NCBI GenBank assembly: GCA_963674755.2
Contig: CAXXVS010000002.1
Coordinates: forward strand, 2,432,001 to 2,496,000
DNA: 64,000 nucleotides
Direction of reading: 5' to 3'
From: Desulfobacterales bacterium
GTDB taxonomy: Bacteria; Desulfobacterota; Desulfobacteria; Desulfobacterales; UBA5852
The notes under the pieces were generated by a model. That model saw only the letters and a program-made list of their open reading frames with translations, had not been told where the DNA came from and made no database searches. Positions 1 through 64,000 of this stretch are shown here, piece after piece. How positions within the stretch are numbered: the stretch's first letter is position 1; every line of letters begins with the position of its first letter. The position numbers were made by a program, and so were the translations under genes.

Positions 1-63
1 ATCCCCCATCATGTCATTCCTCCGGACGGACGAAAAAAACAGCCGTCATCCGTCCTTTGCCGA

Positions 64-1911
64 TTAAGAGATGGCGTCGAATTTACATTTATCGTAGCAG
101 GTCAGGCATTGAATACAAGCGTCCTTGTCGATACGGGCGACCTGCTTCTTTTCCCAGGCGATGGCCTCCACCGGGCAGGCCCGGGCGCACATGCCGCACA
201 TGGTGCAGGCCTCCGGGTCCACCTCGAATTTGAGCAGGGCCACGCAACGCTTGGCCGGACAGCGGTGCTCCAGGATGTGCGCTTCATACTCGTCCCGGAA
301 ATAGCGCAGGGTGGAGAGCACCGGGTTGGGGCCGGTCTGGCCCAGGCCGCACAGGGCGGTTTCCTTGATCACGGCCGAGAGGGTTTCGAGCTCGTCCAGG
401 TCCTGGGGTTCGCCCTCGCCGCCGCAGATTTTTTTCAGCAGTTCCAGCAAACGCCGGGTGCCCTCCCGGCAGGGGGTGCATTTGCCGCAGGATTCATCCT
501 GGATGAAATCCATGAAAAAACGCGCCATGTCCACCATGCAGGTGTTGTCGTCCATGACAATGGCCCCGCCGGAGCCCATGATGGCGCCCACCTTGGCGAT
601 CTCCTCGTAGTCCACCGGGGTGTCCAGGTGGCTGTCGGGGATGCAGCCCCCGGAAGGACCGCCCAGCTGCACCGCCTTGAACTTGCGTTTTTTGGGAATC
701 CCGCCGCCGATGTCATAGATCATGGTCCGCAGGGAGGTTCCCATGGGGACCTCCACCAGGCCGATGTTGTTGATGTCGCCCGACATGGCGAACACCTTGG
801 TGCCCTTGCTGGTCTCGGTGCCGACACTGGCATACCAGGCGCCGCCCTTGAGGATGATCTGGGGCACGTTGGCCAGGGTTTCCACATTGTTCAGGATGGT
901 GGGTTTCTCCCACAAGCCCTGGTGGGCCGGGAAAGGCGGGCGCGGACGCGGCATGCCGCGCTTGCCCTCGATGGATCGCATGAGGGCCGTCTCTTCGCCA
1001 CACACGAAGGCGCCGGCCCCCTGGTAGATCTCCACGTGGAAATCGAAGCCCGAATCCAGGATGTTGTCCCCGATCAAGCCGCGTTCCCGGGCCTGTTCGA
1101 TGGCGATCCCCAGCCGCCGGATGGCCAGCGGATATTCGGTGCGGGCGTAGATATACCCCTGATGGGCATTGATGGCCTTGGCGGCGATGATCATGCCTTC
1201 CAGCACGGCGTGGGGATCGGCTTCCAGGATGCTGCGGTCCATAAAGGCGCCGGGATCGCCCTCATCGGCGTTGCAAAGCACATATTTGACCTCGCCGGGG
1301 CTGGCTTTGGCAAACTGCCACTTCATGCCGGCCGGAAATCCGGCCCCGCCCCGGCCGCGCAGGCCGGACGTTTTCATTTCTTCGATGATCTCATCAGCGG
1401 AAAGTTGGTGGAGGGCCTTGGCCACCGCCTGATAGCCGTCCCGGGCAATGTAGTCTTCGATGACCTCCGGGTCGATGAGCCCCTTGTTGCGCAAGGCCCG
1501 GGGCATCTGGTGGGCAAAAAAGGGAATATCGTCCTGGCAGGGAATCTTTTTCTTGGTGACCGGGTCCTTGTAGCAAAGCTTTTCCACCGGCTTGCCGCCG
1601 ACGATATGTTCGTCCAGGATAAGCGCCACATCGTCCACGGTCAGCTTCTGATAGAAAATATCGCCCGGATGCACCACCATGATGGGCCCCATGGCGCAAA
1701 ACCCGTTGCAGCCCGTCTCGATCACCCGCACCTTGTCCTGGAGTCCCTTGGCAACGACGTCTTCCCGCAGCCGCTTGATAACGGCGATGCTGCCGGTGGC
1801 GTGGCAGCCGGTGCCGCCGCACACCATCAGACGGAATACGCCCGGCTCGTCGAGCCGTGCGGCGGCCTTCTCCTGCACCGCCTGAAGTTCTGCAATGGTA
1901 AACGCACCCAT
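64..1911 (-). CDS. nuoF: NuoF/HydB/HndC-type NADH- and FMN-binding flavoprotein subunit with N-terminal 2Fe-2S domain and C-terminal 2x[4Fe-4S] ferredoxin domain
   Basis: GLRGRGGAGFP, CNADEGDPGAFMDR, GAGAFVCGEETAL, ESCGKCTPCREG; C-terminal CTMCGMCARACP and CIQCLTCYDKC; N-terminal CGGTGC...GCNGFC. Confidence 0.9.
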   Translation of the reverse strand: MGAFTIAELQAVQEKAAARLDEPGVFRLMVCGGTGCHATGSIAVIKRLREDVVAKGLQDKVRVIETGCNGFCAMGPIMVVHPGDIFYQKLTVDDVALILDEHIVGGKPVEKLCYKDPVTKKKIPCQDDIPFFAHQMPRALRNKGLIDPEVIEDYIARDGYQAVAKALHQLSADEIIEEMKTSGLRGRGGAGFPAGMKWQFAKASPGEVKYVLCNADEGDPGAFMDRSILEADPHAVLEGMIIAAKAINAHQGYIYARTEYPLAIRRLGIAIEQARERGLIGDNILDSGFDFHVEIYQGAGAFVCGEETALMRSIEGKRGMPRPRPPFPAHQGLWEKPTILNNVETLANVPQIILKGGAWYASVGTETSKGTKVFAMSGDINNIGLVEVPMGTSLRTMIYDIGGGIPKKRKFKAVQLGGPSGGCIPDSHLDTPVDYEEIAKVGAIMGSGGAIVMDDNTCMVDMARFFMDFIQDESCGKCTPCREGTRRLLELLKKICGGEGEPQDLDELETLSAVIKETALCGLGQTGPNPVLSTLRYFRDEYEAHILEHRCPAKRCVALLKFEVDPEACTMCGMCARACPVEAIAWEKKQVARIDKDACIQCLTCYDKCKFDAIS

Positions 1912-1930
1912 AAGATTCCCTTTCCGGCTG

Positions 1931-2299
1931 TTACCAGGATCCGTCCAGCCCCCGCAATCCGTTCATATAGAGCTTGCCGATGGAGATAAACATGGAGTAG
2001 TCCGTGACGAGCAACGGCAGTTTGAAGCTTTCGGCCTGGGCGATGACCCGCGGCGAAGGCTCCTTGCCACGCACGAAAACCACGGCGCCGATCTGTGAAA
2101 TGGTGGCCGATCGAACCACTTCCTCGGTGGTCAGGCCGGTCAGCAGAAGACCGTCCTTGGCCACGGCGGACAGGATGGCCTCCATGATATCCGCCCCGCC
2201 CCCGGCCACGATGTTGCGGTCCATGTCATCGTTTCCCGTCAAAACCCTGGCTTTGAGAATGTCCTTGATTTCCGATAGTTTCATACCGCTCACCGTCAC
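1931..2299 (-). CDS. DRTGG-domain protein
   Basis: MKLSEIKDILKARVL...GADIMEAIL...LLLTGL...AVVFVRGK pattern; sits between NuoE-like and NuoF-like genes. Confidence 0.75.
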   Translation of the reverse strand: MTVSGMKLSEIKDILKARVLTGNDDMDRNIVAGGGADIMEAILSAVAKDGLLLTGLTTEEVVRSATISQIGAVVFVRGKEPSPRVIAQAESFKLPLLVTDYSMFISIGKLYMNGLRGLDGSW

Positions 2300-2307
2300 T
2301 AGGCTGG

Positions 2308-2802
2308 TTATTCGTATTGGTTGAGAATCTGGATTACCTTATCGGAACTGATCGCCCCATGGGTGTCGCTGCCCACGACCATGACCGGCGCCAGGCCGCA
2401 AGCTCCCAGACAGCGGACCGCTTCCAGTGAAAAACGACGATCCGGGGAAGTTCCCCCTTCCTCCAGATCGAACTCATTGCGGATCCGGGCCACGACCTCT
2501 TTGATCCCTTTGACATAGCAGGCGGTTCCGGTGCAAACCTTTATCGTATGGCGACCCTTGGGTTCGAAGGAAAACAGGGCGTAAAATGAGGCCACGCCGA
2601 AAACATCGCTGCGGGACAGGTTCATACCCCGGGCGATGTATTCCATCAATTCCACAGGCAGATAGCCGACCACGGCCTGGCAGCGGCGCAGGACCGCAAT
2701 GACGGAACCCGCGATGGTGCGATTTTCCGCGATAATGGTATCGATCTGATCCCACATGTCAGGGGTGATATCCGGATGCTCGGGGCGAAAGGCAGGCGTC
2801 AT
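2308..2802 (-). CDS. nuoE: NuoE/HydC/HndA-type thioredoxin-like 2Fe-2S subunit
   Basis: GVASFYALF, VCTGTACYVKG, VRCLGACGLAPVM. Confidence 0.9.
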   Translation of the reverse strand: MTPAFRPEHPDITPDMWDQIDTIIAENRTIAGSVIAVLRRCQAVVGYLPVELMEYIARGMNLSRSDVFGVASFYALFSFEPKGRHTIKVCTGTACYVKGIKEVVARIRNEFDLEEGGTSPDRRFSLEAVRCLGACGLAPVMVVGSDTHGAISSDKVIQILNQYE

Positions 2803-3300
2803 GGTCCGTCTCCAATTACTAAGTTGGCAATATCAGCGCGTCATCGGGTGTCGCTCAAACGAAGACGGAAGCGGAGATTTGTCCGCGCCGGATACTGTCG
2901 TAAGCCGACCATGGTCGACACGGCCGCGCCTGAAGCGGTACGGGCGCCTTCATGGAAGCCTTGCCACCATCCGCCATACGGCCGATTGTTGCAAACGCTT
3001 CGGTGAACGGGGAATCCGCTGCCGACAAATCACTTCTTCCGATTGGCCATCAAACCCAAAAACTATGTTAGAAGTATGCAAAAAACTCGCTTATCACAAT
3101 CACTTGAACTGGGCAACATGTAATAGGCGGCCCGCTTCCCGGCAGGAACGGGTTGGCCGGCGGCTGAAGGTCCTCGTATGGGTGCATAGGGCCACGTTGC
3201 CCTGCCTTGACGCCGTCCGGCCCCTGGTCTATAAGCCAGGCGTGCGCCGGCGCGCCGTAAGCCTGATTTGATAAACCTGACACCCGGGAGCCCGGTTCCA

Positions 3301-4125
3301 ATGACCGAACACAAGCGATGCGTGGATGAAGCGGCCGCCTTTCTCCGCCGACAATGCGACCTCCAGCCGACGGTCGGCCTGCTGACCGGCACAGGCCTGG
3401 GGGATTGCGTCGCAGACATGAGCGTGGCCTGCGACATCGCCTACGGGGACATCCCCCACTTCCCGGTTTCGACCGTCTCCGGCCACAAGGGGCGTCTGCT
3501 GATGGGACGCCTGCAGGGTCGGGCCGTGGTGGTTTTCCAGGGGCGGTTTCACCTTTATGAAGGCTACCCCCCCCGGGAAGTGGTGTACCCGATCCGGCTG
3601 ATGCAGGCCATGGGCGCCGGCACATTGATCGTCACCAACGCCGCCGGGGGGCTCAATCCCGACTTCCGCCCCGGGGATATCATGGGCATCACGGATCACA
3701 TCAACCTGACGGGCGAGAATCCGCTGGTGGGCCCCAATGACCCCGCCTGGGGGATCCGGTTCCCGGACATGAGCCGGGTCTACGATCCCCGATTGGGTGA
3801 GCAGGCCCGGGCGGCCGCCCAATCCCTGGGATGGCCCCTGCAGAAAGGGGTCTATGCCGGTCTTAAAGGGCCTTCCCTGGAAACGCCCGCTGAAATCCGC
3901 TTTCTCACCACCATCGGGGCGGACGCCGTGGGGCTGTCCACGGTGCAGGAAGTGATCGCCGCGGTTCACGCGGGGATGCGCATCCTGGGACTGTCCGTCA
4001 TCACCAATGTAAACCATCCCGACCGCCCGGTTCCCGCGTCCCTCGAAGACATCATCGAAGTGGCGGACCAGGCCGCCCCCCGGCTGGCCCGTCTGATCGA
4101 AACCGTATTGGAGCATCTGGAATAA
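3301..4125 (+). CDS. Purine nucleoside phosphorylase (trimeric PNP/XapA family)
   Basis: IPHFPVSTVSGHKG, QGRFHLYEGY, TNAAGG, GPSLETPAE, GADAVGLST; ATG at 3301 chosen as start. Confidence 0.92.
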   Translation: MTEHKRCVDEAAAFLRRQCDLQPTVGLLTGTGLGDCVADMSVACDIAYGDIPHFPVSTVSGHKGRLLMGRLQGRAVVVFQGRFHLYEGYPPREVVYPIRLMQAMGAGTLIVTNAAGGLNPDFRPGDIMGITDHINLTGENPLVGPNDPAWGIRFPDMSRVYDPRLGEQARAAAQSLGWPLQKGVYAGLKGPSLETPAEIRFLTTIGADAVGLSTVQEVIAAVHAGMRILGLSVITNVNHPDRPVPASLEDIIEVADQAAPRLARLIETVLEHLE

Positions 4126-4126
4126 G

Positions 4127-5458
4127 ATGAAAAACGCCGACCTCCTGCTGACCAACGGCTGGGTGCTGACCATGGATGACCGGCGCCGGGAATTCAACCC
4201 CGGTTTCGTGGCGCTGCAGGGCCCCCATATCGCGGCCGTGGGTCCCATGACCGAGGCCGCCCAATGGACGGCCGCCCGGACCCTGGACGCGGCCGGCGGG
4301 ATCATCCTGCCGGGGCTGGTCAATGCCCACACCCACGCGGCCATGACCTGCTTCCGGGGCATGGCCGACGACCTGCCCCTGATGGAATGGCTGCAGGAGC
4401 ATATCTTCCCGGCCGAGGCACAACTCGACCACGACAAGGTCAAGACCGGCACCCTGCTGGCCTGCGCCGAAATGATCCTCTCCGGCACCACCTGTTTCTG
4501 CGACATGTACCTCTTCGAAGATGCCGTGGCCGAAGCGGCGCATCAGGCCGGCCTGCGGGCCGTGGTGGGCGAGGTCCTCTACGATTTCCCCTCCCCCAAC
4601 TACGGCCCCCCCGAGGCCGGTCTGGTCTACACCGAACGGCTGATCGACAAATGGCGTGGGGAGCCTCTCATCACCATCGCCGTGGAACCCCACTCCCCTT
4701 ATCTCTGCGCCCCCGATCTTCTGAAAAAGGCCGACGCCATCGCCCGGCGGCATGGGGTGCCGTTGGTGATTCACCTGGCGGAAACCCGCGCCGAAGTGGC
4801 AACCATGCAGGAGCGCTACGGCCTCACCCCGGTGGGTCACCTGGCCGATCTGGATCTGCTCCACCCCGGGCTGCTGGCCTGCCACGGGGTGATGCTGACC
4901 GATGACGACATGGACCTGCTCAAAACCCACGACGTCAAAATCGCCCACAACGCCGAAAGCAATATGAAGCTGGCCTCGGGCATCGCCCCGGTGCCCCGGC
5001 TGCTGGAGCGGGGCATCTGCGTGGCCCTGGGCACCGACGGCTGCGCCAGCAACAACAACTTGGACCTGATGAGCGAGATGGACACGGTGGCCAAGCTGCA
5101 CAAGGTCAACACCCTGGACCCCACCGTGCTGGATGCCGAAACCGTCCTGGCCATGGCCACCATCGAGGGCGCCCGCGCCCTGGGCCTGGCCGACCGCATC
5201 GGCTCCCTGGAAGCCGGCAAGGAGGCCGACCTGATCGTGATCGACACCCGCCAGCCCCACCTGACCCCCCTCTATCACCCCGCTTCGCATCTGGTCTATG
5301 CGGCCCGGGGCGGTGACGTCGCCACCAGCATCATCCGGGGCCAAGTGGTCATGGAAAACCGGACCCTGCGCACTTTGGACCGCGAGCAGGTCATGCAGGA
5401 TGTCAACCGCCTGGCGGCTGAAATTCGCGAAGCATTGCCCGATGCCGTGGCGCGCTGA
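4127..5458 (+). CDS. mtaD: Amidohydrolase, MTA/SAH deaminase (MtaD/DadD-like), copy 1
   Basis: PGLVNAHTHAAM, RGMADDL, WL..IFPAE, PHSPY, IHLAET, ESNMKLASG, LGTDGCASNN. Confidence 0.85.
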   Translation: MKNADLLLTNGWVLTMDDRRREFNPGFVALQGPHIAAVGPMTEAAQWTAARTLDAAGGIILPGLVNAHTHAAMTCFRGMADDLPLMEWLQEHIFPAEAQLDHDKVKTGTLLACAEMILSGTTCFCDMYLFEDAVAEAAHQAGLRAVVGEVLYDFPSPNYGPPEAGLVYTERLIDKWRGEPLITIAVEPHSPYLCAPDLLKKADAIARRHGVPLVIHLAETRAEVATMQERYGLTPVGHLADLDLLHPGLLACHGVMLTDDDMDLLKTHDVKIAHNAESNMKLASGIAPVPRLLERGICVALGTDGCASNNNLDLMSEMDTVAKLHKVNTLDPTVLDAETVLAMATIEGARALGLADRIGSLEAGKEADLIVIDTRQPHLTPLYHPASHLVYAARGGDVATSIIRGQVVMENRTLRTLDREQVMQDVNRLAAEIREALPDAVAR

Positions 5459-5512
5459 TGGCCTTGCCTGGGCCTGTTTGAAGTGGTTGAAAACCCAAGA
5501 TCAGGTTCGAGA

Positions 5513-6868
5513 ATGTACGATCTTCTGATTTGCAATGCCTGGGTGGTCACGGTCAATGACCGCTGGGAGGTGATCCCCAACGGCCTGATCGGCATTGAAG
5601 GCGATCGAATCGTCTATGTTGGTCCGGAGAAGCATCCGCGGCCGGCCGCCCGGGAAACCATCGATGCCGATCAGGGCATCGTGCTGCCCGGCCTGGTCAA
5701 TGCCCACACCCACCTGCCCATGACCGTCTTCCGGGGGCTGGCCGACGACCTCCCCCTGCACACCTGGCTGGAGGAATACATCTTCCCGGCCGAGGCGGCC
5801 CATATCACACCGGATACGGTCCACTGGGGCACCCGGCTGGCCTGCGCCGAACTGCTCCTGACCGGTGTCACCACCTGCTGCGACGGCTATTTCCTGGAAG
5901 ACGTCGTGGCCCGGGCGGTGGCCGCCACCGGCCTGCGGGCCGTCCTGGGCCAGGGGGTGATCGATTTTCCGGCCCCGGGCGTGCCGGATCCGTCCCGCAA
6001 CGTGGCCGCCGCCATGGATTTTGTTGACGCCTGGCAAAACCGCACGCCCCTGATCACCCCTTCCATCTTCTGCCATTCCCCTTACACCTGCAGCGACGCA
6101 ACCCTGGCCCGGGCCAAGGCGGCCGCAACGGCCAAAGGGGTTCTCTTCCAGATCCATGTGGCCGAAACCCGGGCGGAATACGCCCCGGCCGAAGGGGGCG
6201 GCCAACCGGAGCCTCCCGTCGAACGGCTGGCGCGCCTGAACCTGCTGGATGCGGCCACCCTTCTGGTGCACGGGGTCTGGCTCACCCCCCAAGAGATCGA
6301 CATCGTCGCCCAGAAGGGATGCGGCATCGTCCACTGCCCGGAGAGCAACATGAAGCTGGCCGCGGGCATCGCCCCGCTGCCGGCCTTTTTGCAGGCCGGC
6401 ATCCCGGTGGGTCTGGGTACGGACGGCTGCGCCAGCAACAACGACCTGGACCTGCTGCGGGAAATGGACACGGCCGCCAAACTGCACAAGGCCGCCGGGG
6501 GAGACCCCACGGCCCTGCCGGCCGCCCGGGTACTGGCCCTGGCCACCCGGGAGGGCGCCCGGGCCATCGGCCTGAGCGACCGCATCGGGTCCCTGGAGGC
6601 AGGCAAACAGGCCGATCTCGTCATTCTGGACAGCGCCCACCCGGCCCTGTGCCCGGTCTACAATCCTGTCTCCCAGGCCGTCTACGCGGCCGGCGGGGAC
6701 GCGGTGCGGGACACCATCGTGGCCGGACAGGTACGCGTGCGTCATCATCATATGACGGACGGCCATCTCGATGACGTCATGGATCAGGTGCGGGCCATCG
6801 GCCGCCGCATCCAAAACGCCCGGCGCCAACTACCCCGGCAGACTGACGGAAAGGGAGACCCGACATGA
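5513..6868 (+). CDS. Amidohydrolase, MTA/SAH deaminase-like, copy 2
   Basis: Same motifs as the upstream paralog (PGLVNAHTHLPM, HSPY, IHVAET, ESNMKLAAG, LGTDGCASNN). Confidence 0.85.
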   Translation: MYDLLICNAWVVTVNDRWEVIPNGLIGIEGDRIVYVGPEKHPRPAARETIDADQGIVLPGLVNAHTHLPMTVFRGLADDLPLHTWLEEYIFPAEAAHITPDTVHWGTRLACAELLLTGVTTCCDGYFLEDVVARAVAATGLRAVLGQGVIDFPAPGVPDPSRNVAAAMDFVDAWQNRTPLITPSIFCHSPYTCSDATLARAKAAATAKGVLFQIHVAETRAEYAPAEGGGQPEPPVERLARLNLLDAATLLVHGVWLTPQEIDIVAQKGCGIVHCPESNMKLAAGIAPLPAFLQAGIPVGLGTDGCASNNDLDLLREMDTAAKLHKAAGGDPTALPAARVLALATREGARAIGLSDRIGSLEAGKQADLVILDSAHPALCPVYNPVSQAVYAAGGDAVRDTIVAGQVRVRHHHMTDGHLDDVMDQVRAIGRRIQNARRQLPRQTDGKGDPT

Positions 6869-8577
6869 CCATGGAACACCTCATCGCCGTGGCCCGCGGA
6901 GACCAGCCGGCCGATCTGCTCCTGCGCAACGCCAAGCTCGTCAACGTCTTTTCCGGGGAGATCCTGGACACGGACATCGCTGTGGCGCAAGGCCACATTG
7001 CGGGTTTCGGCCCCCGGGAAGCCCGGGCCGAGATCGACCTGGGCGGACGCTTCCTGGCCCCCGGCTTCATCGACGCCCATGTCCACATCGAAAGCGCCAT
7101 GGCCTCCCCCACCGAATTCGCCCGGGCCGTGCTGCCCCACGGCACCACCACGGTGGTGGCCGACCCCCACGAGATTGCCAACGTTCTGGGGCGGGCGGGC
7201 ATCGATTACATGCTGCAGGCCACCGAGGGGCAGCCCCTGCAATTTTTCTTCAGCCTGTCCTCCTGTGTGCCGGCGACGACCATGGAAACCGCCGGTGCCA
7301 CGTTGACCGCCGCCGATCTGGCCCCCCTGATGCCCCATCCCCGGGTGGTGGCCCTGGCGGAAGTCATGAATTTCCCCGGCGTCATCCAGGGGGATCCCGA
7401 CATCCTGGCCAAAATCCGGGCGGCCCACACCGCCCGCAAACGGGTGGACGGCCATGCCCCGGGGGTGGCCGGGAGGGCCCTGGACGCCTATATTGCCGCC
7501 GGCATCGCCAGCGATCACGAATGCATCGACCCGGAAGAAGCCCTTGAGAAGTTGCGGCGCGGGATGCACATCATGATCCGGGAGGGCACCGGCGCCAAAA
7601 ATCTGGCCGCCCTGGTGGACATCATCCGGCCGGAGACCGTCCACCAGCTCATGTGGTGCACCGACGACCGCCACCCCCATGACATTTTGGCCGAAGGCCA
7701 TGTGGACGCCATCGTGCGGCAGGCGGTCCGGCGGGGTGTGCCCCTGCCCCTGGCCATCCGCATGGCCACCTTGAACCCGGCCGTCTATTTCGGCCTGCCC
7801 CGCACCGGTGCCCTGGCGCCCGGTCAGCGGGCCGACATGGTGGTCTTCAGCGATCCCACGAATCCCGTGGTGGAAATGGTCTATGCCGGCGGGCAACGCG
7901 TGGCCGAAGACGGGGTGCTACTGGAAACGACCGTCTTCCCCGATGCGGTTCCGGTGGCGCCCGCTATGCAGGTCGACCCGGCGCAGCTCGACTTTCGCCT
8001 GGTCGCCCGGGGCGAACGGATGCGGGTCATCGACATCGTCCCCGGGCAGATCGTCACGCGCCAAATCATCGCCGAAACGCCGGTAGCCGACGACCACGCG
8101 GTGGCGGATCCCCAAAAGGACCTTTTAAAGATCGCCGTAATCGAGCGCCATCAGGGGACCGGGCGCATCGGGATCGGGTTTGTGCGGGGCATGGGGCTGC
8201 GCAAAGGCGCCCTGGCCTCCAGCGTGGCCCATGACAGCCACAACATCATCGTGGTGGGTGCCAGCGATAAAGACATGGCCGCCGCCGCCCGCCGGGTGAT
8301 TGCCATGCAGGGGGGGCTGTCCGCAGCCGCCGATGGCCACATCCTGGCGGAACTGGCCCTGCCCATTGCCGGCCTCATGTCGCCGGACCCGGTCCGGACG
8401 ATCCAGGACCGGATGACCGGCCTGATTGCCGCCGCCCAGTCTCTGGGCACACCCCTGGAGGACCCGTTCATGATCTTGTCATTTCTGGCCCTGCCCGTGA
8501 TTCCGGAACTCAAGATCACCGACCGGGGCCTGGTGGACGTAAACCGCTTCGAACCCGTTGATCTTTTCCTTCAATAG
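6865..8577 (+). CDS. ade: Adenine deaminase (AdeC type)
   Basis: PGFIDAHVHIES, GTTTVVADPHEIANV, DGHAP, DHEC, IREG, TDDRHP, ASSVAHDSHNII, SFLALPVIP. Confidence 0.93.
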   Translation: MTMEHLIAVARGDQPADLLLRNAKLVNVFSGEILDTDIAVAQGHIAGFGPREARAEIDLGGRFLAPGFIDAHVHIESAMASPTEFARAVLPHGTTTVVADPHEIANVLGRAGIDYMLQATEGQPLQFFFSLSSCVPATTMETAGATLTAADLAPLMPHPRVVALAEVMNFPGVIQGDPDILAKIRAAHTARKRVDGHAPGVAGRALDAYIAAGIASDHECIDPEEALEKLRRGMHIMIREGTGAKNLAALVDIIRPETVHQLMWCTDDRHPHDILAEGHVDAIVRQAVRRGVPLPLAIRMATLNPAVYFGLPRTGALAPGQRADMVVFSDPTNPVVEMVYAGGQRVAEDGVLLETTVFPDAVPVAPAMQVDPAQLDFRLVARGERMRVIDIVPGQIVTRQIIAETPVADDHAVADPQKDLLKIAVIERHQGTGRIGIGFVRGMGLRKGALASSVAHDSHNIIVVGASDKDMAAAARRVIAMQGGLSAAADGHILAELALPIAGLMSPDPVRTIQDRMTGLIAAAQSLGTPLEDPFMILSFLALPVIPELKITDRGLVDVNRFEPVDLFLQ

Positions 8578-8643
8578 GAATAGCAAAAACGGTAGCGGCC
8601 GAGGCCACTACCGTTGATTGGAACGATCGATATAAGAGAGGAA

Positions 8644-9753
8644 ATGCGTTTCATGCAAGATACCCCACAACCCTTGCGCCCCATTTGGATAGACGACGCC
8701 AGCGGGGACGTCAACGTGATCGACCAGCGCAGCCTGCCCCACGAACAGGTGGTATTGGAGCTGCAGACCGTGGACGACATCATCTATGCCATCCAGGAAA
8801 TGGTGGTCCGGGGGGCGCCTTTGATCGGCATCACCGCGGCCTATGGCGTCTATCTGGCCGTTAAAAACGCCGCCGCCGGTTCCGGCCCGGCGGATTGGAC
8901 GGCCGAATGCGAACGCGTCAAGGCCGCCCGCCCTACGGCCGTCAACTTGCAGTGGGCCGTGGAGCGGGTCATGGCGGACATCAGGAACCGGCCGGCCGGC
9001 CAGCGAACCGAAGCGGCCCGGAAAATCGCCGGCGTGATCGCCGAAGAAGAAGCCGACAACTGCCGCCGGATCGGCCGCCACGGGGTGCGCCTGATCGAGG
9101 CCCTCAGCCAGGAGAAAAGCGGTGCCGCCGTCAACATCCTGACCCACTGCAACGCCGGCTGGCTGGCCACCATCGAATACGGCACCGCCACGGCCCCCAT
9201 CTACACCGCTTACGACCAGGGCATCGACGTGCATGTCTGGGTAGACGAAACCCGCCCCCTCAACCAGGGCGCCCGCCTGACGGCCTGGGAGCTGGGCCGC
9301 CACGGGGTTTCCCATGCCGTCATCACGGACAATGCCGGCGGTCACCTCATGCAGCACGGCCTGGTGGATATGGTCATCGTGGGAACGGACCGCACCACTT
9401 GCACCGGCGATGTGGCCAACAAAATCGGCACTTATCTCAAGGCCTTGGCCGCCCGGGACAACGAAGTGCCCTTCTATGTGGCCCTGCCGTCCAGCACCTT
9501 CGACTGGCGCCTGCGCGACGGGGTGCGGGAGATCCCCATCGAAGAGCGGGACCCGGATGAGGTCCGCTATATTCAGGGATATTCCGAGGATGGCCTGCGC
9601 AGCGTGCTCGTGCCGCCCGCCAGCAGTCCGGCGGCCAATTATGCGTTTGACGTGACCCCGGCCCGGCTGGTGACCGGTTTCATTACCGAACGGGGCGTCT
9701 GCGCGGCCACCGAAGCCGCGATTCGCGCCCTGTTCCCCGAGAAAGCGACGTAG
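8644..9753 (+). CDS. mtnA: S-methyl-5-thioribose-1-phosphate isomerase
   Basis: IDQRSLP, MVVRGAPLIG, RPTAVNL, ILTHCNAGWLAT, ETRPLNQGARLTAWEL, GDVANKIGTY, AFDVTP. Confidence 0.95.
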   Translation: MRFMQDTPQPLRPIWIDDASGDVNVIDQRSLPHEQVVLELQTVDDIIYAIQEMVVRGAPLIGITAAYGVYLAVKNAAAGSGPADWTAECERVKAARPTAVNLQWAVERVMADIRNRPAGQRTEAARKIAGVIAEEEADNCRRIGRHGVRLIEALSQEKSGAAVNILTHCNAGWLATIEYGTATAPIYTAYDQGIDVHVWVDETRPLNQGARLTAWELGRHGVSHAVITDNAGGHLMQHGLVDMVIVGTDRTTCTGDVANKIGTYLKALAARDNEVPFYVALPSSTFDWRLRDGVREIPIEERDPDEVRYIQGYSEDGLRSVLVPPASSPAANYAFDVTPARLVTGFITERGVCAATEAAIRALFPEKAT

Positions 9754-9965
9754 CGCGACAGGCTCCAGAGGACCAGCGCTTCTATCCTAAACCGAAGCGG
9801 TAGGGCTGACACTTGGCCGCCGGACCTGCCGGCCGGGGCCCCATCCTTGACATCTGCCGCGGTTTGCCCTAATGAACTGCGCATTTCCGCGCCACCTGAT
9901 CACCGGGACGGCGGGCCTCCGCCCGGACGCCCCCTGGCGCGCAACCCGCTATTGCGAACGAAACC

Positions 9966-11999
9966 ATGAAACGCACCCCCAATATCAGCCATATCCGCAA
10001 CATCGGCATTATCGCCCATATCGATGCCGGCAAGACCACGGTCACCGAGCGCATCCTCTATTATACGGGCAAATCCCATAAGATCGGCGAGGTCCACGAC
10101 GGCGAGGCCGTCATGGACTGGATGGTGGACGAGCAGGAACGCGGCATCACCATCACCTCGGCCGTGACCACCTGCAACTGGCAGGGGACCGACGTGCAGA
10201 TCATCGACACCCCCGGCCATGTGGATTTCACCATCGAGGTGGAGCGCTCCCTGCGGGTCCTGGACGGTGCCGTGGGCGTATTCTGCGCCGTGGGCGGCGT
10301 GGAGCCCCAGTCCGAGACCGTCTGGCGCCAGGCCGACAAATACAAGGTTCCCAAGATCGCTTTCGTCAACAAGCTCGACCGGGTGGGCGCCGATTTTTTC
10401 AATGCCGTAAACGAAATGAAAGAGCGCCTCAAAGCATCCCCCCTCCTGCTGCAGATTCCCTGCGGGGTGGAAGACCGCTTCGAGGGAGTCTACGATCTTG
10501 TCCGCATGCAAAAGATCGTGTGGGACGACGACACCCTGGGGGCCTCATTTGCCACCCACGACCTGACCCCCGAAGAGACGGCCGAGCTGGCCCCCCACCG
10601 GGAACAGATGCTGGAAAGCCTGGCCGAGGTGGACGATCAGATCATGGAAGCCTACCTCGATGAAACGCCCATCGAACCGGATCTGCTGGAAAGTGCCGTG
10701 CGCAAGGCCACCATCACGCTAAAACGCGTGCCGGTGCTGTGCGGCAGCGCGCTTAAAAACAAAGGCATCCAGCCCCTGCTGGATGCCATCGTACGCTATC
10801 TGCCCAGCCCCCTCGACGTGCCGCCCATCAAGGGGGTTCACCCGGACAGCGGGGAGGCCGTGGCCTGCCCTCCCAAGGATAACGCCCCGCTGGCGGCCCT
10901 CATTTTCAAGGTCGCCATGATCGAGGGCCGCAAGATGGCCTATGCCCGGGTCTACAGCGGCAAGCTCAAAGCCGGCGAGGAAGTCTACAACGCCACCCGC
11001 AAGAAAAAGGAACGCATCTCCCGCATCCTCATGATGCACGCCAACAAGCGCGACCGGCTGGACCTGGCCGGGGCCGGCGGCATCGTGGGCATCGTGGGGC
11101 CCAAGGAGTCCTCTACCGGCGAGACCCTCTGCCAGCCGGACCATCCTGTTCTACTTGAAGACATCGAGGTTTACCAGCCGGTGATTTCGGTGGCCGTGGA
11201 ACCCAAGACCCATTCCGACCAGGAAAAACTCGACGAGGTGCTCAATAAGTTTCTGGCGGAGGACCCCACCTTGAAGGTCAAGGTCGACGAGGACACCGGC
11301 CAGACCATTCTCTCCGGCATGGGGGAGCTGCACCTGGAAGTCATCATCAGCCGCATGCTCCGGGAATTCAATACCAGCGTCAATGTGGGCAAGCCCCAGG
11401 TGGTCTACCGCGAAACCATCGCTTCCGCTGGCGAGGGCCATGGCGTCTTCGACAAGGAAGTGGCCGGACAGCGCCATTTCGGCGAAGTTACCCTTCGCCT
11501 GTCGCCGCGGCCGCGCGGGCAGGGCAATGCCTGCGGGGGCATCGTACCGGAGGATCAGATCCCTCCGGCCTTCATGCCGGCCGTCGAAAAGGGGATCATG
11601 GAGTCCCTGGAGAGCGGCACGCTGATGGGCTATCCGGTGGTGGACGTGGAGGCCGAAATCCTCGGGGGCAGTTTCAAGGAATCCCAGGGCAGCGAGCTGG
11701 CCTACCGGGTGGCGGCCTCCATGGCCTGCAAGACCGCCCTGGTCCAGGGCGAGCCCTTTCTGCTGGATCCCATCATGAAGGTGGAGGTTTTCGTACCGGA
11801 AGCCTTTATGGGGGAGGTCATCGGGGATATCAATGCCCGGGGCGGCAAGATCGACGCCATCGAGCACCGCACCGGTCTGCAGGCCATCACGGCCAAGGTT
11901 CCCCTGGCCCGCATGTTCGGCTATTCCACGGCCCTGCGCTCGGCCAGCCAGGGACGGGGAACCTTTTCCATGCACTTCTCCCACTTCGACCGCAGCTGA
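9966..11999 (+). CDS. fusA: Elongation factor G (stand-alone paralog)
   Basis: [53 protein letters not shown]. Confidence 0.95.
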
Positions 12000-12142
12000 C
12001 GGCATCGTGAAAGGGCCAAGTTCAAGGCGCACAAATTCCGAGGAGGGAGGCGTACACCGGTACGCCGCACTGACGAGGAATACCGCTAACGCGGGGGCCG
12101 GAGGCCGTGCAACGCGGAAATTGGCCCTTTCACGATGCCGTC
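11998..12142. mobile_element. MITE/REP-like palindromic element, family 1
   Basis: Perfect 22-bp terminal inverted repeats GACGGCATCGTGAAAGGGCCAA (11998-12019) / TTGGCCCTTTCACGATGCCGTC (12121-12142); core is homologous, in reverse complement, to the element at 60309-60434. Confidence 0.75.
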
Positions 12143-12184
12143 TAACGGGTGATGTTCTATGCTGCCCGGTTCCCCTAGGACCGT

Positions 12185-13642
12185 CTACTCCCTCTTCTTT
12201 TTCTTAGGATCCTTTTTGTCTTTTTCGGCCGATTCGATCTCGGCCAGCAGGGCTTTCGTATCCTCGCGCTGTTTGGGGGGCTGCTCGAACGCCAGGGCCT
12301 TTTTGAGCTGGAAGACGGCCTTTTGCATGTCGCCCTTGTCGTAGTAGAACCGGCCCAGATGATAAAAGGCCTCCCCCTGCCGCCCCATCTGGTTGTAAAC
12401 CTTGCCGAGATCGAATTGCGCCTGGTAGTAGCCGGGATGGTCGCGCAGCAGCTTTTCATACTGGCTCACAGCGGTATCCAGCCGGTCTTCCTCCTGATAG
12501 GCCCGGGCCAGGTAATAGCGGCCCGCGGGCCGGTCCGGAGCTGCCTGGACGGCGCCCTCCAGCACCGGGATGGCCTCGTCGTAGCGCCCCTCGAGCACAT
12601 AGATCCTCCCCAGATCGGTCAGGATGTCCCCGTCCAGGGGGCGTGCCGCCAGCGCTTTCTGAAGATGTTGGATGGCTTCCGCCCGCTGTCCGGTACGGGC
12701 CAGAATGAGGCCGTACTCATAGTTGGTCAGCGGATTGCCGGGATCCTTTTCATAGGCTTGCCGGAATTCATGCAGGACGACGCTTTCGTTGCCGTATTCC
12801 ACTAAAAGCTGGGTATGCATGCGGAAAAACGGGATGGGGTCCACCGGTTTGGGTCGTCCGTATTTCTGGTCGTGCTGCTGCACCCGGCGGTTGATGTCGG
12901 CGATGCGCGTTTCCACAGCCGGGTGGGTCATCATGTAGGTGGGAATTTCGTCGGGCCCGAACCATTGTTTGCTGCGGATCTTCTCGAACATGGTGACCAT
13001 GCCCTCGCCGGCGTACCCGGCCCGGTAGAGGGTCGTCAGACCGAGCTGGTCGGCCTCTTCCTCATCGGCCCGGCTGTATGCCAGCATCATGCTCTGGGTG
13101 CCGGCCGCGGAGCCCATCAAAACGGCCTGGCCGGCCTCGCCGGCCCCGGTGGCCCCCAGCAGAATACCGGCGATCATACCGGCCATGGACAACATGTTGA
13201 GCGTCTTGGACCGTTCGATCTTCTCGGAGATATGGCGGCTGACCACATGGCTGATTTCGTGGGCCAGAATGCCGGCCAGTTCGTCTTCGTTTTCCATGGC
13301 CGCCAGCAGGCCGCTGTAAATAAAGATGTGGCCGGCCGGCGTCGCGAAGGCATTGTAGACGTCCTGTTTGACGACATAAAAATGGTACTCGAAGGGCTGC
13401 TCGGGCAATGTGGCCACGAGTTTCTGTCCCACTTTATTGACGTAGTCCACGATCACCGGGTCCTCGATGAGGATAAACTGCTTCTTCAGCAGCTCGAGAA
13501 ATTCCTTGGAAAGCTCTTTTTCCTCTTTGATCGTAATGGCCAGGGCCGGTACCGCTCCCGACCAGTTCAAAACCAGCAGGACGACCAGGGCCTTCAGGGC
13601 CATTCGCAGCCGGGCTAATCGCTGCATGCGATTTCCTTTCAT
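12185..13642 (-). CDS. M48 zinc metalloprotease with TPR repeats (BepA/YfgC-like)
   Basis: Signal peptide, NAFATPAG, LAHEISHV (HExxH), YSRADEEEADQLG, THP, C-terminal TPR-like helices. Confidence 0.88.
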   Translation of the reverse strand: MKGNRMQRLARLRMALKALVVLLVLNWSGAVPALAITIKEEKELSKEFLELLKKQFILIEDPVIVDYVNKVGQKLVATLPEQPFEYHFYVVKQDVYNAFATPAGHIFIYSGLLAAMENEDELAGILAHEISHVVSRHISEKIERSKTLNMLSMAGMIAGILLGATGAGEAGQAVLMGSAAGTQSMMLAYSRADEEEADQLGLTTLYRAGYAGEGMVTMFEKIRSKQWFGPDEIPTYMMTHPAVETRIADINRRVQQHDQKYGRPKPVDPIPFFRMHTQLLVEYGNESVVLHEFRQAYEKDPGNPLTNYEYGLILARTGQRAEAIQHLQKALAARPLDGDILTDLGRIYVLEGRYDEAIPVLEGAVQAAPDRPAGRYYLARAYQEEDRLDTAVSQYEKLLRDHPGYYQAQFDLGKVYNQMGRQGEAFYHLGRFYYDKGDMQKAVFQLKKALAFEQPPKQREDTKALLAEIESAEKDKKDPKKKKRE

Positions 13643-13909
13643 CGATGAATGCGGGGCTGTTTACGAACAGACGCGCCCCTCAAGTTTGGCGGGGCTATCA
13701 TATGGGATTTCAACGCCTTGATCAAGCACCGTCCGCATATTCCGAAGTCGTTAAAGGCCAATCGGATCGACCCGACGGTGACGTCCGTTCCAAGCGCCCG
13801 TCCGGCCCCGTCAGCCTCCGGCCGCCAAGAAACCTGTTGCACTTTTGCATGCCCTTCGATAGGGTAGACGATCTTTTTAATCACCAAGTTACAGGATGAT
13901 AGCGCATCT

Positions 13910-14668
13910 ATGGCTCATGTGATCTGCATCGCCAACCAAAAGGGCGGCGTGGGCAAAACCACCACGGCGGTCAATCTTTCCGCCTGCCTGGCCGCAGCGG
14001 AAAAACGCACCCTCCTGGTGGATTGCGACCCCCAGGCCAATGCCACCACCGGTCTGGGTATCGACAAGAAAACCCTGGCCCGGACCCTCTACCACGGTCT
14101 GATCGGTCAGGTGAACACGGCGGAGCTCCTGCGGGACACCGCCATCCCGTCCCTGAAGGTGTTGCCTTCCAATGTGGAATTGATCGGCTTCGAAGTGGAA
14201 ATGATGGATACGGAGGGCCGTGAGACCATCCTGAAGCGCTGCCTCAACGGTCTGCGGGAATCCTACGACTACATACTAATGGACTGCCCGCCCTCCCTGA
14301 ACCTGCTGACGGTCAATGCCATGACGGCCGCGGATGCCATGCTGATCCCGCTGCAATGCGAATTTTACGCCCTGGAGGGCTTGAGCCAGCTCCTGCAGAC
14401 CGTCAAGCGCATCAAACAAAGCTTGAATCCGGGGCTCCGCATCGGCGGCATCCTGCTGACCATGTTCGACAAGCGCACCAACCTGTCCTACCAGGTGGCG
14501 GAGGACGCCGAACGCTATTTCAAGGACCTGGTTTACAAAACCACCATCCCGCGCAACATCCGCCTGGGGGAAGCCCCCAGCTTCGGCAAACCGATTCTCA
14601 TGTACGACGCCGCTTCCGTGGGCTCCCAAAGCTATATTCAACTGGCCAACGAAATCATCAATTGTTAA
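13910..14668 (+). CDS. parA: Chromosome partitioning ATPase ParA/Soj
   Basis: NQKGGVGKTTT, DCDPQANAT, DCPPSL, QCEFYALEGL, IPRNIRLGEAPSFG. Confidence 0.95.
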   Translation: MAHVICIANQKGGVGKTTTAVNLSACLAAAEKRTLLVDCDPQANATTGLGIDKKTLARTLYHGLIGQVNTAELLRDTAIPSLKVLPSNVELIGFEVEMMDTEGRETILKRCLNGLRESYDYILMDCPPSLNLLTVNAMTAADAMLIPLQCEFYALEGLSQLLQTVKRIKQSLNPGLRIGGILLTMFDKRTNLSYQVAEDAERYFKDLVYKTTIPRNIRLGEAPSFGKPILMYDAASVGSQSYIQLANEIINC

Positions 14669-14704
14669 TCCCGTAGCGGCAAATACCGGAGCGAGCACAT
14701 CGCT

Positions 14705-15607
14705 ATGGCACGCAAACCCACCGCATCAAATGACACAACAAGCCGCAAACGCAAGAAGATGGCCCTGGGCAAGGGGCTCGAAGCGCTGATCCCCGGGATA
14801 GACGAGACGTCCGAGGAGGCCCGCGACTACCTTCTTTGCGATGTGGCCCTGATCAAACCCAACCGCTACCAGCCGCGGCGCCATTTTGCCGAAAAGGATA
14901 TGGAAGACCTGGCCGCCTCCATTCGCGCCCAGGGGGTCATTCAGCCGCTGCTGGTGCGCAGGGATGGCAGCGGCTACGAGCTGGTGGCCGGCGAACGCCG
15001 CCTGCGGGCCGCCAAAATGGCCGGCCTGCCCCAGGTTCCGGTGGTCGTAAAAGACGTCAGCCAGGCCGAAATGCTGGAAATGTCCATTGTGGAAAACATC
15101 CAGCGGGCGGATTTCAACCCCATCGAGGAGGCCAACGCCTATCACCGACTGATGACCGAATTCGGTCTGACCCAGGACCAGGCTGCCGAGCGGGTGGGTA
15201 AAAGCCGTTCGGCCGTGGCCAATTTCCTTCGTCTGCGGCAATTGGACGATGCCATCAAGACCAGCATCATCGAAGGCGGGATCAGCATGGGGCATGCCCG
15301 GGCCCTGCTCGGCCTGGAGGACCCTGCCATGCGTCTGGCGGCCTGGCGCACCATCATAGACCAAAACCTTTCGGTGCGCGAAACCGAAATGCTGATCCGC
15401 AAACGCAAGGCCGCCCCCGCCAAGCCGGACAGGCGGCCGACGACGGAGATGGATCGCCATCTGACCTCCCTTGCCGATGACCTGTCGCGGTATTACGGTA
15501 CCAAGGTAACGATCCAGCGGCAGAAAAAGAGCGGCACGGTGGCCATCGAATTTTACAGCGACGAGGATCTGGACCGGCTGCTGCAACTTCTGAAACAAGC
15601 CGATTGA
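14705..15607 (+). CDS. parB: Chromosome partitioning protein ParB/Spo0J
   Basis: LGKGLEAL, PNRYQPR, GVIQP, AGERRLRA, ENIQR, HTH VGKSRSAVANFLRL. Confidence 0.95.
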   Translation: MARKPTASNDTTSRKRKKMALGKGLEALIPGIDETSEEARDYLLCDVALIKPNRYQPRRHFAEKDMEDLAASIRAQGVIQPLLVRRDGSGYELVAGERRLRAAKMAGLPQVPVVVKDVSQAEMLEMSIVENIQRADFNPIEEANAYHRLMTEFGLTQDQAAERVGKSRSAVANFLRLRQLDDAIKTSIIEGGISMGHARALLGLEDPAMRLAAWRTIIDQNLSVRETEMLIRKRKAAPAKPDRRPTTEMDRHLTSLADDLSRYYGTKVTIQRQKKSGTVAIEFYSDEDLDRLLQLLKQAD

Positions 15608-15627
15608 CCCCTCTCGGGAGGACCCCT

Positions 15628-15819
15628 ATGTGTGAAGCCAATGCCTATCTCGTACAAGGCGACGACAGCCGCCTCGTCATGGAGGCCGTCGACGTGGTGG
15701 AACCGGGCGAAGACGGAGTGCGTCTGATCAACATCTTCGGCGAACAGAAATTCCTCAATGCGACCATCCATTCCCTCTCATTGGTGGACCACAAGATCTA
15801 TTTGAAAACCAACGGCTGA
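15628..15819 (+). CDS. CooT-family small nickel-binding protein
   Basis: MCEANAYL...VMEAVD...IFGEQK...DHKI; GGAGG RBS upstream. Confidence 0.75.
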   Translation: MCEANAYLVQGDDSRLVMEAVDVVEPGEDGVRLINIFGEQKFLNATIHSLSLVDHKIYLKTNG

Positions 15820-15926
15820 ATTCGCCGGGACTCGGACCCCGCGAAGGATTCCTCGGGAAGCACCCGGAAAGATGATGTATTCCGGGCCGCTGGACAAGAT
15901 GGAGCGCCCTGCCTGCCCGCATCAAA

Positions 15927-17669
15927 ATGAAAATCCTGATCGCCAAAACCGCCGGTTTCTGCATGGGGGTGCGTCGTGCCGTGGAGATGGTGCTCGAAGC
16001 CCCGGACAAGCATGAAGGCCCGATCTGCACTTACGGCCCTTTGATTCATAATCCCCAGGTGCTCGGCCTGCTGGAGGAAAAGGGCATCACGGTGTGCGAC
16101 CGGGTGCCCGCCACGGGTCACGGCACCATCCTGATCCGTGCCCACGGCGTCCCGCCCCAGGCCAAAGCCGGCCTTGGCGCCGCCGGCTTCAATGTCATCG
16201 ACGCCACCTGCCCGCGGGTCATCAGTGTCCAGACGATTATCCGCAAGCATACGGCCAAGGGCTTCGCTTCCATCATTATCGGCGACCGGGACCACCCGGA
16301 AGTGATCGGTCTCAAGGGCTATGCCGGCGACCAGGGGTATGTGGCCGCCTCCCTGGAGGAGCTCCAGCAGCTGCCGGTCTTCGAGCAGGCCATCATCGTG
16401 GCCCAGACCACCCAGAATACACGCCTCTATGAATCGATCAAAGCCTGGGCGGCCGCCGAAGTGCCTCACTACAAGATCTTCGATACGATCTGCGACTCCA
16501 CCGAAAAACGCCAGGCCGAAGTCCAATGCCTGTCGGCCCAGGTGGATGCCGTGGTGGTGGTGGGGGGCCGGGAGAGCGGCAACACCCAGCGGCTCTACGA
16601 GGTGGCCCGCAATTCCGGCAAACCGGCCTTTCATGTGGAAACCGAAGCGGAGCTGGACCTGGACAGCCTGGCCCGATACCGCCGAATCGGCGTGACCGCC
16701 GGCGCGTCGACGCCCAACTGGCAGATCAAGAAAGTCTGCCGGACCTTGGAGGCCATTCCGTATCGGGGTATTACCGGGTGGCGCCGGTCCTTCTACCGCC
16801 TGCAGCGGGCCCTGCTGCTGACGAATATCTATGTAGCCCTGGGGGCCGGCGGTCTGAGCTATGCATCGATGCAGCTTCAGGGCCTGCACCATTTTCTGCC
16901 CCATGGTCTGGTGGCCATGCTCTACGTGCTCTCCATGCATGTCCTGAACCACCTGACGGGAGGCGAGGCCGACCGCTACAACGATCCCGGACGGGCCAAC
17001 TTTTACCAGCGCTACAAGTGGCTCCTGGTCATCATGGCCGTTGCCGGGGGCGCCGGCGGGCTGGGCATTGCCATGGGCGCCGGTCCGTTGCCCTTCGGCC
17101 TCCTCCTGGTCATGAGTCTTCTCGGCCTGTCCTACAATCTGAACATCCTGCCGGCCGCCTTGAGCGGCGGGCGCTACCGCCGGATCAAGGACATCCCCGG
17201 TTCTAAAACCTTCCTGATCGCCGCCGCCTGGGGGCTGGTCACCACGGTGATGCCGGCCCTTTCCGAAAGCGGCCGCATCGGGACCGCCACCCTGGCCGCC
17301 CTGGTCTGGGTGGCCGGGCTGGTATTCGGCCGCACGGCCTTCTTCGATCTCCTGGATGTCCAGGGCGACCGCCTTGTGGGCCGCGAAACCCTGCCCATCG
17401 TACTGGGTGAAAAGCGGGCCATGGATTTGCTAAAGGTGAGCCTGGTCATGCTGATCGCCCTGCCGGCGCTTTCCAGCGCCCTCGGCCTGACCACCGTTTT
17501 GGGCTATTTCCTGACCGTGATCCCCATGGGTATGATGGCCGTCATCACCTTTCACGAAAAGGGCAAACTGCTGGCCGGCGCACGGATCGAATTTCTGACC
17601 GAATCGCACTTTCTCCTGGCAGGCGTGATCGGAGTTGTCTGGTCCATGGCAACGAGGGGCCTTATCTGA
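15927..17669 (+). CDS. ispH: IspH (HMBPP reductase) fused to a C-terminal UbiA-like multi-TM domain
   Basis: AGFCMGV, GPLIHNP, IRAHG, DATCP, HPEV, QTT, TICDST, TAGASTP; C-terminal hydrophobic region with DLLDVQGDRLVGRETLP. Confidence 0.88.
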   Translation: MKILIAKTAGFCMGVRRAVEMVLEAPDKHEGPICTYGPLIHNPQVLGLLEEKGITVCDRVPATGHGTILIRAHGVPPQAKAGLGAAGFNVIDATCPRVISVQTIIRKHTAKGFASIIIGDRDHPEVIGLKGYAGDQGYVAASLEELQQLPVFEQAIIVAQTTQNTRLYESIKAWAAAEVPHYKIFDTICDSTEKRQAEVQCLSAQVDAVVVVGGRESGNTQRLYEVARNSGKPAFHVETEAELDLDSLARYRRIGVTAGASTPNWQIKKVCRTLEAIPYRGITGWRRSFYRLQRALLLTNIYVALGAGGLSYASMQLQGLHHFLPHGLVAMLYVLSMHVLNHLTGGEADRYNDPGRANFYQRYKWLLVIMAVAGGAGGLGIAMGAGPLPFGLLLVMSLLGLSYNLNILPAALSGGRYRRIKDIPGSKTFLIAAAWGLVTTVMPALSESGRIGTATLAALVWVAGLVFGRTAFFDLLDVQGDRLVGRETLPIVLGEKRAMDLLKVSLVMLIALPALSSALGLTTVLGYFLTVIPMGMMAVITFHEKGKLLAGARIEFLTESHFLLAGVIGVVWSMATRGLI

Positions 17670-17706
17670 GGGTGCACTCCCTTTTGCGACCAGTGCAAAA
17701 TCCCTC

Positions 17707-17764
17707 TTGACAATTTTTAGCAATCTATATATTAGACATTCCTAATTAGATTAAGGACTCCTAA
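17707..17764 (+). promoter_or_regulatory. Sigma70-like promoter with two DtxR-type operator boxes
   Basis: TTGACA 17707-17712, 17-bp spacer, TATTAG 17730-17735; boxes TTAGACATTCCTAA 17732-17745 and TTAAGGACTCCTAA 17751-17764. Confidence 0.75.
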
Positions 17765-17775
17765 AAAACATCGCC

Positions 17776-18327
17776 ATGGTTCCGCAACCTAAAACAAAAA
17801 GCAGCAGCAAACCCTTGACCTCAGTCATGGAAGACTATCTCGAGGCGATTTTCGACCTGGATCAGGAAAAAAAGGTCGTACGGGTCAAGGACATCGCCAA
17901 GCGGATGGATGTCAAGATGCCCTCTGTTTCAAGCATGTTGAAAACCCTGAACGATAGGGGGCTGGTGCGCTACGAAAAATATGAATATGTCGAGCTGACC
18001 AGGGACGGGGCCGACGTCGGTGAAGAAATGCGCCGTCGCCATGGTGTTCTGCATAAATTTTTAACGGAAATTTTAAAAATCGACGATGCGGTTGCCGACG
18101 AAGAGGCCTGCAAGATGGAGCACACCCTCAGTTCCGCCACCTTGGACAGCTTGATCGACTTTATGGAGTTTATCCAGACCTGTCCACGGGCGGGACAGAG
18201 CTGGCTGCAGTATTTTGAAGATTACCGGCAACACGGCCGCCGGCCGGAGGCCTGCCGCGCCCGTAGCGAAGCCTTTTCGGACGAGTTCGAAAAACAGGTG
18301 ACGCCTGCAAAGAAAAAGCCGGCATAG
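17776..18327 (+). CDS. DtxR/IdeR/MntR-family metal-dependent repressor
   Basis: MEDYLEAI, VRVKDIAKRMDVKMPSVSSML, LT..G, RRRH..L..FL, ACKMEH. Confidence 0.93.
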   Translation: MVPQPKTKSSSKPLTSVMEDYLEAIFDLDQEKKVVRVKDIAKRMDVKMPSVSSMLKTLNDRGLVRYEKYEYVELTRDGADVGEEMRRRHGVLHKFLTEILKIDDAVADEEACKMEHTLSSATLDSLIDFMEFIQTCPRAGQSWLQYFEDYRQHGRRPEACRARSEAFSDEFEKQVTPAKKKPA

Positions 18328-18395
18328 CCGGTTACAATAAAAAAGATCGGATCCCCCTTCGGCGGGGCAGCGCCGGAAACAGGGTGACCAGGATC

Positions 18396-18430
18396 CGCCC
18401 TGCCACTATCAAGTACAGGGCGGTTTTTTT
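18396..18430 (+). terminator. Intrinsic terminator after the DtxR-family gene
   Basis: CCGCCCTG-loop-CAGGGCGG followed by T7. Confidence 0.7.
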
Positions 18431-18442
18431 AGCACTTTCTTG

Positions 18443-18456
18443 TTAGACATGCCTAA
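18443..18456. promoter_or_regulatory. DtxR-type operator box
   Basis: TTAGACATGCCTAA, near-perfect palindrome, 13/14 identical to the box at 17732. Confidence 0.75.
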
Positions 18457-18499
18457 TATGCAAAGGGATTCAAAACTCATGGGGAAAGACAAGGAGGCA

Positions 18500-18772
18500 A
18501 TGATCAGCGCTTTGAGCAACAGTGTCAAGGAATTGCAGAAGGGAATTGAAACGCACTGCTGTCTGTTGGCTGCGTTGATGGAGGAGCCGCTTGATCTCAG
18601 GCGCCTGCAAACCCAGATGGAACAATGCCCCGAGCGCCAGCGGGAACGTCAATTGCGCGAGGCTCTCCAGGAGGCCATCGAGGTCATCGAGGAAACCCGG
18701 CGGTCCTTCAAATCCAAACGGCTCGAAGCCTTGCGCAAAAAACTGACTCAGGTGCTTATTGATCTGGCCTGA
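18500..18772 (+). CDS. Small helical hypothetical protein
   Basis: AAGGAGG RBS before ATG 18500; charged helical C-terminus EAIEVIEETRRSFKSKRLEALRKKL. Confidence 0.65.
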   Translation: MISALSNSVKELQKGIETHCCLLAALMEEPLDLRRLQTQMEQCPERQRERQLREALQEAIEVIEETRRSFKSKRLEALRKKLTQVLIDLA

Positions 18773-18786
18773 CGCTTAAAACGATT

Positions 18787-18879
18787 TTCGGCATGTCTTG
18801 CGGGTCCCATACCGCTGGCGGTGATGGGAAAAGTGAAGGCGTAACGCGAACGCAACCGCGCTCGGGATACGCCTTTTTT
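18787..18879 (+). ncRNA. Structured leader/attenuator motif, copy A (family not recognised)
   Basis: Box-like TTCGGCATGTCTTG, hairpin TCCCATACCGC/GCGGTGATGGGA, then AAAGTGAAGGCGTA...TACGCCTTTTTT; same architecture at 40719 and 47321. Confidence 0.6.
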
Positions 18880-18939
18880 GTTGGGAAGGGCCGACCAGGC
18901 ATGCCTGTCGAGACGCCCGAAGCAAAGGAGATAGAGACC

Positions 18940-20178
18940 ATGAATGAAAAGCAGTCCCTCAAAACCGCCTCGGATATCCCCCCGACGCCGGAGGTCGCAG
19001 CCCGAACCGTCGTCAGGCGCCTGCCCTTCTGGGAAGCGGACGAGTGCTTCAAATGCCCCGTCGTGGGCCTCTGCCTGAATCTTGCCGAACAAAAAAGGTT
19101 GCTGAGGAAAACGGGGGTGGCCGTTACGAAGCGCACCCCTTTCGAGGTCCACGAGATCCTGGTAGCCGGCGGGCATCAGGAAAACCGCCTGTCCCGGAAA
19201 GTCGATCGGATGCTCGAGCGAAAATTCGGTCCCGCAACCGCAGCCCTCTTTGCCCTCGATTCGCAAGCGTTTCTGGCGCATTTCAAGAGCGCCTTTGAAA
19301 CCGGCGATTATGCCGGCCCGGTATGGGCGGCGGCCGTCAATCCCCAGTTACCCATGGACACCAAGCGCGAAATCTTCGGTGTGATCCATATGACCATGCA
19401 CCAGCATGGGGCCGAGCATCTGCGGTTCAGGCAGAAAATTGCCCGGCAGCAGACCGAAATCGATAAGCTGCGCCAGCACCTCACGGAAACAGCCCGCGGG
19501 CACCGCGACCTGCAAAAACGGTATGAATGCCTGCACCACGCCCAGGCCGGTTTGAAGGCCGGACTGGCCATAGCCAAGCGCGAAAGCCAGCAGCTCAGGG
19601 AAGCCCTGGTCGGGCGCGACAAGGGGACTACTCTCGACCAGGAGAACCGCTGGCTCAAAGCAGAGCTGGAGGCGCTGCGCAGCCGGCTCGCGGACAAACA
19701 ATGCCTGGTAGTGGCCCTGAAGGAAAAACAGCGCCGGCTCGCGGCCGAACTCGATCGCCAGCAGGAGCTGAACGCGCATTTCAGAAAAGAGATTCAGGAG
19801 GCAATGTCCGGAGCCCTGACCTGCAAGACCTGCGATGCCCAATGCCCGGCCTACGATCTATGCCAGCGGCGTATCCTCATCGTAGGCGGCATGACGCGCA
19901 TGGAGTCTCTTTATCGCGGGCTCATCGAGGGCAGCGGCGGGATTTTCGACTATCACGACGGCTATCTGCACAAAGGCGCCCGCCACCTCGAATCACGCCT
20001 GCGGCGGGCGGACGTGGTCCTGTGCCCTGTAAGCTGCAACAGCCACAACGCCTGCTCCGTGGTCAAGAGCCTGGCCAAGAAACACAACAAGACCGTTCAC
20101 ATGCTTGCCAACTCAAGCTTGAACACCGTTTCCCGGGCCATCTGGGGCGAACAAAGCGATCAACATTCCCTGAATTGA
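18940..20178 (+). CDS. DUF2325-domain coiled-coil protein
   Basis: N-terminal FKCPVVGLCL, central coiled coil, CDAQCP, C-terminal ILIVGG...YHDG...ADVVLCPVSCNSHNAC..VK. Confidence 0.8.
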   Translation: MNEKQSLKTASDIPPTPEVAARTVVRRLPFWEADECFKCPVVGLCLNLAEQKRLLRKTGVAVTKRTPFEVHEILVAGGHQENRLSRKVDRMLERKFGPATAALFALDSQAFLAHFKSAFETGDYAGPVWAAAVNPQLPMDTKREIFGVIHMTMHQHGAEHLRFRQKIARQQTEIDKLRQHLTETARGHRDLQKRYECLHHAQAGLKAGLAIAKRESQQLREALVGRDKGTTLDQENRWLKAELEALRSRLADKQCLVVALKEKQRRLAAELDRQQELNAHFRKEIQEAMSGALTCKTCDAQCPAYDLCQRRILIVGGMTRMESLYRGLIEGSGGIFDYHDGYLHKGARHLESRLRRADVVLCPVSCNSHNACSVVKSLAKKHNKTVHMLANSSLNTVSRAIWGEQSDQHSLN

Positions 20179-20190
20179 GAGGAAAACCTG

Positions 20191-20559
20191 ATGAACAGCA
20201 AATTCCAAATCGGCATCCACAAAAACAACGATCATTTGCATGTCCTTCCCCGTGGCGACTTCGACGGCAATTCTGCCTGGGAATTGGTCCACAAATTGAA
20301 TGAAACTTACCGCGGGGAAAAAGAGATCATCATCGATACCAGCCGCCTGCGAAAGGTTTGTCCCTTCGGCCGAACCACCTTCGAATGCCAGATCGACCAA
20401 AGCCGCATCCCGCGGAACCGCTTCCTGTTCACCGGCGAAAAGGGCCCGATCCTCGCGCCGGAGGGCTGTCGGATTTTATCCGCCGGCCGGCCGAAGAGCT
20501 GTGGCTGCGATGGCAATTGTGCGGACTGCCATTGCCGCCAACGACGGAAACCCAACTAA
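20191..20559 (+). CDS. STAS-like hypothetical protein with Cys-rich tail
   Basis: LHVLPRGDFDGNSAWEL, IIIDT, FTGEKG, C-terminal CGCDGNCADCHC; paralog of 47981-48391. Confidence 0.65.
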   Translation: MNSKFQIGIHKNNDHLHVLPRGDFDGNSAWELVHKLNETYRGEKEIIIDTSRLRKVCPFGRTTFECQIDQSRIPRNRFLFTGEKGPILAPEGCRILSAGRPKSCGCDGNCADCHCRQRRKPN

Positions 20560-20575
20560 GAGAGGGGGGGGTAGC

Positions 20576-20773
20576 ATGGCGACCACTCGAAACAACTATG
20601 TCCGTGTCGAATTGTCCGAGGCCACCATCGCCCGACTCCTGGCCCGGGGCGAACTGTGCGCGGCCGATTTCCGCTGCCCTGACGGCCGGGCCAAGCACTG
20701 CCTCTGGCGCCTGGTTCTGGAGAGCTGCCGGGTTGAATCCCATTGCCGAAGCCGCGCTTCCCGGCGGGTATAG
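20576..20773 (+). CDS. Small Cys-containing hypothetical protein
   Basis: G-rich RBS; VELSEATIARLLARGELCAADFRC...HCLWRLVLESC. Confidence 0.5.
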   Translation: MATTRNNYVRVELSEATIARLLARGELCAADFRCPDGRAKHCLWRLVLESCRVESHCRSRASRRV

Positions 20774-20813
20774 TGCGCCCTGCGACATGTGATGAAACGA
20801 GGAGAAAAGCACG

Positions 20814-21743
20814 ATGCCAAAACTGACACTTCCCCCTGCTGCGCCTGAAGTTTCTCCGAAACCGCCCTTGCCGCCGTATCACAGTCCCCAAAACTCCTGG
20901 TCGCTATGCCTGGAGGAGCTCTGGCTGGTGTGGAACCGCCTGAAGCTGCAAGGAACGGCCACCACCCTGCTGGGCGACCGGGACGGCGGCGATACCTGCC
21001 ACCTGCTGTTTTGCTTCGAAGGCCGTGTCCTGCTGCTGGGGTTCAAGTCCGGCACCGGCAACCCCATGGACATCGAGACCGGCCACTGCGCCCTGGTCTA
21101 CCACCCCCAGGGCTGCCGCTGCATGGCCTGTGCCGGTGAAAACGGGGCCCGGGCGGTCGAAATCCAGTTCTCGCGGCGTACCCTGCTGCGCCTGATCGGT
21201 CCCCACGGCCTGCGCAACCCCCTGATCCGTTCCAAGCATGCCAAGCGTCCCCTCGAAGCCCTGCTCAAAATCACCCCGCACATGGACCGCATTCTGCACC
21301 AGACCGAGGATCTGTTAACCGGTCACGACGCGGATACCCTCTTTCTGACTTCCAAGGCCATGGAACTCATCTGGCTGTTCGACCGCCATTTTCAGCAGCC
21401 CCGCAAGCATGGCGTCAGTCGCCGGGATCAGGAAGCCGTCCATGCCGCCCAATCCATTCTGGAGGATCGCATGACAGCCCCGCCACCCCTTGAAGAGCTG
21501 GCCGGCCAGGTCGGCATGAGCCTCTCCAAACTCAAGCAGGTCTTCCCACGGGTGTGCGGCCGGCCCCCTTATACCTATCTGCGGCAGGCCCGCATGGAGC
21601 GCGCCCTCTACCTGATCCGCAGCACCGATATGAGTGTGATCGATGTGGCCTACGAGGTGGGCTACGCCAGTCCCAGCCAATTTGCACGCGCTTTTGCCGA
21701 TCAGTTCGGTTTCACACCCTCCCAGGCACGTCACACGGCTTAG
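20814..21743 (+). CDS. AraC-family transcriptional regulator (PchR-like)
   Basis: C-terminal PPLEELAGQVGMSLSKLKQVF...RMERA...SVIDVAYEVGYASPSQFARAF. Confidence 0.88.
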   Translation: MPKLTLPPAAPEVSPKPPLPPYHSPQNSWSLCLEELWLVWNRLKLQGTATTLLGDRDGGDTCHLLFCFEGRVLLLGFKSGTGNPMDIETGHCALVYHPQGCRCMACAGENGARAVEIQFSRRTLLRLIGPHGLRNPLIRSKHAKRPLEALLKITPHMDRILHQTEDLLTGHDADTLFLTSKAMELIWLFDRHFQQPRKHGVSRRDQEAVHAAQSILEDRMTAPPPLEELAGQVGMSLSKLKQVFPRVCGRPPYTYLRQARMERALYLIRSTDMSVIDVAYEVGYASPSQFARAFADQFGFTPSQARHTA

Positions 21744-21774
21744 CAGCTTGCTGAGCATGCGCTGCGGTTCCGCA

Positions 21775-21810
21775 GGCCCCGGAAACCTCCTCTGGCTTCC
21801 GGGGCTTTTT
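21775..21810 (+). terminator. Intrinsic terminator after AraC gene
   Basis: GCCCCGGAA..CC / GG..TTCCGGGGC followed by T5. Confidence 0.65.
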
Positions 21811-21825
21811 ATTTGGCTTTTGGGA

Positions 21826-21839
21826 TTAGACAACTCGAA
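21826..21839. promoter_or_regulatory. Degenerate DtxR-type box upstream of the SBP-pilin operon
   Basis: TTAGACAACTCGAA: left half identical to the boxes at 17732 and 18443; right half resembles the TTCG variant seen at 47321. Confidence 0.45.
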
Positions 21840-21950
21840 CATAGATAGAATAAACAACCATCTCGCCGGTCGGAAGCGAGTACAACCGCTTCCTCCCCCG
21901 GCAGGATTCGCCGCTCAACCGGTCACCATCGAACCCTAAAGGAGCAACAC

Positions 21951-22175
21951 TTGCCGTCCCCGCAACCCCGAAGCACAATCGCCATCCCGGACGACCATGA
22001 ACCGATTCTGCGCAAGATTTCCGAACTCTACGAAGACCTGTTCCGCCACGACGGATTCGGCGAACTGCGGGTGACCATGCGGTTTCTAAAAAAGGGACAA
22101 AAAGAGGTGGTCGTGATCTGCGGCAAGGAATTTCGCTTCGTGGTGGACTATCCAGCGAGCATCCGCCGGGGATAG
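21951..22175 (+). CDS. Small hypothetical protein
   Basis: AAGGAG RBS with TTG start; LFRHDGFGELRVTMRFLKKGQKEVVVICGKEFRFVVD. Confidence 0.65.
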   Translation: MPSPQPRSTIAIPDDHEPILRKISELYEDLFRHDGFGELRVTMRFLKKGQKEVVVICGKEFRFVVDYPASIRRG

Positions 22176-22207
22176 GCACCGTTACCCGACAACAAGGAAT
22201 AAATCCC

Positions 22208-23215
22208 ATGCTGAAACAATATCGTTTTCCGGGTCGCCGGCCGCAATTCCCCTCGCCGGTCAGGATCGCAGCCCTGCTCAGCCTCCTGGCAATACTGCTC
22301 CTGCCGGCACCCGACCCCGCCCCGGCGGCTTGCCGGTCCAAGGCGCTGGTAAAGCGCCCCATCGTCGTGATCGGCGAGCCGCTGGCCGCGGTCTGCCTGC
22401 GGTTGAACATCGCTCCCCTGGCCTGGGTGGGTCGCAAGTCCCTCTGGGAGGACGGCGCACGCCTGTCCGCGGCTTCCGAGGCCCTGGGTTGCCCGGGGCG
22501 TCTTTCCGGACCCAAGGGACTGGCCATGATCAAACGCATTCGCGCGTTAGACCCCAAGGCCGTCTATATGACGCATCTCAAGTGCCGCTACCGGCCGGAT
22601 ATCGACTATCGCAAGATTCGCAAAGCCCTGCGCGCCGAGGGGATCGAACCGCGCATCATCGCTTTCGATAACGATCCCATGGCAGCGGTGCAAGAGTTCA
22701 GCGTAGCCCTTGACCGCGCGGCCGACGGCGAGAAGCTTGCCGCGAATTATGAAAAGGCCTTCCAGCGGGCCCGCACACGGTTGGCTGCCGTTCCCAAAGG
22801 CCTGCGCGTGGCCGTGGTGTCCGGCACCTTTCAGACGGCCACGGGCAAATGCTTCACCCGGCTGGAGGCGGCCGGCGGCTACAGCGACGCCTTTGTGCTG
22901 AAAGCCGCCGGGGCCGTCAACGTGGCGGCCGACATCGTGCAGAACAGCGACAAGATCGACAAGGGGCATCTCGTCCTGCGGCGGCTGGACCGGGTCCTGG
23001 CGGCCCGGCCGGATGTGATCGCCGCCACCGGGGATGCCCTCCCCGTTGCGGTGAAGGTCGCCGGCGCCCTCAGGCGTTCCGCCTCCCAGGAAGCGGCCCC
23101 GGCGGTTTTTGCCCTGCCCCTCTATGTGGGGGCCGATCCCCTGGCCTATCCCGATGTGCTCACCCGCTGGGCGGTAGCCCTCGAAGCCGCCGCCGCGGTC
23201 GGAGATCAGAAATAA
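22208..23215 (+). CDS. Periplasmic substrate-binding protein, Fe-chelate/B12-binding-like
   Basis: Signal peptide; IVVIG...L.I.P; LKAAGAVNVA; VLAARPDVI pattern typical of helical-backbone metal receptors. Confidence 0.6.
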   Translation: MLKQYRFPGRRPQFPSPVRIAALLSLLAILLLPAPDPAPAACRSKALVKRPIVVIGEPLAAVCLRLNIAPLAWVGRKSLWEDGARLSAASEALGCPGRLSGPKGLAMIKRIRALDPKAVYMTHLKCRYRPDIDYRKIRKALRAEGIEPRIIAFDNDPMAAVQEFSVALDRAADGEKLAANYEKAFQRARTRLAAVPKGLRVAVVSGTFQTATGKCFTRLEAAGGYSDAFVLKAAGAVNVAADIVQNSDKIDKGHLVLRRLDRVLAARPDVIAATGDALPVAVKVAGALRRSASQEAAPAVFALPLYVGADPLAYPDVLTRWAVALEAAAAVGDQK

Positions 23216-23252
23216 GCATAAGGCATTGATGCCCTGGCGCTGAACAAGTGCC

Positions 23253-23276
23253 GCGCAGACCCTGGGGGTGGGTTGC
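23253..23276 (+). promoter_or_regulatory. Pilin-leader hairpin, copy 1
   Basis: GCGCAGACCCTGGGGGTGGGTTGC, 21/24 identical to 24688-24711, ending 44 nt before the ATG. Confidence 0.55.
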
Positions 23277-23320
23277 AGACACAAATAAACACCAACCCTT
23301 TCTATCCGGGAGGCATTGTC

Positions 23321-24454
23321 ATGAAACACCGAAAATGTATCTTTACGACGAACGGCTTCACCCTGCTCGAAATCCTGGTGGTGTTGACGGTCATGGGCTT
23401 TCTCATCGCCATGGTGGCCCCCCGCCTGGCCGGCCTTACCAATGATGCCAGCGGCACGGTCTGCGACACCAACAAGGGCCGAGCCCGCACCTATGTGGCG
23501 GCCTTCTACGAGAAATATGACCGTTATCCCAACGGACTCACCAATCTGGTCATGACCGACGGCACGGACCTGGCCGCCGCCAACGCCTCGGATGACGGCT
23601 ACCAGATCCCCTACTGCTCGGACGACGATCCGGAAAACGGCCCTGAAGTACTCGCCAAGGGTCACAACAAGCTCTACAAGTTCGTAATCCATCGTCTCAG
23701 TCAGGAGGAAGCCGACGAACTCAAAAGCCTGGGCCTCACCCAAGTTTACAACCTCAATGACTACGCTGCCGATGCTCCCGACCTGAACGGCGCCGCGGCC
23801 AACGGCCGTCACAACGCGGCCACAGCCTCGGACGGCGCCCGGGTCAGCAATTGGGGCAACGTCAACGCGGTCAGCGACCAGCGGCCCTCCATGGAATCCT
23901 GCACGCTTGAACAGGGTGTCGGGGTGGCCATGTGCGGCTGTGGCATCGGAGCGGTGGGCGGCACTGCCTTCACCTACGTGCAGGCGGAACGCGGGTGGGC
24001 CGAAGAAGATATCTTCGGCCGCATGGTTTTCGGTCTGGGGCCGGAATCGGAGCTGGTCACCTCGGGCATCGTCACCAACGCGGCCCACTGCCCGGGCTCC
24101 ATCCAGAACGCTGATAACTTCACCTGGGGCGGTTACTACCTGATCCTGCCGCGGCTGGAAGCCACGGTGGACCGCCTGGAAACGGCCACCTATGCCGGCT
24201 TGTGGGGCAGCGGCAGCCTCAACTACACGGCCCTGTCGTCAGACGATCTGGAGGCGGTCTCCTGGCCCAAGGGCGGAACCACGCCTTCCACCAATTATGG
24301 CATCACGGCCAACGCCGACCATTTCAAGGTGCGCAACGGCCTAGGGCTGGGGGATGCCATGGCCGTCTGGGATTTCGATACCAACCGCCAGCGCTATGAC
24401 GAGATCTGGGGTATCGACATCATGAACGCCAACCACGTGCTCAACGGCGGCTGA
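23321..24454 (+). CDS. Large type IV pilin-like protein 1 (377 aa)
   Basis: Class III signal NG|FTLLEILVVLTVMGFLIAMVAP; GGAGG RBS. Confidence 0.9.
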   Translation: MKHRKCIFTTNGFTLLEILVVLTVMGFLIAMVAPRLAGLTNDASGTVCDTNKGRARTYVAAFYEKYDRYPNGLTNLVMTDGTDLAAANASDDGYQIPYCSDDDPENGPEVLAKGHNKLYKFVIHRLSQEEADELKSLGLTQVYNLNDYAADAPDLNGAAANGRHNAATASDGARVSNWGNVNAVSDQRPSMESCTLEQGVGVAMCGCGIGAVGGTAFTYVQAERGWAEEDIFGRMVFGLGPESELVTSGIVTNAAHCPGSIQNADNFTWGGYYLILPRLEATVDRLETATYAGLWGSGSLNYTALSSDDLEAVSWPKGGTTPSTNYGITANADHFKVRNGLGLGDAMAVWDFDTNRQRYDEIWGIDIMNANHVLNGG

Positions 24455-24579
24455 CGGAAGGCCGCCCGTTTATAAAAAACAGTCGGCCCACGGAAAGGAG
24501 GTGATGGCCGGAAACCGAACCCAACGGGCCGCCCGGGGCGGTCCGCCTGTCACGGCAGGGCGCCGGAAGGAAACCTTGC

Positions 24580-24657
24580 ATTTCGCCAAAGCCAAACCCC
24601 GGGCAACCGGGGGACGGAAAGCCGCGGGTCCCGCGGGGACGGCCGGGCTGCCGGAAT
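24580..24657 (+). ncRNA. GEMM-I (c-di-GMP-I class) cyclic dinucleotide riboswitch
   Basis: AAAGCCAAACC-CCGG-GCAA-CCGG-GGGACGGAAAGCC-GCGGGTC-CCGCGGG-GACGGCCGGGCTGCCG, with P1 ATTTCG/CGGAAT. Confidence 0.88.
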
Positions 24658-24687
24658 CTCTGACAATCTGTATTTCAACCGCCTGCG

Positions 24688-24711
24688 GCGCAGACCCTGT
24701 GGCGGGGTTGC
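24688..24711 (+). promoter_or_regulatory. Pilin-leader hairpin, copy 2
   Basis: GCGCAGACCCTGTGGCGGGGTTGC, ending 43 nt before the ATG. Confidence 0.55.
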
Positions 24712-24754
24712 CGCTGCGCAAGACCATTTTTTCTACTTTAAAGGAGAGACTGCA

Positions 24755-25861
24755 ATGCAACGCCACACCAACCGTATGACCCGCAACCAAGGTTTTACCC
24801 TGCTCGAAATCCTGGTGGTCCTCACCATCATGGGTTTCCTCATCGCCATGGTGGCCCCGCGTCTGGCCGGCATCTCCAGTGAAGCCGTGGACACGGTATG
24901 CGACACCAACCAGAACCGCACCATCACGATGGTGGCCGCTTATTTTGAAAGAACCGGCAAGTTCCCCAACAAGCTGACCAACCTTGTTGCGGTGGAGGGT
25001 ACCGATTGGGATGACGCAACTTACTATACCCCGAGCGTCAGCGATGGCGACCCGGATAATGGCCAGGAAACCCTGGCCGCGGAATTCGGCGAGCGCGTCC
25101 ATCCGATGATCCACTACCTGAGCGCGGACGAAGCCCAGGAACTGGCCGACATGGGCATCAAAAAACTGTTCAACCTCAACGCCTATGACAACTTCACCAC
25201 CGACGGAACCGACCACGGCCCGGATGGAACAACGCCTATTGCCGATGCCAACCAAGGCAACCCCATGGAAGAAGTCACCCCGGATGATGTGGATTATACG
25301 ACGGGACAATTTGCCGTCATGATGTCCGGCATGGGCGTCGATTCCGCTGGCGCTTGGCAGACGGAAACCCTTACCGGCTTTGGCGAAGCCCAATTCCTAG
25401 GCCGTATCGTCCTTGGTTTCGGTCCGGAAAACGGTCTGGTCACGTCCGGTATCGTCACCAACGCGGCCCATTGCCCCGGTGGTCTGCAGAATTCCGACAA
25501 CATCACCTACAACGACTACAACCTGATCGTGCCCCGGCTGCAATCCACGGTAGATCGTTTGGACGAAACCACTCCTGAGATCACGGACCTGGCGACCTCA
25601 ATCACCGGCATCCAGTACGCGGCCTATGGGTACACCGAAAATTTTGACACGAGTAGCGGTATTACGGCGGCCACGTTTGATACCGACGGTACCGTTCTCA
25701 CCTCACCGACCGGCATAAAAACCAGGTTGATGACCTTTGGTGCCCAGGAAAACTACGAGTACTCCACCATGTGCCCCGAGGGTCATATGTATCCGGCTGA
25801 CGATTCCGATTTCTGGGCAGTCAATCCGGACAACGCTAGTTTTGTCGCTACGGACTTCTGA
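24755..25861 (+). CDS. Large acidic type IV pilin-like protein 2 (368 aa; candidate major pilin)
   Basis: QG|FTLLEILVVLTIMGFLIAMVAP; AAGGAG RBS; paralog of pilin 1 (shared TVCDTN, LTNLV, LVTSGIVTNAAHCPG, PRL..TVDRL). Confidence 0.9.
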   Translation: MQRHTNRMTRNQGFTLLEILVVLTIMGFLIAMVAPRLAGISSEAVDTVCDTNQNRTITMVAAYFERTGKFPNKLTNLVAVEGTDWDDATYYTPSVSDGDPDNGQETLAAEFGERVHPMIHYLSADEAQELADMGIKKLFNLNAYDNFTTDGTDHGPDGTTPIADANQGNPMEEVTPDDVDYTTGQFAVMMSGMGVDSAGAWQTETLTGFGEAQFLGRIVLGFGPENGLVTSGIVTNAAHCPGGLQNSDNITYNDYNLIVPRLQSTVDRLDETTPEITDLATSITGIQYAAYGYTENFDTSSGITAATFDTDGTVLTSPTGIKTRLMTFGAQENYEYSTMCPEGHMYPADDSDFWAVNPDNASFVATDF

Positions 25862-25896
25862 TAAAGAATCCTGAAAGACCTTAACAGGAGCGTATC

Positions 25897-25920
25897 AGCG
25901 GGGAGGGCAACCTCCCCGCT
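25897..25920 (+). terminator. Perfect 10-bp hairpin with GCAA tetraloop after pilin 2 (mRNA stabiliser or leaky terminator)
   Basis: AGCGGGGAGG-GCAA-CCTCCCCGCT; no immediate T-run. Confidence 0.6.
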
Positions 25921-26013
25921 CTCAACTTTTAGATAAAACAGATCCGATCCGCCGCTCAGCACTTTCACCGTTTCCTAGCAGAGCACGGGAACGAGAGGTA
26001 ACCAACAAACCAA

Positions 26014-28083
26014 TTGAAACAATCCGCCAATAAAACGCACCCCCAATCCGCCTTCACCCTCCTCGAAGTGCTCATCGTGCTCTTTATCCTGGGGATGATC
26101 GCCGCCATGGCCGGGCCGGCCATGGGCATCCTGGACGATGCCCAGCGGGCACGCATCACCCGGGAGCGCATGGCGGCCGTCCGGCGGGCCATCCTGGGAC
26201 CGGACGACCGTTTTGATACCCACGGCCGGCCCCTCATCGGCGGTTATGCAGGCGACATGCAGGCCTGGCCCGATTTGTGGGAAGCGCGGGCCGAGATCAA
26301 ACCCGATTTTACCGGCAGCGGCTGGGACACCCCCTCTTCCCTGACCGCCGGCCTGGGACAGGGGCCGGACTACACAGTGGATCCCGGCCATGTCTTCTTT
26401 CGTCCGTCCGGGCATTTCACCAAGAGCCGCTGGCACTGGAACATTCCGTATCGCCGGCTCTACGACGATACGACGACTGACAGCGACCACATCGGCGGTC
26501 TGGCCACGGAGAACGAGGGCCAGCCCCGGGGGCTGTGGACCCGCTTTCCCGAGGAGCTGAACGTGGACCTCACCGATCATGCGGCCCCGGGCCTGGACCT
26601 GGGCGAGAACTGGAAAGGGCCCTATATCGCCCCGCCCCTGAGAGACAACCCCTCGGACAGCGACCACTGGGCCGAAAACGATGGCATGTACGATAACCTG
26701 GCGCCGGCCTGGCAAACTTCGGGTGCCCATGCCGGCTACGAAACCTGGGAGGAGGGCGACTACGCTCCCGCCGGCGAACTGGGCGAGCTTTTCGACGACA
26801 AAGAGGCCTTCCGCCTGCTCCAGACCGAAGGCCGGCTGACCGACGGCTGGGGCCGGGCCCTGCGCTTTTTCATCACCGACGATGCGGACCACGCCGGGAG
26901 CACGGTCTTCTGGATTCTCTCCGAGGGGCCCGACGGCGATGGGCGCTACCCCACTAAAGGCTCGTGCAGCGGCCATGTCTGGACCGTGGACGCCGCCGAC
27001 ACCATGGCCACGGCCTATGATCCGGACGCCGACAAGAACCAGGACAACATCGTACTCAAGCTTTTCTCCCGCGACTGGGAAGCGATCTTCGAAGAGGAGA
27101 CCCGCCGCCGGGAAGCGCTCACCGACGCCATTTTGGAGCACATCCGCCGGGCCCTGGCCGGAGAGAGCCCCGGCGGCCTCAACAGCGGCTACACCGGGGC
27201 TTTTTGCGCCTGGCCGGCCCTGTTCCGCTGGGAGGACAACGGCACGCCGGACGATGAGACGGACGACCATTGGGACAATGCCGACGATGCCGACATAGCC
27301 TACACCAAGGGCCAGCCCCGGGGGTTGTGGACCGCCACCCCCAACACGGACGACACGGACGATGACCTGGCCGCCTCCCGGTGGGGCATCGGCTGGCGCC
27401 ATGCCTGCCTTACCCGCCCGGGGGGCGTAGGTGAGGAAGAATCTGTACGGGATGCCTGGGGCCGGGAAATCCTCTTTTTCCACGATGCGGCCAACGGCCT
27501 GCTGCTGGTGCTCTCCCGGGGCGCGGACGGCGGCTTTGATTTCGGCACCACCAATGCGGCCCGGACCGAACCCGAGGATTTTGTCGAAGTGGTAGATGTG
27601 ACCGGCTACGACCCCACCACGGTCGTCAATGCCGACAACCGCTATGCCGTGATCGCCGAAAACGACTGGCAGCCCGGGTTTTTCCGGCTGTCGGGCTTCA
27701 CGGTCCTGAACGCCTACCTGGGCGATGTCGCCTACGGCACCACCAAGGCCTGCTTTTTCCGGTCCGACGGCACCCCTGTGGCCGACATCGACCTACTGGC
27801 GCCCACCGCTCTTACCGACGAGGACGGCGACCTGGTGGCGGACGACTGGTCCCGGGGGGACGGCACGGCTGCCGATCCGGCTTTCAATTATGACGACACG
27901 ACACCCCAGACCGCTCTTTCCGGGGCCCGCTATCTGGTGTTCTGGAACGATGCGGACGGCAGCGACACCATCGACAGCGGCGAAGACTTTACCGCGCTGA
28001 TTTACACGGTAACGGCCTCGGCCGGCAGCGGCCAGTATGAACCGGTGCAGGTGGACACGGCCGATTTCCAGCCGCTGCCCTGA
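26014..28083 (+). CDS. Giant acidic pilin-like protein (689 aa) with two GspG-like modules
   Basis: SA|FTLLEVLIVLFILGMIAAMAGP; duplicated GQPRGLWT, D(G/A)WGR and S.G.DG motifs; WKGPY; Asp-rich. Confidence 0.85.
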   Translation: MKQSANKTHPQSAFTLLEVLIVLFILGMIAAMAGPAMGILDDAQRARITRERMAAVRRAILGPDDRFDTHGRPLIGGYAGDMQAWPDLWEARAEIKPDFTGSGWDTPSSLTAGLGQGPDYTVDPGHVFFRPSGHFTKSRWHWNIPYRRLYDDTTTDSDHIGGLATENEGQPRGLWTRFPEELNVDLTDHAAPGLDLGENWKGPYIAPPLRDNPSDSDHWAENDGMYDNLAPAWQTSGAHAGYETWEEGDYAPAGELGELFDDKEAFRLLQTEGRLTDGWGRALRFFITDDADHAGSTVFWILSEGPDGDGRYPTKGSCSGHVWTVDAADTMATAYDPDADKNQDNIVLKLFSRDWEAIFEEETRRREALTDAILEHIRRALAGESPGGLNSGYTGAFCAWPALFRWEDNGTPDDETDDHWDNADDADIAYTKGQPRGLWTATPNTDDTDDDLAASRWGIGWRHACLTRPGGVGEEESVRDAWGREILFFHDAANGLLLVLSRGADGGFDFGTTNAARTEPEDFVEVVDVTGYDPTTVVNADNRYAVIAENDWQPGFFRLSGFTVLNAYLGDVAYGTTKACFFRSDGTPVADIDLLAPTALTDEDGDLVADDWSRGDGTAADPAFNYDDTTPQTALSGARYLVFWNDADGSDTIDSGEDFTALIYTVTASAGSGQYEPVQVDTADFQPLP

Positions 28084-28153
28084 ACCGCTGAGGGAGCAGG
28101 CGCATGTTGGACGAATGGACGCGAATGGATTCTGTGCATTGAAAATCGAACGC

Positions 28154-29665
28154 ATGCTGACACAATGGATTCCCCGGCGGGTGCTGGCCGTGGAGCTGGC
28201 CGGGGACGACATCCGGGCCGCCCTGGTGCGCCGCAAGGGCGGCCGTTTCGAGGTGCTGGATTTCGCCGCCCTCAAGCGGCCCGATCCCCAGGACGATCTG
28301 CCCAATGTCGAGACCCTCAAGGCCCTGGGCGACCGCCTGGGTCAGACCACCGGACCGGCCGTGCTGGTGACGCCCCTGGCGCGGGCCTTCGAGCTGCTCA
28401 TGGACCGCAAGAAGATCAGCGGCCTGAAGCACTACCAGCTGCTTGAAACCGTCAAGTGGGAGGTGGAGCCTTACACGGGCATCACCGGAGCCAGCGCCCT
28501 GATCGGCGTGGAACCCGAACAGCGGCCCAAAGCGCGCCCCGGCGAAATCGTCTCCGAGGATGAGGACGAACAGGCCACCGTCACCGTGGCGGCCATCGAG
28601 CGCAATGTCTACCGGGCGGCCCGGGAGCGTTTCAAGGCTGCGGGCTTCGAGCTGGTGCGCATCTATCCGCCGGAGGTGTCCTTTTACTACGCCTTGTACC
28701 TGGCGCCGCTGGAAACGCCCCGGGCCCTGCTGGAAGTGGGGCCGGACTATTCCAATTTTGCCATCCTGCGCGGCGGGGTGCCCGAGCAAATCAACACCCT
28801 CAGCCTGAGCCTGGATGCCATGACGGCCCACCTGAGCGGGGAGGCGGTGTCCCATGAGCTGGAAGACAGCCTGCGTTTCACCGTGCGCCAGACACCGGAG
28901 CCCGAACCCCTGGTGATTTCCGGACCGGGCGCCGGAAACGCCGCGGTGGTGGAATTCATTGGCGGGTTTAGCCCCAACGGGGCCCGCCCCCTAACCTTGT
29001 CCCGCACGGCCGGATTGGCCGACGCCCGGGACGAAAGCGCCCACGCCGTTTTCGGCACCACCGTGGGGGCCGCCGTACGCGAGTTGCAGGGGCGGCAGGC
29101 ACGCCAGGCCGGCATCGACGACCGTATGCCCCTGGTGCCCCGTCTGAAGCAAAGCGTCTACCTGGCGCCCCTGGCCACGGCCTTGGTGCTGGGGGTGCTG
29201 CTGGCCGGCCATTACCAATTCATGAAACACCAGGACCGGGTCTACAAGGCCCGCATCACCACCCTGAAGGCGGACCTCAAGATCCGTCAGGCCGAAATCG
29301 CCAAATACGAGGATCTGATCAAAGAGCAGGACGCGCTGCGCAAGGAGATCGAGATGGCCAAGAAGCGTTTGGCCTACATCGAGGGTCAGGCCGACGAACA
29401 ATTGGACCACCTCATCGCCTGCATTGCCGGCCTGGCGGATGCGCTCTCGGATCAGATCGTCCTGAAAGCCATCCTCCAGAACGGTTCGGACACCTATACC
29501 GTGACCGGCAGCGCCTTCGACCTTGATGCGCTGGGCGTCTACGCCACCCGGCTCCAGGAGACGGCCTGGTGCGAAGCGGCCGTACTGCAAAAGCTTGAGA
29601 AGGGGGACGACGGCCAGCGCCTGGATTTCGAAATGACCCTCAAAGCGCCCCGCGAGGCCACATGA
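28154..29665 (+). CDS. PilM-PilN (GspL-like) fusion alignment protein
   Basis: N-terminal actin-like region (LAVEL, VKWEVEPY, ALLEVG), single TM, coiled coil, C-terminal TVTGSA...FEMTL; start codon approximate. Confidence 0.7.
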   Translation: MLTQWIPRRVLAVELAGDDIRAALVRRKGGRFEVLDFAALKRPDPQDDLPNVETLKALGDRLGQTTGPAVLVTPLARAFELLMDRKKISGLKHYQLLETVKWEVEPYTGITGASALIGVEPEQRPKARPGEIVSEDEDEQATVTVAAIERNVYRAARERFKAAGFELVRIYPPEVSFYYALYLAPLETPRALLEVGPDYSNFAILRGGVPEQINTLSLSLDAMTAHLSGEAVSHELEDSLRFTVRQTPEPEPLVISGPGAGNAAVVEFIGGFSPNGARPLTLSRTAGLADARDESAHAVFGTTVGAAVRELQGRQARQAGIDDRMPLVPRLKQSVYLAPLATALVLGVLLAGHYQFMKHQDRVYKARITTLKADLKIRQAEIAKYEDLIKEQDALRKEIEMAKKRLAYIEGQADEQLDHLIACIAGLADALSDQIVLKAILQNGSDTYTVTGSAFDLDALGVYATRLQETAWCEAAVLQKLEKGDDGQRLDFEMTLKAPREAT

Positions 29666-30198
29666 GGAAACTGTCCCGTTTTGAAAAATTCGGCCTCATG
29701 GCGGCCGTCATCGTGGCCTGCACCTTCTTTTACGTGAAGAAGGTCTACGAGCCCCAGGAGGCGCGTCTGAAGAAGACCATCGCCACCCTCAACAAGGTGG
29801 TGGGCCAGATCAACAACCTCGAGGAGGTGCCGCCGGCCGCCACGGTCAAGCGCTCCCTGAAGCGCTACCGCAAGGACCTGGAAGCGCTGTCGGATCAGTT
29901 GCAGGGCACCCAGATGCAAACCGGTGCGGAGCGGGAGGTGACCAAGCTGCTGAGCACCATCAACCGCAGAATGGCTTGCCACGGTCTGCGGGTCAATTCC
30001 CTGACGCCGGGGGGCGCCAGCACGGACGAACTGCTGGAGTGGAATCTCTTTCAGTTGAACCTGGAGGGCTCGTTCCAGGGCTTCCTGAATTTTGTGCGCG
30101 ACCTGAAGGATCTGAAAGATGCGGTCAAAATCGAAAAGGTGCAAATGGAAAGGGGCGACGGCCGCCTCCTGCACATCCAACTCAATCTGATGATCTGA
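29662..30198 (+). CDS. pilO: PilO/GspM-like protein
   Basis: LSRFEK + TM + coiled coil; LNLEGSFQGFLNFVRDL. Confidence 0.75.
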   Translation: MRKLSRFEKFGLMAAVIVACTFFYVKKVYEPQEARLKKTIATLNKVVGQINNLEEVPPAATVKRSLKRYRKDLEALSDQLQGTQMQTGAEREVTKLLSTINRRMACHGLRVNSLTPGGASTDELLEWNLFQLNLEGSFQGFLNFVRDLKDLKDAVKIEKVQMERGDGRLLHIQLNLMI

Positions 30199-30213
30199 CA
30201 ATAGAGGAGTACC

Positions 30214-30705
30214 ATGCTGAAGAAAATGCTTTACAAGGCCATCGGACCGCGGCCCCGGCCAAAGGCCGTCTCCCTGGCGAAACCCCGCAGACGGTTGGCT
30301 TGCGCAGTGCTCGTGTGGTCCATGGCCCTGGCCGGTCTGTCCCTGGTCTCGGCTTTGGCGGCGGCGGCCGCAGGGCCGGTCGCACCGGAACGCAATCCCT
30401 TTGAGACGGTGCCCTCCGCGGAAAACCCCTATCGCCATGAGGAGGCCATCCAGAAGCTGACCGTCCAGGGCATCGTGCGGGCCGAAAAGACCGAGCGGAT
30501 CATCGTACGCATCGCGGACATCGACGGTCTGGCGGTCCTCAAAAAGGGCGACAAGATTGCCCTGCGGCTCGACGGCCTGGTCCACACCTTCACCGTGGGC
30601 CGCATCCAGGCCAAAAGCGTCTGGTTTCAGGCCCTGCCCGCACGGGATGCCGCGCCGGATGACGATCGGATCCGTCGCCAGTCCTACGAGGTGTTTGTCC
30701 AATGA
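30214..30705 (+). CDS. PilP/GspC-like protein
   Basis: Single hydrophobic segment, RNPF motif, LTVQGIV, LKKGDKI; lies between PilO and the secretin. Confidence 0.5.
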   Translation: MLKKMLYKAIGPRPRPKAVSLAKPRRRLACAVLVWSMALAGLSLVSALAAAAAGPVAPERNPFETVPSAENPYRHEEAIQKLTVQGIVRAEKTERIIVRIADIDGLAVLKKGDKIALRLDGLVHTFTVGRIQAKSVWFQALPARDAAPDDDRIRRQSYEVFVQ

Positions 30706-32543
30706 AGGACCTGATCCGGTGGTTGACGATTGTCGTTCTCCTGGCCGTGGTCGCCGGCTGCGCCGGCACGGTGCGGAACATTAAGGAAAAGATGCAGTCC
30801 ATGCAGGGCCCCACCTTCGCGACCCACGGCATCCAGGAAGAAATGATTGAGGGGGGAGGCGGGGAAGAGCCGCCGCCGCGCCACACATCACCCATCGTGC
30901 GGATCATCAAGGGCACCCCTGTAGAAAACATGGATGCGGCCCGCGCCAAAATGGTCCAGGAAGCCTCGGTGGCCCTTGTTGGCTTGCAGGCCAAGCTGGA
31001 CTCCCTCATCCTGCGCGACGTGAACGTGCGGGTGATCGCCGAACTGCTTACCGAAATATGCGGTTACAACGTGGTAGCCACCAACACGGTGGCCGGCCGG
31101 CCCATCGACATCTACCTCCAGAACATCAGCCTGCGGGAGGCCCTGGAGGCTGTCTGCCGGCTCAACAACCTCTGGTATCGGGAAGGCCAGGGCATCATTA
31201 CGCTCATGACCCGCGATGAATACGTACGCGACATCCAGGTGCGCCAAAGCGAACAGACCCGGGCTTTTTATGCCCGCTATACCAATGCCGCCGACATGGC
31301 CAAAGTCATCCAGGCCGCCATGGGCGAGGAGGTCCATCTTGAGGTGATCGAGGACGAGGAGATCTACGGCCACATCGATCCCGAGGAGGAGGCAGAAGTG
31401 GGGGACGGGGAATATGACGCCCCGGTGCTGGGCGGCGGAACGGTAGAAAGTAGTGTGGCCGCCGGCAGGGCCGGTGCGGGGCCAACGGCGATCGGCAGGG
31501 CCGGATTCGATTCACCGGAAGCCGCCCGGACGGCCGAGGGCAAACGGCCCCTGCTGGCCATCCTTACCGTATTCAAGCGCAACAACTGCATCGTGGCCCG
31601 CTCCCTGGACGGGGCCCTGCTCAATGAGATGGCCCGCATCATCGAGGCCCTGGACACCCCCACCAGCCAGGTGCTGCTTGAAATCAAGATCTTGCAGCTC
31701 ACCCTGGACGACGGGTTCGAGAGCTTTTTTGACTTCGACTACACCGATAGCGGATCAATGGGCCTGACCGGTGATTTTGTTACGGAACTAGGGCTGGGCG
31801 GGAGTACGGCCATTGGCTCGCAGACCTTTGATTTCATCTTCGACAGTGAAAAGCTCAATGCCCGTCTGGCCTATTTTGAAAACGAGGGGCGGGCCGAAAT
31901 CATCGCCACTCCTTTTCTGATGTCCGCCAACAATAGCAAAGTGGAATTCTTCGTAGGTGAGGAGACCCCCCTGCGGGACGACGTTACCTCCTCCACTACG
32001 TCCGTGGGCGACCTGGGCGACACCATGACCACCTACGATTACAACATCATTCGCGAAGAACTGGGCACCGACGTGGAAATGACCACTTTCATCAACGAAG
32101 ACGCCACCGTGACCCTGGAATTCGAGGCCGAGATCACGAGCCCTATCCTCAACTACAGCACCATCCCGGTGGTCAACCAGCAAACCGGCGAGACCATCGA
32201 ATTCCCCCTGGATGCCACAACCAAGAGCGAGCTCAAATCGATCCTGTCGGCCAAATCAGGGCAGTCCATCGCCATCGGCGGCATCATCAAGGAAACCCTC
32301 GATCTCCTGGAAAACAAGGTGCCCGTGCTGGGGGATATCCCCGGTCTGGGCTTCTTCTTCCGGGAAATCAACAATGCCAAAAAGAAAACTGAAACCGTCA
32401 TTATCCTGACCCCCCATGTGATCATGCACCCGGCCCTGGCCGGGCATGCCACGGAAGAATTCCTGCGGCGTAAGAGCTCCCATGAGCAGATCACCAGGGG
32501 CATGGAAAATATTCTGGAAAGGGATCTGCCTGTCAAACCATGA
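30702..32543 (+). CDS. Secretin (PilQ/GspD family) with lipoprotein signal
   Basis: Lipobox VAG|C; LDTPTSQVLLEIKI, GQSIAIGG, KVPVLGDIPGLGFFF, ILTPHV. Confidence 0.9.
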   Translation: MKDLIRWLTIVVLLAVVAGCAGTVRNIKEKMQSMQGPTFATHGIQEEMIEGGGGEEPPPRHTSPIVRIIKGTPVENMDAARAKMVQEASVALVGLQAKLDSLILRDVNVRVIAELLTEICGYNVVATNTVAGRPIDIYLQNISLREALEAVCRLNNLWYREGQGIITLMTRDEYVRDIQVRQSEQTRAFYARYTNAADMAKVIQAAMGEEVHLEVIEDEEIYGHIDPEEEAEVGDGEYDAPVLGGGTVESSVAAGRAGAGPTAIGRAGFDSPEAARTAEGKRPLLAILTVFKRNNCIVARSLDGALLNEMARIIEALDTPTSQVLLEIKILQLTLDDGFESFFDFDYTDSGSMGLTGDFVTELGLGGSTAIGSQTFDFIFDSEKLNARLAYFENEGRAEIIATPFLMSANNSKVEFFVGEETPLRDDVTSSTTSVGDLGDTMTTYDYNIIREELGTDVEMTTFINEDATVTLEFEAEITSPILNYSTIPVVNQQTGETIEFPLDATTKSELKSILSAKSGQSIAIGGIIKETLDLLENKVPVLGDIPGLGFFFREINNAKKKTETVIILTPHVIMHPALAGHATEEFLRRKSSHEQITRGMENILERDLPVKP

Positions 32544-33691
32544 GCCTGTGTGCCCCCATCCCCATGGCCGAGGCCCGGCCCTGCGACATGGACGCGTTGT
32601 TCCGGGAAACCCTGCGCCGCGGTGCTTCGGACCTGCACCTTACGGCCCACATGCCGCCCGTCTTCCGCGTGAAAGGCGACCTGCGGGCCATGGCCTGCAA
32701 TGCTTATGCCCCGGAGGAAATCGAAAGCCTGCTCAGGCCCATTCTGAGCCCCCGGCACCGGCAGGTGCTGGAGAAGAAAAAGTCCGTGGACTTCGCCATC
32801 AGCGTCAATACCGTGGGCCGCTTCCGGATCGCGGCCTTCTACCAGCGCGGGGCCTTGAGCGTGGCCGCGCGCCTGCTGCACGCCGGCATCCCCACTTTCG
32901 AAAGCCTGGGCCTGCCCGGGAGCATCGCCCGGCTCACACGGCTGCGCGACGGCCTGATCCTGGTGACCGGCGTCACCGGCTCGGGCAAATCCACTACGTT
33001 GGCCACCGTGCTGGACGACATCAACAACACGGCTCGGCACAACATCATCACCATCGAGGATCCCATCGAGTACATCCACCAGAACAATCGCAGCGTGATC
33101 CACCAGCGGGAGCTCTTCACGGACGTGCTCTCCTTTGCCGACGCCCTGCGCGACGCTTTGCGGGCCGATCCGGACGTGATCCTGGTGGGGGAAATGCGCG
33201 ACCTGGAAACCATGCGGACCGCCATCATGGCCGCCGAAACCGGCCACCTGGTTTTCTCCACCCTCCACTCCCGGGACTGCATCTCCACCATCAACCGCAT
33301 GGTGGGGGCCTTTCCGGCCGGGGAGCAGGCCCAGATCCGCCAGCAGCTCTCCTCGACCTTGAAGGCCGTGGTCTCCCAGCGCCTGTTGCCCAACGCGGCC
33401 GGCACGGGCCGGGTGCCGGCCGTGGAAATCATGCTCACCACGCCAGGCATTGCCAACCTGATCCGCCAGGGCAAAGACGATATGATCTATTCGGCCGTCG
33501 AGACCGGCATCCAGCAAGGCATGCAGACCATGGAGCAGAGTCTGATCAAGCTGATCCGCGAGGGGCTGATCGGTATGGACACGGGCCTGGCCGCGGCCCG
33601 CAACGAATCCCTGCTGCGCCAGCGCCTGTCGGTGCACCGCACAGGCCAGAGCCTGGCGCCGATAAGCGATTATCCGCGGAACCGGAGGTAG
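32540..33691 (+). CDS. pilT: Type IV pilus retraction ATPase PilT/PilU
   Basis: ASDLHL, GVTGSGKSTT, TIEDPIE, ALRADPDVILVGEMRD, AETGHLVFSTLH, IANLIRQGK, GMQTM. Confidence 0.92.
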   Translation: MSLCAPIPMAEARPCDMDALFRETLRRGASDLHLTAHMPPVFRVKGDLRAMACNAYAPEEIESLLRPILSPRHRQVLEKKKSVDFAISVNTVGRFRIAAFYQRGALSVAARLLHAGIPTFESLGLPGSIARLTRLRDGLILVTGVTGSGKSTTLATVLDDINNTARHNIITIEDPIEYIHQNNRSVIHQRELFTDVLSFADALRDALRADPDVILVGEMRDLETMRTAIMAAETGHLVFSTLHSRDCISTINRMVGAFPAGEQAQIRQQLSSTLKAVVSQRLLPNAAGTGRVPAVEIMLTTPGIANLIRQGKDDMIYSAVETGIQQGMQTMEQSLIKLIREGLIGMDTGLAAARNESLLRQRLSVHRTGQSLAPISDYPRNRR

Positions 33692-33697
33692 GACACC

Positions 33698-35344
33698 ATG
33701 GTACGCATGGAACGTTTCGGGGAATTCCTGGTGAAAAAGGGCGCCGTGCGCCGGGTGGACCTGACCCGCCTGCTGGCGGCCCAACGCCTGGTGCGGGAGA
33801 AAATCGGCACCATCGCCGTACGCGAAGGTCTGCTGACCGAGGACGAGCTGACCGCCTACCTGGGCGAATATCTGGGCATGCCGCTGTTCAAAGCCACCGT
33901 CGACACCATCGAAAAGGGCATTATCCGCGTCATTCCCAAGAAAATGGCCCTCAAGGCCAATGTGTTGCCCGTGGGGACGGGTGAGGGCGGCGCGCTTTTG
34001 CTGGCTTGCAGTGGCCCGCTGTCCAAAACCATGCTCCAGACGATTTCCCGGCTCAGCAAACAGCCGGTGCGCCTGGTGCTGACCTCCCCGCGCAAACTGC
34101 ACAAGATGCAGAATCTCTTCTACAGCCGGGAGTTCGACACCGCCATCAACCTGACCGGCGCGGTGGACCTGGAGGACACGGGCTTCATCATCGAGCTTTT
34201 CGAGAAGCTCATGCTGCGGGCCGTCAATCAGGGGGCCTCGGACATGCACGTGGAACCGGAGCGTGACGTTCTGGCGATCCGCTTCCGGGTGGACGGGATG
34301 CTGGTCAGGACCGAGGCCCTGCCCAGCGATCTGGCCGGCCGGTTGGTGTCCCGCATCAAAGTGCTGGCCGGGATGGATATCGCCGAACGCCGCAAGCCCC
34401 AGGACGGCGCCTTCTACTTCCTGCCCCAGGCCCTGGACGTGGCCATCGACGGGGTCAACGTGCGGGTCAGCACCCTGCCGGTGGTGAACGGCGAAAAAGC
34501 CGTCCTGCGGCTGCTCCCGCCCCATGACGAGGTCATCGAGCTGGACGGCCTGGGCATGGACGCGGCCCTGCTGGCACGTTTCAAGCGTTTGCTGCGCACC
34601 CCCCACGGGATTCTGCTGGTGACCGGCCCCACCGGGTCGGGCAAATCCACCACCCTGTATGGCGCCCTGCAAATGCTGCGGGCCGAGACCACCAACATCA
34701 CCACCATCGAAGACCCGGTGGAACTGACCGTGCGGGGAGTCAACCAGACCCAGGTGGACTCGGGGGAGCGGCTCTCCTTTGCCAATGCCTTGCGGGCAAT
34801 CCTGCGCCAGGACCCGGATGTCATCATGGTGGGGGAGATCCGCGACCCGGAGACCCTGCGGATTGCCCTGCGGGCGGCCATCACGGGCCACCTGGTACTC
34901 TCGACCCTGCACACCAACGACGCCCCCAGCGCCTTCAACCGCATGATGGACATGGGGGCCGAACCCTTCCTGGTGGCAGCCTCGGTGCGGGCCGTGTTGG
35001 CCCAGCGCCTGGTGCGCACGGTCTGCCCGGCCTGCGGCCGGGCCGTGCCCATCGGCGTCGCCGAACAGCGCATGCTGGGCCTCGATAGTATGCCCTTTCA
35101 GATCCGCCGCGGGCCGGGGTGTGACAACTGCCAGATGGGTTTCCGAGGGCGGCTGGGCATTTTCGAATTGCTGGAAGTGGACGAAAAGCTGAAGCCCCAT
35201 ATCCTGGAGGCCGCCGACTTTGAAACCCTGCGGCAGGCTGCGATCACACACCAGGCTTTCCGCACCCTGCGGGAGGACGGCATCGCCAAGGTGCGGCAGG
35301 GCCTGACCACACCCGAGGAAATCATACGGGTGACCATCGACTGA
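33698..35344 (+). CDS. pilB: PilB/GspE assembly ATPase
   Basis: N-terminal RFGEFLVKKG / KIGTIAVREG repeats (MshEN-like), ASDMHVEP, DIAERRKPQDG, GPTGSGKSTT, LRQDPD, CPAC...CDNC. Confidence 0.92.
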   Translation: MVRMERFGEFLVKKGAVRRVDLTRLLAAQRLVREKIGTIAVREGLLTEDELTAYLGEYLGMPLFKATVDTIEKGIIRVIPKKMALKANVLPVGTGEGGALLLACSGPLSKTMLQTISRLSKQPVRLVLTSPRKLHKMQNLFYSREFDTAINLTGAVDLEDTGFIIELFEKLMLRAVNQGASDMHVEPERDVLAIRFRVDGMLVRTEALPSDLAGRLVSRIKVLAGMDIAERRKPQDGAFYFLPQALDVAIDGVNVRVSTLPVVNGEKAVLRLLPPHDEVIELDGLGMDAALLARFKRLLRTPHGILLVTGPTGSGKSTTLYGALQMLRAETTNITTIEDPVELTVRGVNQTQVDSGERLSFANALRAILRQDPDVIMVGEIRDPETLRIALRAAITGHLVLSTLHTNDAPSAFNRMMDMGAEPFLVAASVRAVLAQRLVRTVCPACGRAVPIGVAEQRMLGLDSMPFQIRRGPGCDNCQMGFRGRLGIFELLEVDEKLKPHILEAADFETLRQAAITHQAFRTLREDGIAKVRQGLTTPEEIIRVTID

Positions 35345-35400
35345 CATCGCCTGTTAGCAAGGCGGCCTGACGACGGCCGTAAGGAGTATAGCGATAGGGT

Positions 35401-36612
35401 ATGCCACATTTCAGGTACAGCGCGATCGATTCCGGGGGTAAACGCATCCGCGGGCGCCTGACGGCCGACGATGTCAATGCGGCCGCCGAACGCTTGCGGG
35501 CCCAGGGCCTGACCATCACGGAGATCAGCGAAACCACGGAACGCGCTGCGGCCGGCCTTGGCGGGGGGCTGACGGCGGTCCTGGGGGTGGTGCGGACCAA
35601 GGACGTGGTGCTGTTTTTCCGGATGTTTTCGGCCCTGATCGCCTCTAACGTGACCATTTCCGAGGCCATGGAAATCCTGCACGAACAGGCCGAGAACCGC
35701 CAACTCAAGCGCGTGCTGAATGATATCCGTCTGAAAATCGAGGGGGGCGAGCCCTTGAGCGACGCCATGGCCGGTCATCCGCGGGTTTTTCCACGGGTGG
35801 CCACCAACATGATCCGGGCCGGGGAGCTGGGCGGCATCCTCGACACAGTCCTGGAGCGCATTTCGGATTACCTCGAAAGCAAGGCGTCCCTGCGGACCAA
35901 GATGATCGTCAGTATGATCTACCCCACGGTAGTGGTGGTGGTGGCCACCGTGGTGGTGGTTTTCCTGGTGACCTATGTGATCCCCAAGTTCGCCTCGCTG
36001 CTGGGGGGCCGGAAGCTCCCGGCCAATACCCAGTTCCTGCTGGATACAGCCGCTTTCCTGACCGGCAACGCCCGGGCCATTCTGATTGCCAGCGCGGGGT
36101 CAGGGCTGGTCCTGGGGGTGCTGTTCGCCCTGCCGGCCAGCCGGATCTATATAGACCGCTATAAGATCCGCATTCCGGTGATCGGCCCGATTTTCCGCAA
36201 CGGGGTCATCGTGCAGTTTTCCAAAACCCTGGCGTCCCTTCTGGAAAGCGGCATTACCCTGGTGGATGCCCTGCGGGCCACGGCCGATACGGTCACCAAC
36301 GAGGCCGTGCGCCAGCAAATCCGCCGGATGAACGACCGGGTGCTGGCCGGCGACCCTCTGTCCCACGCCTTGGCCGGCGACCGGTTCTTCACGCCCATGG
36401 TGAAGGCCATGGTGCGAATCGGCGAGCATTCGGGGCTGATGGACCAGGCCATGGCCACCGTGGGCCAGCTCCACGAAAAAATCCTGCAGGACAAAATCGC
36501 GCGCATGAGCGCCATGATCGAACCGGTCCTGATCATCGTTTTGGGGGGTATCGTGGGCTACGTGGCCTGGGGCCTGGTGGCCGGCATGCTGGCATTGTAT
36601 TCGGCGGCATAA
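35401..36612 (+). CDS. pilC: PilC/GspF inner-membrane platform protein
   Basis: MPHFRYSAID, GELGGIL, YP...TM...IPKF, IGEHSG, IEP. Confidence 0.92.
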   Translation: MPHFRYSAIDSGGKRIRGRLTADDVNAAAERLRAQGLTITEISETTERAAAGLGGGLTAVLGVVRTKDVVLFFRMFSALIASNVTISEAMEILHEQAENRQLKRVLNDIRLKIEGGEPLSDAMAGHPRVFPRVATNMIRAGELGGILDTVLERISDYLESKASLRTKMIVSMIYPTVVVVVATVVVVFLVTYVIPKFASLLGGRKLPANTQFLLDTAAFLTGNARAILIASAGSGLVLGVLFALPASRIYIDRYKIRIPVIGPIFRNGVIVQFSKTLASLLESGITLVDALRATADTVTNEAVRQQIRRMNDRVLAGDPLSHALAGDRFFTPMVKAMVRIGEHSGLMDQAMATVGQLHEKILQDKIARMSAMIEPVLIIVLGGIVGYVAWGLVAGMLALYSAA

Positions 36613-36697
36613 TAGAAGAGGGTCCCGTATAGCGAACAGGCGGACGGCCTTCCCGATGGGGGGCCTGCCGACAGGTATCGCAAAGGAGACGAACAGA

Positions 36698-36928
36698 ATG
36701 AAACACAAGTTGATTCTTCATTCATTATATCTCAGCATGATCATCATGAATATCGGGATTGCCCTGGCCTTCGGCATCTTGCCAACCTTTGTGATGGCGT
36801 TGCTGACCATGATCCACTGGATGGCCACTTCTTTAAAAGAAGAAGAAGTATTGTTGCAGAAATTTCCCGATGCCGATCGCCAATATAAAAAAAAGGCGCC
36901 ATGGCGACTGCCTCCGGGGGATTTTTGA
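36698..36928 (+). pseudogene. C-terminal remnant of an ICMT/PEMT-family membrane methyltransferase
   Basis: HSLYLSMI...EEEVLLQKF...YKKKAPWRL.PG matches only the C-terminal motif; N-terminal TMs absent; AT-rich. Confidence 0.5.
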
Positions 36929-36989
36929 CGGGCATAAGAAGCATATGGCCTTTATGGCCGATCACCGTATCCAAATTGCAGAGAAGACG

Positions 36990-37796
36990 ATGAACCAGAA
37001 ATTAAGCGGCATTCCGGAAACGATGCTCATTCCTTTATGGGCGCGAGCCGTGGAGACGGTGCGGGAGAAACCGATTATCCGGGATGACATGGCGGTGGAA
37101 ATGGTCTCCCGGATCGACTACGACTTTGCCAAATTTAAAAAATCCTGGTTGTCGCAAGTTGGGGTGTCGATCCGAACGATGCTGATAGACAATGCCGTGC
37201 ACGACTTTGTAACCCGCCATCCCGGTGCGCAGATAGTCAACCTCGGCGCCGGACTGGATACGCGCTGTGAGCGGTTGAAAGAGGAAGCGATTGTCTCCTG
37301 GCACGATCTGGACGTACCGCATGCGATTGAATTGAGGCGTAAATTCTTTGCGGAAAGCGAAAGGAACCGGTTCATTGCCAAGTCGGTTTTCGACCTGTCC
37401 TGGATGGACGATATGGATGCCGCCGGTCAAAAGACGTTGATCATCGCCGAAGGCCTGCTCATGTATTTCACCGAGGAAGACATCCGGGTTCTTTTCAAGC
37501 AACTGGCCGCGCGATTCCCGGGAGCTGAGATGCTCTTCGAGATGCTGGCCCCTTTTCTGGTGGGCAAGAGCAAGCATCATGATGCCGTAAGCAAAATCGG
37601 CAGCCGCGCTGAATTCAAGTGGGGCCTCAAAGACAGCCGGGAGATCGAGACCTGGGACGTGCATATCCGATTTATGGAAGAATGGGATTATTTTGATTTC
37701 CACAAGGAGCGCTGGAAGTGGTTCGGCTACCTGGGACGTTTCCCGCTAATCAGACCCCTGCTCTCCAACCGGATCGTTCATTTGTGCTTTATGTAA
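36990..37796 (+). CDS. SAM-dependent methyltransferase, LCM/TcmP-like family
   Basis: ETMLIPLWARA, VNLGAGLDTR, DLDVP, IAEGLLMYF. Confidence 0.88.
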   Translation: MNQKLSGIPETMLIPLWARAVETVREKPIIRDDMAVEMVSRIDYDFAKFKKSWLSQVGVSIRTMLIDNAVHDFVTRHPGAQIVNLGAGLDTRCERLKEEAIVSWHDLDVPHAIELRRKFFAESERNRFIAKSVFDLSWMDDMDAAGQKTLIIAEGLLMYFTEEDIRVLFKQLAARFPGAEMLFEMLAPFLVGKSKHHDAVSKIGSRAEFKWGLKDSREIETWDVHIRFMEEWDYFDFHKERWKWFGYLGRFPLIRPLLSNRIVHLCFM

Positions 37797-37822
37797 CCCT
37801 GAACTCTTTTGGGAAGAGATTT

Positions 37823-38704
37823 ATGAAACTTCACGCATTAAAGATCCTTTTGACCCTTTTCTGCCTGACGCTGGGTGTGTCGGGCTGCCACCAGGCGGAA
37901 TCCGGTGACAATGTGGTAGTACGTTTTGAGGGCGGCCGGCTGACCGCGGAAGACCTTTCGGCTCATTACGATAAGATGAAAAAAGGCACCCGCTTCCGCC
38001 GGAACCAGGAGCAGCTCACCCCGGAATTCGCTTTCGAGCACGCTGTCAACATGGAGATGATCATTGCCAAGGGGCTCGAGGAAAAACTTCACCTCGATCC
38101 CCGCATCCGGGCCGAGATCCACGCCTTCATGGCCGACCTGTTTCTCAAAGTCATGCAGGAAAAGCTCGTACCCCAAATCGACAAGCAGGACTTCAGCGAG
38201 GAGGAGGTGCGCGCCTATTTCGACGCCCATCCGGAAAGCTATCAAACCCCCGCGCACTACGATGTGCGGATCATCCGGGCGGCCGACCGGGCCAAGTTGG
38301 AAAATATTCGGGTGGAAATCGCGAAGGGAGCGATCACCTTCAAGGCGGCGGCCCGGGCGCATTCCACCGATGGCCGCACCCGCGACAAGGGCGGTGCCGT
38401 GGGGCCGCGCCCTCTTGAACGGTTCCGGTCCGACTGGCGCGCGGTCATTGCCGAGCTGGAACCGGGATCGCTGTCGGCGCCCACCGCCATCGGAGACGAC
38501 TGGTTTCTGTTCGAACTGGCCGGCCGAACCGCCCCGGTACCCCATGATTTCGAAGAAAAGAAAGCCTATGTGCGCAATGACCTCTTGTATGCACGCTACC
38601 GCGAATCCTGGCAGGCGACCTACGAGCGGCTCAAGAAAGAGTTCGCTCTCAAGGTGGACGCGGCCCGACGGGATCGCTTTCTGAAAGGAGAAAAGCCCTC
38701 ATGA
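37823..38704 (+). CDS. Parvulin/PpiC-type peptidyl-prolyl isomerase lipoprotein
   Basis: Lipobox VSG|C; SEEEVRAYF, FKAAARAHSTD, KGGAVG, LEPGSLSAP. Confidence 0.8.
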   Translation: MKLHALKILLTLFCLTLGVSGCHQAESGDNVVVRFEGGRLTAEDLSAHYDKMKKGTRFRRNQEQLTPEFAFEHAVNMEMIIAKGLEEKLHLDPRIRAEIHAFMADLFLKVMQEKLVPQIDKQDFSEEEVRAYFDAHPESYQTPAHYDVRIIRAADRAKLENIRVEIAKGAITFKAAARAHSTDGRTRDKGGAVGPRPLERFRSDWRAVIAELEPGSLSAPTAIGDDWFLFELAGRTAPVPHDFEEKKAYVRNDLLYARYRESWQATYERLKKEFALKVDAARRDRFLKGEKPS

Positions 38705-39237
38705 AACCCCAGCCTGTAAGTCGTCCGGCGGTCATTTTTCTGCTGGCAGCCATCCTGCTGCTCGACAGTGCGGTTGCCGCCCGGGCTCACAGCACCAAGG
38801 GGCGCATCAAGATCCCGCTGGAAAAGACGGATATCGGCGTGGATGACGTGGCCTATTTCGTCGAGTCCTATGTTCACCGGGAACTCTACAAGCATCGCTT
38901 TGTCCAGAGCAAACGGCGCTTCTATGTCAAGGAGTTTCTCCGGGTGGACCACGATGGTCCCCGGGCGGACATCCACTTCATCGTTCTGGACGTTAAGGAG
39001 AAGACCACCTTTCCCGATGTCATGACGATCCGCCGCGGATCGGACGGCATCTGGCACTATCGGACGAAGAATACGACCGCCCCTTTGGAAGTTTACACCT
39101 ACGTCATGAAATGGGGCTATTACTACCAGCGCTACGTGCTGCCGATCAGCGCCGCCGGCGTCGGGCTGGCGATTTTTTTCCTGGCCATGCTGCGCCTGCA
39201 CAAACGCAAGAAAGGAGCCTCCCGATGCGACGCCTGA
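38701..39237 (+). CDS. Exported hypothetical protein with predicted N-terminal His and C-terminal membrane anchor
   Basis: Signal peptide ARA|HSTKGR; C-terminal hydrophobic stretch plus basic tail. Confidence 0.65.
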   Translation: MKPQPVSRPAVIFLLAAILLLDSAVAARAHSTKGRIKIPLEKTDIGVDDVAYFVESYVHRELYKHRFVQSKRRFYVKEFLRVDHDGPRADIHFIVLDVKEKTTFPDVMTIRRGSDGIWHYRTKNTTAPLEVYTYVMKWGYYYQRYVLPISAAGVGLAIFFLAMLRLHKRKKGASRCDA

Positions 39238-39533
39238 CATGGATCCTCGGAGCGATTCTTTTGATGGGAACGCCGGCCCCGGCCTTGGCTCACACGGCCA
39301 TCATCGACTGCATGGAAGCCGATGGTGAGTGCCAATGCCAAGGTTTCTTTTCGGACATGTCGCCAGCCACCGGAGCCCGGGTGACCGTTATAGACGATAC
39401 CGGCCAGATAATTCGACAGGGGGAAATCGACGTACACGGCGAATTCTCCTTTCCGCTACCGAATACCCATTACCGGGTCTACATGCATGCTGGTCCGGGT
39501 CACAACGCCGAACCCTGCGACCCGACCGAATGA
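39225..39533 (+). CDS. Small exported protein with predicted N-terminal His (paralog of 43601)
   Basis: AAGGAG RBS; ALA|HTAIIDC...CQGFFSD...GEFSF...AGPGH. Confidence 0.7.
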   Translation: MRRLTWILGAILLMGTPAPALAHTAIIDCMEADGECQCQGFFSDMSPATGARVTVIDDTGQIIRQGEIDVHGEFSFPLPNTHYRVYMHAGPGHNAEPCDPTE

Positions 39534-39569
39534 GACATGCTCTCAATTACTTGATGGAAAGCACCCCGA

Positions 39570-39950
39570 ATGGTTGAAATCATCCGACGACTGATCGTGG
39601 CGGGCCTGGCCATCGGGGTCATTGCCGGCAACGCCGACGAGATCACCCGCTTCTACGACGAAACCGTGGCCCACGCCCGGCATCTGGCCACGGCGGCCGA
39701 TCTGCGCAGCATCAGCAACATGCTGGACTATGCCTTCATGAAGCGGGGACGCTACCCGCGTCCCGTGCAATTCGCTGATTGGCTGGCGCGAACCTTCAAG
39801 GAAAACCCCATGCAGGACCTGGGCCGCGATCATTGGGGACAATGGCTGGTCTATGAGACCGATGCGGCCCAACGCCGATTTACCCTGACCAGCATGGGTC
39901 CGGACGGAATGGCCGGCACCGCCGACGACCTGCGCGTCAGCGGCCCCTGA
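39570..39950 (+). CDS. GspG-like C-terminal domain protein lacking a canonical prepilin cleavage site
   Basis: GRYP, DHWGQ..VY, SMGPDGMAGTADD. Confidence 0.7.
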   Translation: MVEIIRRLIVAGLAIGVIAGNADEITRFYDETVAHARHLATAADLRSISNMLDYAFMKRGRYPRPVQFADWLARTFKENPMQDLGRDHWGQWLVYETDAAQRRFTLTSMGPDGMAGTADDLRVSGP

Positions 39951-39964
39951 AAGGAGAAAACACC

Positions 39965-40471
39965 ATGACATCGACAACGATTCGCGCCCTGGATAAGACG
40001 ACCCATACCCGACGCAAGCGCTTCCAGCGCCGCAACTACTTCATCAACAAACCTTTTCAGCTGGCCTTCGCCGGCAACATGCTTCTGATCGCCGCCTTGG
40101 GAATGCTGGTCACGGCCCTGACGGTGAGCTGGATTTTCATCTATATCTTGGACGACCAATTGTGCACCGTCTTACTGCACCCGGGTTATCTTCTTAAATT
40201 GGGCATCATACTGGTTTGCCTGGCGGCGGGAATCCTGACCTGGACGGTGCTGCGAACCCATGCCATTGCGGGTCCCGTCTATAAGACCCGCCAGGTGCTC
40301 CGAGCCGCGGCCGAAGGGCGCTTCCCGGACCGGCCGGTGACTTTCCGTAAAAGCGATGCCTTCAAGGATCTGGCCGGCGATCTCAACCGCTGCCTGGATG
40401 CCATGCGCGCCGACCGGAAACGGCTGCGGGGTCTGGAAACATTGTCGCAAAACGACCCCGAAATGCCTTAA
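39965..40471 (+). CDS. Two-TM HAMP-like membrane protein
   Basis: RRNYFINKPFQ, two TMs, THAIAGPVY, FRKSDAFKDLA. Confidence 0.65.
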   Translation: MTSTTIRALDKTTHTRRKRFQRRNYFINKPFQLAFAGNMLLIAALGMLVTALTVSWIFIYILDDQLCTVLLHPGYLLKLGIILVCLAAGILTWTVLRTHAIAGPVYKTRQVLRAAAEGRFPDRPVTFRKSDAFKDLAGDLNRCLDAMRADRKRLRGLETLSQNDPEMP

Positions 40472-40654
40472 AGCGTTCCTAAACATCCGACGCGAGGTCT
40501 CCGGGACAGATCGGCCGGTCTCGGTGGGATCCTGGCAGACCCCATGAAAGATTTTTTGCCAGGGCCGAATTTCAGAACACCCTGAAGACGCAGCCACTTT
40601 GTTGTCGCCTGTCTGGGAAACCTCGACCAAAAATCCTATTCCCCCAAAAACCCC

Positions 40655-40732
40655 TTGACAACACGACACCCCTATTGTTATTAGCAATTCCTCAAGTCGT
40701 TAGGGTTATCTAATTTCTATCGACTTGCCTTA
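40655..40732 (+). promoter_or_regulatory. feoAB promoter with three DtxR-type boxes at 19-bp period
   Basis: TTGACA 40655-40660, TATTAG 40679-40684; boxes TTAGCAATTCCTCA 40681, TTAGGGTTATCTAA 40700, ATCGACTTGCCTTA 40719. Confidence 0.75.
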
Positions 40733-40860
40733 CGGTCTTCGGCCGGTCGCAGGCGCGAAGAAAGTGAAGGCGCAACACGCGGTTCGGCATCCATGTGACG
40801 CATCCCCGGGGATGATGTCACTGATGGATGACTGCCAACCAAGCGGTTGCGCCTTTTTTT
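40719..40860 (+). ncRNA. Structured leader/attenuator motif, copy B
   Basis: Hairpin TCTTCG..CGAAGA, then AAAGTGAAGGCGCAAC, long inner stem, GTTGCGCCTTTTTTT. Confidence 0.6.
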
Positions 40861-40892
40861 ATGGTCACATGCCATTGGGGAAGGAGCCGAAC

Positions 40893-41123
40893 ATGACCTT
40901 GGACGAATTGAAGCCCGGCAGCGAGTGCCGGATCAAACGCTTGTCGGTGCGGGACAAATTGGGCCAGCGACTGATGGATATGGGGGTTTACCCCGGCCTG
41001 CGGCTGAAGGTGGTGCGCAATGCCCCCCTCAAAGATCCCATGGAGGTCGAACTGGACGGCTATTTCGTGAGCCTGCGCCATGATGAGGCCCGCTTCGTGG
41101 AGGTCGAACACTGTGAGCGCTGA
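40893..41123 (+). CDS. feoA: Ferrous iron transport protein A
   Basis: MTLDELKPG, QRLMDMG, VRNAPLKDPM, SLRHDEA. Confidence 0.95.
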   Translation: MTLDELKPGSECRIKRLSVRDKLGQRLMDMGVYPGLRLKVVRNAPLKDPMEVELDGYFVSLRHDEARFVEVEHCER

Positions 41124-43581
41124 CAAGGTTCTTGTAGCCCTGGCCGGCCAGCCCAACTGCGGCAAATCGACGGTATTCAACGCCCTCACCGGCGCCCGCC
41201 AGCATGTGGCCAACTATCCCGGCGTCACCGTCGACAAGATGACCGGCTGGTACAAACACAACGGTCTGCGGGTTGAAGTGGTGGATCTGCCCGGCACCTA
41301 CAGCCTGACCTCTTATTCCCCCGAGGAGCGGGTCTCCCGGGACTTTATTCTCCACGATCAGCCCTCCGTGACGGTGAACGTGATGGACGCCGCCAATCTC
41401 AAGCGTTGCCTCTATCTGACCTTTCAACTGCTGGAGATGGAGACCCCGCTGGTCCTCAATCTCAACATGATGGATACCGCCGCCAAGCGCGGCATGGCCA
41501 TTAATGTTCAAAAGCTTTCCGAGCGCCTGGGTATCCCGGTCGTGCCCACAACCATGAAAAACGGGCAGGGCAAAAGGGACCTTTTGGAAACCATTGCGAC
41601 CCTGGCCGGCGGCGGGCGGACCAAGCCGGCAGCACGCATCGATTACGGAGAGCTGGAGCCCTGCCTGCGGGAAGTGGAAACGCGGCTGGCCGATACCGGC
41701 GCGCTTTTGGAAACCCAGGCCCGGCGCTGGACGGCCATCAAACTCATGGAGGGCGATAGCGAGATTCAGCGGCTACTCCGGCAGAACAATCCTGAAGCCG
41801 AAACCTTGCTGGCCGCCGTTGAAACCCTGCGGGAGGATTTCGAAAAACGCCACGGGGTGGCCTCCGAGGTCGCCATTGCCGACCGCCGCTATCGCATGGC
41901 GGACGATATCGCACGTTCCGCCCTGACAATGGCCGGCGGTGCCAAACGCCCCCTTTCGGATAAAATCGACGCCCTGGTCTGCCATCGCTTTCTGGGACCG
42001 GCCATCATGGTGGGGATCATCTGGCTGCTCTACTACCTGTCCATTGTTCAGGGCTACAACATCACCAACTATACCTGGCCGCTGCTGGCCAAACTACGCA
42101 GTCTGACCGAAGCAGTGATGCCGGCCCCGGGATTCATCGAAATTCCGCTGATCCGCGCCCTATCCCTCTGGATGGTGGACAGCGTCAATGCGCTGCTGAA
42201 TTACATTCCTATTTTCTTTATTCTTTTCGGTCTGATCGCCATTTTGGAGGACAGCGGGTATATGCCGCGCATGGCCTTCATCATGGACAAGCTGTTCAGC
42301 CGTTTCGGCCTGCACGGCCAGTCCACCCTGCCCATGGTGCTAGGAGGCATCTACGTCGGCGGCTGCGCCGTGCCGGGGGTCATGTCCTGCAAAGGCATTC
42401 CGGACGAACGCTCGCGTCTGGCCACCATCCTGATCATCCCCATGCTCAACTGCCTGGCCAAGGTGCCGCTCTACGTGCTGCTGATCAATATCTACTTTGC
42501 GGCCCACAAGGCCTGGGCCATGTTTTTCATTTCCACCATCAGCCTGCTGCTGGTGCTGCCGGTATCCAAAATACTGACCCTGACCGTTCTCAAGGACAAA
42601 GAGACGGCCCCCTTTGTCATGGAGATGCCGCCCTATCACCTGCCCACCCTGCGGGGCGTACTGGGCCGGGCCCTGGAGCGGGTCTGGCTGTTCATGCGCA
42701 AGATCACCACCATTGTTGTCGCGGTGGCGGTGGTGGTTTTCGTGCTGCTCCAGTTCCCGGGAATCGACGAGAAGCGCATGACGCACTACAAGACCCGCCA
42801 GGAAAAGGCGGCGGCCGCGTTTTTTAAAAAAATAGGAAAGACGTCCTATGTCGATAAACTCCGGGGCGACAACCTGATGGCATTGATCATCTACGGGGAC
42901 GACTACAAGGCCGCCCGCATGGGGGCCAAAAGCGAGGCCGCCCTGGCCGAACTGAACGCCGCCTTTGAAGCGCGCAATCCGGATTATTTTGCGGTCGTGC
43001 GGCGCGACGGCAAGGACGGCAAAACCGTGAACCGGGCGCTTAAAAATCTCGTGCGAACCCGCAAAGGGCTGCTGCTCGATATGCGCAAGGAACGCATCGA
43101 CAAAAGCTTTCTGGGCACCATGGGGCGCTGGCTGGAGCCGGTGACCCGCTGGGCCGGCTTCAACTGGCGGGTGAATGTGGCCCTGCTGAGCGCCCTGGCC
43201 GCCAAGGAAAGCAGCGTGGCCACCCTGGGCGCCCTGTATGAGCCGCAAGAAGAGGGCGAAGCCCTGGAAGAACGCATGGCCCGGGGCGAGGAAGGCTTCA
43301 CCCCCCTGCACGCCCTGGCCCTGATGCTTTTCATGGTGCTCTACCCGCCCTGCCTGGCCACCGCCATTGCGGTCAAATTGCAGGCGGGCTCGGTCAAATG
43401 GATGCTGTTTTCCATCGCTTATCCCATGGCGCTGGGGCTGGCTGTGGCGACCCTCGTCTTTTCCCTGGGCCGGGCCCTGGATTTTAGCGGACTTCAGGCC
43501 ATGTTCGCCTTTTACGGCCTGGCCCTGGCGTTTACCCTATTCATGGGCCTTATCAAAAACCAACCGGAATACGCATCATAA
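41113..43581 (+). CDS. feoB: Ferrous iron transport protein B
   Basis: GQPNCGKST, VANYPGVTV, DLPGTYSL, NMMD, LEDSGYMPR, FVMEMPPYH, AKES, LYPPC; GTG start assumed. Confidence 0.95.
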   Translation: MSADKVLVALAGQPNCGKSTVFNALTGARQHVANYPGVTVDKMTGWYKHNGLRVEVVDLPGTYSLTSYSPEERVSRDFILHDQPSVTVNVMDAANLKRCLYLTFQLLEMETPLVLNLNMMDTAAKRGMAINVQKLSERLGIPVVPTTMKNGQGKRDLLETIATLAGGGRTKPAARIDYGELEPCLREVETRLADTGALLETQARRWTAIKLMEGDSEIQRLLRQNNPEAETLLAAVETLREDFEKRHGVASEVAIADRRYRMADDIARSALTMAGGAKRPLSDKIDALVCHRFLGPAIMVGIIWLLYYLSIVQGYNITNYTWPLLAKLRSLTEAVMPAPGFIEIPLIRALSLWMVDSVNALLNYIPIFFILFGLIAILEDSGYMPRMAFIMDKLFSRFGLHGQSTLPMVLGGIYVGGCAVPGVMSCKGIPDERSRLATILIIPMLNCLAKVPLYVLLINIYFAAHKAWAMFFISTISLLLVLPVSKILTLTVLKDKETAPFVMEMPPYHLPTLRGVLGRALERVWLFMRKITTIVVAVAVVVFVLLQFPGIDEKRMTHYKTRQEKAAAAFFKKIGKTSYVDKLRGDNLMALIIYGDDYKAARMGAKSEAALAELNAAFEARNPDYFAVVRRDGKDGKTVNRALKNLVRTRKGLLLDMRKERIDKSFLGTMGRWLEPVTRWAGFNWRVNVALLSALAAKESSVATLGALYEPQEEGEALEERMARGEEGFTPLHALALMLFMVLYPPCLATAIAVKLQAGSVKWMLFSIAYPMALGLAVATLVFSLGRALDFSGLQAMFAFYGLALAFTLFMGLIKNQPEYAS

Positions 43582-43600
43582 CAGAAGGGAGGATTGCACC

Positions 43601-43927
43601 ATGCACAAACGCACCATCATTTTCCTATACGCCCTGGCCATCGGGCTGATTCTGGGGAGCGGCGCCGCCTGGGCCCACACCCCGCTGTGTTCCTGCTACG
43701 ACAACGGCGACGGGACCGTTACCTGCGAAGGCGGCTTTTCGGACGGCTCTTCGGCCTCCGGGGTGCAGATGCGCGTGGAGGACGGCAGCGGCGCCAAGCT
43801 GATCGGGGGCAAGATGGACGAATTCAGCGAATTCACTTTTGAAAAGCCTTCCGGGGACTACCGGGTCGTCTTCGACGCCGGTGAGGGGCACCGCATCGAA
43901 ATCGACGGGAAGGAAATCCTCGAGTAA
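43601..43927 (+). CDS. Small exported protein with predicted N-terminal His
   Basis: GGAGG RBS; AWA|HTPLCSCYDNGDGTVTCEGGFSDGS...FDAGEGH. Confidence 0.8.
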   Translation: MHKRTIIFLYALAIGLILGSGAAWAHTPLCSCYDNGDGTVTCEGGFSDGSSASGVQMRVEDGSGAKLIGGKMDEFSEFTFEKPSGDYRVVFDAGEGHRIEIDGKEILE

Positions 43928-44040
43928 AGCGGTACCTCCGGCGCACGGATCATATCCCGATCCCGAACCGAGGCGATCAGGAATGGTTGTTCACATCACC
44001 GAAAACGAGAAGACAATTCATGACGAAAGGAGTTTGTTCG

Positions 44041-44841
44041 ATGCGAAAGACAATTGCGGTAATGGCCGGTTTGCTGACCCTGGCCGTGGCGGTTCCGGCC
44101 ATGGCCCATTTCCAGATGATCTACACGCCCGAGTCGGCCCTGGATAAGGCCGGGGAAATCGACCTCAAGATGGTCTTCACCCATCCCTTCGAGGCCGGAC
44201 ACACCATGGACATGGGCCAGCCCGAGCAGTTTTTCGTGGTCCGCAAGGAGAAAAAAAGCGATCTGCTCGGCACCCTGAAGCCCATCACCTGGACCAGCCT
44301 CACCAACAGCGGGGCGGCCTACGAAACCAGCTACAAGCTGCGCGGCATGGGGGATAATGTTTTCTGCCTGGTGCCGGCCCCCTACTACGAGGCCGAAGAA
44401 GAAGTCTACATCCAGCAGATCACCAAGATGGTGGTCAACACCGCCGGTTTCCCCACCGACTGGGACGCCGAGGTCGGCCTGTCGGCGGAAATCGTTCCTC
44501 TGGACAAACCCTACGCTCTATGGACGGGAAATGTCTTCCGGGGGATCGTCAAGGGTGGCGGGAAACCGGTCCCTTATGCCGAGATCGAGGTGGAATACCT
44601 GAACCACGCCCCTATGATGGACAAGAATGCTTTCGCCGCCAAGGCCGCTGTAGAAGCGCCCCAGGACGCTTTTGTCACCATGACCATCAAGGCCGATGCA
44701 GACGGCGAATTTTCCTTCGGAATTCCCAAGGCCGGCTGGTGGGGCTTTTGCGCCCTGGGGGCCGGGCCGGTCAAGGAGCACCAGGGCAAGGAGCTTTCCC
44801 AGGACGCCGTTATCTGGGTCCAGGCCCGGGATATGAAGTAG
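44041..44841 (+). CDS. DUF4198-family periplasmic metal-uptake protein
   Basis: AMA|HFQMIY, THPF.AGH, EIVPL.KPY, GKPVPYAEIEVEY, GWWGF. Confidence 0.82.
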   Translation: MRKTIAVMAGLLTLAVAVPAMAHFQMIYTPESALDKAGEIDLKMVFTHPFEAGHTMDMGQPEQFFVVRKEKKSDLLGTLKPITWTSLTNSGAAYETSYKLRGMGDNVFCLVPAPYYEAEEEVYIQQITKMVVNTAGFPTDWDAEVGLSAEIVPLDKPYALWTGNVFRGIVKGGGKPVPYAEIEVEYLNHAPMMDKNAFAAKAAVEAPQDAFVTMTIKADADGEFSFGIPKAGWWGFCALGAGPVKEHQGKELSQDAVIWVQARDMK

Positions 44842-45049
44842 TGTCCATCCCAGAGATGGCATCTTTCGGCCCCGACCGGCGTTCTGGTTCTCTGGAAATC
44901 CTCGCCGTAGCCCAGCTACGCCTCCGGTTTCCACCCACAGCGGGGTTGGATCAGACGGGAAGTCCCGACTAGCGGGATAATATCCAGCAGTGCTGGACAA
45001 TTCCCTGCGGCCTTGGCCGAAACCAAAATCTACCATCTCTGGGCGGACA
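44842..45049. mobile_element. MITE-like element, family 2
   Basis: Imperfect terminal IRs TGTCCATCCCAGAGATGG (44842-44859) / CCATCTCTGGGCGGACA (45033-45049); inner TTCGGCC/GGCCGAA pair; internal CGTAGC..GCTACG hairpin; starts right after a TAG stop. Confidence 0.6.
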
Positions 45050-45169
45050 TAAACTAGTAACGCCTTTGCCGCGGACCTCCTCGCCCGCGGCAAGTGATCA
45101 CCGGGCGGCCGCCGAACACCCCGCCGGCCGCCCGGTGGTCTTCCTTTAACGATAACCACAGGACGGTGT

Positions 45170-45787
45170 ATGGCGCACATTCTTATCCTTTTGGCCGGCA
45201 GTAGCTTTCTGGCGGTACTGCTTTTCAAAGGGTGGTGCCTGCGCCTTGCCGGTTACGACGTCAAAGGCCGGCCGCCTGTCTCCCGGCCGGTTTTTCTAGC
45301 CGGCAAAACCGCCATGGGTCTATTGTGGGGGCTGACTTTGTGGCGCGCTGCGGCGGCCGTGAGAATGCCCGGAGAGCCCGTGACATGGCTCCAGTATAGC
45401 GGAACCATTCTGTTTGTCGCCGGCAGCAGTGTGGCTTTAATATCTTTTGCCGCCCTCGGCCGCGAGCTGCGCTTCGGGCTTCCGAACGGTAACTGCCGTT
45501 TGAAAGCCAGCGGTATCTATAGCTGGTCACGTCACCCTATGTATACGGGCTTTTTCCTGATGGCCGGCGGGGCTGCCCTCTATGTCGGCACCCCTCTGGC
45601 GGTCGTTTGCCTGTTGGTGGCGGTGGGCATCCACCATCGTGTGGCGCTGGCCGAAGAGCGCTTTATGGCCCGGCACTTTGGCGTCGCCTGGCAAGCCTAT
45701 ACCGAAAACGTGCCGCGTTACGGCGGCCTGATCTACACGCTTCTCAAACGATCGGAGCAGGGTCACGACCAACGTCATTGGAGTTGA
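45170..45787 (+). CDS. Isoprenylcysteine carboxylmethyltransferase (ICMT/PEMT) family membrane protein
   Basis: LKASGIYSWSRHPMYTG, AEERFM..HFG..W.AY...VPRY. Confidence 0.82.
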   Translation: MAHILILLAGSSFLAVLLFKGWCLRLAGYDVKGRPPVSRPVFLAGKTAMGLLWGLTLWRAAAAVRMPGEPVTWLQYSGTILFVAGSSVALISFAALGRELRFGLPNGNCRLKASGIYSWSRHPMYTGFFLMAGGAALYVGTPLAVVCLLVAVGIHHRVALAEERFMARHFGVAWQAYTENVPRYGGLIYTLLKRSEQGHDQRHWS

Positions 45788-45816
45788 GCACCCGGCCCAT
45801 CGTTAAGGATAATGTC

Positions 45817-45993
45817 ATGGAATTGTTACTTGTCCTGCTCGTTTTCGGCGCTGCCTTTTGGTACCTATTCCGGCGCTTTCGCCGTTCCATCAGTTCCGAC
45901 AATCCGTCCTGCGCGTGCGGCGGCTGCGATGGCTGTCCGGCGCAGGGCAATCTTCACAAAGACAGGGACCGGCCGGATGCAGACCAGCGTTAA
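45817..45993 (+). CDS. FeoB-associated Cys-rich membrane protein
   Basis: Single TM followed by SCACGGCDGCP. Confidence 0.75.
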   Translation: MELLLVLLVFGAAFWYLFRRFRRSISSDNPSCACGGCDGCPAQGNLHKDRDRPDADQR

Positions 45994-46222
45994 CGCCCTT
46001 ATCGTTCAGCATACCATTGCCGGACGCATCCGCTTGCGGATTCCTTTGATTCGCCAAAGCGCTGAAATCCGCGAGCGGTGCATTTTTATGGAAACCCTGG
46101 CGCTGATGGATGGTGTGCCCGACCGGCTGATCAATCAGCTCATTATGACCGGTTTTGCCGCTTCCCTCGCAACCTGCACACGCACGTTCTATAGTCAACC
46201 GCAAAGGAGACCGCTTCCATGA
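45977..46222 (+). pseudogene. Degenerate HMA2-like domain fragment
   Basis: VQHTIAGRIRLRIP and L..MDGV resemble the start of HMA2; no downstream ATPase. Confidence 0.4.
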
Positions 46223-47247
46223 CATCCCTTCCGGTTTTGCAAACGAGTTATCAAGTCCTGCACGATATGACGGCCGGCCCGATTCGATCCCGCCTGCTGA
46301 TGGCCGGCATCGAGCTGGGTGTCTTTGATGAACTGGAGACCTTCCGCGCCGCTACTGCGGTGGCCGCCGCCATCGGGACACATAACGGCAATACCGAACG
46401 GCTTCTGAACGCTCTGGTGACGGTCGGTCTGCTGGAGAAAAGGGCGGGCCGCTTTCGCAACAGTCCGGTGGCGCAGGCCTACCTGATGCGATCCTCGGCG
46501 ACCTTTTTAGGTCCTTTCCTGGACCTGGTGGACACCATGTGCGTGACCTCCCTCGATGATCTCTGCGAACGGGTGAAGCACGGCCCGGCGACACCTTCCC
46601 CGGAAACCGATTTCAGCGCCGAGGCCCTCTGGGCGGAGGTCACCCGGGCGAGTGCCGGCTGGGTGAAAGGTTTTGTGGGCCCGCAGGTGGCGGCCATCGT
46701 CGCCGGTCTGCCCGAGTTCCCGGCGTTCCGGCGCATGCTGGATTTGGGCGGCGGCCACGGCCTGTTCGCCCTCTATTTCGTCGAGGCCCATCCGAACATG
46801 ACGGCCGTGGTGTTCGACCGCCCTGCCGTCTTGGCGGTGGCGGAGAATTTTGCCGGGGAATATGCCCTGCAAGACCGCGTGTCGATGATGGCGGGCGATT
46901 ACCTGACCGACGCCATCGGCAGCGGGTACGATTTCATCTGGGCCTGCTCCACCCTGAATTTCGCCCGCCACGATCTGGATCCCCTGACCACGAAAATCCA
47001 CGAGGCGCTGAATCCCGGCGGCGTTTTCATCAGTTTTCAGGACGGCCTGACTCACGAGCGGACTTGGCCCGCCGTTATGCTGGGGCACCTGGGCGATATG
47101 CTCCGCACGGGGCGGGACCTGGCCTTCGACCAGGGAGAAATCGGCGCGGCGGCCCTGCGCTGCGGATTCCGTTCGGTGCACTCCCGCACCATCGAACTGC
47201 CCATGGGAGCCATGGACATGGATGTCGCCCGCAAAAATTCGTTTTGA
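46219..47247 (+). CDS. SAM-dependent O-methyltransferase with dimerisation domain
   Basis: AGIELGVFDEL, RLLNALV.VGLL, MLDLGGGHG, VFDRP, AGDY, ALNPGG. Confidence 0.88.
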   Translation: MTSLPVLQTSYQVLHDMTAGPIRSRLLMAGIELGVFDELETFRAATAVAAAIGTHNGNTERLLNALVTVGLLEKRAGRFRNSPVAQAYLMRSSATFLGPFLDLVDTMCVTSLDDLCERVKHGPATPSPETDFSAEALWAEVTRASAGWVKGFVGPQVAAIVAGLPEFPAFRRMLDLGGGHGLFALYFVEAHPNMTAVVFDRPAVLAVAENFAGEYALQDRVSMMAGDYLTDAIGSGYDFIWACSTLNFARHDLDPLTTKIHEALNPGGVFISFQDGLTHERTWPAVMLGHLGDMLRTGRDLAFDQGEIGAAALRCGFRSVHSRTIELPMGAMDMDVARKNSF

Positions 47248-47258
47248 TGAAATACTGC

Positions 47259-47334
47259 TTGACAGGCAAGGAATTCCCATTGTACGGTATTTCTAAATGA
47301 ATTAGGTAATTCTATTTTATTTCGACATACCTTA
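47259..47334 (+). promoter_or_regulatory. Promoter with three DtxR-type boxes at 19-bp period
   Basis: TTGACA 47259-47264; boxes TACGGTATTTCTAA 47283, TTAGGTAATTCTAT 47302, TTCGACATACCTTA 47321. Confidence 0.7.
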
Positions 47335-47415
47335 CGTCCGGCGACCGTCTGGTGGTGCGCAGGGAAGTGAAGGCGCAAGCGATTTCGCAACTCGCGAAAT
47401 CCCTGCGCCTTTTTT
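47321..47415 (+). ncRNA. Structured leader/attenuator motif, copy C
   Basis: Hairpin TCCGGCGACC..GGTGCGCAGGGA, AAGTGAAGGCGCAAG, inner GATTTCGC/GCGAAATC, CTGCGCCTTTTTT. Confidence 0.6.
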
Positions 47416-47539
47416 AGTGCCGAAGACAGGACGGCATAACGCGACATTCCTTGCCTGATAGGCCTGACGGACGCATGCAGGCCATCAGACAGTCCCGAGC
47501 GCACTTGTTTTCAACCGAACCATTCGAAAGGAAATCGCT

Positions 47540-47926
47540 ATGGCGAAAATCGGCAAGCGCACCAAAAGCGATTGGAAAATCGGCGCCCATCCGGTCAACT
47601 CCTACAAAGCCAGGGTCCCCGATCCGGCCGTCCAGCGCAAACGCCGCACCAGCAAAGAAATTCGGCGGGTGATTGCCCGGGCCCTGAACCGGGTGCGGGA
47701 CGACGGCCGCACAGTTCTTTTGACCGCCGAAAGTTACCGGGGCCGGCCCAAACCCAAAACCATGTACCGTGTCGAACTGTTTAAACACAACTACTATGTT
47801 CTGTGCGCGCAGCAGCAGGTCATCACGCTCTTTACATCGGACATGGTGGCCGGTGACAGCCGCAAGGGTCATTTGGTTTTTCGTGACCAGGAGCCCTTCG
47901 AAGAACTTTCATCCTATTATTCATAA
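47540..47926 (+). CDS. Basic hypothetical protein
   Basis: AAGGA RBS; K/R-rich 128-aa ORF with compact gene spacing. Confidence 0.65.
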   Translation: MAKIGKRTKSDWKIGAHPVNSYKARVPDPAVQRKRRTSKEIRRVIARALNRVRDDGRTVLLTAESYRGRPKPKTMYRVELFKHNYYVLCAQQQVITLFTSDMVAGDSRKGHLVFRDQEPFEELSSYYS

Positions 47927-47980
47927 CGCCCGGGGCGACGGGAATTTCACGCCCTTCCCACCCCCACAGGGAGGTTTTCT

Positions 47981-48391
47981 TTGCATCAGGACTTTCATAT
48001 CGATTATCGCCACAGTGCGGGCAATCTGCATATCCAGCTTTCCGGCACGTTCAACCTCATGTGCGCCTGGGCGCTTTACAAAACCATCAAACAACAGAAC
48101 GCTGGCTCGGGTCGCATCTTTGTCAATACCAAGGGACTTACGAAGGTTATCACCGGCGATGCGGAGCGGTTCAAAGGATACATGGTACAGGGAAGAATGC
48201 CCCCGGACTGGCTTTATTTTAAAGGCGAGAAAGGATTGGCTATCGCACCGAACGGGAGCCGGGTACTCATTTGCAAAACACCAGACCGCAGAAGGCGTGA
48301 GCCCTTCCCGACCCTGAAACCATGCGGTTCAAAACCGCATCGCTTTTTATTACCCGATCACAAAAGGAGAAAAAGATGGGCAAAGCATTGA
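47981..48391 (+). CDS. STAS-like hypothetical protein (paralog of 20191)
   Basis: GGAGG RBS, TTG start; NLHIQLSGTFNLMCAWAL, RIFVNT, FKGEKG, IAPNGSRVL. Confidence 0.65.
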   Translation: MHQDFHIDYRHSAGNLHIQLSGTFNLMCAWALYKTIKQQNAGSGRIFVNTKGLTKVITGDAERFKGYMVQGRMPPDWLYFKGEKGLAIAPNGSRVLICKTPDRRRREPFPTLKPCGSKPHRFLLPDHKRRKRWAKH

Positions 48392-48825
48392 TTCTTTTCG
48401 GTTCCACCACCGGCAATACCGAGGATATGGCCGGCACGGTTCAAAAAGCACTGGAAGACGCCGGACTGCAAACCGTGTTGAAAAATGTCATGGAGGCTAC
48501 CGTAAACGATTTGGCCGCCGACAACGACCTGATTGTTTTGGGATGTCCCGCCTATGGTGATGACAGTATCGAGTTGCAGGAAGATTTCGAAGAATTCTAC
48601 GAACAAATGGACAGTGTCCAACTGAACGGCAAGCCCTTTGCCGTTTTTGCGCCTGGTGACAGCTCCTATGAATACTTCTGCGGTTCGGTCGACAAGCTCG
48701 AAGAAAAAATGACCGAACTCGGGGGCAAACTGGTGCAGGACGGACTGAAAATCGACGGCGACCCGGCCGACTACCAGGACGAAATCGTCGGTTGGGCCCA
48801 ATCCGTCGCCGGGGAGTTTGCGTAA
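48376..48825 (+). CDS. fld: Short-chain flavodoxin
   Basis: FGSTTGNTE, LGCPAYG, LQEDF, GDSSYEYFCGSVD, LKIDGDP. Confidence 0.95.
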   Translation: MGKALILFGSTTGNTEDMAGTVQKALEDAGLQTVLKNVMEATVNDLAADNDLIVLGCPAYGDDSIELQEDFEEFYEQMDSVQLNGKPFAVFAPGDSSYEYFCGSVDKLEEKMTELGGKLVQDGLKIDGDPADYQDEIVGWAQSVAGEFA

Positions 48826-48981
48826 CCCTCCGGATCGGCTCCGATTGCCATGGACCATAGCGGTCATCCATCCATGGCTTGCGGCCGACCCCCACGACCC
48901 GCCAGAGGCCGGCCATCCTCTCTCCCTGGAGGGATGCCGGCTTTGGCGGTGGTTATCTGCGGATAGTGGAACAAGGGGAGC

Positions 48982-49377
48982 ATGTCACCGCAGCAGCGAC
49001 AAACATATTGTACGGCCAAATATTTAAGGATGATCCTGCGGCTGGAGCGCCAGGAGGGATGCATACGTGTCAAAAACCTCGCCCGCGAGCTGGGGTTGCG
49101 CAAGGGATCGGTCAGCGGGGCTTTGAAAACCCTAAGGGAGAGGGGACTGGTCGATTACCGCCCCTACCAACCGATCCGACTGACAGAGGCGGGGCGGGAA
49201 ATGGCGGAAAAAATTGCCGGACATCATTGCATCATCGCCTGTTTTCTCAGGAAAACCCTTAGGATGTCCCCCAAGACCGCAGAAATGTCCGCTGCCCGCA
49301 TGGGATCGGTTGTGGATGAGGCGGTGGTTGCGCGTATGCGGCACTATCTGGAACGCTCTCCCACCGAAGTTTTTTAG
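48982..49377 (+). CDS. Second, divergent DtxR/MntR-family regulator
   Basis: YL..I, IRVKNLARELGLRKGSVSGALKTL, YRPYQPIRLTEAG; the ACKMEH metal motif is replaced by AARMGS. Confidence 0.75.
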   Translation: MSPQQRQTYCTAKYLRMILRLERQEGCIRVKNLARELGLRKGSVSGALKTLRERGLVDYRPYQPIRLTEAGREMAEKIAGHHCIIACFLRKTLRMSPKTAEMSAARMGSVVDEAVVARMRHYLERSPTEVF

Positions 49378-49476
49378 TAATCGCCAAACTGGCCTTAATA
49401 GGACAAAGGGGATAACACACCCAAACGACACGACAACCCTGTCTTTTGTGCCCTCGCTGGGCCTCCCGAAAGGAAA

Positions 49477-50346
49477 ATGACCATGTTTCCTCACCAGAAC
49501 TACCGGCGTTTCTTTTGCACCCTGGCCGCTTTTGTCCTTTTGGCCTTCATGCTTCCCACAGCGTCTGTGGCCCACTCCCTGTACATTCAGTCCGGCCGCC
49601 ACCAGGTGTCGGAAGGCAAAGCCTCGCCGCTTTTCTTCTGCTACGGCCACCACTTTCCGGTGGACGACGCCATCCGCCGCCAAAAGCTCGCCTATGTCCG
49701 GGTGATCGCGCCGGACGGGGTTGCCAACGAGGTTGCCCTGCGGGACGATCGGTCCCTGCACTCCTATCCCATCACCTATGAGATCCCCGGCACCTACGTC
49801 CTGACTGCCGAAACCCGTCCGGGTTATTTTGCCATGTACATCGACAATAAAGGGCGCAAGCGTCATTCCCTGAAACCGATGGACACCTTTGCCGACAAGG
49901 CCCAAGAGATCCTGTCAAGCATGCGCAGCAGCCAGTGGGCTAAAAGCTACGTCTTGTGCGGGGCATCCCCCAAGCCCTTTCCGGCCCGAGTGGGGCTCCC
50001 CCTGGAGCTCGTACCGACCCGCGACCTGTCCCAACTTAAAAAAGGCGACCGAATTGAGCTGCAGGTGTACAACGATGGCCAGCCGTACGACGGAAAGGGC
50101 TTCTGGGACGCTACCTATACGGGTTTTTCCACCGAAGCCGAGGATCTCTATATCCAGAAGACGCCCTGCGATGCCGGTCAATTCAGCGTACCCATCGATG
50201 TCAGCGGCCGCTGGTTTATCCGTTTTTACACCAAAACCCCCGCCCCCGAGGAACGCCAAAAAGAATACCTGACTGAAAAGCGCACCGCCACCCTGGTTTT
50301 CGAAGTCCGCAATGAACGCCGCAGGCCTGCGCTCGATTCGCATTGA
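49477..50346 (+). CDS. DUF4198-family periplasmic protein, copy 2
   Basis: SVA|HSLYI, CYGHHFP, QWAKSYV, GLPLELVP, GRWFI. Confidence 0.75.
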   Translation: MTMFPHQNYRRFFCTLAAFVLLAFMLPTASVAHSLYIQSGRHQVSEGKASPLFFCYGHHFPVDDAIRRQKLAYVRVIAPDGVANEVALRDDRSLHSYPITYEIPGTYVLTAETRPGYFAMYIDNKGRKRHSLKPMDTFADKAQEILSSMRSSQWAKSYVLCGASPKPFPARVGLPLELVPTRDLSQLKKGDRIELQVYNDGQPYDGKGFWDATYTGFSTEAEDLYIQKTPCDAGQFSVPIDVSGRWFIRFYTKTPAPEERQKEYLTEKRTATLVFEVRNERRRPALDSH

Positions 50347-50510
50347 CACCCATTGGTCGCCAATCGCGCCGGGTCGCATTGACCGTTACCGATGGCATTG
50401 GTATAAACAGATATTGATGCTACCAGTGGTTCGACGGGAATGTGATGGCGCGCAAACACGTATCGTTCATATTGCATTGAGTAAAACGCTGCCGGGCCGC
50501 GGGGCTAATC

Positions 50511-51086
50511 ATGCTGGCGGCCCTGTTGCTGCCCCTGCCGGCCCCGGAAGCCCATCCCCATGTATTTATCGTGCAGCGTCTGACACTTGTATTCGACGCT
50601 GAAGGACTGGGCGGAATCAAGGTCTGGTGGAAATTCGACGACATGTTCGCCAGCATGATTGCCGAGGATCATGATACGAACCGGGACGGTCGTCTGGAAG
50701 CCGAAGAGGTGCAGTCGGTAAAGGAGAATGCTTTTGCCTTCATCAAAACTTACAACTACTTCACCTTTATCCGGATCGACGGCCGACCTTTCGACGTGAA
50801 GTTCGTCAAAGACTTCAACGCCGTTCTTGAAGACAATCGTCTGGTCTACGAATTCTTTATCCCCTGCCATGTGACAGCTATCACTGCTCCCAAAAAGCTG
50901 GCCATCGTCACCTACGATCCCAACTATTACTCGGCCATTTATTTTACCCAGAAGGCCCCGGTTTCCCTGAGCGCCGCTGATGCCTATGAGGTCAAGACCG
51001 AAGTACGTGAAGATCCGGACACGTCGATCTATTATGATATGGTCCACCCCTGGGCGCTCTTCCTGGAATTTCGGAAAAGGGTATGA
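50511..51086 (+). CDS. DUF1007-family periplasmic protein
   Basis: AHPHVF, W.FDDMF, DTNRDGRLEAEE, YFTFI, YDPNYY; signal peptide is short, so the start may be eroded. Confidence 0.8.
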   Translation: MLAALLLPLPAPEAHPHVFIVQRLTLVFDAEGLGGIKVWWKFDDMFASMIAEDHDTNRDGRLEAEEVQSVKENAFAFIKTYNYFTFIRIDGRPFDVKFVKDFNAVLEDNRLVYEFFIPCHVTAITAPKKLAIVTYDPNYYSAIYFTQKAPVSLSAADAYEVKTEVREDPDTSIYYDMVHPWALFLEFRKRV

Positions 51087-51507
51087 AGCGTTTTTGGCTT
51101 GCGGCGATCATGTTGACCATCAGTGTAGCGGCGGCTGCACCCACCTGGGCTCAAAACCCTTTCACGGACAAACCGGGAATTCAGCAAAAAACACCCGCCC
51201 CCCCCATCAAGAACAAGTTCTTCGTCAAAATCGTCCTGTGGCAGCACCAATGGTCATGCTCTTTTGCCTGTCCATGGATGTGATGGTGCTGGGTCTGGTG
51301 CTGGTCGGCTGCCTGGCACTCGGCATGGCCACCACCATTTCCATCGTTGTAATCGCCGTGACCTTGGGCAAAAGCGGTCTGTTCACCCTGGTCTCCGACC
51401 AGCGGGCCCACACCATCGAAGGCATCCTGGGGCTTGTCTCCGGGGGAGCCCTTGCCGCTTTCGGGGTTGTTTTCCTTCTGGCCACCGTCCAGGCCGCCTA
51501 CTTTTGA
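51083..51507 (+). pseudogene. Internally deleted, frameshifted NicO/RcnA-like Ni/Co permease
   Basis: N-terminal piece (signal, QNPF, KIVLWQ) in one frame joins the C-terminal TMs (VMLFCLS, ALGMATTIS) in another frame near 51250; core HxxGPGHGK/PC motifs absent; follows DUF1007 as usual for this pair. Confidence 0.65.
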
Positions 51508-51532
51508 CCTTATAGGCGCCGTAGTTACAATT

Positions 51533-52837
51533 CTATTGGCCTACCAGGCGCCAGACAACGCCTGACGCCGCTCCCAACGGCACCAGGTAATGAATGGGCA
51601 GGTGCCATTTCTGCAGCAGCACCAGGGAAACCACCGCGGATGCCGCCGCAAAAAAATCGATGCCGCCCTCGGGCAGCACGACTTTGTAGCCGAACCAGAC
51701 GGCCAGATTGAGCACCACCCCCACCACCGCCGCGGTGACACCGGTGAGGGCAGCCTGCAAGCGCTGATTGCCGGCCATGGCCTCGATGAAAGGGGCGCCT
51801 GCAAAGATGAAGAAAAAGCAGGGCAGAAAGGTCACATAAGTGGTCACGAGGGCGCCGGCGATGCCGGCCGTCAGCGGGGTGAGCCCGCCCGGCAGGTTCC
51901 AGGCCGCCAGAAACCCCACGTACTGGGTCACCATGATCAGGGGACCAGGGGTTGATTCGGCCAGACCGAGACCGATCATCATCTGAGGAGTGGAAAGCCA
52001 CCCGCTGGAGACGGCCACATCCGTGATATAGCTCAGCACGGCATAGGCGCCGCCGAAGGTCACAAAAGCCGCCTTGGTAAAAAACAACCCGAGCTGGGTC
52101 AGCGTGTGGCCACCCTGCCAGAGCCAAAGCCCTCCGACGGCCAGCCCCCACAGGAAAAAGCAAACCAGAAATACCCGGATGACATGGAAAAGGGTTGGCC
52201 GGGATCTGGTCCCGGCCTCGTCCTGCTCGTCTTCGATGCGGCACTCCCGGGTCTCCCGGTCGAAGCGTCCTTTGCAGAAGACCTCGGGCAGACGCCGCTG
52301 CAGGAGCAGCCCCCCGATGGCGGCCGCCGCCACGATAGCCGGGAACGGGATTTTCAGAACAAAAATGGCGATAAAGGCCAGGGCCGCAAAGAGATAGAGC
52401 ACACCATGTTTGAGGGCCTTCTTGCCGATGCGCCATACCGCTTCGATCACCACGGCCACCACCACCGGCTGGATGCCGTAAAAGGCGGCCGCCACGGCCG
52501 GAACGTCGATATGGGCCACCGCCAGGTAGCTCAGGGCCAGCATGATGAAAATCGACGGGATCACGAACAGCGCCCCGGCCGCGATGCCCCCCAGGGTGCC
52601 ATGCAGGCGCCAGCCGATATAGGTGGCCAGCTGCTGGGCTTCGGGGCCGGGCAGCAGCATGCAGAAATTCAAGGCCCGCAGGAACTGGTTTTCACCGATC
52701 CAACGGCGGCGCTCCACCACTTCCTGATGCATGACGGCGATCTGGCCGGCAGGCCCGCCGAAGCTGATGAATCCCAGTTTGGCCCAAAATTTGAGAGCCT
52801 CCTTGAAGGACGTCGGGGACGGGGGTGATGTCGTCAT
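51533..52837 (-). CDS. chrA: Chromate efflux transporter ChrA
   Basis: LGFISFGGPAGQIA, LPGPEAQQLA, TFGGAYAV, AESTPGP. Confidence 0.95.
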   Translation of the reverse strand: MTTSPPSPTSFKEALKFWAKLGFISFGGPAGQIAVMHQEVVERRRWIGENQFLRALNFCMLLPGPEAQQLATYIGWRLHGTLGGIAAGALFVIPSIFIMLALSYLAVAHIDVPAVAAAFYGIQPVVVAVVIEAVWRIGKKALKHGVLYLFAALAFIAIFVLKIPFPAIVAAAAIGGLLLQRRLPEVFCKGRFDRETRECRIEDEQDEAGTRSRPTLFHVIRVFLVCFFLWGLAVGGLWLWQGGHTLTQLGLFFTKAAFVTFGGAYAVLSYITDVAVSSGWLSTPQMMIGLGLAESTPGPLIMVTQYVGFLAAWNLPGGLTPLTAGIAGALVTTYVTFLPCFFFIFAGAPFIEAMAGNQRLQAALTGVTAAVVGVVLNLAVWFGYKVVLPEGGIDFFAAASAVVSLVLLQKWHLPIHYLVPLGAASGVVWRLVGQ

Positions 52838-52952
52838 ACAGCCTCCCTTGAAGCGCTACGAAGCAGGAAAACCACCTATGGGGCAAACGGAAATGATCGG
52901 CCGGCCAGCTGATTCCGGTTGGCCGGCGTCGAACCGGCCAGCCGGAGTTGTC

Positions 52953-53264
52953 TCAGGAAAGCCCGGTGGATGTGTCGACCTCACAGCGGTTCTCGGGACA
53001 GAAGACATCCAGCCAGAAGCTTTTCTTGGCCTGAGGGTCTTCACAGGAGACCGGCACGCGGAGGCGCTCTTCTTCGATGAAACAGGCGTCGTCCGGGCAA
53101 AAGACTTCCAGCCAGACGCCTTTTTTATGGCAGGCCGTCTCGTAGGCCTTCTCCTGCTCAGACAGACTATGGCGCTTGTCTTCCGACAGCACCTGGGCAT
53201 GACGTAGGAAAACACGCTTGCGTTTTGACGCGTTGGTTTCATGGGGTTCGTTGTGATGTGTCAT
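52953..53264 (-). CDS. Small Cys-rich protein with duplicated WL(E/D)VFCP motif
   Basis: AAGGAG RBS; GVWLEVFCPDDAC and SFWLDVFCPENRC. Confidence 0.65.
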   Translation of the reverse strand: MTHHNEPHETNASKRKRVFLRHAQVLSEDKRHSLSEQEKAYETACHKKGVWLEVFCPDDACFIEEERLRVPVSCEDPQAKKSFWLDVFCPENRCEVDTSTGLS

Positions 53265-54120
53265 GGTTTATCTCCTTATATGCAGGCAACGGGATGTCGC
53301 GGCCGTAAACCACGAAACCTGCCGTGCCGATGATCCCGAAGACCAAGGCGGTCACCAGATTGGTCTCCGGGCTGATTTGCCAAAGCATCGCCCCGCCGAA
53401 AGCGGCCAGGGATACGACCACATCCCGGATCAGGTAGTAAAGCCCGAACATGCCGGCTTGGCAGGTTTCCGGCGCCAGATCCATGATCAGGGACTTGCGG
53501 GTGGGCTCGCCGAACTCCTTGAGCCTCCGCAGGACAAAGGCTGCCATCAACCATTCGAAGGAGTGGCTGAACAGCAGCACAAGGGGAAAAAGCGTAAAAA
53601 AGCCGAAAGTGATGAGCACGAAGGGCTTCTTGGTGGTCCGGTCGGCCAGGTAGGCCACCGGAATGTAGACCAGCACCGCCGTTGCCATTTCAATGGCGGT
53701 CAACCAACCGAACTGCAGGGCCGACACGGGTTCGGCGATCACCTTCATGCTCCAGACGACCACGAAGGCGTAGGGGATCTGCTCGCAGAAACGGATGAGG
53801 ATGTCGGTGACCAGCAGCCGTTTCATGGCGGGATTCATGATCCTCGGCAATTTGATCGGACTCTTCTCGGGCGTGAGGGGACAGGAATCACCGGACGATA
53901 CGCGCTCCGGTCGGTCGTCCGCGATCATGCGCTGTTGCAGGAACAACGCCGCCACCGTCATGGCCAGGGCCATGATGTAGATGGGCAGGAAACGCTCGGC
54001 CATGCGCTCGCCCATGCCCACCAGCACCACCATGGCCAGCATACCGACGGTGCTGCGCTGAAGACCGAGGAAACCGCTCAGCCGGGAGGCCCTCGTTTTT
54101 AAGGCGTCCGATGTGGCCAT
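53239..54120 (-). pseudogene. MFS transporter with an in-frame internal deletion of most of the N-terminal half
   Basis: TM1 (GMGERMAERFLPIY) runs directly into a TM6-like ALAMTVAALFLQQ; C-terminal half looks intact (YLADRTTKKP, EFGEPTRK, FGLYY); about 293 aa. Confidence 0.6.
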
Positions 54121-54235
54121 GGTCACGCCCTTATCCTTCGCGCCAAGCCACATGGGCCTGGAATCGCATATTCCATTGCATGTCGAAATTCCCGGCGCAT
54201 CCCTGGTCGGCTGGCGCCCATCAGCCGCAGGCGAT

Positions 54236-55207
54236 TCAGCGCGCCTTCTGGCGCCGGTAATGCGCATATAAATGGTCCATCAGCTGCATGCCGAGATCCA
54301 GCCGCCGCCCGTCGTCCGGCTCCGCGGCGGCCAGCCCGTTCAGCAACGCCTTCACGCCGTCCGTTTCGGCGCGCCGGTATTTGGCATCCTTCAGATCGAT
54401 GTCGTGGATGACTTCGGACAACGCTCCCAGACCCGGATTCCCAAGGCCAAGCCGTTGCACCATGACTTCAAACGTGCAGTGCTCCCCTTCGTGGGTGAAG
54501 TCGCCCTCAAACATGTCGAACCGGACCTCGTTCGGCCCGGCGGCATGGGTTTCGGGATCGACGAATTGGATGTCGGCATCCTCCTCCACGAAGCGTCGAA
54601 TAAGCCAGCCGCAGGCAATGCGATCCACGAAGATATTGCGCCGCGTCACCCACGTCTTGCCGCGCAATTCAGCGCGTTTGCCAGGGAGGCCGGTTTCCGC
54701 GCTCTCGCCCGCAAGGCGTGAGGATAGATCCCGGATCAGCAACTCCGCCGTCCCCCGCTCCGGCGCCCTGAAAAAATCGATGGCGGCAACCTCGTCGAAC
54801 CGCCGCTGCAACCTGGCGACCTGGGTCGCCGCTTTGGTTGCCGGATCCTGGGGATTGATGGCGTGCGCCGCCCATTCCGTTAGCAGGAGATTCGCCTCCT
54901 GGATGATTCTTCCATAGTCCGCCTTACGGGCATTCTGAAACAGGGCGATCACCTGATCGTCATTGAGTCCCTCCTTGAACCGCACTTCGGATATGGAACC
55001 ATCTCCCCCGCCGTCCACGATTTCCCTGAGGGTCCAGTTCAGATCCTCCAGGGAATGCTCGCAAGCGGGCATGACGTATACCGACGGTTTGATGGCCACC
55101 GCCCCCACCTGCTGCAATCGTCGCCAGATCTTGACCCTGAGGGCGTTGGGTTCGGGGGGGAGCTGATGAATCAGGAGAAGCCACTTGTCATGCGATGAGG
55201 TTGCCAT
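54236..55207 (-). CDS. chrB: Chromate resistance regulator ChrB
   Basis: WLLLIHQLP...RVKIWRRL..GA, IDFF, WVTR....DRIACGWLIRRF, FDM...FTH.G..CTFE, HDIDLKD. Confidence 0.92.
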   Translation of the reverse strand: MATSSHDKWLLLIHQLPPEPNALRVKIWRRLQQVGAVAIKPSVYVMPACEHSLEDLNWTLREIVDGGGDGSISEVRFKEGLNDDQVIALFQNARKADYGRIIQEANLLLTEWAAHAINPQDPATKAATQVARLQRRFDEVAAIDFFRAPERGTAELLIRDLSSRLAGESAETGLPGKRAELRGKTWVTRRNIFVDRIACGWLIRRFVEEDADIQFVDPETHAAGPNEVRFDMFEGDFTHEGEHCTFEVMVQRLGLGNPGLGALSEVIHDIDLKDAKYRRAETDGVKALLNGLAAAEPDDGRRLDLGMQLMDHLYAHYRRQKAR

Positions 55208-55225
55208 TCAGATATCCAATTCAGA

Positions 55226-55264
55226 TGTTACGTTGAAATTGTAACAGGTGTGACATCATGTCAA
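55226..55264 (-). promoter_or_regulatory. chrB promoter with inverted-repeat operator candidates
   Basis: TGTTAC-N9-GTAACA (55226-55246); TGACATCATGTCA palindrome (55251-55263) overlapping a minus-strand TTGACA. Confidence 0.55.
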
Positions 55265-55861
55265 TGCCCACCTGAATGTTTGGTCCGGCATTGGCCGGCG
55301 GCCGAAGGACCACCATGGAAGGTCACCCTTTTGTATGGGAGATGAAACCAAAAGGTCGGAATTGAAGCGAACAGCCAGGCATCCTGTCAAAAGCTTCGGG
55401 GGGTCGGCATTGGCCGGATAGGCCGGTGTGTCCAGCGGATCTCCCGGATAGATCCGGTAGAAAACACGTCACCTAGCCAGGGCCTGATAGGGAATCTTTT
55501 GGGGAAAGGGGCTCCGGTCGCCAGGGCCTCGGAAAAGGGGATCCCAGGCGCTGCCGACCGTGATGAATACTGCGGTGTCATCCGGTCCCCGGGCAACGTC
55601 AGCCTCCGCCTGCCGATCGAATTTAGGAAGGATGCCGCCGACCGGCGCCAGCTTTCAATACCGCCCGTCGCAATAGAACCGCCAGGCCCCCTCCCGGCAG
55701 AGAATTTCAGCGGGAGGAGGGCCTGGACCCGTACGTGATGGCAACGCTTGCCCGCCTTCGATCGCATGAGGATGCACGCGCGACAGAGATCCCCGCCGGG
55801 TCGGCAAGCAGCCGTGGCGCTCACCTGCGGGTTGGCCGCGCTGCCCGGATGTCTGACGGTC

Positions 55862-56377
55862 TTATTTGTCAAATGGAGTATACATAAACGGTATCTCGAA
55901 GGTGCCGTCCGGAGACTTGCCCGTCATTCCATTATAACCGATGGCGAGGGCCACCGCCCCGGCAGGTATGGTTTGATCACGATGGAAGAGGCGTACTTTA
56001 GGATTTCGGGCGTCAAAGTCAGTGAAGTCCACAAAGGAGAAAAAGTTTTTAATGCTGATCACCTCGCCGCGCGCATCCAGAAAATAGAGGTGAAAGACCA
56101 GCTCATTGATGCTATCAAAGCGGATCTTGCTCGTGCCCCAGATTTTCAATTGATCGCCGACCCTGCGGCACTGGTAGTCAATCGTCATGGCGTTGGTTTC
56201 GAAAGCCCCGGAACTGGTCTGCCCCGGGCTGGGAATGGCCACCCGATTGGCTTCGGGCACCACGCGCCCCATATCCCCCTGACCGAAGGTTTGGCAGCCT
56301 GCCAGCCCGACCGCCATAAAAATCCCGATGAGCATCATGCCAACCGCTGTCTTGCGCTTTATCGAAATTGCGTTCAT
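55862..56377 (-). CDS. Hypothetical lipoprotein
   Basis: Lipobox LAG|C after a basic/hydrophobic N-terminus; LYFLDARGEVI. Confidence 0.65.
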   Translation of the reverse strand: MNAISIKRKTAVGMMLIGIFMAVGLAGCQTFGQGDMGRVVPEANRVAIPSPGQTSSGAFETNAMTIDYQCRRVGDQLKIWGTSKIRFDSINELVFHLYFLDARGEVISIKNFFSFVDFTDFDARNPKVRLFHRDQTIPAGAVALAIGYNGMTGKSPDGTFEIPFMYTPFDK

Positions 56378-56776
56378 TGTAAGACCCTCTCTTTCTTGGT
56401 GAATGGTAATTGACTCATCACGATACGTCATACGCCAGGGCCGCCGGCAAACAGGAGCCCAAGGAGGCATGCTTTCCATCTTCCTGGGCCGTCCCTTCGG
56501 ATCGGCCTATAGCCGCCTGGCACGGCCCTTCAAAAATAAGGGGTGCGCCAAAGGTTCAGGGCCAGGGCCTGTCGACATATCAATTACCGGAATTCCAAGC
56601 CGTCGAAGGCCATCCATAGGAGGTTCCTGTGAGCGTCCCAGATGTTGTCGTGGAATCGTATGGATCTGAATACAGGCAGAAAGCTACGCGCACCTATCTG
56701 CTATTAAGGCGGAATCTTATACAGCGTCAAGGCGGGTAATCATGTATTTAGGGGGGCTGGCGGCCCACCACGTCGG

Positions 56777-57409
56777 TCACGCATCGCTTTTCCAAATGCG
56801 CGGCTCCGTGCCGGCGAGGAGCCGGCGGATATTATCGCGATGGCGGATCCAGATCCAGGCGGCCGTCAGTCCCGCCCAGAGGGCAAAAACCGCCGAATGG
56901 GTGGCATACCAGACGGTCAGGGGCAAAGTGGCAGTGGCTGCCAGGGAGGCCGCCGACACCCGGTTGAGGCCGCAGGCCGCCATGATGAAGACCAGTCCGC
57001 TGACCCCCAGGGCGCCAGGGGCGACAGCCAGCAGGCAGCCGGCCGCCGTGGCGACCCCTTTGCCGCCGGTCCGGAATTTGAGGAAAACAGGATAGAGATG
57101 GCCGGCCAGGGCGCATACTCCCACCAGGGCCACGTAGGCCTGGATCCAGGGGGAGGGCGCACCTGCCGCCAGACTTCCGGCCCACCACACCGGCAGAAAG
57201 CCTTTGGCGATATCCCCCGACAGCGTCGTCACCGCCGGGAGGGTGCCCACCGTACGCCGCACATTGGTGGCGCCAATATTGCCGCTGCCGGCTTCACGAA
57301 TATCCCCGCGCCCCATGAGGCGGACGATGACAAAGCCGAACGGTATCGAGCCCATCAGATAGGCTGCCCCAGGCAGTCCCAGGGCAATAATCCACAGTCC
57401 CGAATGCAT
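56777..57409 (-). CDS. plsY: Glycerol-3-phosphate acyltransferase PlsY
   Basis: YLMGSIPFG, GSGNIGATNV, DIAKG, GHLYP, GGKGVAT, HRDNIRRL.GTE. Confidence 0.95.
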   Translation of the reverse strand: MHSGLWIIALGLPGAAYLMGSIPFGFVIVRLMGRGDIREAGSGNIGATNVRRTVGTLPAVTTLSGDIAKGFLPVWWAGSLAAGAPSPWIQAYVALVGVCALAGHLYPVFLKFRTGGKGVATAAGCLLAVAPGALGVSGLVFIMAACGLNRVSAASLAATATLPLTVWYATHSAVFALWAGLTAAWIWIRHRDNIRRLLAGTEPRIWKSDA

Positions 57410-57569
57410 GTGTGCGTCCCTCCAAGCCGATCGCCGTGCCATCCATACCGTCGGCCGACGGTATCGGGGTTGCCTCGCGGGTGAAGTCATGGGAACATAC
57501 CTTGATGCGTTTGGCAGGGCAAGCCCAAGGACGCCGCCCCATGCGGTATGCCCCATTGGAAGGATAATC

Positions 57570-57893
57570 ATGACCGGCGACCAGGATCAACCGCCCTTTG
57601 AGGGGCCAGTCGAACTCGCCATCGATGGCGAACTCGACCTGCATACCTTTCACCCCTCCGAGCTGGCCTTCCTGTTGCAGGACTATATCGACGCCTGCCA
57701 TGCCAAGGGCATTCTCACCCTGCGCATCATCCACGGCAAAGGCCGGGGAGTGCTGCGGGAGCGCGTCCACGCGCTGCTGAAAAGAAACCCTCTGGTCAAA
57801 GAGTTCCGGCTGGCCCCGCCCGAAGCCGGCGGGTGGGGGGCCACCCTGGTGGTGTTGGCGGCCCCCCGACCTTCCCCGGATTTTTCAGGTTGA
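57570..57893 (+). CDS. Stand-alone Smr/MutS2 C-terminal domain protein
   Basis: LDLHTF, IIHGKGRGVLR, AGGWGATLV. Confidence 0.9.
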   Translation: MTGDQDQPPFEGPVELAIDGELDLHTFHPSELAFLLQDYIDACHAKGILTLRIIHGKGRGVLRERVHALLKRNPLVKEFRLAPPEAGGWGATLVVLAAPRPSPDFSG

Positions 57894-57990
57894 TACTCCG
57901 GAGGTTGGATGTTAGAAATAAGTTATCAAGCTTGATGGGTGGGCATGCTGACAACGCTCCGCCATGGGGCCCGCCGGAACGGGATGCGTG

Positions 57991-58278
57991 ATGGAAAAAA
58001 CAATTGGATGGCATACCAGGGACGACAGCGGAATGGTCAGCAAGACCATTTTGCTGGAAGACCTTCGCCATACCCTGGTGCACATCCTTTGCAAAGACCT
58101 GGACGAGGAAGAGCAGCAGGATATGCAACATTCCATCGACGACTTCATGCTGAACAGCGCCACCCACTACACCTCGGATGAATTGATATCCGATTTCGAC
58201 TCCACCGAAAAAATCCTCGACCATTTCATCGCCCACCTGGAAACCCGCAAGGAAATGGCGGGCCAGACTCTCCACTGA
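57991..58278 (+). CDS. Small acidic hypothetical protein
   Basis: Open 95-codon frame with protein-like composition; no motif recognised. Confidence 0.45.
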   Translation: MEKTIGWHTRDDSGMVSKTILLEDLRHTLVHILCKDLDEEEQQDMQHSIDDFMLNSATHYTSDELISDFDSTEKILDHFIAHLETRKEMAGQTLH

Positions 58279-58402
58279 CCCCCTATCCTACCGGAAGCCG
58301 GCCCCCTGCGCATTCGCGGTCGACGCTTGCATTGTCCCGGCGCCATGCGCATTTTAATTGAGCCGGCGAAAGAAACGGGCCACCCATCAACCATCCCCAG
58401 CC

Positions 58403-58825
58403 ATGAACGAACCGGATACGGGCTTTTTCGAGGAAATCGAGCACACGGCCGACCTTGCATTGCGATGCGGGGGAACGAGCCTGGAAGCCCTTTTCCGTAG
58501 CGCCGCCCGGGGCATGTACCATCTGATGGGGATTGAAACCCGGGGATTGGCCGCCGCTACCCGCCACAGCATGCGCCTGGCGGCCGAGGATGTGGAGGGC
58601 CTTCTGGTGGACTGGCTGGGGGAATTGGCCTACCAGGCGGAAGCCGGGGGCCTCGTCTTCGCAGAGATGCGGTTTGAAACCTTGTCGGCCACCCGCCTTG
58701 GGGCCAAGCTCGTGGGCCGGCCGATCCGGCATATCGACACCTTGATCAAAGCGGTCACCTATCACCAGTTGAAGATTGAAAACGTCGGCCGGGGCTACAC
58801 CGCAACCGTGGTTTTCGACGTGTAA
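58403..58825 (+). CDS. Archease
   Basis: EHTADL, LF..AA, LLVDWL.EL, IKAVTYH, VVFDV. Confidence 0.92.
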   Translation: MNEPDTGFFEEIEHTADLALRCGGTSLEALFRSAARGMYHLMGIETRGLAAATRHSMRLAAEDVEGLLVDWLGELAYQAEAGGLVFAEMRFETLSATRLGAKLVGRPIRHIDTLIKAVTYHQLKIENVGRGYTATVVFDV

Positions 58826-58849
58826 ACGGTCAACCCCGGCAATGAAAGC

Positions 58850-60310
58850 GTGGATAGCCCCATGGCACTTTTAACCCCCGCCAGAATAGGCCCCTTTACC
58901 TATGAAATTCCCACCGACTGGCGGGCGGATATGCAGGTCCCGGCGCGTCTGCTGGCCGACCCCACAATTCTGAAGGCCGCCTCCGCCGACCGCAGCCTGG
59001 AACAATTGGTTAACACGGCCTGCCTGCCGGGCCTCGTCAAGTATGCCCTGGCCATGCCGGACGTTCACCAGGGGTACGGCTTTCCCATCGGCGGCGTGGC
59101 GGCCACGGAGGTCCCGGACGGGGTCATCTCGCCGGGGGGCGTGGGCTACGACATCAATTGCGGGGTGCGCCTGTTGGGAACCCACCTTTGGCGGGAGGAG
59201 GTGCAGCCCTACCTGGAGGACCTGGTTTCAGCCCTCTACGCCCATTGCCCCAGCGGTGTGGGCCGGGGCGGCACCCTCCGCCTGAATCCCAAGGCGCTTC
59301 GCCAGGTGTTGGAAAGGGGCGCCCGCTGGGCCTTGCAGCAGGGCCTGGCCACGGAAAGCGACTTGGAACGGACCGAGGGCGGCGGCTCCCTGGCCGGAGC
59401 CGACGCCGGCTGCGTCAGCGAGCGGGCCCTGGAGCGCGGCCGGGATCAGGTGGGCACCTTGGGAGCCGGCAACCACTTCATCGAAATCGACGCCGTGGCG
59501 GAAATCTTCGATCCTGCCGCGGCCGAGCGCATGGGCCTGGCCGAAGACGGCGTCGTGGTCCAGATCCATTGCGGCTCCCGCGGCCTGGGCCACCAGGTTT
59601 GCAGCGACTACGTCAAACGCTTCCAGAAAGCCATCCATACTTACGGTCTGCACCTGCCCGACCGGGAGCTGATGTGCGCACCCCTAAGCAGCCCGGAGGG
59701 CCGGGGATACCTGGCCGCCATGACCGCCGCCGCCAACTACGCCTTTGCCAACCGGCAGGTCCTGACCCACGGCATCCGTCTGGGCTTCGAACAGGTCCTG
59801 GCCGGCAAAGTCGCCAACCACCAAGTTTTCCAGGTCTACGACGTGGCCCACAACATGGCCCGCATCGAAACCCACCGGGTCGACGGGCGCCCCCGCGAGC
59901 TCTGCGTCCATCGCAAAGGCGCCACGCGCGCCTTCGGACCGGGATCCCCCGGGCTGCCGCCGGAGTATCGCGATATCGGGCAGCCCGTTCTGGTGCCCGG
60001 CTCCATGGGCACCTGCAGTTGGGTCCTGCGGGGCACCGCAGCGGCCATGGAGCAGACCTTCGGGTCCACCTGCCACGGGGCTGGCCGGCAGATGAGCCGC
60101 CGCCAGGCGCGCAAGCGTTACAAGGGTGCCAGGCTGCGCCAGGCGATGGAAGACAGCGGCATCCATGTGCGGGCCGGCAGCATTTCCGGGCTGGCCGAGG
60201 AGGCCCCCGGGGCTTACAAGGATGTGGACCGGGTGGTGGAAGTGGTGCATGGCGCCGGGATTGCGCGGAAGGTGGCCAGGCTCGTGCCCATCGCCGTCAT
60301 CAAGGGCTGA
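58850..60310 (+). CDS. rtcB: RtcB RNA ligase
   Basis: [71 protein letters not shown]. Confidence 0.96.
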
Positions 60311-60434
60311 GCGGGGCCGTAAAACGGCCAATCTCGGCGTTGTGCGACGTTCCTCGTCGCTACGGCGTACCTGATGTACGCCTCCCTCCTCCGAACTTGC
60401 ACGCCTTGACCTTGGCCGTTTTACGACCCCGCTC
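60309..60434. mobile_element. MITE/REP-like element, family 1 (complete copy)
   Basis: 23-bp IRs GAGCGGGGCCGTAAAACGGCCAA / TTGGCCGTTTTACGACCCCGCTC (one mismatch). Confidence 0.72.
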
Positions 60435-60868
60435 CCGGCGGGTTAGACTACCTCCCCATCAATGCTCGCAACTTCGGGATGGCTACAATCTCGGCGTTGG
60501 GCGGCGCCCCTCGTCGCTGCGGCGTACCTGATGTACGCCTCCCTCCTCCGAACTTGCACGCCTTGACCTTGGCCGTTTTACGACCCCGCTCCCGGCGGGT
60601 TAGACTACCTCCCCATCAATTCTCTCAACTTCGGGATGGCTACAATCTCGGCGTTGTGCGGCGCCCCTCGTCGCTGCGGCGTACCTGATGTACGCCTCCC
60701 TCCTCCGAACTTGCACGCCTTGACCTTGGCCGTTTTACGACCCCGCTCCCGGCGGGTTAGACTACCTCCCCATCAATTCTCTCAACTTCGGGATGGCTAT
60801 AATCTCGGCGTTGTGCGGCGGCTCCTCGTCGCTGCGGCGTACCTGGTGTACGCCTCTCTCCTCCGAAT
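60330..60868. repeat. Tandem repeat, 157-bp unit, about 3.4 copies
   Basis: AATCTCGGCGTTG recurs at 60330, 60487, 60644 and 60801; units nearly identical. Confidence 0.92.
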
Positions 60869-60918
60869 TCGTTTTCTTCCCCGCGGAAGAAAACGAATTA
60901 CTATTTCAAATAGATATA

Positions 60919-62211
60919 TTATTTAACACCATTGACGGCCCTGTCCAATATGCGGTCATACACGGCCTGCACCTTTTGGTAGACCCCGTCCCAGGTGTAA
61001 GCTTCCAATTTGCTTTGCACGGGCGTGCGATCGATGTCGGGGCAGCGTGCGGCCGCCTCGATCTGGGTCTGCAGGGCATCTGCCAGGCGCTGTTCGAAGG
61101 GGGCCTCGTCTTCCGCCAGGGGCTGGTCGATGTTGACCAGCCGCGGCGTTTGAACCAGGGTGATGAAGTCGGCGGCCACATTCCCCAGGAGTTCCGCCAC
61201 CCCGGGCAGGCCGGTGGCCACGATGCGGCAGCCGCTGGCCAGGGCCTCCAGCACCACCAGGGGCAGTCCTTCGTAAAAGGACGGCAGTACGAAGATGTGA
61301 GCGGCTTTCATGATCCCGGCCAGGGCATTCTGGGATATGGCCCCGTGCACCCGGACGCGATCCCCCAATTGCCGGGCCAGCGCCAGGCAGCGGGTCTTCT
61401 CTTCGCCGCTGCCGCCCCCCACCAGGTGCAGCCGCCAGGCCGGAGCCGTGATGGCGGCCAGGGACCGCAGCAGCCAGGGGACACCCTTGGCATTGCTCAA
61501 TTTGCCGGCATAGACGATCTGCACCGGATCCGGCGGTGGTTTGGTTTCCGGAGCAAACAGGCAGTCATTGTAGCCGGCCCCCACTACGAAGACCTTCTCG
61601 GCGGCCAGCCCGTAGAGCGACACGATGTCCGCTTTCTGGGCCTCGCTCAGGGCCATGACCGCATCCAACCGCCGGCAGCCTTCAAGCACGCGCCGCCGGA
61701 GGTGGGAGCAATTCTGAAACTGCCGCAGGTCGGATCCATGGCAGGTGGTCACCAGGGGAATCCCCGGCGCCAGCCGCCGCGCCAGGGCGCTGACGATCCA
61801 CAAGTGATGGCTGTGAATGAGGTCGGGAGTAAAACGGGCCAGCATCTTGTGGAGGCGCGCGGCAAAGGCGGCCTCATATTCTTGAAGCTGATCCGGAGAG
61901 AGGTCGCCGAAGCGCGAACTGGGATAGGGCATGACATCGCTCATCCCGACGATGGGAAAGGCGACTTCCTGCCCACCGAAGCGCACGAAACTGCACCGGT
62001 CGTCTGCCAGACCGTCCAGGACCGCCGGCTGGTCGTGGGGAATGCCGGCCACCAGACAATTACGGTGGCCACGAGCGGCCGTTTCCCGCAGCATGGCCTG
62101 GATGTAGATGCCGCTGCCGGTGGAATCCGGACGCTGGCTGAGAACGTGCAGGAGATTGAGGGGGCGACCGCCGGCCTTGCCATGGGCCCCGGCGATCCCC
62201 CGGCTAGACAA
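60919..62211 (-). CDS. Glycosyltransferase family 4
   Basis: PDLIHSHH, TCHGSD, YAGKLSNAKG, FVLPSFYEGLPLVVLEALASG; start codon uncertain. Confidence 0.9.
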   Translation of the reverse strand: MSSRGIAGAHGKAGGRPLNLLHVLSQRPDSTGSGIYIQAMLRETAARGHRNCLVAGIPHDQPAVLDGLADDRCSFVRFGGQEVAFPIVGMSDVMPYPSSRFGDLSPDQLQEYEAAFAARLHKMLARFTPDLIHSHHLWIVSALARRLAPGIPLVTTCHGSDLRQFQNCSHLRRRVLEGCRRLDAVMALSEAQKADIVSLYGLAAEKVFVVGAGYNDCLFAPETKPPPDPVQIVYAGKLSNAKGVPWLLRSLAAITAPAWRLHLVGGGSGEEKTRCLALARQLGDRVRVHGAISQNALAGIMKAAHIFVLPSFYEGLPLVVLEALASGCRIVATGLPGVAELLGNVAADFITLVQTPRLVNIDQPLAEDEAPFEQRLADALQTQIEAAARCPDIDRTPVQSKLEAYTWDGVYQKVQAVYDRILDRAVNGVK

Positions 62212-62678
62212 AGCGCCCCGCTCCGACCGGCCGCACGTTCACCAATAAAACGGCATCGCGCGCTGCGGCTTGGCGGTCGATGTCGCCACCGTATGGGGGG
62301 ATCGTCTTAAAGTGTCCGATGCCCAGTGACAGGGGGATCGTATTCGACCTGATGCCGATGACTTCCACGAACACACCTCCGCTCGGAAAAGGCTGGGGAT
62401 TCGATTTCACAACCCTGGAAACTAAACCATCAAAAGCACCACGGGGTCAAGCAACACCCGGCAGAAGCGGTTGCCTGAAGAATTGTATCCCTGCGCTGAT
62501 CCACCCGCTATAAAGCACACCCGGGGAGTCTCTGAAACAAGAAACAGGGGTGATGATAAAAAGGGTTGACGACGGCGCGACTTCCATGGAATCGTACTTT
62601 CACCACGCACGCAAGACATACCGACAGCTTCGATTTCACACGTCTAACAACCCATGCGTACCAGCAAAGGAGGTCTGA

Positions 62679-63134
62679 ATGCGATCCATGTTCAAAATCG
62701 TGGCGGGCGTTGCCCTGGTGGTAATGGTGGCCGGTGTGGCCGCAGCCCAGTTTGCCAACCCCGAAGAGGCCATTCAATACCGTAAATCGATCATGTCCCA
62801 GATTGCCAAACACTTTAAGCCCATGGCGGCGGTCATGCAGGGCAAGGCGGATTTTGACCGGCAGATCTTTGCCCAAGATGCGGAGGCCGTCAAGACGCTG
62901 GCCACGCAGCCCTGGAAGGCCATGCTCGAACCGGGTACGGACAAGGGCGACACCACCATGGATTCGGCCGTTTTTGAAAAGAAAGATGACTTTTTGAAAC
63001 TTTCAGCCGCCTTCCAAAATGATACGGCCATCCTGGCGGAAGCGGCCCAGGGCGCGGATCTGGACGGACTCAAGGCCCCTTTCAACGCGGTGGCCAAAGA
63101 CTGCAAGGCCTGCCACAAAGCCTTCCGCAAATAA
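62679..63134 (+). CDS. Cytochrome c' (class II cytochrome c)
   Basis: Signal peptide, AIQYRKSIM, C-terminal CKACH. Confidence 0.88.
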   Translation: MRSMFKIVAGVALVVMVAGVAAAQFANPEEAIQYRKSIMSQIAKHFKPMAAVMQGKADFDRQIFAQDAEAVKTLATQPWKAMLEPGTDKGDTTMDSAVFEKKDDFLKLSAAFQNDTAILAEAAQGADLDGLKAPFNAVAKDCKACHKAFRK

Positions 63135-63227
63135 CCGCTCCCCACGATCATCCCAACAAGGGCGCTGCCGCAAGACAGGGGGGCGCCCTTGGCGGATCCC
63201 ACACCCCGCAAAAGCCGAACGTCGGCT

Positions 63228-63929
63228 TCAATAGATGATCCCATAGACCCCTGCCGCCAGGATGGCCGCCAGGACAAGCGCCTTGACCGGATGGCCCTCG
63301 GCCTGGCGGACCGTTTCGTGCCAGTATTTGCGCCCCGTCATCATGGGAGCGACGAGGTTTTCGCGCTTCACCCCCCAATAGAAAACGATCGCGGCGAGAT
63401 GCAGCACGATCAAGGCCAACAGGATGTCCTGATTGATGCGGTGAACACGGGTCAGCCAATCACTGGTCGCCTTGCTGACCAGATGAAACAGGGGGCCTTC
63501 GGTGAAGATGTCGTCGTTCGCGAAAAGACCGGTTCCCGCCTGGATAGTCAGTACCGTCAGCATGGCTATGATCGACCAGGCCCCCATGGGATTATGGCCG
63601 AGATAGGCGTCGTGCCCCTTGCCCCACAAGGTACGCGCGTAGGCCCAAACCGTGCGTGGCCCGCGCAGGAAGGAAACAAACCGTGACGGCGTGCTACCCC
63701 AAAACCCCCACAGCACGCGGAACAGAATCAGCCATAGAATCACCACGCCGCTCCACTCGTGGTAGCGCATGGCCGTGCCCCCCGCCTTGCCCGTCACAAA
63801 CGATACCGTCACCAGCAAAACAAGCAGCCAGTGGAAGACGCGGGTGGGTAGGTCCCAGACCAGTATAGGCATCAGGCGCTTCTCGGAAACGGCGTTTTTC
63901 GAATTGGATTTGGACCTGTCATCAGTCAC
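63228..63929 (-). CDS. Cytochrome b (Ni-hydrogenase b/b561 type)
   Basis: VWDLPTRVFHW, H..G, RVLWG, GHNPMGA, LH..A, ENLV..M.TG; GTG start after AAGGAGG. Confidence 0.9.
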   Translation of the reverse strand: MTDDRSKSNSKNAVSEKRLMPILVWDLPTRVFHWLLVLLVTVSFVTGKAGGTAMRYHEWSGVVILWLILFRVLWGFWGSTPSRFVSFLRGPRTVWAYARTLWGKGHDAYLGHNPMGAWSIIAMLTVLTIQAGTGLFANDDIFTEGPLFHLVSKATSDWLTRVHRINQDILLALIVLHLAAIVFYWGVKRENLVAPMMTGRKYWHETVRQAEGHPVKALVLAAILAAGVYGIIY

Positions 63930-64000
63930 GGTTCGCCCTCCTTGGAATGGCAGCATGGCGTTTCCAGCCGGACCGGCAGGGGATGCGTCTGTCAGAAAGC

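Follow-up and report, generated by a model that had tools for sequence, protein, structure and literature searches.

Does a type IV pilus cluster with very large pilins that lies among iron-uptake genes take part in iron supply? The question is raised by a 64,000-nucleotide stretch of a Desulfobacterales genome (GCA_963674755.2, contig CAXXVS010000002.1, positions 2,432,001 to 2,496,000), here called the window, for which a sequence-only reading had proposed a metal-capturing pilus of a kind with no characterised system known. The genes listed in that reading were all found on the plus strand at the positions it gave, and all genes below are on that strand. The cluster type is not new, since the 16-gene module in the window matches, gene for gene, the "Pih pilus" module in Table S4 of PMC3543383, a name given in 2012 from the genome annotation of Pelobacter carbinolicus. 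Other Desulfobacterota also keep the module gene for gene, in the recurring order AraC, 74-aa ORF, (orf335 and pil1), pil2, pil3, PilMN, PilO, orf163, secretin, PilT, PilB, PilC, PPIase, orf178, GspG-like protein and orf168. Type IV pilus clusters of this Pih type, which combine pilins of very large size with a gene for a retraction motor, are of a rare kind.

The three acidic pilins described earlier were confirmed, each with a prepilin N-methylation motif (PF07963, TIGR02532): pilin 1 of the pil1 type (377 aa; 23321..24454; pI 4.66), pilin 2 of the pil2 type (368 aa; 24755..25861; pI 4.07) and the giant prepilin-type pilin 3 (689 aa; 26014..28083; pI 4.27). In pilin 2, C49, H239-C240 (NAAHCPGG) and C340/H344 (CPEGH) are invariant, and the Cys and His of the latter two motifs are invariant in pil2-type pilins across the relatives, which we count in favour of an iron role, although these motifs could be purely structural; in alignments pilin 1 has NAAHCPGS and lacks the C-terminal CPEGH motif. 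The structure model of pilin 2 (pLDDT 78.8) matched only pilin/pseudopilin cores, at Z 4.0 or less. Pilin 3, which is 12% Asp and has two GspG-like DxWG motifs, has 156 homologues at E 1e-20 or better and comes after pilin 2 in every locus extending that far. A further filament subunit is predicted in the PihA position, namely a leaderless GspG-fold protein of 126 aa (39570..39950; PF08334 32.3 bits) that starts MVEIIRR, has no GFxxxE, carries a DHWG...GPDG...DD signature in the alignment and has 46 homologues, nearly all of 124-127 aa. Ahead of the pilins lies the 74-aa ORF P0121 (21951..22175), which has no Pfam or NCBIfam match and is conserved by tblastn (E 1e-16 to 3e-26) upstream of the pilins in 14 loci (L013-L017, L020, L021, L023, L093, L095, L099, L100, L103, L105); L092 has its match after orf168, and L129, L132, L133, L135/136 and L139 are further carriers.

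Of the filament machine read earlier, models recovered PilN, PilO, secretin, PilT, PilB and PilC, whereas PilM and the PilP-like protein are assigned by position only. The 542-aa PilM?-PilN fusion in the PihI position (28037..29665) matches PilN at 24.0 bits (cut-off 22.8) and GspL weakly (E 0.003), and no PilM model matched its N-terminal part; it probably begins some 40 codons further on, and its tblastn matches start at residues 40-47. It is followed by PilO (29662..30198; PF04350 42.9 bits), by orf163 (30214..30705), the PilP-like protein, which has no Pfam or NCBIfam family match and is kept at the same place in related loci at 24-45% identity, and by the secretin (30702..32543; PF00263 115.8 bits), which scores 129.1 bits against GspD, 119 against PilQ and 102 against MshL, each under its own cut-off. 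The PilT-family retraction ATPase (32540..33691; TIGR01420 444.1 bits, cut-off 319.1) was found in 20/20 independent loci reaching that position. The PilB/GspE-type assembly ATPase (33698..35344; PF00437 419.8 bits) has an N-terminal MshEN c-di-GMP-binding domain (PF05157 37.7 bits; NF053729 38.3 bits, cut-off 38), and the PilC/GspF platform protein (35401..36612; PF00482 201.5 bits) reaches 326.2 bits with the GspF model, under its cut-off of 424. An LCM-type SAM methyltransferase (36870..37796; PF04072 71.7 bits) comes next; tblastn at E 1e-5 or better found no match to it at any related locus, and there the PPIase directly follows PilC. The module is completed by this PpiC-type peptidyl-prolyl isomerase (PihF position, 37718..38704; PF13145 62.6 bits), which is conserved after PilC, by the conserved exported orf178 (PihB position, 38701..39237; no family match) and by the membrane protein orf168 (PihH position, 39965..40471; no significant family), which is conserved after the GspG-like gene.

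Upstream of the module lies dtxR1 (17776..18327), encoding a 183-aa DtxR/MntR-family metalloregulator (PF01325 73.8 bits, PF02742 70.9 bits). Its family membership agrees with the repressor claimed earlier, and MntR models scored 94.5 and 91.8 bits against 52.5 bits for actinobacterial DtxR, all under cut-offs, and because the regulator resembles the MntR models more, the metal sensed could be Mn. Next comes orf110 (18440..18772), which recurs next to dtxR, feo and the pilus, has no Pfam or NCBIfam match and probably starts at the ATG at 18500 behind AAGGAGG, giving about 90 aa. The DUF2325 protein (461 aa, its N-terminal part a coiled coil; 18793..20178; PF10087 87.1 bits) and the AraC-family regulator (20814..21743; PF12833 82.9 bits) are present as described, the latter followed by a terminator-like hairpin (21790-21804); 7/19 loci and 2 short contigs have an AraC gene immediately before the pilin operon. 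The proposed Fe-chelate-type binding protein, orf335 (PihO position, 22208..23215), has no Pfam match, yet a profile built on 5 homologues finds binding proteins for iron/siderophores and for hemin (E 2.3e-6 and 1.6e-5) and its AlphaFold model (pLDDT 83) matches heme-binding BhuT and RhuT (Foldseek E 3.8e-13, TM 0.68-0.70), so that its modelled fold marks it as a class III periplasmic binding protein of the heme/siderophore type. No ABC permease gene adjoins it. It directly adjoins a pil1-type pilin in 5/5 loci having it (window, L016, L091, L100, L133); L130 (G624) has a pil1-type pilin and no orf335 match.

At the other end, two small exported paralogues (39222..39533 and 43601-43927; 41% identity, E 1e-18) bear out the claim of His-initiated proteins, in that signal-peptide cuts judged by eye would leave His at each mature end. 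Of the loci searched, only the one in this genome has the first paralogue within the pilus module, and L092 and L093 show no gap at its place. Between the two stand feoA and feoB (40725..43581; PF04023 73.4 bits; TIGR00437 471.9 bits, cut-off 315.65); the second paralogue, a periplasmic protein, is followed by DUF4198 (together 43601..44841; PF10670 191.9 bits), and the order FeoB-small protein-DUF4198 is also found in L099 and L140. The island tail (within 45170..51507) begins with a PEMT/ICMT-type methyltransferase, orf136, an HTH-O-methyltransferase and orf128 and also holds a flavodoxin (TIGR01753 144 bits, cut-off 123), a second DtxR-like regulator (48982-49377), the second DUF4198, DUF1007 and orf175. 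The genome has three feoB genes, and three TonB-dependent receptors elsewhere; no TonB receptor, ExbBD or siderophore synthetase was found among the window ORFs scanned, in keeping with the sequence-only reading.

In favour of the iron link, several lineages share a palindrome, TTAG-N6-CTAA, upstream of dtxR, feoA/B and the pilin operon; the window has three exact copies where 0.12 are expected. The candidate operator TTAGACATTCCTAA (17732..17745) sits between a TTGACA/TATATA promoter-like stretch and dtxR1 and outscores every other site in the genome under a weight matrix to whose construction it contributed; TTAGACATGCCTAA (18443..18456) follows a hairpin with a T-run and precedes orf110, and TTAGGGTTATCTAA (40700..40713) lies downstream of a TTGACA hexamer, before feoA. 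A copy with one mismatch, TTAGACAACTCGAA (21826..21839; TTTGGCTT flank), 382 nt before orf335, is predicted to be a control site of the pilin operon, and exact palindromes occur at the equivalent place, 550-1000 nt upstream of the pilin, in L015, L017, L020, L093, L099 and L100; two 2-mismatch copies (47302 and 47321) precede orf128. In 386 kb of non-duplicate related loci there are 13 exact palindromes, 11 of them intergenic by a crude ORF call, a count inflated by the AT-richness of intergenic DNA, and exact copies precede dtxR (L015, L093), feoA/B (L016, L094), DUF2325 (L017) and AraC (L105). Against the iron reading, the palindrome carries little information, the window's own copy before the pilin operon is inexact, and none of the 12 exact copies outside the window adjoins iron-uptake genes; the whole genome has 15 against 4.7 expected, a ratio resembling that of other AT-rich palindromes. 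The cluster may be DtxR-controlled, as had been proposed.

The gene-neighbourhood survey foreseen in the sequence-only reading left the iron link standing, as recurrent and not universal. Among 19 independent loci with usable flanks, feoB adjoins the module in six (window, L015/G636, L016, G291, L099, G788), orf110 in eight (tblastn), DUF2325 in six as well as on the short contig L020, a DtxR/MntR-family gene in four and a flavodoxin in three. The feo genes precede the module in L016, G291 and L099 and follow it in the window and G636; in G788 they stand on either side, both feoB genes of that genome flanking the module. By our estimate, a random locus in this genome would lie within 20 kb of one of its feoB genes with a chance of about 2%, so that adjacency in 6/19 loci, in varied arrangements, is far above that value. 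Just upstream of Pih in P. carbinolicus are a flavodoxin, an ABC transporter with a binding protein and the Fe(III) receptor cirA (PMC3543383). Counting against the iron reading, feoB sits on a different contig in six genomes whose module-bearing contig is at least 43.7 kb long, and none of the iron-type genes sought was found in the flanks examined of 8/19 loci (L013, L014, L021, L022, G214, G269, G624, L110).

A different control is indicated by a c-di-GMP-I-GGC riboswitch aptamer in the leader of pilin 2 (24582..24656; RF03167 66.1 bits, gathering score 59, E 2e-13), which, like the 74-aa ORF and the leaderless GspG-like protein, the sequence-only reading had not seen. GEMM-I-type aptamers precede the pilin in 9/25 loci. 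The 17 other GEMM-I riboswitches of the genome precede PEP-CTERM proteins, proteases and regulators, among them five PEP-CTERM proteins, a DegQ-like protease and an M23 peptidase; this set is of the biofilm type, not the iron type, which speaks against the iron reading; the cyclic-dinucleotide controls of the cluster point to surface or biofilm behaviour. The pilus could then be an adhesion or biofilm pilus of MSHA-like logic, made for surface attachment at times set, through riboswitch and MshEN domain, by cyclic dinucleotide levels and moving no iron, the iron genes being mere neighbours or iron one more environmental cue. The riboswitches, the MshEN motif, which attains its cut-off, and the loci without iron-type neighbours favour this explanation, which we nevertheless regard as rather unlikely, given the frequency of feoB adjacency, the heme/siderophore-type binding protein encoded in the pilin operon itself, the paralogue of a Feo-linked periplasmic protein inserted in the module and the palindrome common to dtxR and feoA.

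The best NCBIfam models for PilB (GspE, 490.6 bits), PilC and the secretin (GspF and GspD, as above) are those of type II secretion, and together with the GspG fold and signature of the 126-aa subunit and the PpiC-type foldase they would suit a machine in which that subunit and the large pilins form a periplasmic pseudopilus pushing a folded protein, perhaps an iron-scavenging or mineral-attacking one, through the secretin. Every Gsp equivalog score is under its cut-off, however, GspC, GspH-K and GspL/M models had no above-threshold match among window ORFs, and no candidate substrate was identified; the PilT-family ATPase is universal in the loci reaching its position, and to our knowledge type II secretion systems lack one. 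We therefore consider such a machine improbable, although the short straight filaments of D. ferrophilus, whose genes may or may not be homologous to this cluster, are reported to require pseudopilin genes beside T2SS-like genes. Very doubtful is a filament through which the cell exchanges electrons with minerals outside it, whether as a conductive pilus or as a pseudopilus placing cytochromes on the surface, as reportedly proposed for Geobacter; here the release of Fe(II) by Fe(III) reduction would account for the linked iron genes. For the pil2 N-terminal helix the nearest match is Geobacter geopilin domain 1 (E 2.2e-8), the carriers named in sources are metal- and sulfate-reducing Desulfobacterota, and L014 has a multiheme MtrC-like protein upstream; but no conserved cytochrome gene adjoins the module among the loci compared, the pilins are six times the geopilin length, and all four subunits have aromatic gaps of 27-42 residues, above the 22-residue e-pilin limit quoted in the abstract of bioRxiv 10.1101/668343.

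We tentatively favour a pilus that likely shares its regulation with Feo, has a cyclic dinucleotide as a likely gate and would assist the cell in reaching extracellular iron. The DtxR/MntR-family protein would bind TTAG-N6-CTAA before its own gene, before orf110-DUF2325-araC and before feoA, as well as the one-mismatch palindrome before the pilin operon, such that scarce metal would lead to expression of AraC and the pilin operon, with the riboswitch and the PilB MshEN domain as an additional second-messenger gate. PilB would extend the filament and PilT would pull it back through the secretin, and contact with mineral-bound or chelated iron is predicted to put iron within reach of the periplasmic binding protein and FeoAB. 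The mechanism of the sequence-only reading, in which Asp-rich pili would bind Fe and retract it through the secretin, is a speculative one. As precedents, Synechocystis pilA1 is reported to aid growth on iron oxides and Legionella PilA2 to promote low-iron growth; the iron role of the Legionella pilin was reportedly independent of PilT and PilD, which counts against this reading. Because the cluster sits among iron-uptake genes here and in about one third of its relatives, the Pih-type cluster, to judge from its genes, likely helps these anaerobes obtain iron.

ORF listing and family scans showed a single co-oriented block of genes stretching from 17.7 to 51.5 kb of the window, which bears out the sequence-only reading in its claim that pilus and iron genes run here together in one orientation. 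The block opens with a gene for a DtxR/MntR-family regulator (dtxR, 17776-18327, +), followed by orf110, a DUF2325 protein, orf157, an AraC regulator and orf335 (22208-23215, +), after which come three prepilin-type proteins of 377, 368 and 689 aa (pilins 1, 2 and 3). Then follow the machinery genes (a 542-aa PilN-domain protein, PilO, orf163, a secretin, a PilT-family ATPase, a PilB-type ATPase with an MshEN domain, and PilC) and an LCM-type methyltransferase, a PpiC isomerase, orf178, a 126-aa GspG-fold protein and orf168. The Feo part consists of feoA and feoB (40725-43581, +), a small exported protein and a DUF4198 protein, and the tail of three methyltransferase-type or unknown genes, a flavodoxin, a second DtxR-like gene, DUF4198 and DUF1007. 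Housekeeping genes (EF-G, ParAB, LytB) lie upstream of the block and chromate genes downstream. The 580-aa ORF at 15927-17669 (+) fuses a LytB (IspH) domain with a UbiA prenyltransferase domain, and a ChrA chromate transporter, an MFS protein and ChrB at 51533-55207 (-) form the far edge of the island on the opposite strand. DUF1007 and the adjacent orf175 (50511-51507) overlap in different frames; since both again adjoin dtxR in a related locus (L125:5796-7198), they are probably a genuine gene pair of a metal transport system. Three parts of the island were absent from the sequence-only reading, namely a riboswitch, the leaderless nature of the GspG-like protein, and a 74-aa ORF at 21951-22175, which of all neighbours accompanies the pilins most constantly across other genomes and to which family searches assigned no family.

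The pilus gene set (the module) beyond doubt encodes a type IV filament machine and includes a gene for a retraction ATPase. The assembly ATPase (PF00437, 419.8 bits), the platform protein (PF00482, 201.5 bits) and the secretin (PF00263, 115.8 bits) were all recognized; the PilT-family ATPase scored 444.1 bits against TIGR01420 (cut-off 319.1), and a PilT gene was found in 20 of the 20 loci that reach that place. The alignment complex is represented by PilN (24.0 bits, cut-off 22.8) and PilO (42.9 bits), and the PilM and PilP models gave no match at E 0.01 or better. A single prepilin peptidase gene (PF01478) is present in the window's genome, outside the cluster at C2:610265-610591. The MshEN domain of PilB scored 37.7 bits (PF05157, cut-off 23.1), and the c-di-GMP motif model NF053729 was barely at its cut-off (38.3 vs 38). 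All three large pilins carry the prepilin N-terminal cleavage/methylation motif (PF07963 and TIGR02532, above cut-offs), with a PilD motif of G or A followed by FTLLE, and are acidic (pI 4.07-4.66), pilin 3 being 12% Asp. A structure model of pilin 2 had a pLDDT of 78.8, with an invariant NAAHCPGG loop below 50. Foldseek returned no match for this model in the PDB at E 0.001 or better, VIA-align against 48,161 chains gave 14 rows at Z of at least 2, with a maximum of 4.0 and pilins or pseudopilins in nearly every row, and sequence profiles aligned to solved structures over the N-terminal helix only. The invariant residues C49, H239-C240 and C340/H344 of pilin 2 could be either a metal site or structural. 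The 126-aa GspG-fold protein has neither a prepilin leader nor GFxxxE, but starts with MVEIIRR followed by a hydrophobic stretch; this type of N-terminus is conserved across 14 aligned homologues, nearly all of exactly 126 aa, and the protein is predicted to be the main filament subunit.

Type IVa pili (PilABCMNOPQT) and competence pili have the prepilin motif, PilB, PilC, PilT, PilN, PilO and secretin in common with the window, and the extend-bind-retract logic by which DNA is drawn in would be the same as that proposed here. In contrast to type IVa pili, the window encodes pilins of 368-689 aa whose globular parts have no solved-fold match beyond the pilin core (Z of 4.0 or less), its predicted main subunit is leaderless, PilM and PilP go without a model match, and the prepilin peptidase is encoded elsewhere. 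The MSHA pilus, with its c-di-GMP-binding ATPase MshE, likewise has the MshEN domain and c-di-GMP motif, so that cyclic-dinucleotide control, here predicted, would be common to both; in the window, however, the secretin is below the MshL equivalog cut-off (TIGR02519, 101.9 vs 250.2 bits), a PilT gene lies in the module, and the pilins are unlike MshA beyond the N-terminal helix.

The closest counterpart is the 'Pih' pilus annotated in Pelobacter carbinolicus and P. propionicus (Aklujkar et al., 2012; PMC3543383). The sequence-only reading knew of no characterised system of this kind; as a cluster type, this one is already known and named from annotation. The row order in Table S4 of that paper is Pcar_0862 (AraC) followed by Pcar_0863-0877, namely pihD, pihO, pihP, pihQ, pihI, pihJ, pihK, pihL (secretin), pihM (retraction ATPase), pihE, pihG, pihF (PpiC isomerase), pihB, pihA and pihH, with PihA as a major pilin without PilD motif and PihH as a putative peptidase. 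Matched by gene type from this table, the 16 genes have the same make-up as the window and near-identical order: AraC, a large pilin, a 'biogenesis protein' at the place of orf335 and two more large pilins with PilD motif; a fused ATPase-membrane protein, two small assembly proteins, the secretin, the retraction and assembly ATPases and an inner-membrane protein; and finally the PpiC isomerase, PihB, a short 'major pilin' without GFxxxE, and PihH. The Pih trait of three unusually large minor pilins with PilD motif is present in the window (377, 368 and 689 aa). Just upstream of the Pih genes the table places a flavodoxin, two SAM methyltransferases, an ABC transporter and a cirA receptor, and a flavodoxin and SAM methyltransferases adjoin the window cluster as well. 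As tabulated, the differences are small: orf335 precedes pilin 1 in the window whereas pihD precedes pihO in Pelobacter (a related locus, L100, has the Pelobacter order), and the LCM methyltransferase and a small His-N-terminal protein are extra inside the window module. The portion of PMC3543383 available to us gives no function for Pih and does not mention the riboswitch, the 74-aa ORF or the Feo link. In the literature searched, 'Pih pilus', 'PihA' and related terms led to this paper as the only relevant one, six Pcar locus tags of the cluster led to no other, and among the matches listed none of the pilin 2, pilin 3 or GspG-like homologues bears the Pih name.

Two layers of control are suggested by the intergenic regions. 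The exact palindrome TTAG-N6-CTAA, whose core has only 8 specified bases, occurs three times in the window against 0.12 expected, before dtxR, orf110 and feoA, and a one-mismatch copy at 21826 follows a terminator-like hairpin behind araC, ahead of the 74-aa ORF, orf335 and the pilins. Non-duplicate related loci totalling 386 kb contained 13 exact palindromes, of which a crude ORF call placed 11 between genes, a count inflated by the AT-richness of intergenic DNA. These lie before dtxR (L015, L093), feoA/B (L016, L094), DUF2325 (L017) and AraC (L105), 550-1000 nt upstream of a pilin (L015, L017, L020, L093, L099, L100) and, in L092, in one unrelated place. Across the whole genome there are 15 exact palindromes vs 4.7 expected, a ratio common to other AT-rich palindromes, and none of the 12 outside the window lies beside iron-uptake genes. 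Near-matches were seen at C3:1591460, ahead of a second copy of feoB (TTAGGATAGCCAAA), and at C3:2409328, within a region of three TonB-dependent receptor genes. The regulator carries the DNA-binding (PF01325, 73.8 bits) and metal-binding dimerisation (PF02742, 70.9 bits) domains, and because the palindrome precedes dtxR itself in three lineages, we infer that this DtxR/MntR-family protein is its binder. The iron-specific DtxR equivalog was not reached (NF053665, 52.5 bits, cut-off 290), and MntR models outscore DtxR, likewise below their cut-offs; iron as the probable signal is therefore read from the accompanying genes, which include FeoB (TIGR00437, 471.9 bits, cut-off 315.65) and FeoA (PF04023, 73.4 bits). 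DtxR/IdeR, Fur and MntR consensuses matched intergenic regions at best at 13 of 19 positions, no better than the window background, and a sigma-54 promoter reading of the TTGGC flank at the pilin-operon site was dropped on its unfitting GG to GC spacing.

The second layer is a c-di-GMP-I-GGC aptamer (RF03167) at 24582-24656, 100 nt before pilin 2, which scored 66.1 bits in Rfam (gathering score 59). The fold of the leader (24578-24760) was no better than that of shuffles (z -0.14) and was unflagged in a terminator scan. A covariance model built from five aptamers found more copies 100-250 nt before the pilin 2-type gene in four related loci (L099, L100, L103, L105) and a cut copy before the pilin in a further genome (G714), so that a GEMM-I-type aptamer precedes the pilin in 9 of the 25 loci with upstream sequence. 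There are 18 GEMM-I-type aptamers in the window's genome (for example at C2:1884361-1884435, C1:249680-249754 and C2:461695-461780), of which 12 exceed the GGC cut-off; together they amount to a cyclic-dinucleotide RNA regulon that is large and as yet unexplored. Behind the other 17 lie, among others, genes for five PEP-CTERM proteins, a DegQ-like protease, an M23 peptidase, a NERD protein, a 5'-nucleotidase-like protein, a sigma-54 activator and a sensor kinase. A weak match to our own model (19.6 bits, E 0.012), absent from Rfam at gathering score, lies at 57820-57893 (-). In Geobacter, GEMM-I riboswitches reportedly lie before pilus and cytochrome genes; the window has a same-clan aptamer before a pilus gene, and copies are numerous in its Desulfobacterota genome, but the class is the variant RF03167. 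This GGC variant is said to have been described in 2017, and we know of no established ligand for it. Among papers found for c-di-GMP-I-GGC no title concerns pili, one using the family merely as a structure template, and the DUF2325 search gave nothing relevant by title.

The pilin family is patchy in distribution. A search with pilin 2 gave 329 homologues at E 0.001 or better, the best 120 of which show at least 47% identity over at least 94% of the query, and sources among the matches listed include Desulfuromonas, Desulfobulbus, Desulfofustis, Desulfosarcina, Desulfotignum, Desulfomicrobium and Desulfatiferula; for pilin 3, 156 homologues reached E 1e-20 or better. In 40 relatives of the window's genome, matches never extend beyond the N-terminal helix, and carriers number 6 of 401 genomes in a phylum sample and 14 of 401 in an order sample, with the window's genome in both counts. 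Out of 1.84 billion representative clusters, a search with the C-terminal domain picked out 100, of which 64 reached E 1e-10 or below and 16 E 1e-30 or below. For the neighbourhood survey, window proteins were mapped by tblastn onto loci from genome records (full-length relatives in 11 of 78 loci), metagenome records (16 loci) and related genomes, and unmatched ORFs of the first locus set were scanned with Pfam. Loci of equal length and identities were counted once (L015=G636; L017=G708=L104; L018=G693; L023=G554; L091/92=L102; L093/94=L107; L105=L106), and those too short for flanks were left out (L018, L019, L020, L098, L101, L103, L105, L108, L109, L111-113, G714, G691, G626, G243, G046). 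The surveyed loci are related and their neighbour counts are not independent trials: feoB adjoins the module in 6 of the 19 usable loci (the window, L015/G636, L016, L099, G788 and G291, whose class comprises only 9 genomes), a DtxR/MntR-family gene in 4, a flavodoxin in 3, DUF2325 in 6 and orf110 in 8, and an AraC gene lies immediately upstream in 7. A FeoB family search of 17 related genomes showed feoB and the pilus to be on one contig in G291, G636 and G788, and in G788 the two copies flank the module on both sides; in six genomes with a pilus contig of at least 43.7 kb, feoB lies on a different one. In three loci without iron genes a MoxR-like AAA ATPase and a DUF2201 (metallopeptidase/VWA-like) protein adjoin the module (L021:605-2850; L023:531-2947; L092:8905-11175). 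Upstream of the module in L014 (4663-7305, -) is an 880-aa protein with a cytochrome bd subunit I-like N-terminus and an MtrC/MtrF-like multiheme domain.

By fold and profile, orf335 is a class III periplasmic binding protein, of the type whose two lobes are linked by a long helix and which is akin to heme, siderophore and B12 binders. Atlas features assigned it to Peripla_BP_2 (0.95, 184 shared features), a five-sequence profile matched iron/siderophore and hemin binders (E 2.3e-6), and its model (pLDDT 83) matched BhuT, RhuT, ShuT, HmuT and IsdE in Foldseek, then siderophore binders and BtuF, with E 3.8e-13 (probability 1.00) to 1e-9 and TM 0.65-0.70 for BhuT, RhuT, ShuT and HmuT; Pfam PF01497 gave no match at E 0.01 or better. 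Identity to the heme-binding class III proteins BhuT, RhuT, ShuT and HmuT is 14-21%, and unlike them orf335 has no ABC permease or ATPase alongside and is encoded among pilin genes. It directly adjoins a pilin 1-type gene in 5 of the 5 loci where it was found; one locus (L130, from G624) has a pilin 1-type gene without it. The small exported protein beside FeoB and its paralogue both have His as the predicted first residue after signal cleavage, read by eye. A trio of FeoB, an exported protein of about 108 aa and DUF4198 is conserved in three lineages (window 41080-44841; L099:2-2644; L140:9170-13430). The small protein had no family match, and its paralogue inside the pilus module occurs, among the loci searched, only in the window's genome.

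Taken at a probability somewhat below even, our leading reading is that the module and Feo take part in one response to low metal, that the module depends on a cyclic-dinucleotide signal, and that it helps the cell to reach extracellular iron. Chance placement within 20 kb of a feoB would be expected about 2% of the time for a random locus in the window's genome, by our estimate (three feoB genes in 6.7 Mb), and with the feoB counts this argues that the iron link is real and recurrent, yet facultative. The neighbourhood survey foreseen in the sequence-only reading accordingly upheld the linkage in part, since sought iron-type genes were absent near the module in 8 of the 19 loci (L013, L014, L021, L022, G214, G269, G624, L110), some of which still keep an AraC gene. 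A plain adhesion or biofilm pilus, with iron merely a neighbour or a cue, is a serious though rather unlikely explanation, and the genes behind the other 17 aptamers are a surface/biofilm-type set, not an iron set. That the module builds a secretion pseudopilus seems improbable: the protein scores lie below the equivalog cut-offs for GspD (129.1 vs 351), GspE (490.6 vs 630), GspF (326.2 vs 424) and GspG (31.6-36.5 vs 88.85), and type II secretion systems lack a retraction ATPase, whereas a PilT gene is present here. Very improbable, in our judgment, is an electron-transfer filament, as the aromatic gaps in the pilins do not fit a conductive pilin.

Type IV pilins have been linked to iron before, PilA1 of Synechocystis improving growth on iron oxides (PMC4144903) and PilA2 of Legionella pneumophila improving growth at low iron (PMC13170364). 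Both are ordinary major pilins of standard type IV pili, for which the abstracts mention no link to feo or a metalloregulator, whereas the window system is known from the genome alone; the PilA2 effect runs in a pathway separate from FeoB and the siderophore route and requires neither PilT nor PilD (PMC13170364). The boldest version of the low-metal reading, which we hold to be unlikely, keeps the bind-and-retract mechanism of the sequence-only reading and sharpens it by analogy: the Pih machine would be an iron uptake pilus, akin to the competence pilus for DNA. Low metal would lift the repression of the system and a cyclic dinucleotide would license it; the large Cys/His-bearing acidic pilins would bind an iron-bearing ligand or mineral particle at the filament, PilT would draw the bound iron source in through the secretin, orf335 might serve as periplasmic catcher in the role ComEA has for DNA, and FeoAB with the small His-N-terminal and DUF4198 partners would carry Fe(II) over the inner membrane.

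Whatever its mechanism, the cluster points to a filament with a predicted main subunit lacking a prepilin leader, and the orphan GGC riboswitch variant gains a defined target gene. The family is small, at 100 representative clusters, and because the module is present in cultured genera it is amenable to ordinary genetics. Many anaerobes of sulfidic sediments have few siderophore systems, and how they extract iron from insoluble FeS and oxides is, to our knowledge, poorly understood. A pilus cluster beside feoAB, a metalloregulator, a flavodoxin and a heme/siderophore-type binder is a concrete candidate for such iron supply. If the iron-reaching role is true, iron supply would join the known jobs of type IV filaments, and the uptake pilus, if true, would be a TonB-free route of iron import across the outer membrane.

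Follow-up and report, generated by a model that had tools for sequence, protein, structure and literature searches.

The three structured leader RNAs of this Desulfobacterales genome are best explained as protein-controlled transcription attenuators, in which the 97-residue product of a neighbouring gene (orf97) would act as the antiterminator and above which a DtxR-type repressor would add a layer of iron control; we place the probability of this reading at about 0.8. It builds on two alternative folds, covariation, gene context, co-occurrence and domain fusion, each of which was computed directly. The window, i.e., the whole analysed stretch of 64,000 nucleotides, contains the following elements.

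17707..17764, plus strand: putative promoter of the dtxR-like gene, with a -35 hexamer TTGACA at 17707
17776..18327, plus strand: DtxR/MntR-family metal-dependent repressor (Pfam PF01325, PF02742)
18443..18456, plus strand: operator-like palindrome (8/8) immediately upstream of the 97-aa gene orf97
18479..18772, plus strand: orf97, 97-aa all-helical protein and candidate antiterminator (conservation, structure model, linkage to the RNA)
18787..18879, plus strand: leader copy A, with the P1 5' strand (18795-18801), a purine internal loop, the P2 hairpin, a shared strand (18831-18843) and the terminator 3' arm from 18868, then a U-run
18940..20178, plus strand: long DUF2325 protein (PF10087), first gene 3' of copy A
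40655..40713, plus strand: putative feo operon promoter, TTGACA at 40655, operator-like sites at 40681 (7/8) and 40700 (8/8)
40719..40860, plus strand: leader copy B, whose terminator contains a long additional hairpin
40893..43581, plus strand: feoA (40893-41123) and feoB (to 43581) behind copy B (Pfam/NCBIfam domain matches)
47259..47315, plus strand: putative promoter of copy C, TTGACA at 47259, operator-like site at 47302 (7/8)
47321..47415, plus strand: leader copy C (sequence and folding)
47540..49377, plus strand: genes behind copy C (Pfam scan), comprising two ORFs without Pfam match, a flavodoxin (48322-48825) and a second DtxR-family gene (48982-49377)

All elements of the three leaders reported in the initial annotation were located: the 14-mers start at 18787 (A), 40719 (B) and 47321 (C), the core AAGTGAAGGCGYA lies at 18831, 40762 and 47365, and the terminator arms at 18868, 40848 and 47404, respectively. 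Folding z-scores are -2.75 for A, -4.92 for B and -2.78 for C. Exact matches to the 13-mer occur three times in the 6.7-Mb genome, solely as copies A, B and C, and a covariance model recovers the same three copies and no others. At two mismatches the 13-mer count is not above shuffles (3 versus a mean of 1.94); the copies are judged real because of the whole architecture and the homologs, not by the 13-mer count alone. A genome-wide dispersed repeat was considered and is ruled out by the presence of only three copies in the genome. As had been anticipated, Rfam gave no match to copies A-C in the window scan (E ≤ 5), nor to the motif in 13 homologous loci. Literature searches turned up no paper on this leader RNA or orf97; PMC11109978 presents a motif from Desulfobacteraceae along with 107 candidates for protein binding, and its supplement may include the RNA.

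Pattern-derived homologs amounted to 132 sequences, five of which were dropped before counting (L065, L087, L130 and L139 as probable chance matches, L131 as mis-anchored), leaving 127 distinct leader copies with covarying stems; in one homolog set, 9 of 27 loci failed the terminator pattern. Each of copies A-C can form two folds, an antiterminator or a terminator. The 14-mer was originally regarded as a box; it is present in A-C and is largely the 5' strand of an antiterminator stem, but its 5' half is not conserved (TCGRC in 4/127; family consensus RGGRAT) and it is the 3' half that pairs with GTGAAGGC to form stem P1 in competition with the terminator. Likewise, the inner region described as stem-forming in B and C is so in both, but also forms a stem in A. 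The antiterminator is a single rod, about 40-50 nt long, in which the P2 loop measures 3-12 nt and is free in sequence, whereas the purine loop and the bulge are invariant among copies. The terminator is the more stable fold in all 127 copies (median 5.0 kcal/mol), while in transcripts truncated before the terminator arm P1 has a probability above 0.5 in 122 of 127. Covariation counts on the homologs gave 124 double-change cells in the antiterminator rod versus 38.7 in shuffles, P1 covariation resting on a few divergent copies because the search pattern fixed the P1 core and imposed its invariance in the main alignment, and 76 versus 18 in the terminator, the core of which was likewise fixed by the pattern. 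The C/T change noted among the window copies is indeed compensated (column pair 65-102: CG 22, UA 21 and UG 21 of 65), and in the G088 copy a three-way change preserves both P1 and the terminator. The folds, the covariation and the G088 change together show the antiterminator and the intrinsic terminator to be mutually exclusive.

The copies checked are sense-strand elements that precede genes in cis. The first downstream ORFs (n = 85) include 26 FeoA, 1 FeoB, 2 FeoC, 9 DUF2325, 4 TonB-dependent receptors and 2 flavodoxins. This position speaks against the earlier suggestion of iron-repressed trans-acting sRNAs of the RyhB or PrrF type. Operator-controlled short terminated transcripts would arise at B and C, which would suit such sRNAs, yet the conserved letters are paired or bulged within a terminator-competing stem, P2 and the loops are free in sequence, and it is the antiterminator that is conserved, which makes this explanation extremely unlikely.

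The candidate partner orf97 ends 14 nt upstream of copy A. Its product has no Pfam or NCBIfam match near cut-off, its structure model is a helical hairpin with only generic fold matches (Z ≤ 7.1), and neither fold nor sequence search gave a specific match among solved structures. A homodimer prediction scored 0.25 (mark 0.42). The C-terminal peptide is extremely conserved and comprises a basic helix-turn-helix, R-K/R-x-F-K-S-K-x-L-E-x-L-R-K. For the domain, 695 clusters at 50% identity score E ≤ 0.001, and tblastn gave no match on plasmids. His26 is found in 91 and C-x3-4-C in 22 of 135 stand-alone members.

Gene and RNA co-occur closely. Among 150 genomes of the order, 27 carry the RNA, 28 carry orf97 and 25 carry both (orf97 in 25/27 RNA genomes, RNA in 25/28 orf97 genomes), counts that include related, non-independent genomes. 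In a phylum sample (n = 150), all six genomes with strong RNA matches encode orf97; weak model matches in G135 and G170 (about 27 bits) resemble plain terminators. Of the 25 joint genomes, 5 have their nearest RNA on a different contig or at a distance of more than 3 kb, once at 366 kb. Among cultured organisms, Desulfosarcina alkanivorans PL12 carries the RNA together with orf97. Selection by protein gave 80 metagenome loci, 76 of them with at least 100 nt past the stop; in these 76 the RNA follows within 250 nt in 67 and within 40 nt in 55, lies upstream of the gene in none, and a downstream model match is absent in 7. Exceptions exist on both sides: orf97 was not found, even with a wider profile, in G218 (nine RNA matches) and G040, and is absent from G318, which has two RNAs, while in G251 and G266 orf97 is weak or broken and the RNA absent. 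The assemblies of G218 and G040 are in many pieces (520 and 480 contigs, respectively); one of the G218 copies starts at the edge of its contig, preceded by a TAA at the customary distance. As a rule, orf97 and the RNA adjoin each other on an island of patchy distribution, and co-transfer accounts for part of their co-occurrence. Two other candidate partners were rejected: DUF2325 shares 19 genomes with the RNA, which is absent in 18 of 37 DUF2325 genomes, and is itself absent in 8 of 27 RNA genomes, and DtxR is unspecific (present in 110 of 150 genomes).

In Acidobacteriota the orf97 domain is fused to phospho-receiver domains. All nine longer homologs are receiver fusions, PF00072 is also found in 18/18 genome loci, the receivers retain the three invariant phosphorylation residues (Asp, Thr and Lys), and C-x4-C precedes the hairpin in all 18 fusion loci. 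A variant RNA follows 10 of the 18 fusion genes, which end about 60-155 nt upstream of it, and precedes signalling genes (PAS, kinase, receiver); the U-run is missing in 4 of these 10 RNAs, and the fusion genes of G666, G595 and G189 are without a variant RNA. The variant-RNA pattern by itself was not above control and was replaced by model R2, with strong matches in 14/15 fusion genomes versus 0/76 others; nine of the 15 were used in training, and the held-out genomes matched in 5/6. The RNA class tracks the protein class across two phyla. These findings speak against an sRNA or an iron riboswitch; they favour antitermination by a protein in the manner of ANTAR systems, but with an unrelated domain.

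A riboswitch for Fe2+, Mn2+ or a similar metal, with orf97 merely a co-inherited member of the iron regulon, was the other option raised initially. Such a riboswitch would fit the iron-rich downstream genes, the invariant purine loop and bulge, and the genomes G218, G040 and G318. However, the fold that is conserved corresponds to the ON state, and a metal ligand would thus activate uptake genes when the metal is plentiful. The RNA is also a simple rod whose P2 loop is free, and it lacks a four-way junction; together with the variant RNA ahead of PAS, kinase and receiver genes, this renders a metal ligand very unlikely. Equally improbable is that the RNA is read by one of the host's general factors, such as a Nus factor, a ribosomal protein or the polymerase itself, with a role of orf97 elsewhere, e.g., in protein-protein interaction. 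The generic hairpin fold of orf97, for which RNA binding is predicted, would allow this, yet about 120 of the 150 order genomes gave no RNA although all are expected to have such factors, and the RNA class follows that of the protein.

The RNA model begins 2-10 nt past the stop in most linked loci. This spacing, like the conserved C-terminal peptide, would suit translation-coupled attenuation, where the P1 strand past the stop codon would be covered by a ribosome that has finished, or stalled on, orf97. However, no orf97 gene ends within about 150 nt of copy B, copy C or any of 93 stand-alone copies, 64 of these 93 follow a TTGAC[AT], and fusion genes stop well before their RNA; coupling to translation is accordingly very improbable. 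The sigma70 promoters initially assigned to B and C hold as far as the TTGACA hexamers are concerned, but their -10 hexamers are weak and a consensus promoter scan listed neither.

Protein-controlled attenuation with orf97 as the antiterminator is accompanied by operator-like palindromes TTAG-N6-CTAA, which we take to resemble DtxR boxes. The dtxR-like promoter carries two, at 17732 (8/8) and 17751 (7/8), and the product of 17776..18327 matches the NCBIfam MntR and DtxR models below their cut-offs. With the motif derived from this window, sites of at least 7/8 lie before 54 of 93 stand-alone leaders and near 45 of 76 homologous orf97 gene starts; the rate in shuffles is 6.5%, and control regions downstream of the leaders have such sites in 2 of 90 cases. 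Iron probably enters through these putative DtxR-type operators, and would be the metal of the repressor. The initial interpretation was hence sound in its option of a protein-responsive attenuator, which the antiterminator fold, the partner linkage and the receiver fusions support, but missed the antiterminator pairing, the partner protein and the operators.

From these computations we infer termination in vivo, direct binding of orf97 to the RNA and the binding surface. During transcription RYCUURC would pair with GUGAAGGC, with one G bulged, and close a rod of stem P1, a GG/AA internal loop and the free-sequence hairpin P2. Unaided, the terminator, about 5 kcal/mol more stable, would capture the AAGGC strand and transcription would stop at the U-run. 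The basic C-terminal helix-turn-helix of orf97 may grip the conserved bulge and internal loop and stabilise P1; with P1 held, polymerase would read through into the feoAB, DUF2325 and flavodoxin genes. One level up, and most likely as the entry point of iron, the DtxR-type repressor would occupy the operators ahead of the leaders and orf97, so that target genes would need derepression as well as a build-up of orf97, which would amount to a double lock or a delay. The domain would serve in Acidobacteriota as the output of phosphorylated response regulators and read the variant RNA. Rather speculatively, the basic helix-turn-helix might be an undescribed RNA-binding response-regulator output domain whose stand-alone form itself senses iron, Fe-S or redox via His26 and nearby cysteines. 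If true, direct sensing would be a transcription-level counterpart in anaerobes of the IRE/IRP system known from iron control, layered on DtxR repression.

That the same RNA and domain recur together in unrelated signalling systems suggests a new family of gene regulators that bind RNA. To our knowledge, few sequence-specific bacterial antiterminator protein families are known (CAT, ANTAR, HutP, PyrR, GlpP, TRAP), and this work adds a candidate whose RNA target is already defined both for Desulfobacterota, in the setting of iron starvation, and for Acidobacteriota, in that of two-component signalling. The result offers a function for a Pfam-less domain and for response regulators annotated by their receiver alone, and describes a putative control of iron genes in sediment anaerobes that has two layers, a repressor and an attenuator. 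A 97-aa protein and a 55-nt RNA with two natural specificity classes could also serve as an easily tested orthogonal switch.

In the hut operon of Bacillus the antiterminator gene hutP is the first gene, with the terminator located behind its stop codon, as at orf97 and copy A. HutP, however, binds single-stranded UAG repeats, which are absent from the leader RNA here, and orf97 has no Pfam match to the HutP family. CAT, the RNA-binding part of BglG, SacY and LicT, is a beta domain, whereas orf97 is all-helical; CAT and PRD gave no Pfam match in orf97 or the fusions and were not among the best five families of 66 window ORFs. With these systems our leaders share a regulator gene adjoining its target and a protein-held single stem-loop partly overlapping the terminator, as outlined for the RAT hairpin in part of PMC3369931, but the RAT measures 29-30 nt compared to about 40-50 nt for the rod with its free P2. 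Like czcD (NiCo) riboswitches, the leaders precede metal-transport genes in anaerobes; those riboswitches, as summarised in PMC9389577, have a four-way junction aptamer and often lie upstream of putative efflux ATPases, whereas our leaders have neither that junction nor an Rfam match, precede uptake genes and have a protein partner. Pfam ANTAR gave no match at E ≤ 1 for orf97, four homologs and four fusions, and EutV ranked 39th in a fold search with the fusion model (TM 0.56, rmsd 7.6), for which the receiver common to both proteins may account. The likeness is closest to ANTAR systems (AmiR, NasR, EutV), with a small helical output domain that binds RNA (predicted here), receiver fusion and a held structure that precludes intrinsic termination; such a structure, and more than one target leader in a genome, are described in PMC3369931 and PMC8934654. 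ANTAR targets are dual hexaloop hairpins ahead of mainly nitrogen genes, whereas here a single rod, interrupted by a bulge and an internal loop, precedes iron and signalling genes.

The three leader RNAs of the window (copies A to C) lie where the initial annotation had placed them, as confirmed by re-checking the coordinates in the sequence, and its expectation that they would match no Rfam family was borne out by a search of the window. According to an exact core search and a covariance model, they are the sole copies in the 6.7-Mb genome. The leaders and the features discussed with them are:

18479-18772: orf97, gene of a 97-aa protein, its stop 14 nt 5' of copy A
18787-18879: copy A, before a DUF2325 gene
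20191-20559 and 47981-48391: pair of related small ORFs (~30% identity) with no Pfam match, recurrent in many leader loci
24582-24656, + strand: c-di-GMP-I-GGC riboswitch (RF03167, 66.1 bits, above gathering)
40719-40860: copy B, before feoA
47321-47415: copy C, before a flavodoxin run
47540-47926: basic 128-aa ORF of no family, first gene behind the leader here and in loci L077 and L099
49122 and 49374: operator-like sites (7/8, palindrome scan), the first within the second DtxR-family gene, the other at its end
51533-55207, - strand: ChrB and chromate transporter (chromate resistance), adjoining the iron island

Folded whole, each copy forms a hairpin and a terminator. When truncated before the 3' arm of the terminator, the copies adopt a different rod (stem P1, purine internal loop, G bulge and hairpin P2) that pairs GUGAAGGC with the 3' half of the 14-mer at the leader start. 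Because the pre-terminator transcripts fold in this way, this 14-mer, originally read as a box, forms the 5' strand of an antiterminator. Its 3' half stands as the pairing strand; the 5' half shows no conservation (shared by 4 of 127 copies). Inside the terminator stem of copy B lies an additional hairpin (40777-40847), long and almost perfectly paired, which lengthens the region far beyond that of most homologs and is possibly an inserted repeat.

A pattern search matched 14 of 61 related genomes, with the full architecture at 15 loci outside the window, and none of 12 same-genus genomes. A wider contig scan gave at least 122 stretches with the leader pattern; Desulfobacterales and other Deltaproteobacteria make up most of the 80 source titles listed, and two are Acidobacteriota. 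The leader shared identically by a record titled WOR-3 and a Desulfobacterales record (L107/L068) suggests mis-binning. From 132 distinct sequences five were removed, and among the 127 retained the pairs not fixed by the pattern are largely intact (P2 pairs 1-6 in 116, 123, 118, 114, 116 and 111 copies; the three outer P1 pairs in 127, 121 and 106). Covariation, which the initial annotation had proposed testing, was found in an alignment of 65 rows, roughly every second copy: 124 double-change cells in the antiterminator rod versus 38.7 in shuffles, and 76 in the terminator versus 18, with slid controls far below both real values. The cores of P1 and terminator are pattern-fixed and therefore unable to covary in this main alignment. 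Divergent copies found via the protein do covary: in G088 all three of P1 5' strand, shared strand and terminator arm are altered in concert, and G182 has one compensated P1 pair. The terminator is the stabler fold in 127/127 copies (median difference 5.0 kcal/mol) and P1 exceeds a probability of 0.5 in 122/127 nascent transcripts; the leaders have the geometry of attenuators that are OFF by default. The leader RNA is a real family.

Homologs of orf97 sit 5' of the leader irrespective of the gene behind it. Neither Pfam nor NCBIfam gives the protein a match near cut-off, and it is all-helical in a structure model; its C-terminal hairpin holds invariant F77, S79 and R86 and near-invariant R74, K78 and E83, and no cysteine is invariant among the homologs. 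Among metagenome loci picked by protein (the best 80 of 229), 76 extend at least 100 nt past the stop; the RNA lies within 250 nt in 67 of these and within 40 nt in 55, and seven have no RNA model match downstream. In the order sample of 150 genomes the RNA occurs in 27, orf97 in 28 and both in 25, at a distance below 400 nt in 20 of the 25; G215 adds a weak RNA adjoining its orf97 gene. RNA without orf97 is confined to two fragmented assemblies (G218, G040), and G251 and G266 have a weak or broken orf97 without RNA. DUF2325 (37/150 genomes, 19 shared with the RNA) and DtxR (110/150) fit much worse as partners. In the phylum sample (150 genomes) all six genomes with a strong RNA match have orf97; the other two protein matches are G182, whose divergent RNA lacks a U-run, and G189, a fusion to a receiver domain. 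Since the genomes are related and RNA and orf97 are mostly adjacent, their linkage is by itself no proof that they work together.

Several loci depart from the usual layout. At L192, L201, L206 and L246 the rod after the orf97 stop is intact and the terminator absent; a promoter-like TTGACA follows this rod in the first three, with a full leader copy further downstream in L192 and L201. L170 carries tandem rods behind orf97, the second degenerate, in a genome (G069) with two orf97 genes. In protein P0168 an apparent DtxR C-terminal part is fused to the orf97 domain, which may reflect a deletion or assembly artefact.

All nine longer homologs are receiver-domain fusions with the orf97 domain C-terminal. 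Fusions of this type are encoded by 15 of 91 genomes in one class of the phylum of G316 (Acidobacteriota by record title). A variant RNA, with one additional pair in upper P1, lies ~60-155 nt past the fusion stop in 10 of 18 loci examined; the class I (main family) model, not trained on variants, finds four of the ten at E <0.001. The terminator is clear and has a U-run in four of the ten, is weak in two and is missing from the remaining four. Strong matches to a covariance model built from these ten (best E 1.2e-13 or lower) occur in 14 of the 15 fusion genomes. Five of the six genomes outside training are among them, with the RNA 2-9 kb distant or on a separate contig; the 76 genomes without the fusion gave only four weak matches (22-24 bits). 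No variant RNA was found for the fusions of G666, G595 and G189. Behind the ten variants are PAS, kinase or receiver genes (eight, one also with hemerythrin) or genes without Pfam match (two). By eye, additional variants precede CheA-type-kinase-like operons and HTH regulators (L340, L346, L347, L342, L350); small regulons may therefore be under the control of the fusion proteins. The RNA and the orf97 domain are the only features seen in common between these signalling loci and the iron island, and RNA class tracks protein class; the case for the domain as reader of the RNA rests mainly on this. Overall, the orf97 domain is a strongly supported candidate partner.

Among 85 distinct first downstream ORFs, chosen automatically and some probably with a wrong start, Pfam identifies FeoA (26), FeoB (1), FeoC (2), DUF2325 (9), TonB-dependent receptors (4), flavodoxins (2), FeMo-cofactor-binding (3), HD-domain (3), porin-like (3) and other families (5); 27 have no match. 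For such uptake genes, direct sensing of iron by a riboswitch would regulate in the wrong direction. The palindrome TTAG-N6-CTAA, taken from this window, occurs at ≥7/8 upstream of 54/93 stand-alone leaders versus 2/90 downstream controls and 6.5% of shuffles, near 45/76 orf97 gene starts, and at 12 further perfect sites elsewhere in the genome. It resembles DtxR boxes, and the window encodes two DtxR-family genes; we infer that it is the operator of these repressors, with iron as the metal. The RF03167 riboswitch lies ahead of a series of pilin-like and type IV pilus/T2SS genes.

In the mechanism that we consider most likely, at a probability of roughly 80%, orf97 would recognise the rod in the nascent RNA at its bulge and internal loop and keep the lower part of the terminator from pairing. 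Low iron would relieve DtxR repression of leaders and orf97 alike, so that full expression would require both.

No description of the leader RNA or orf97 was found in the literature covered, from which subscription papers are mostly absent, and the family is apparently undescribed so far. ANTAR and BglG antitermination have a mode of action similar to the one proposed, yet the leader system belongs to neither, since their domains are absent from orf97, four homologs and four fusions (Pfam search) and their RNAs, as described in PMC3369931 and PMC8934654, are unlike the leader rod. Leader RNA and orf97 domain together are thus a candidate new form of protein-mediated antitermination.
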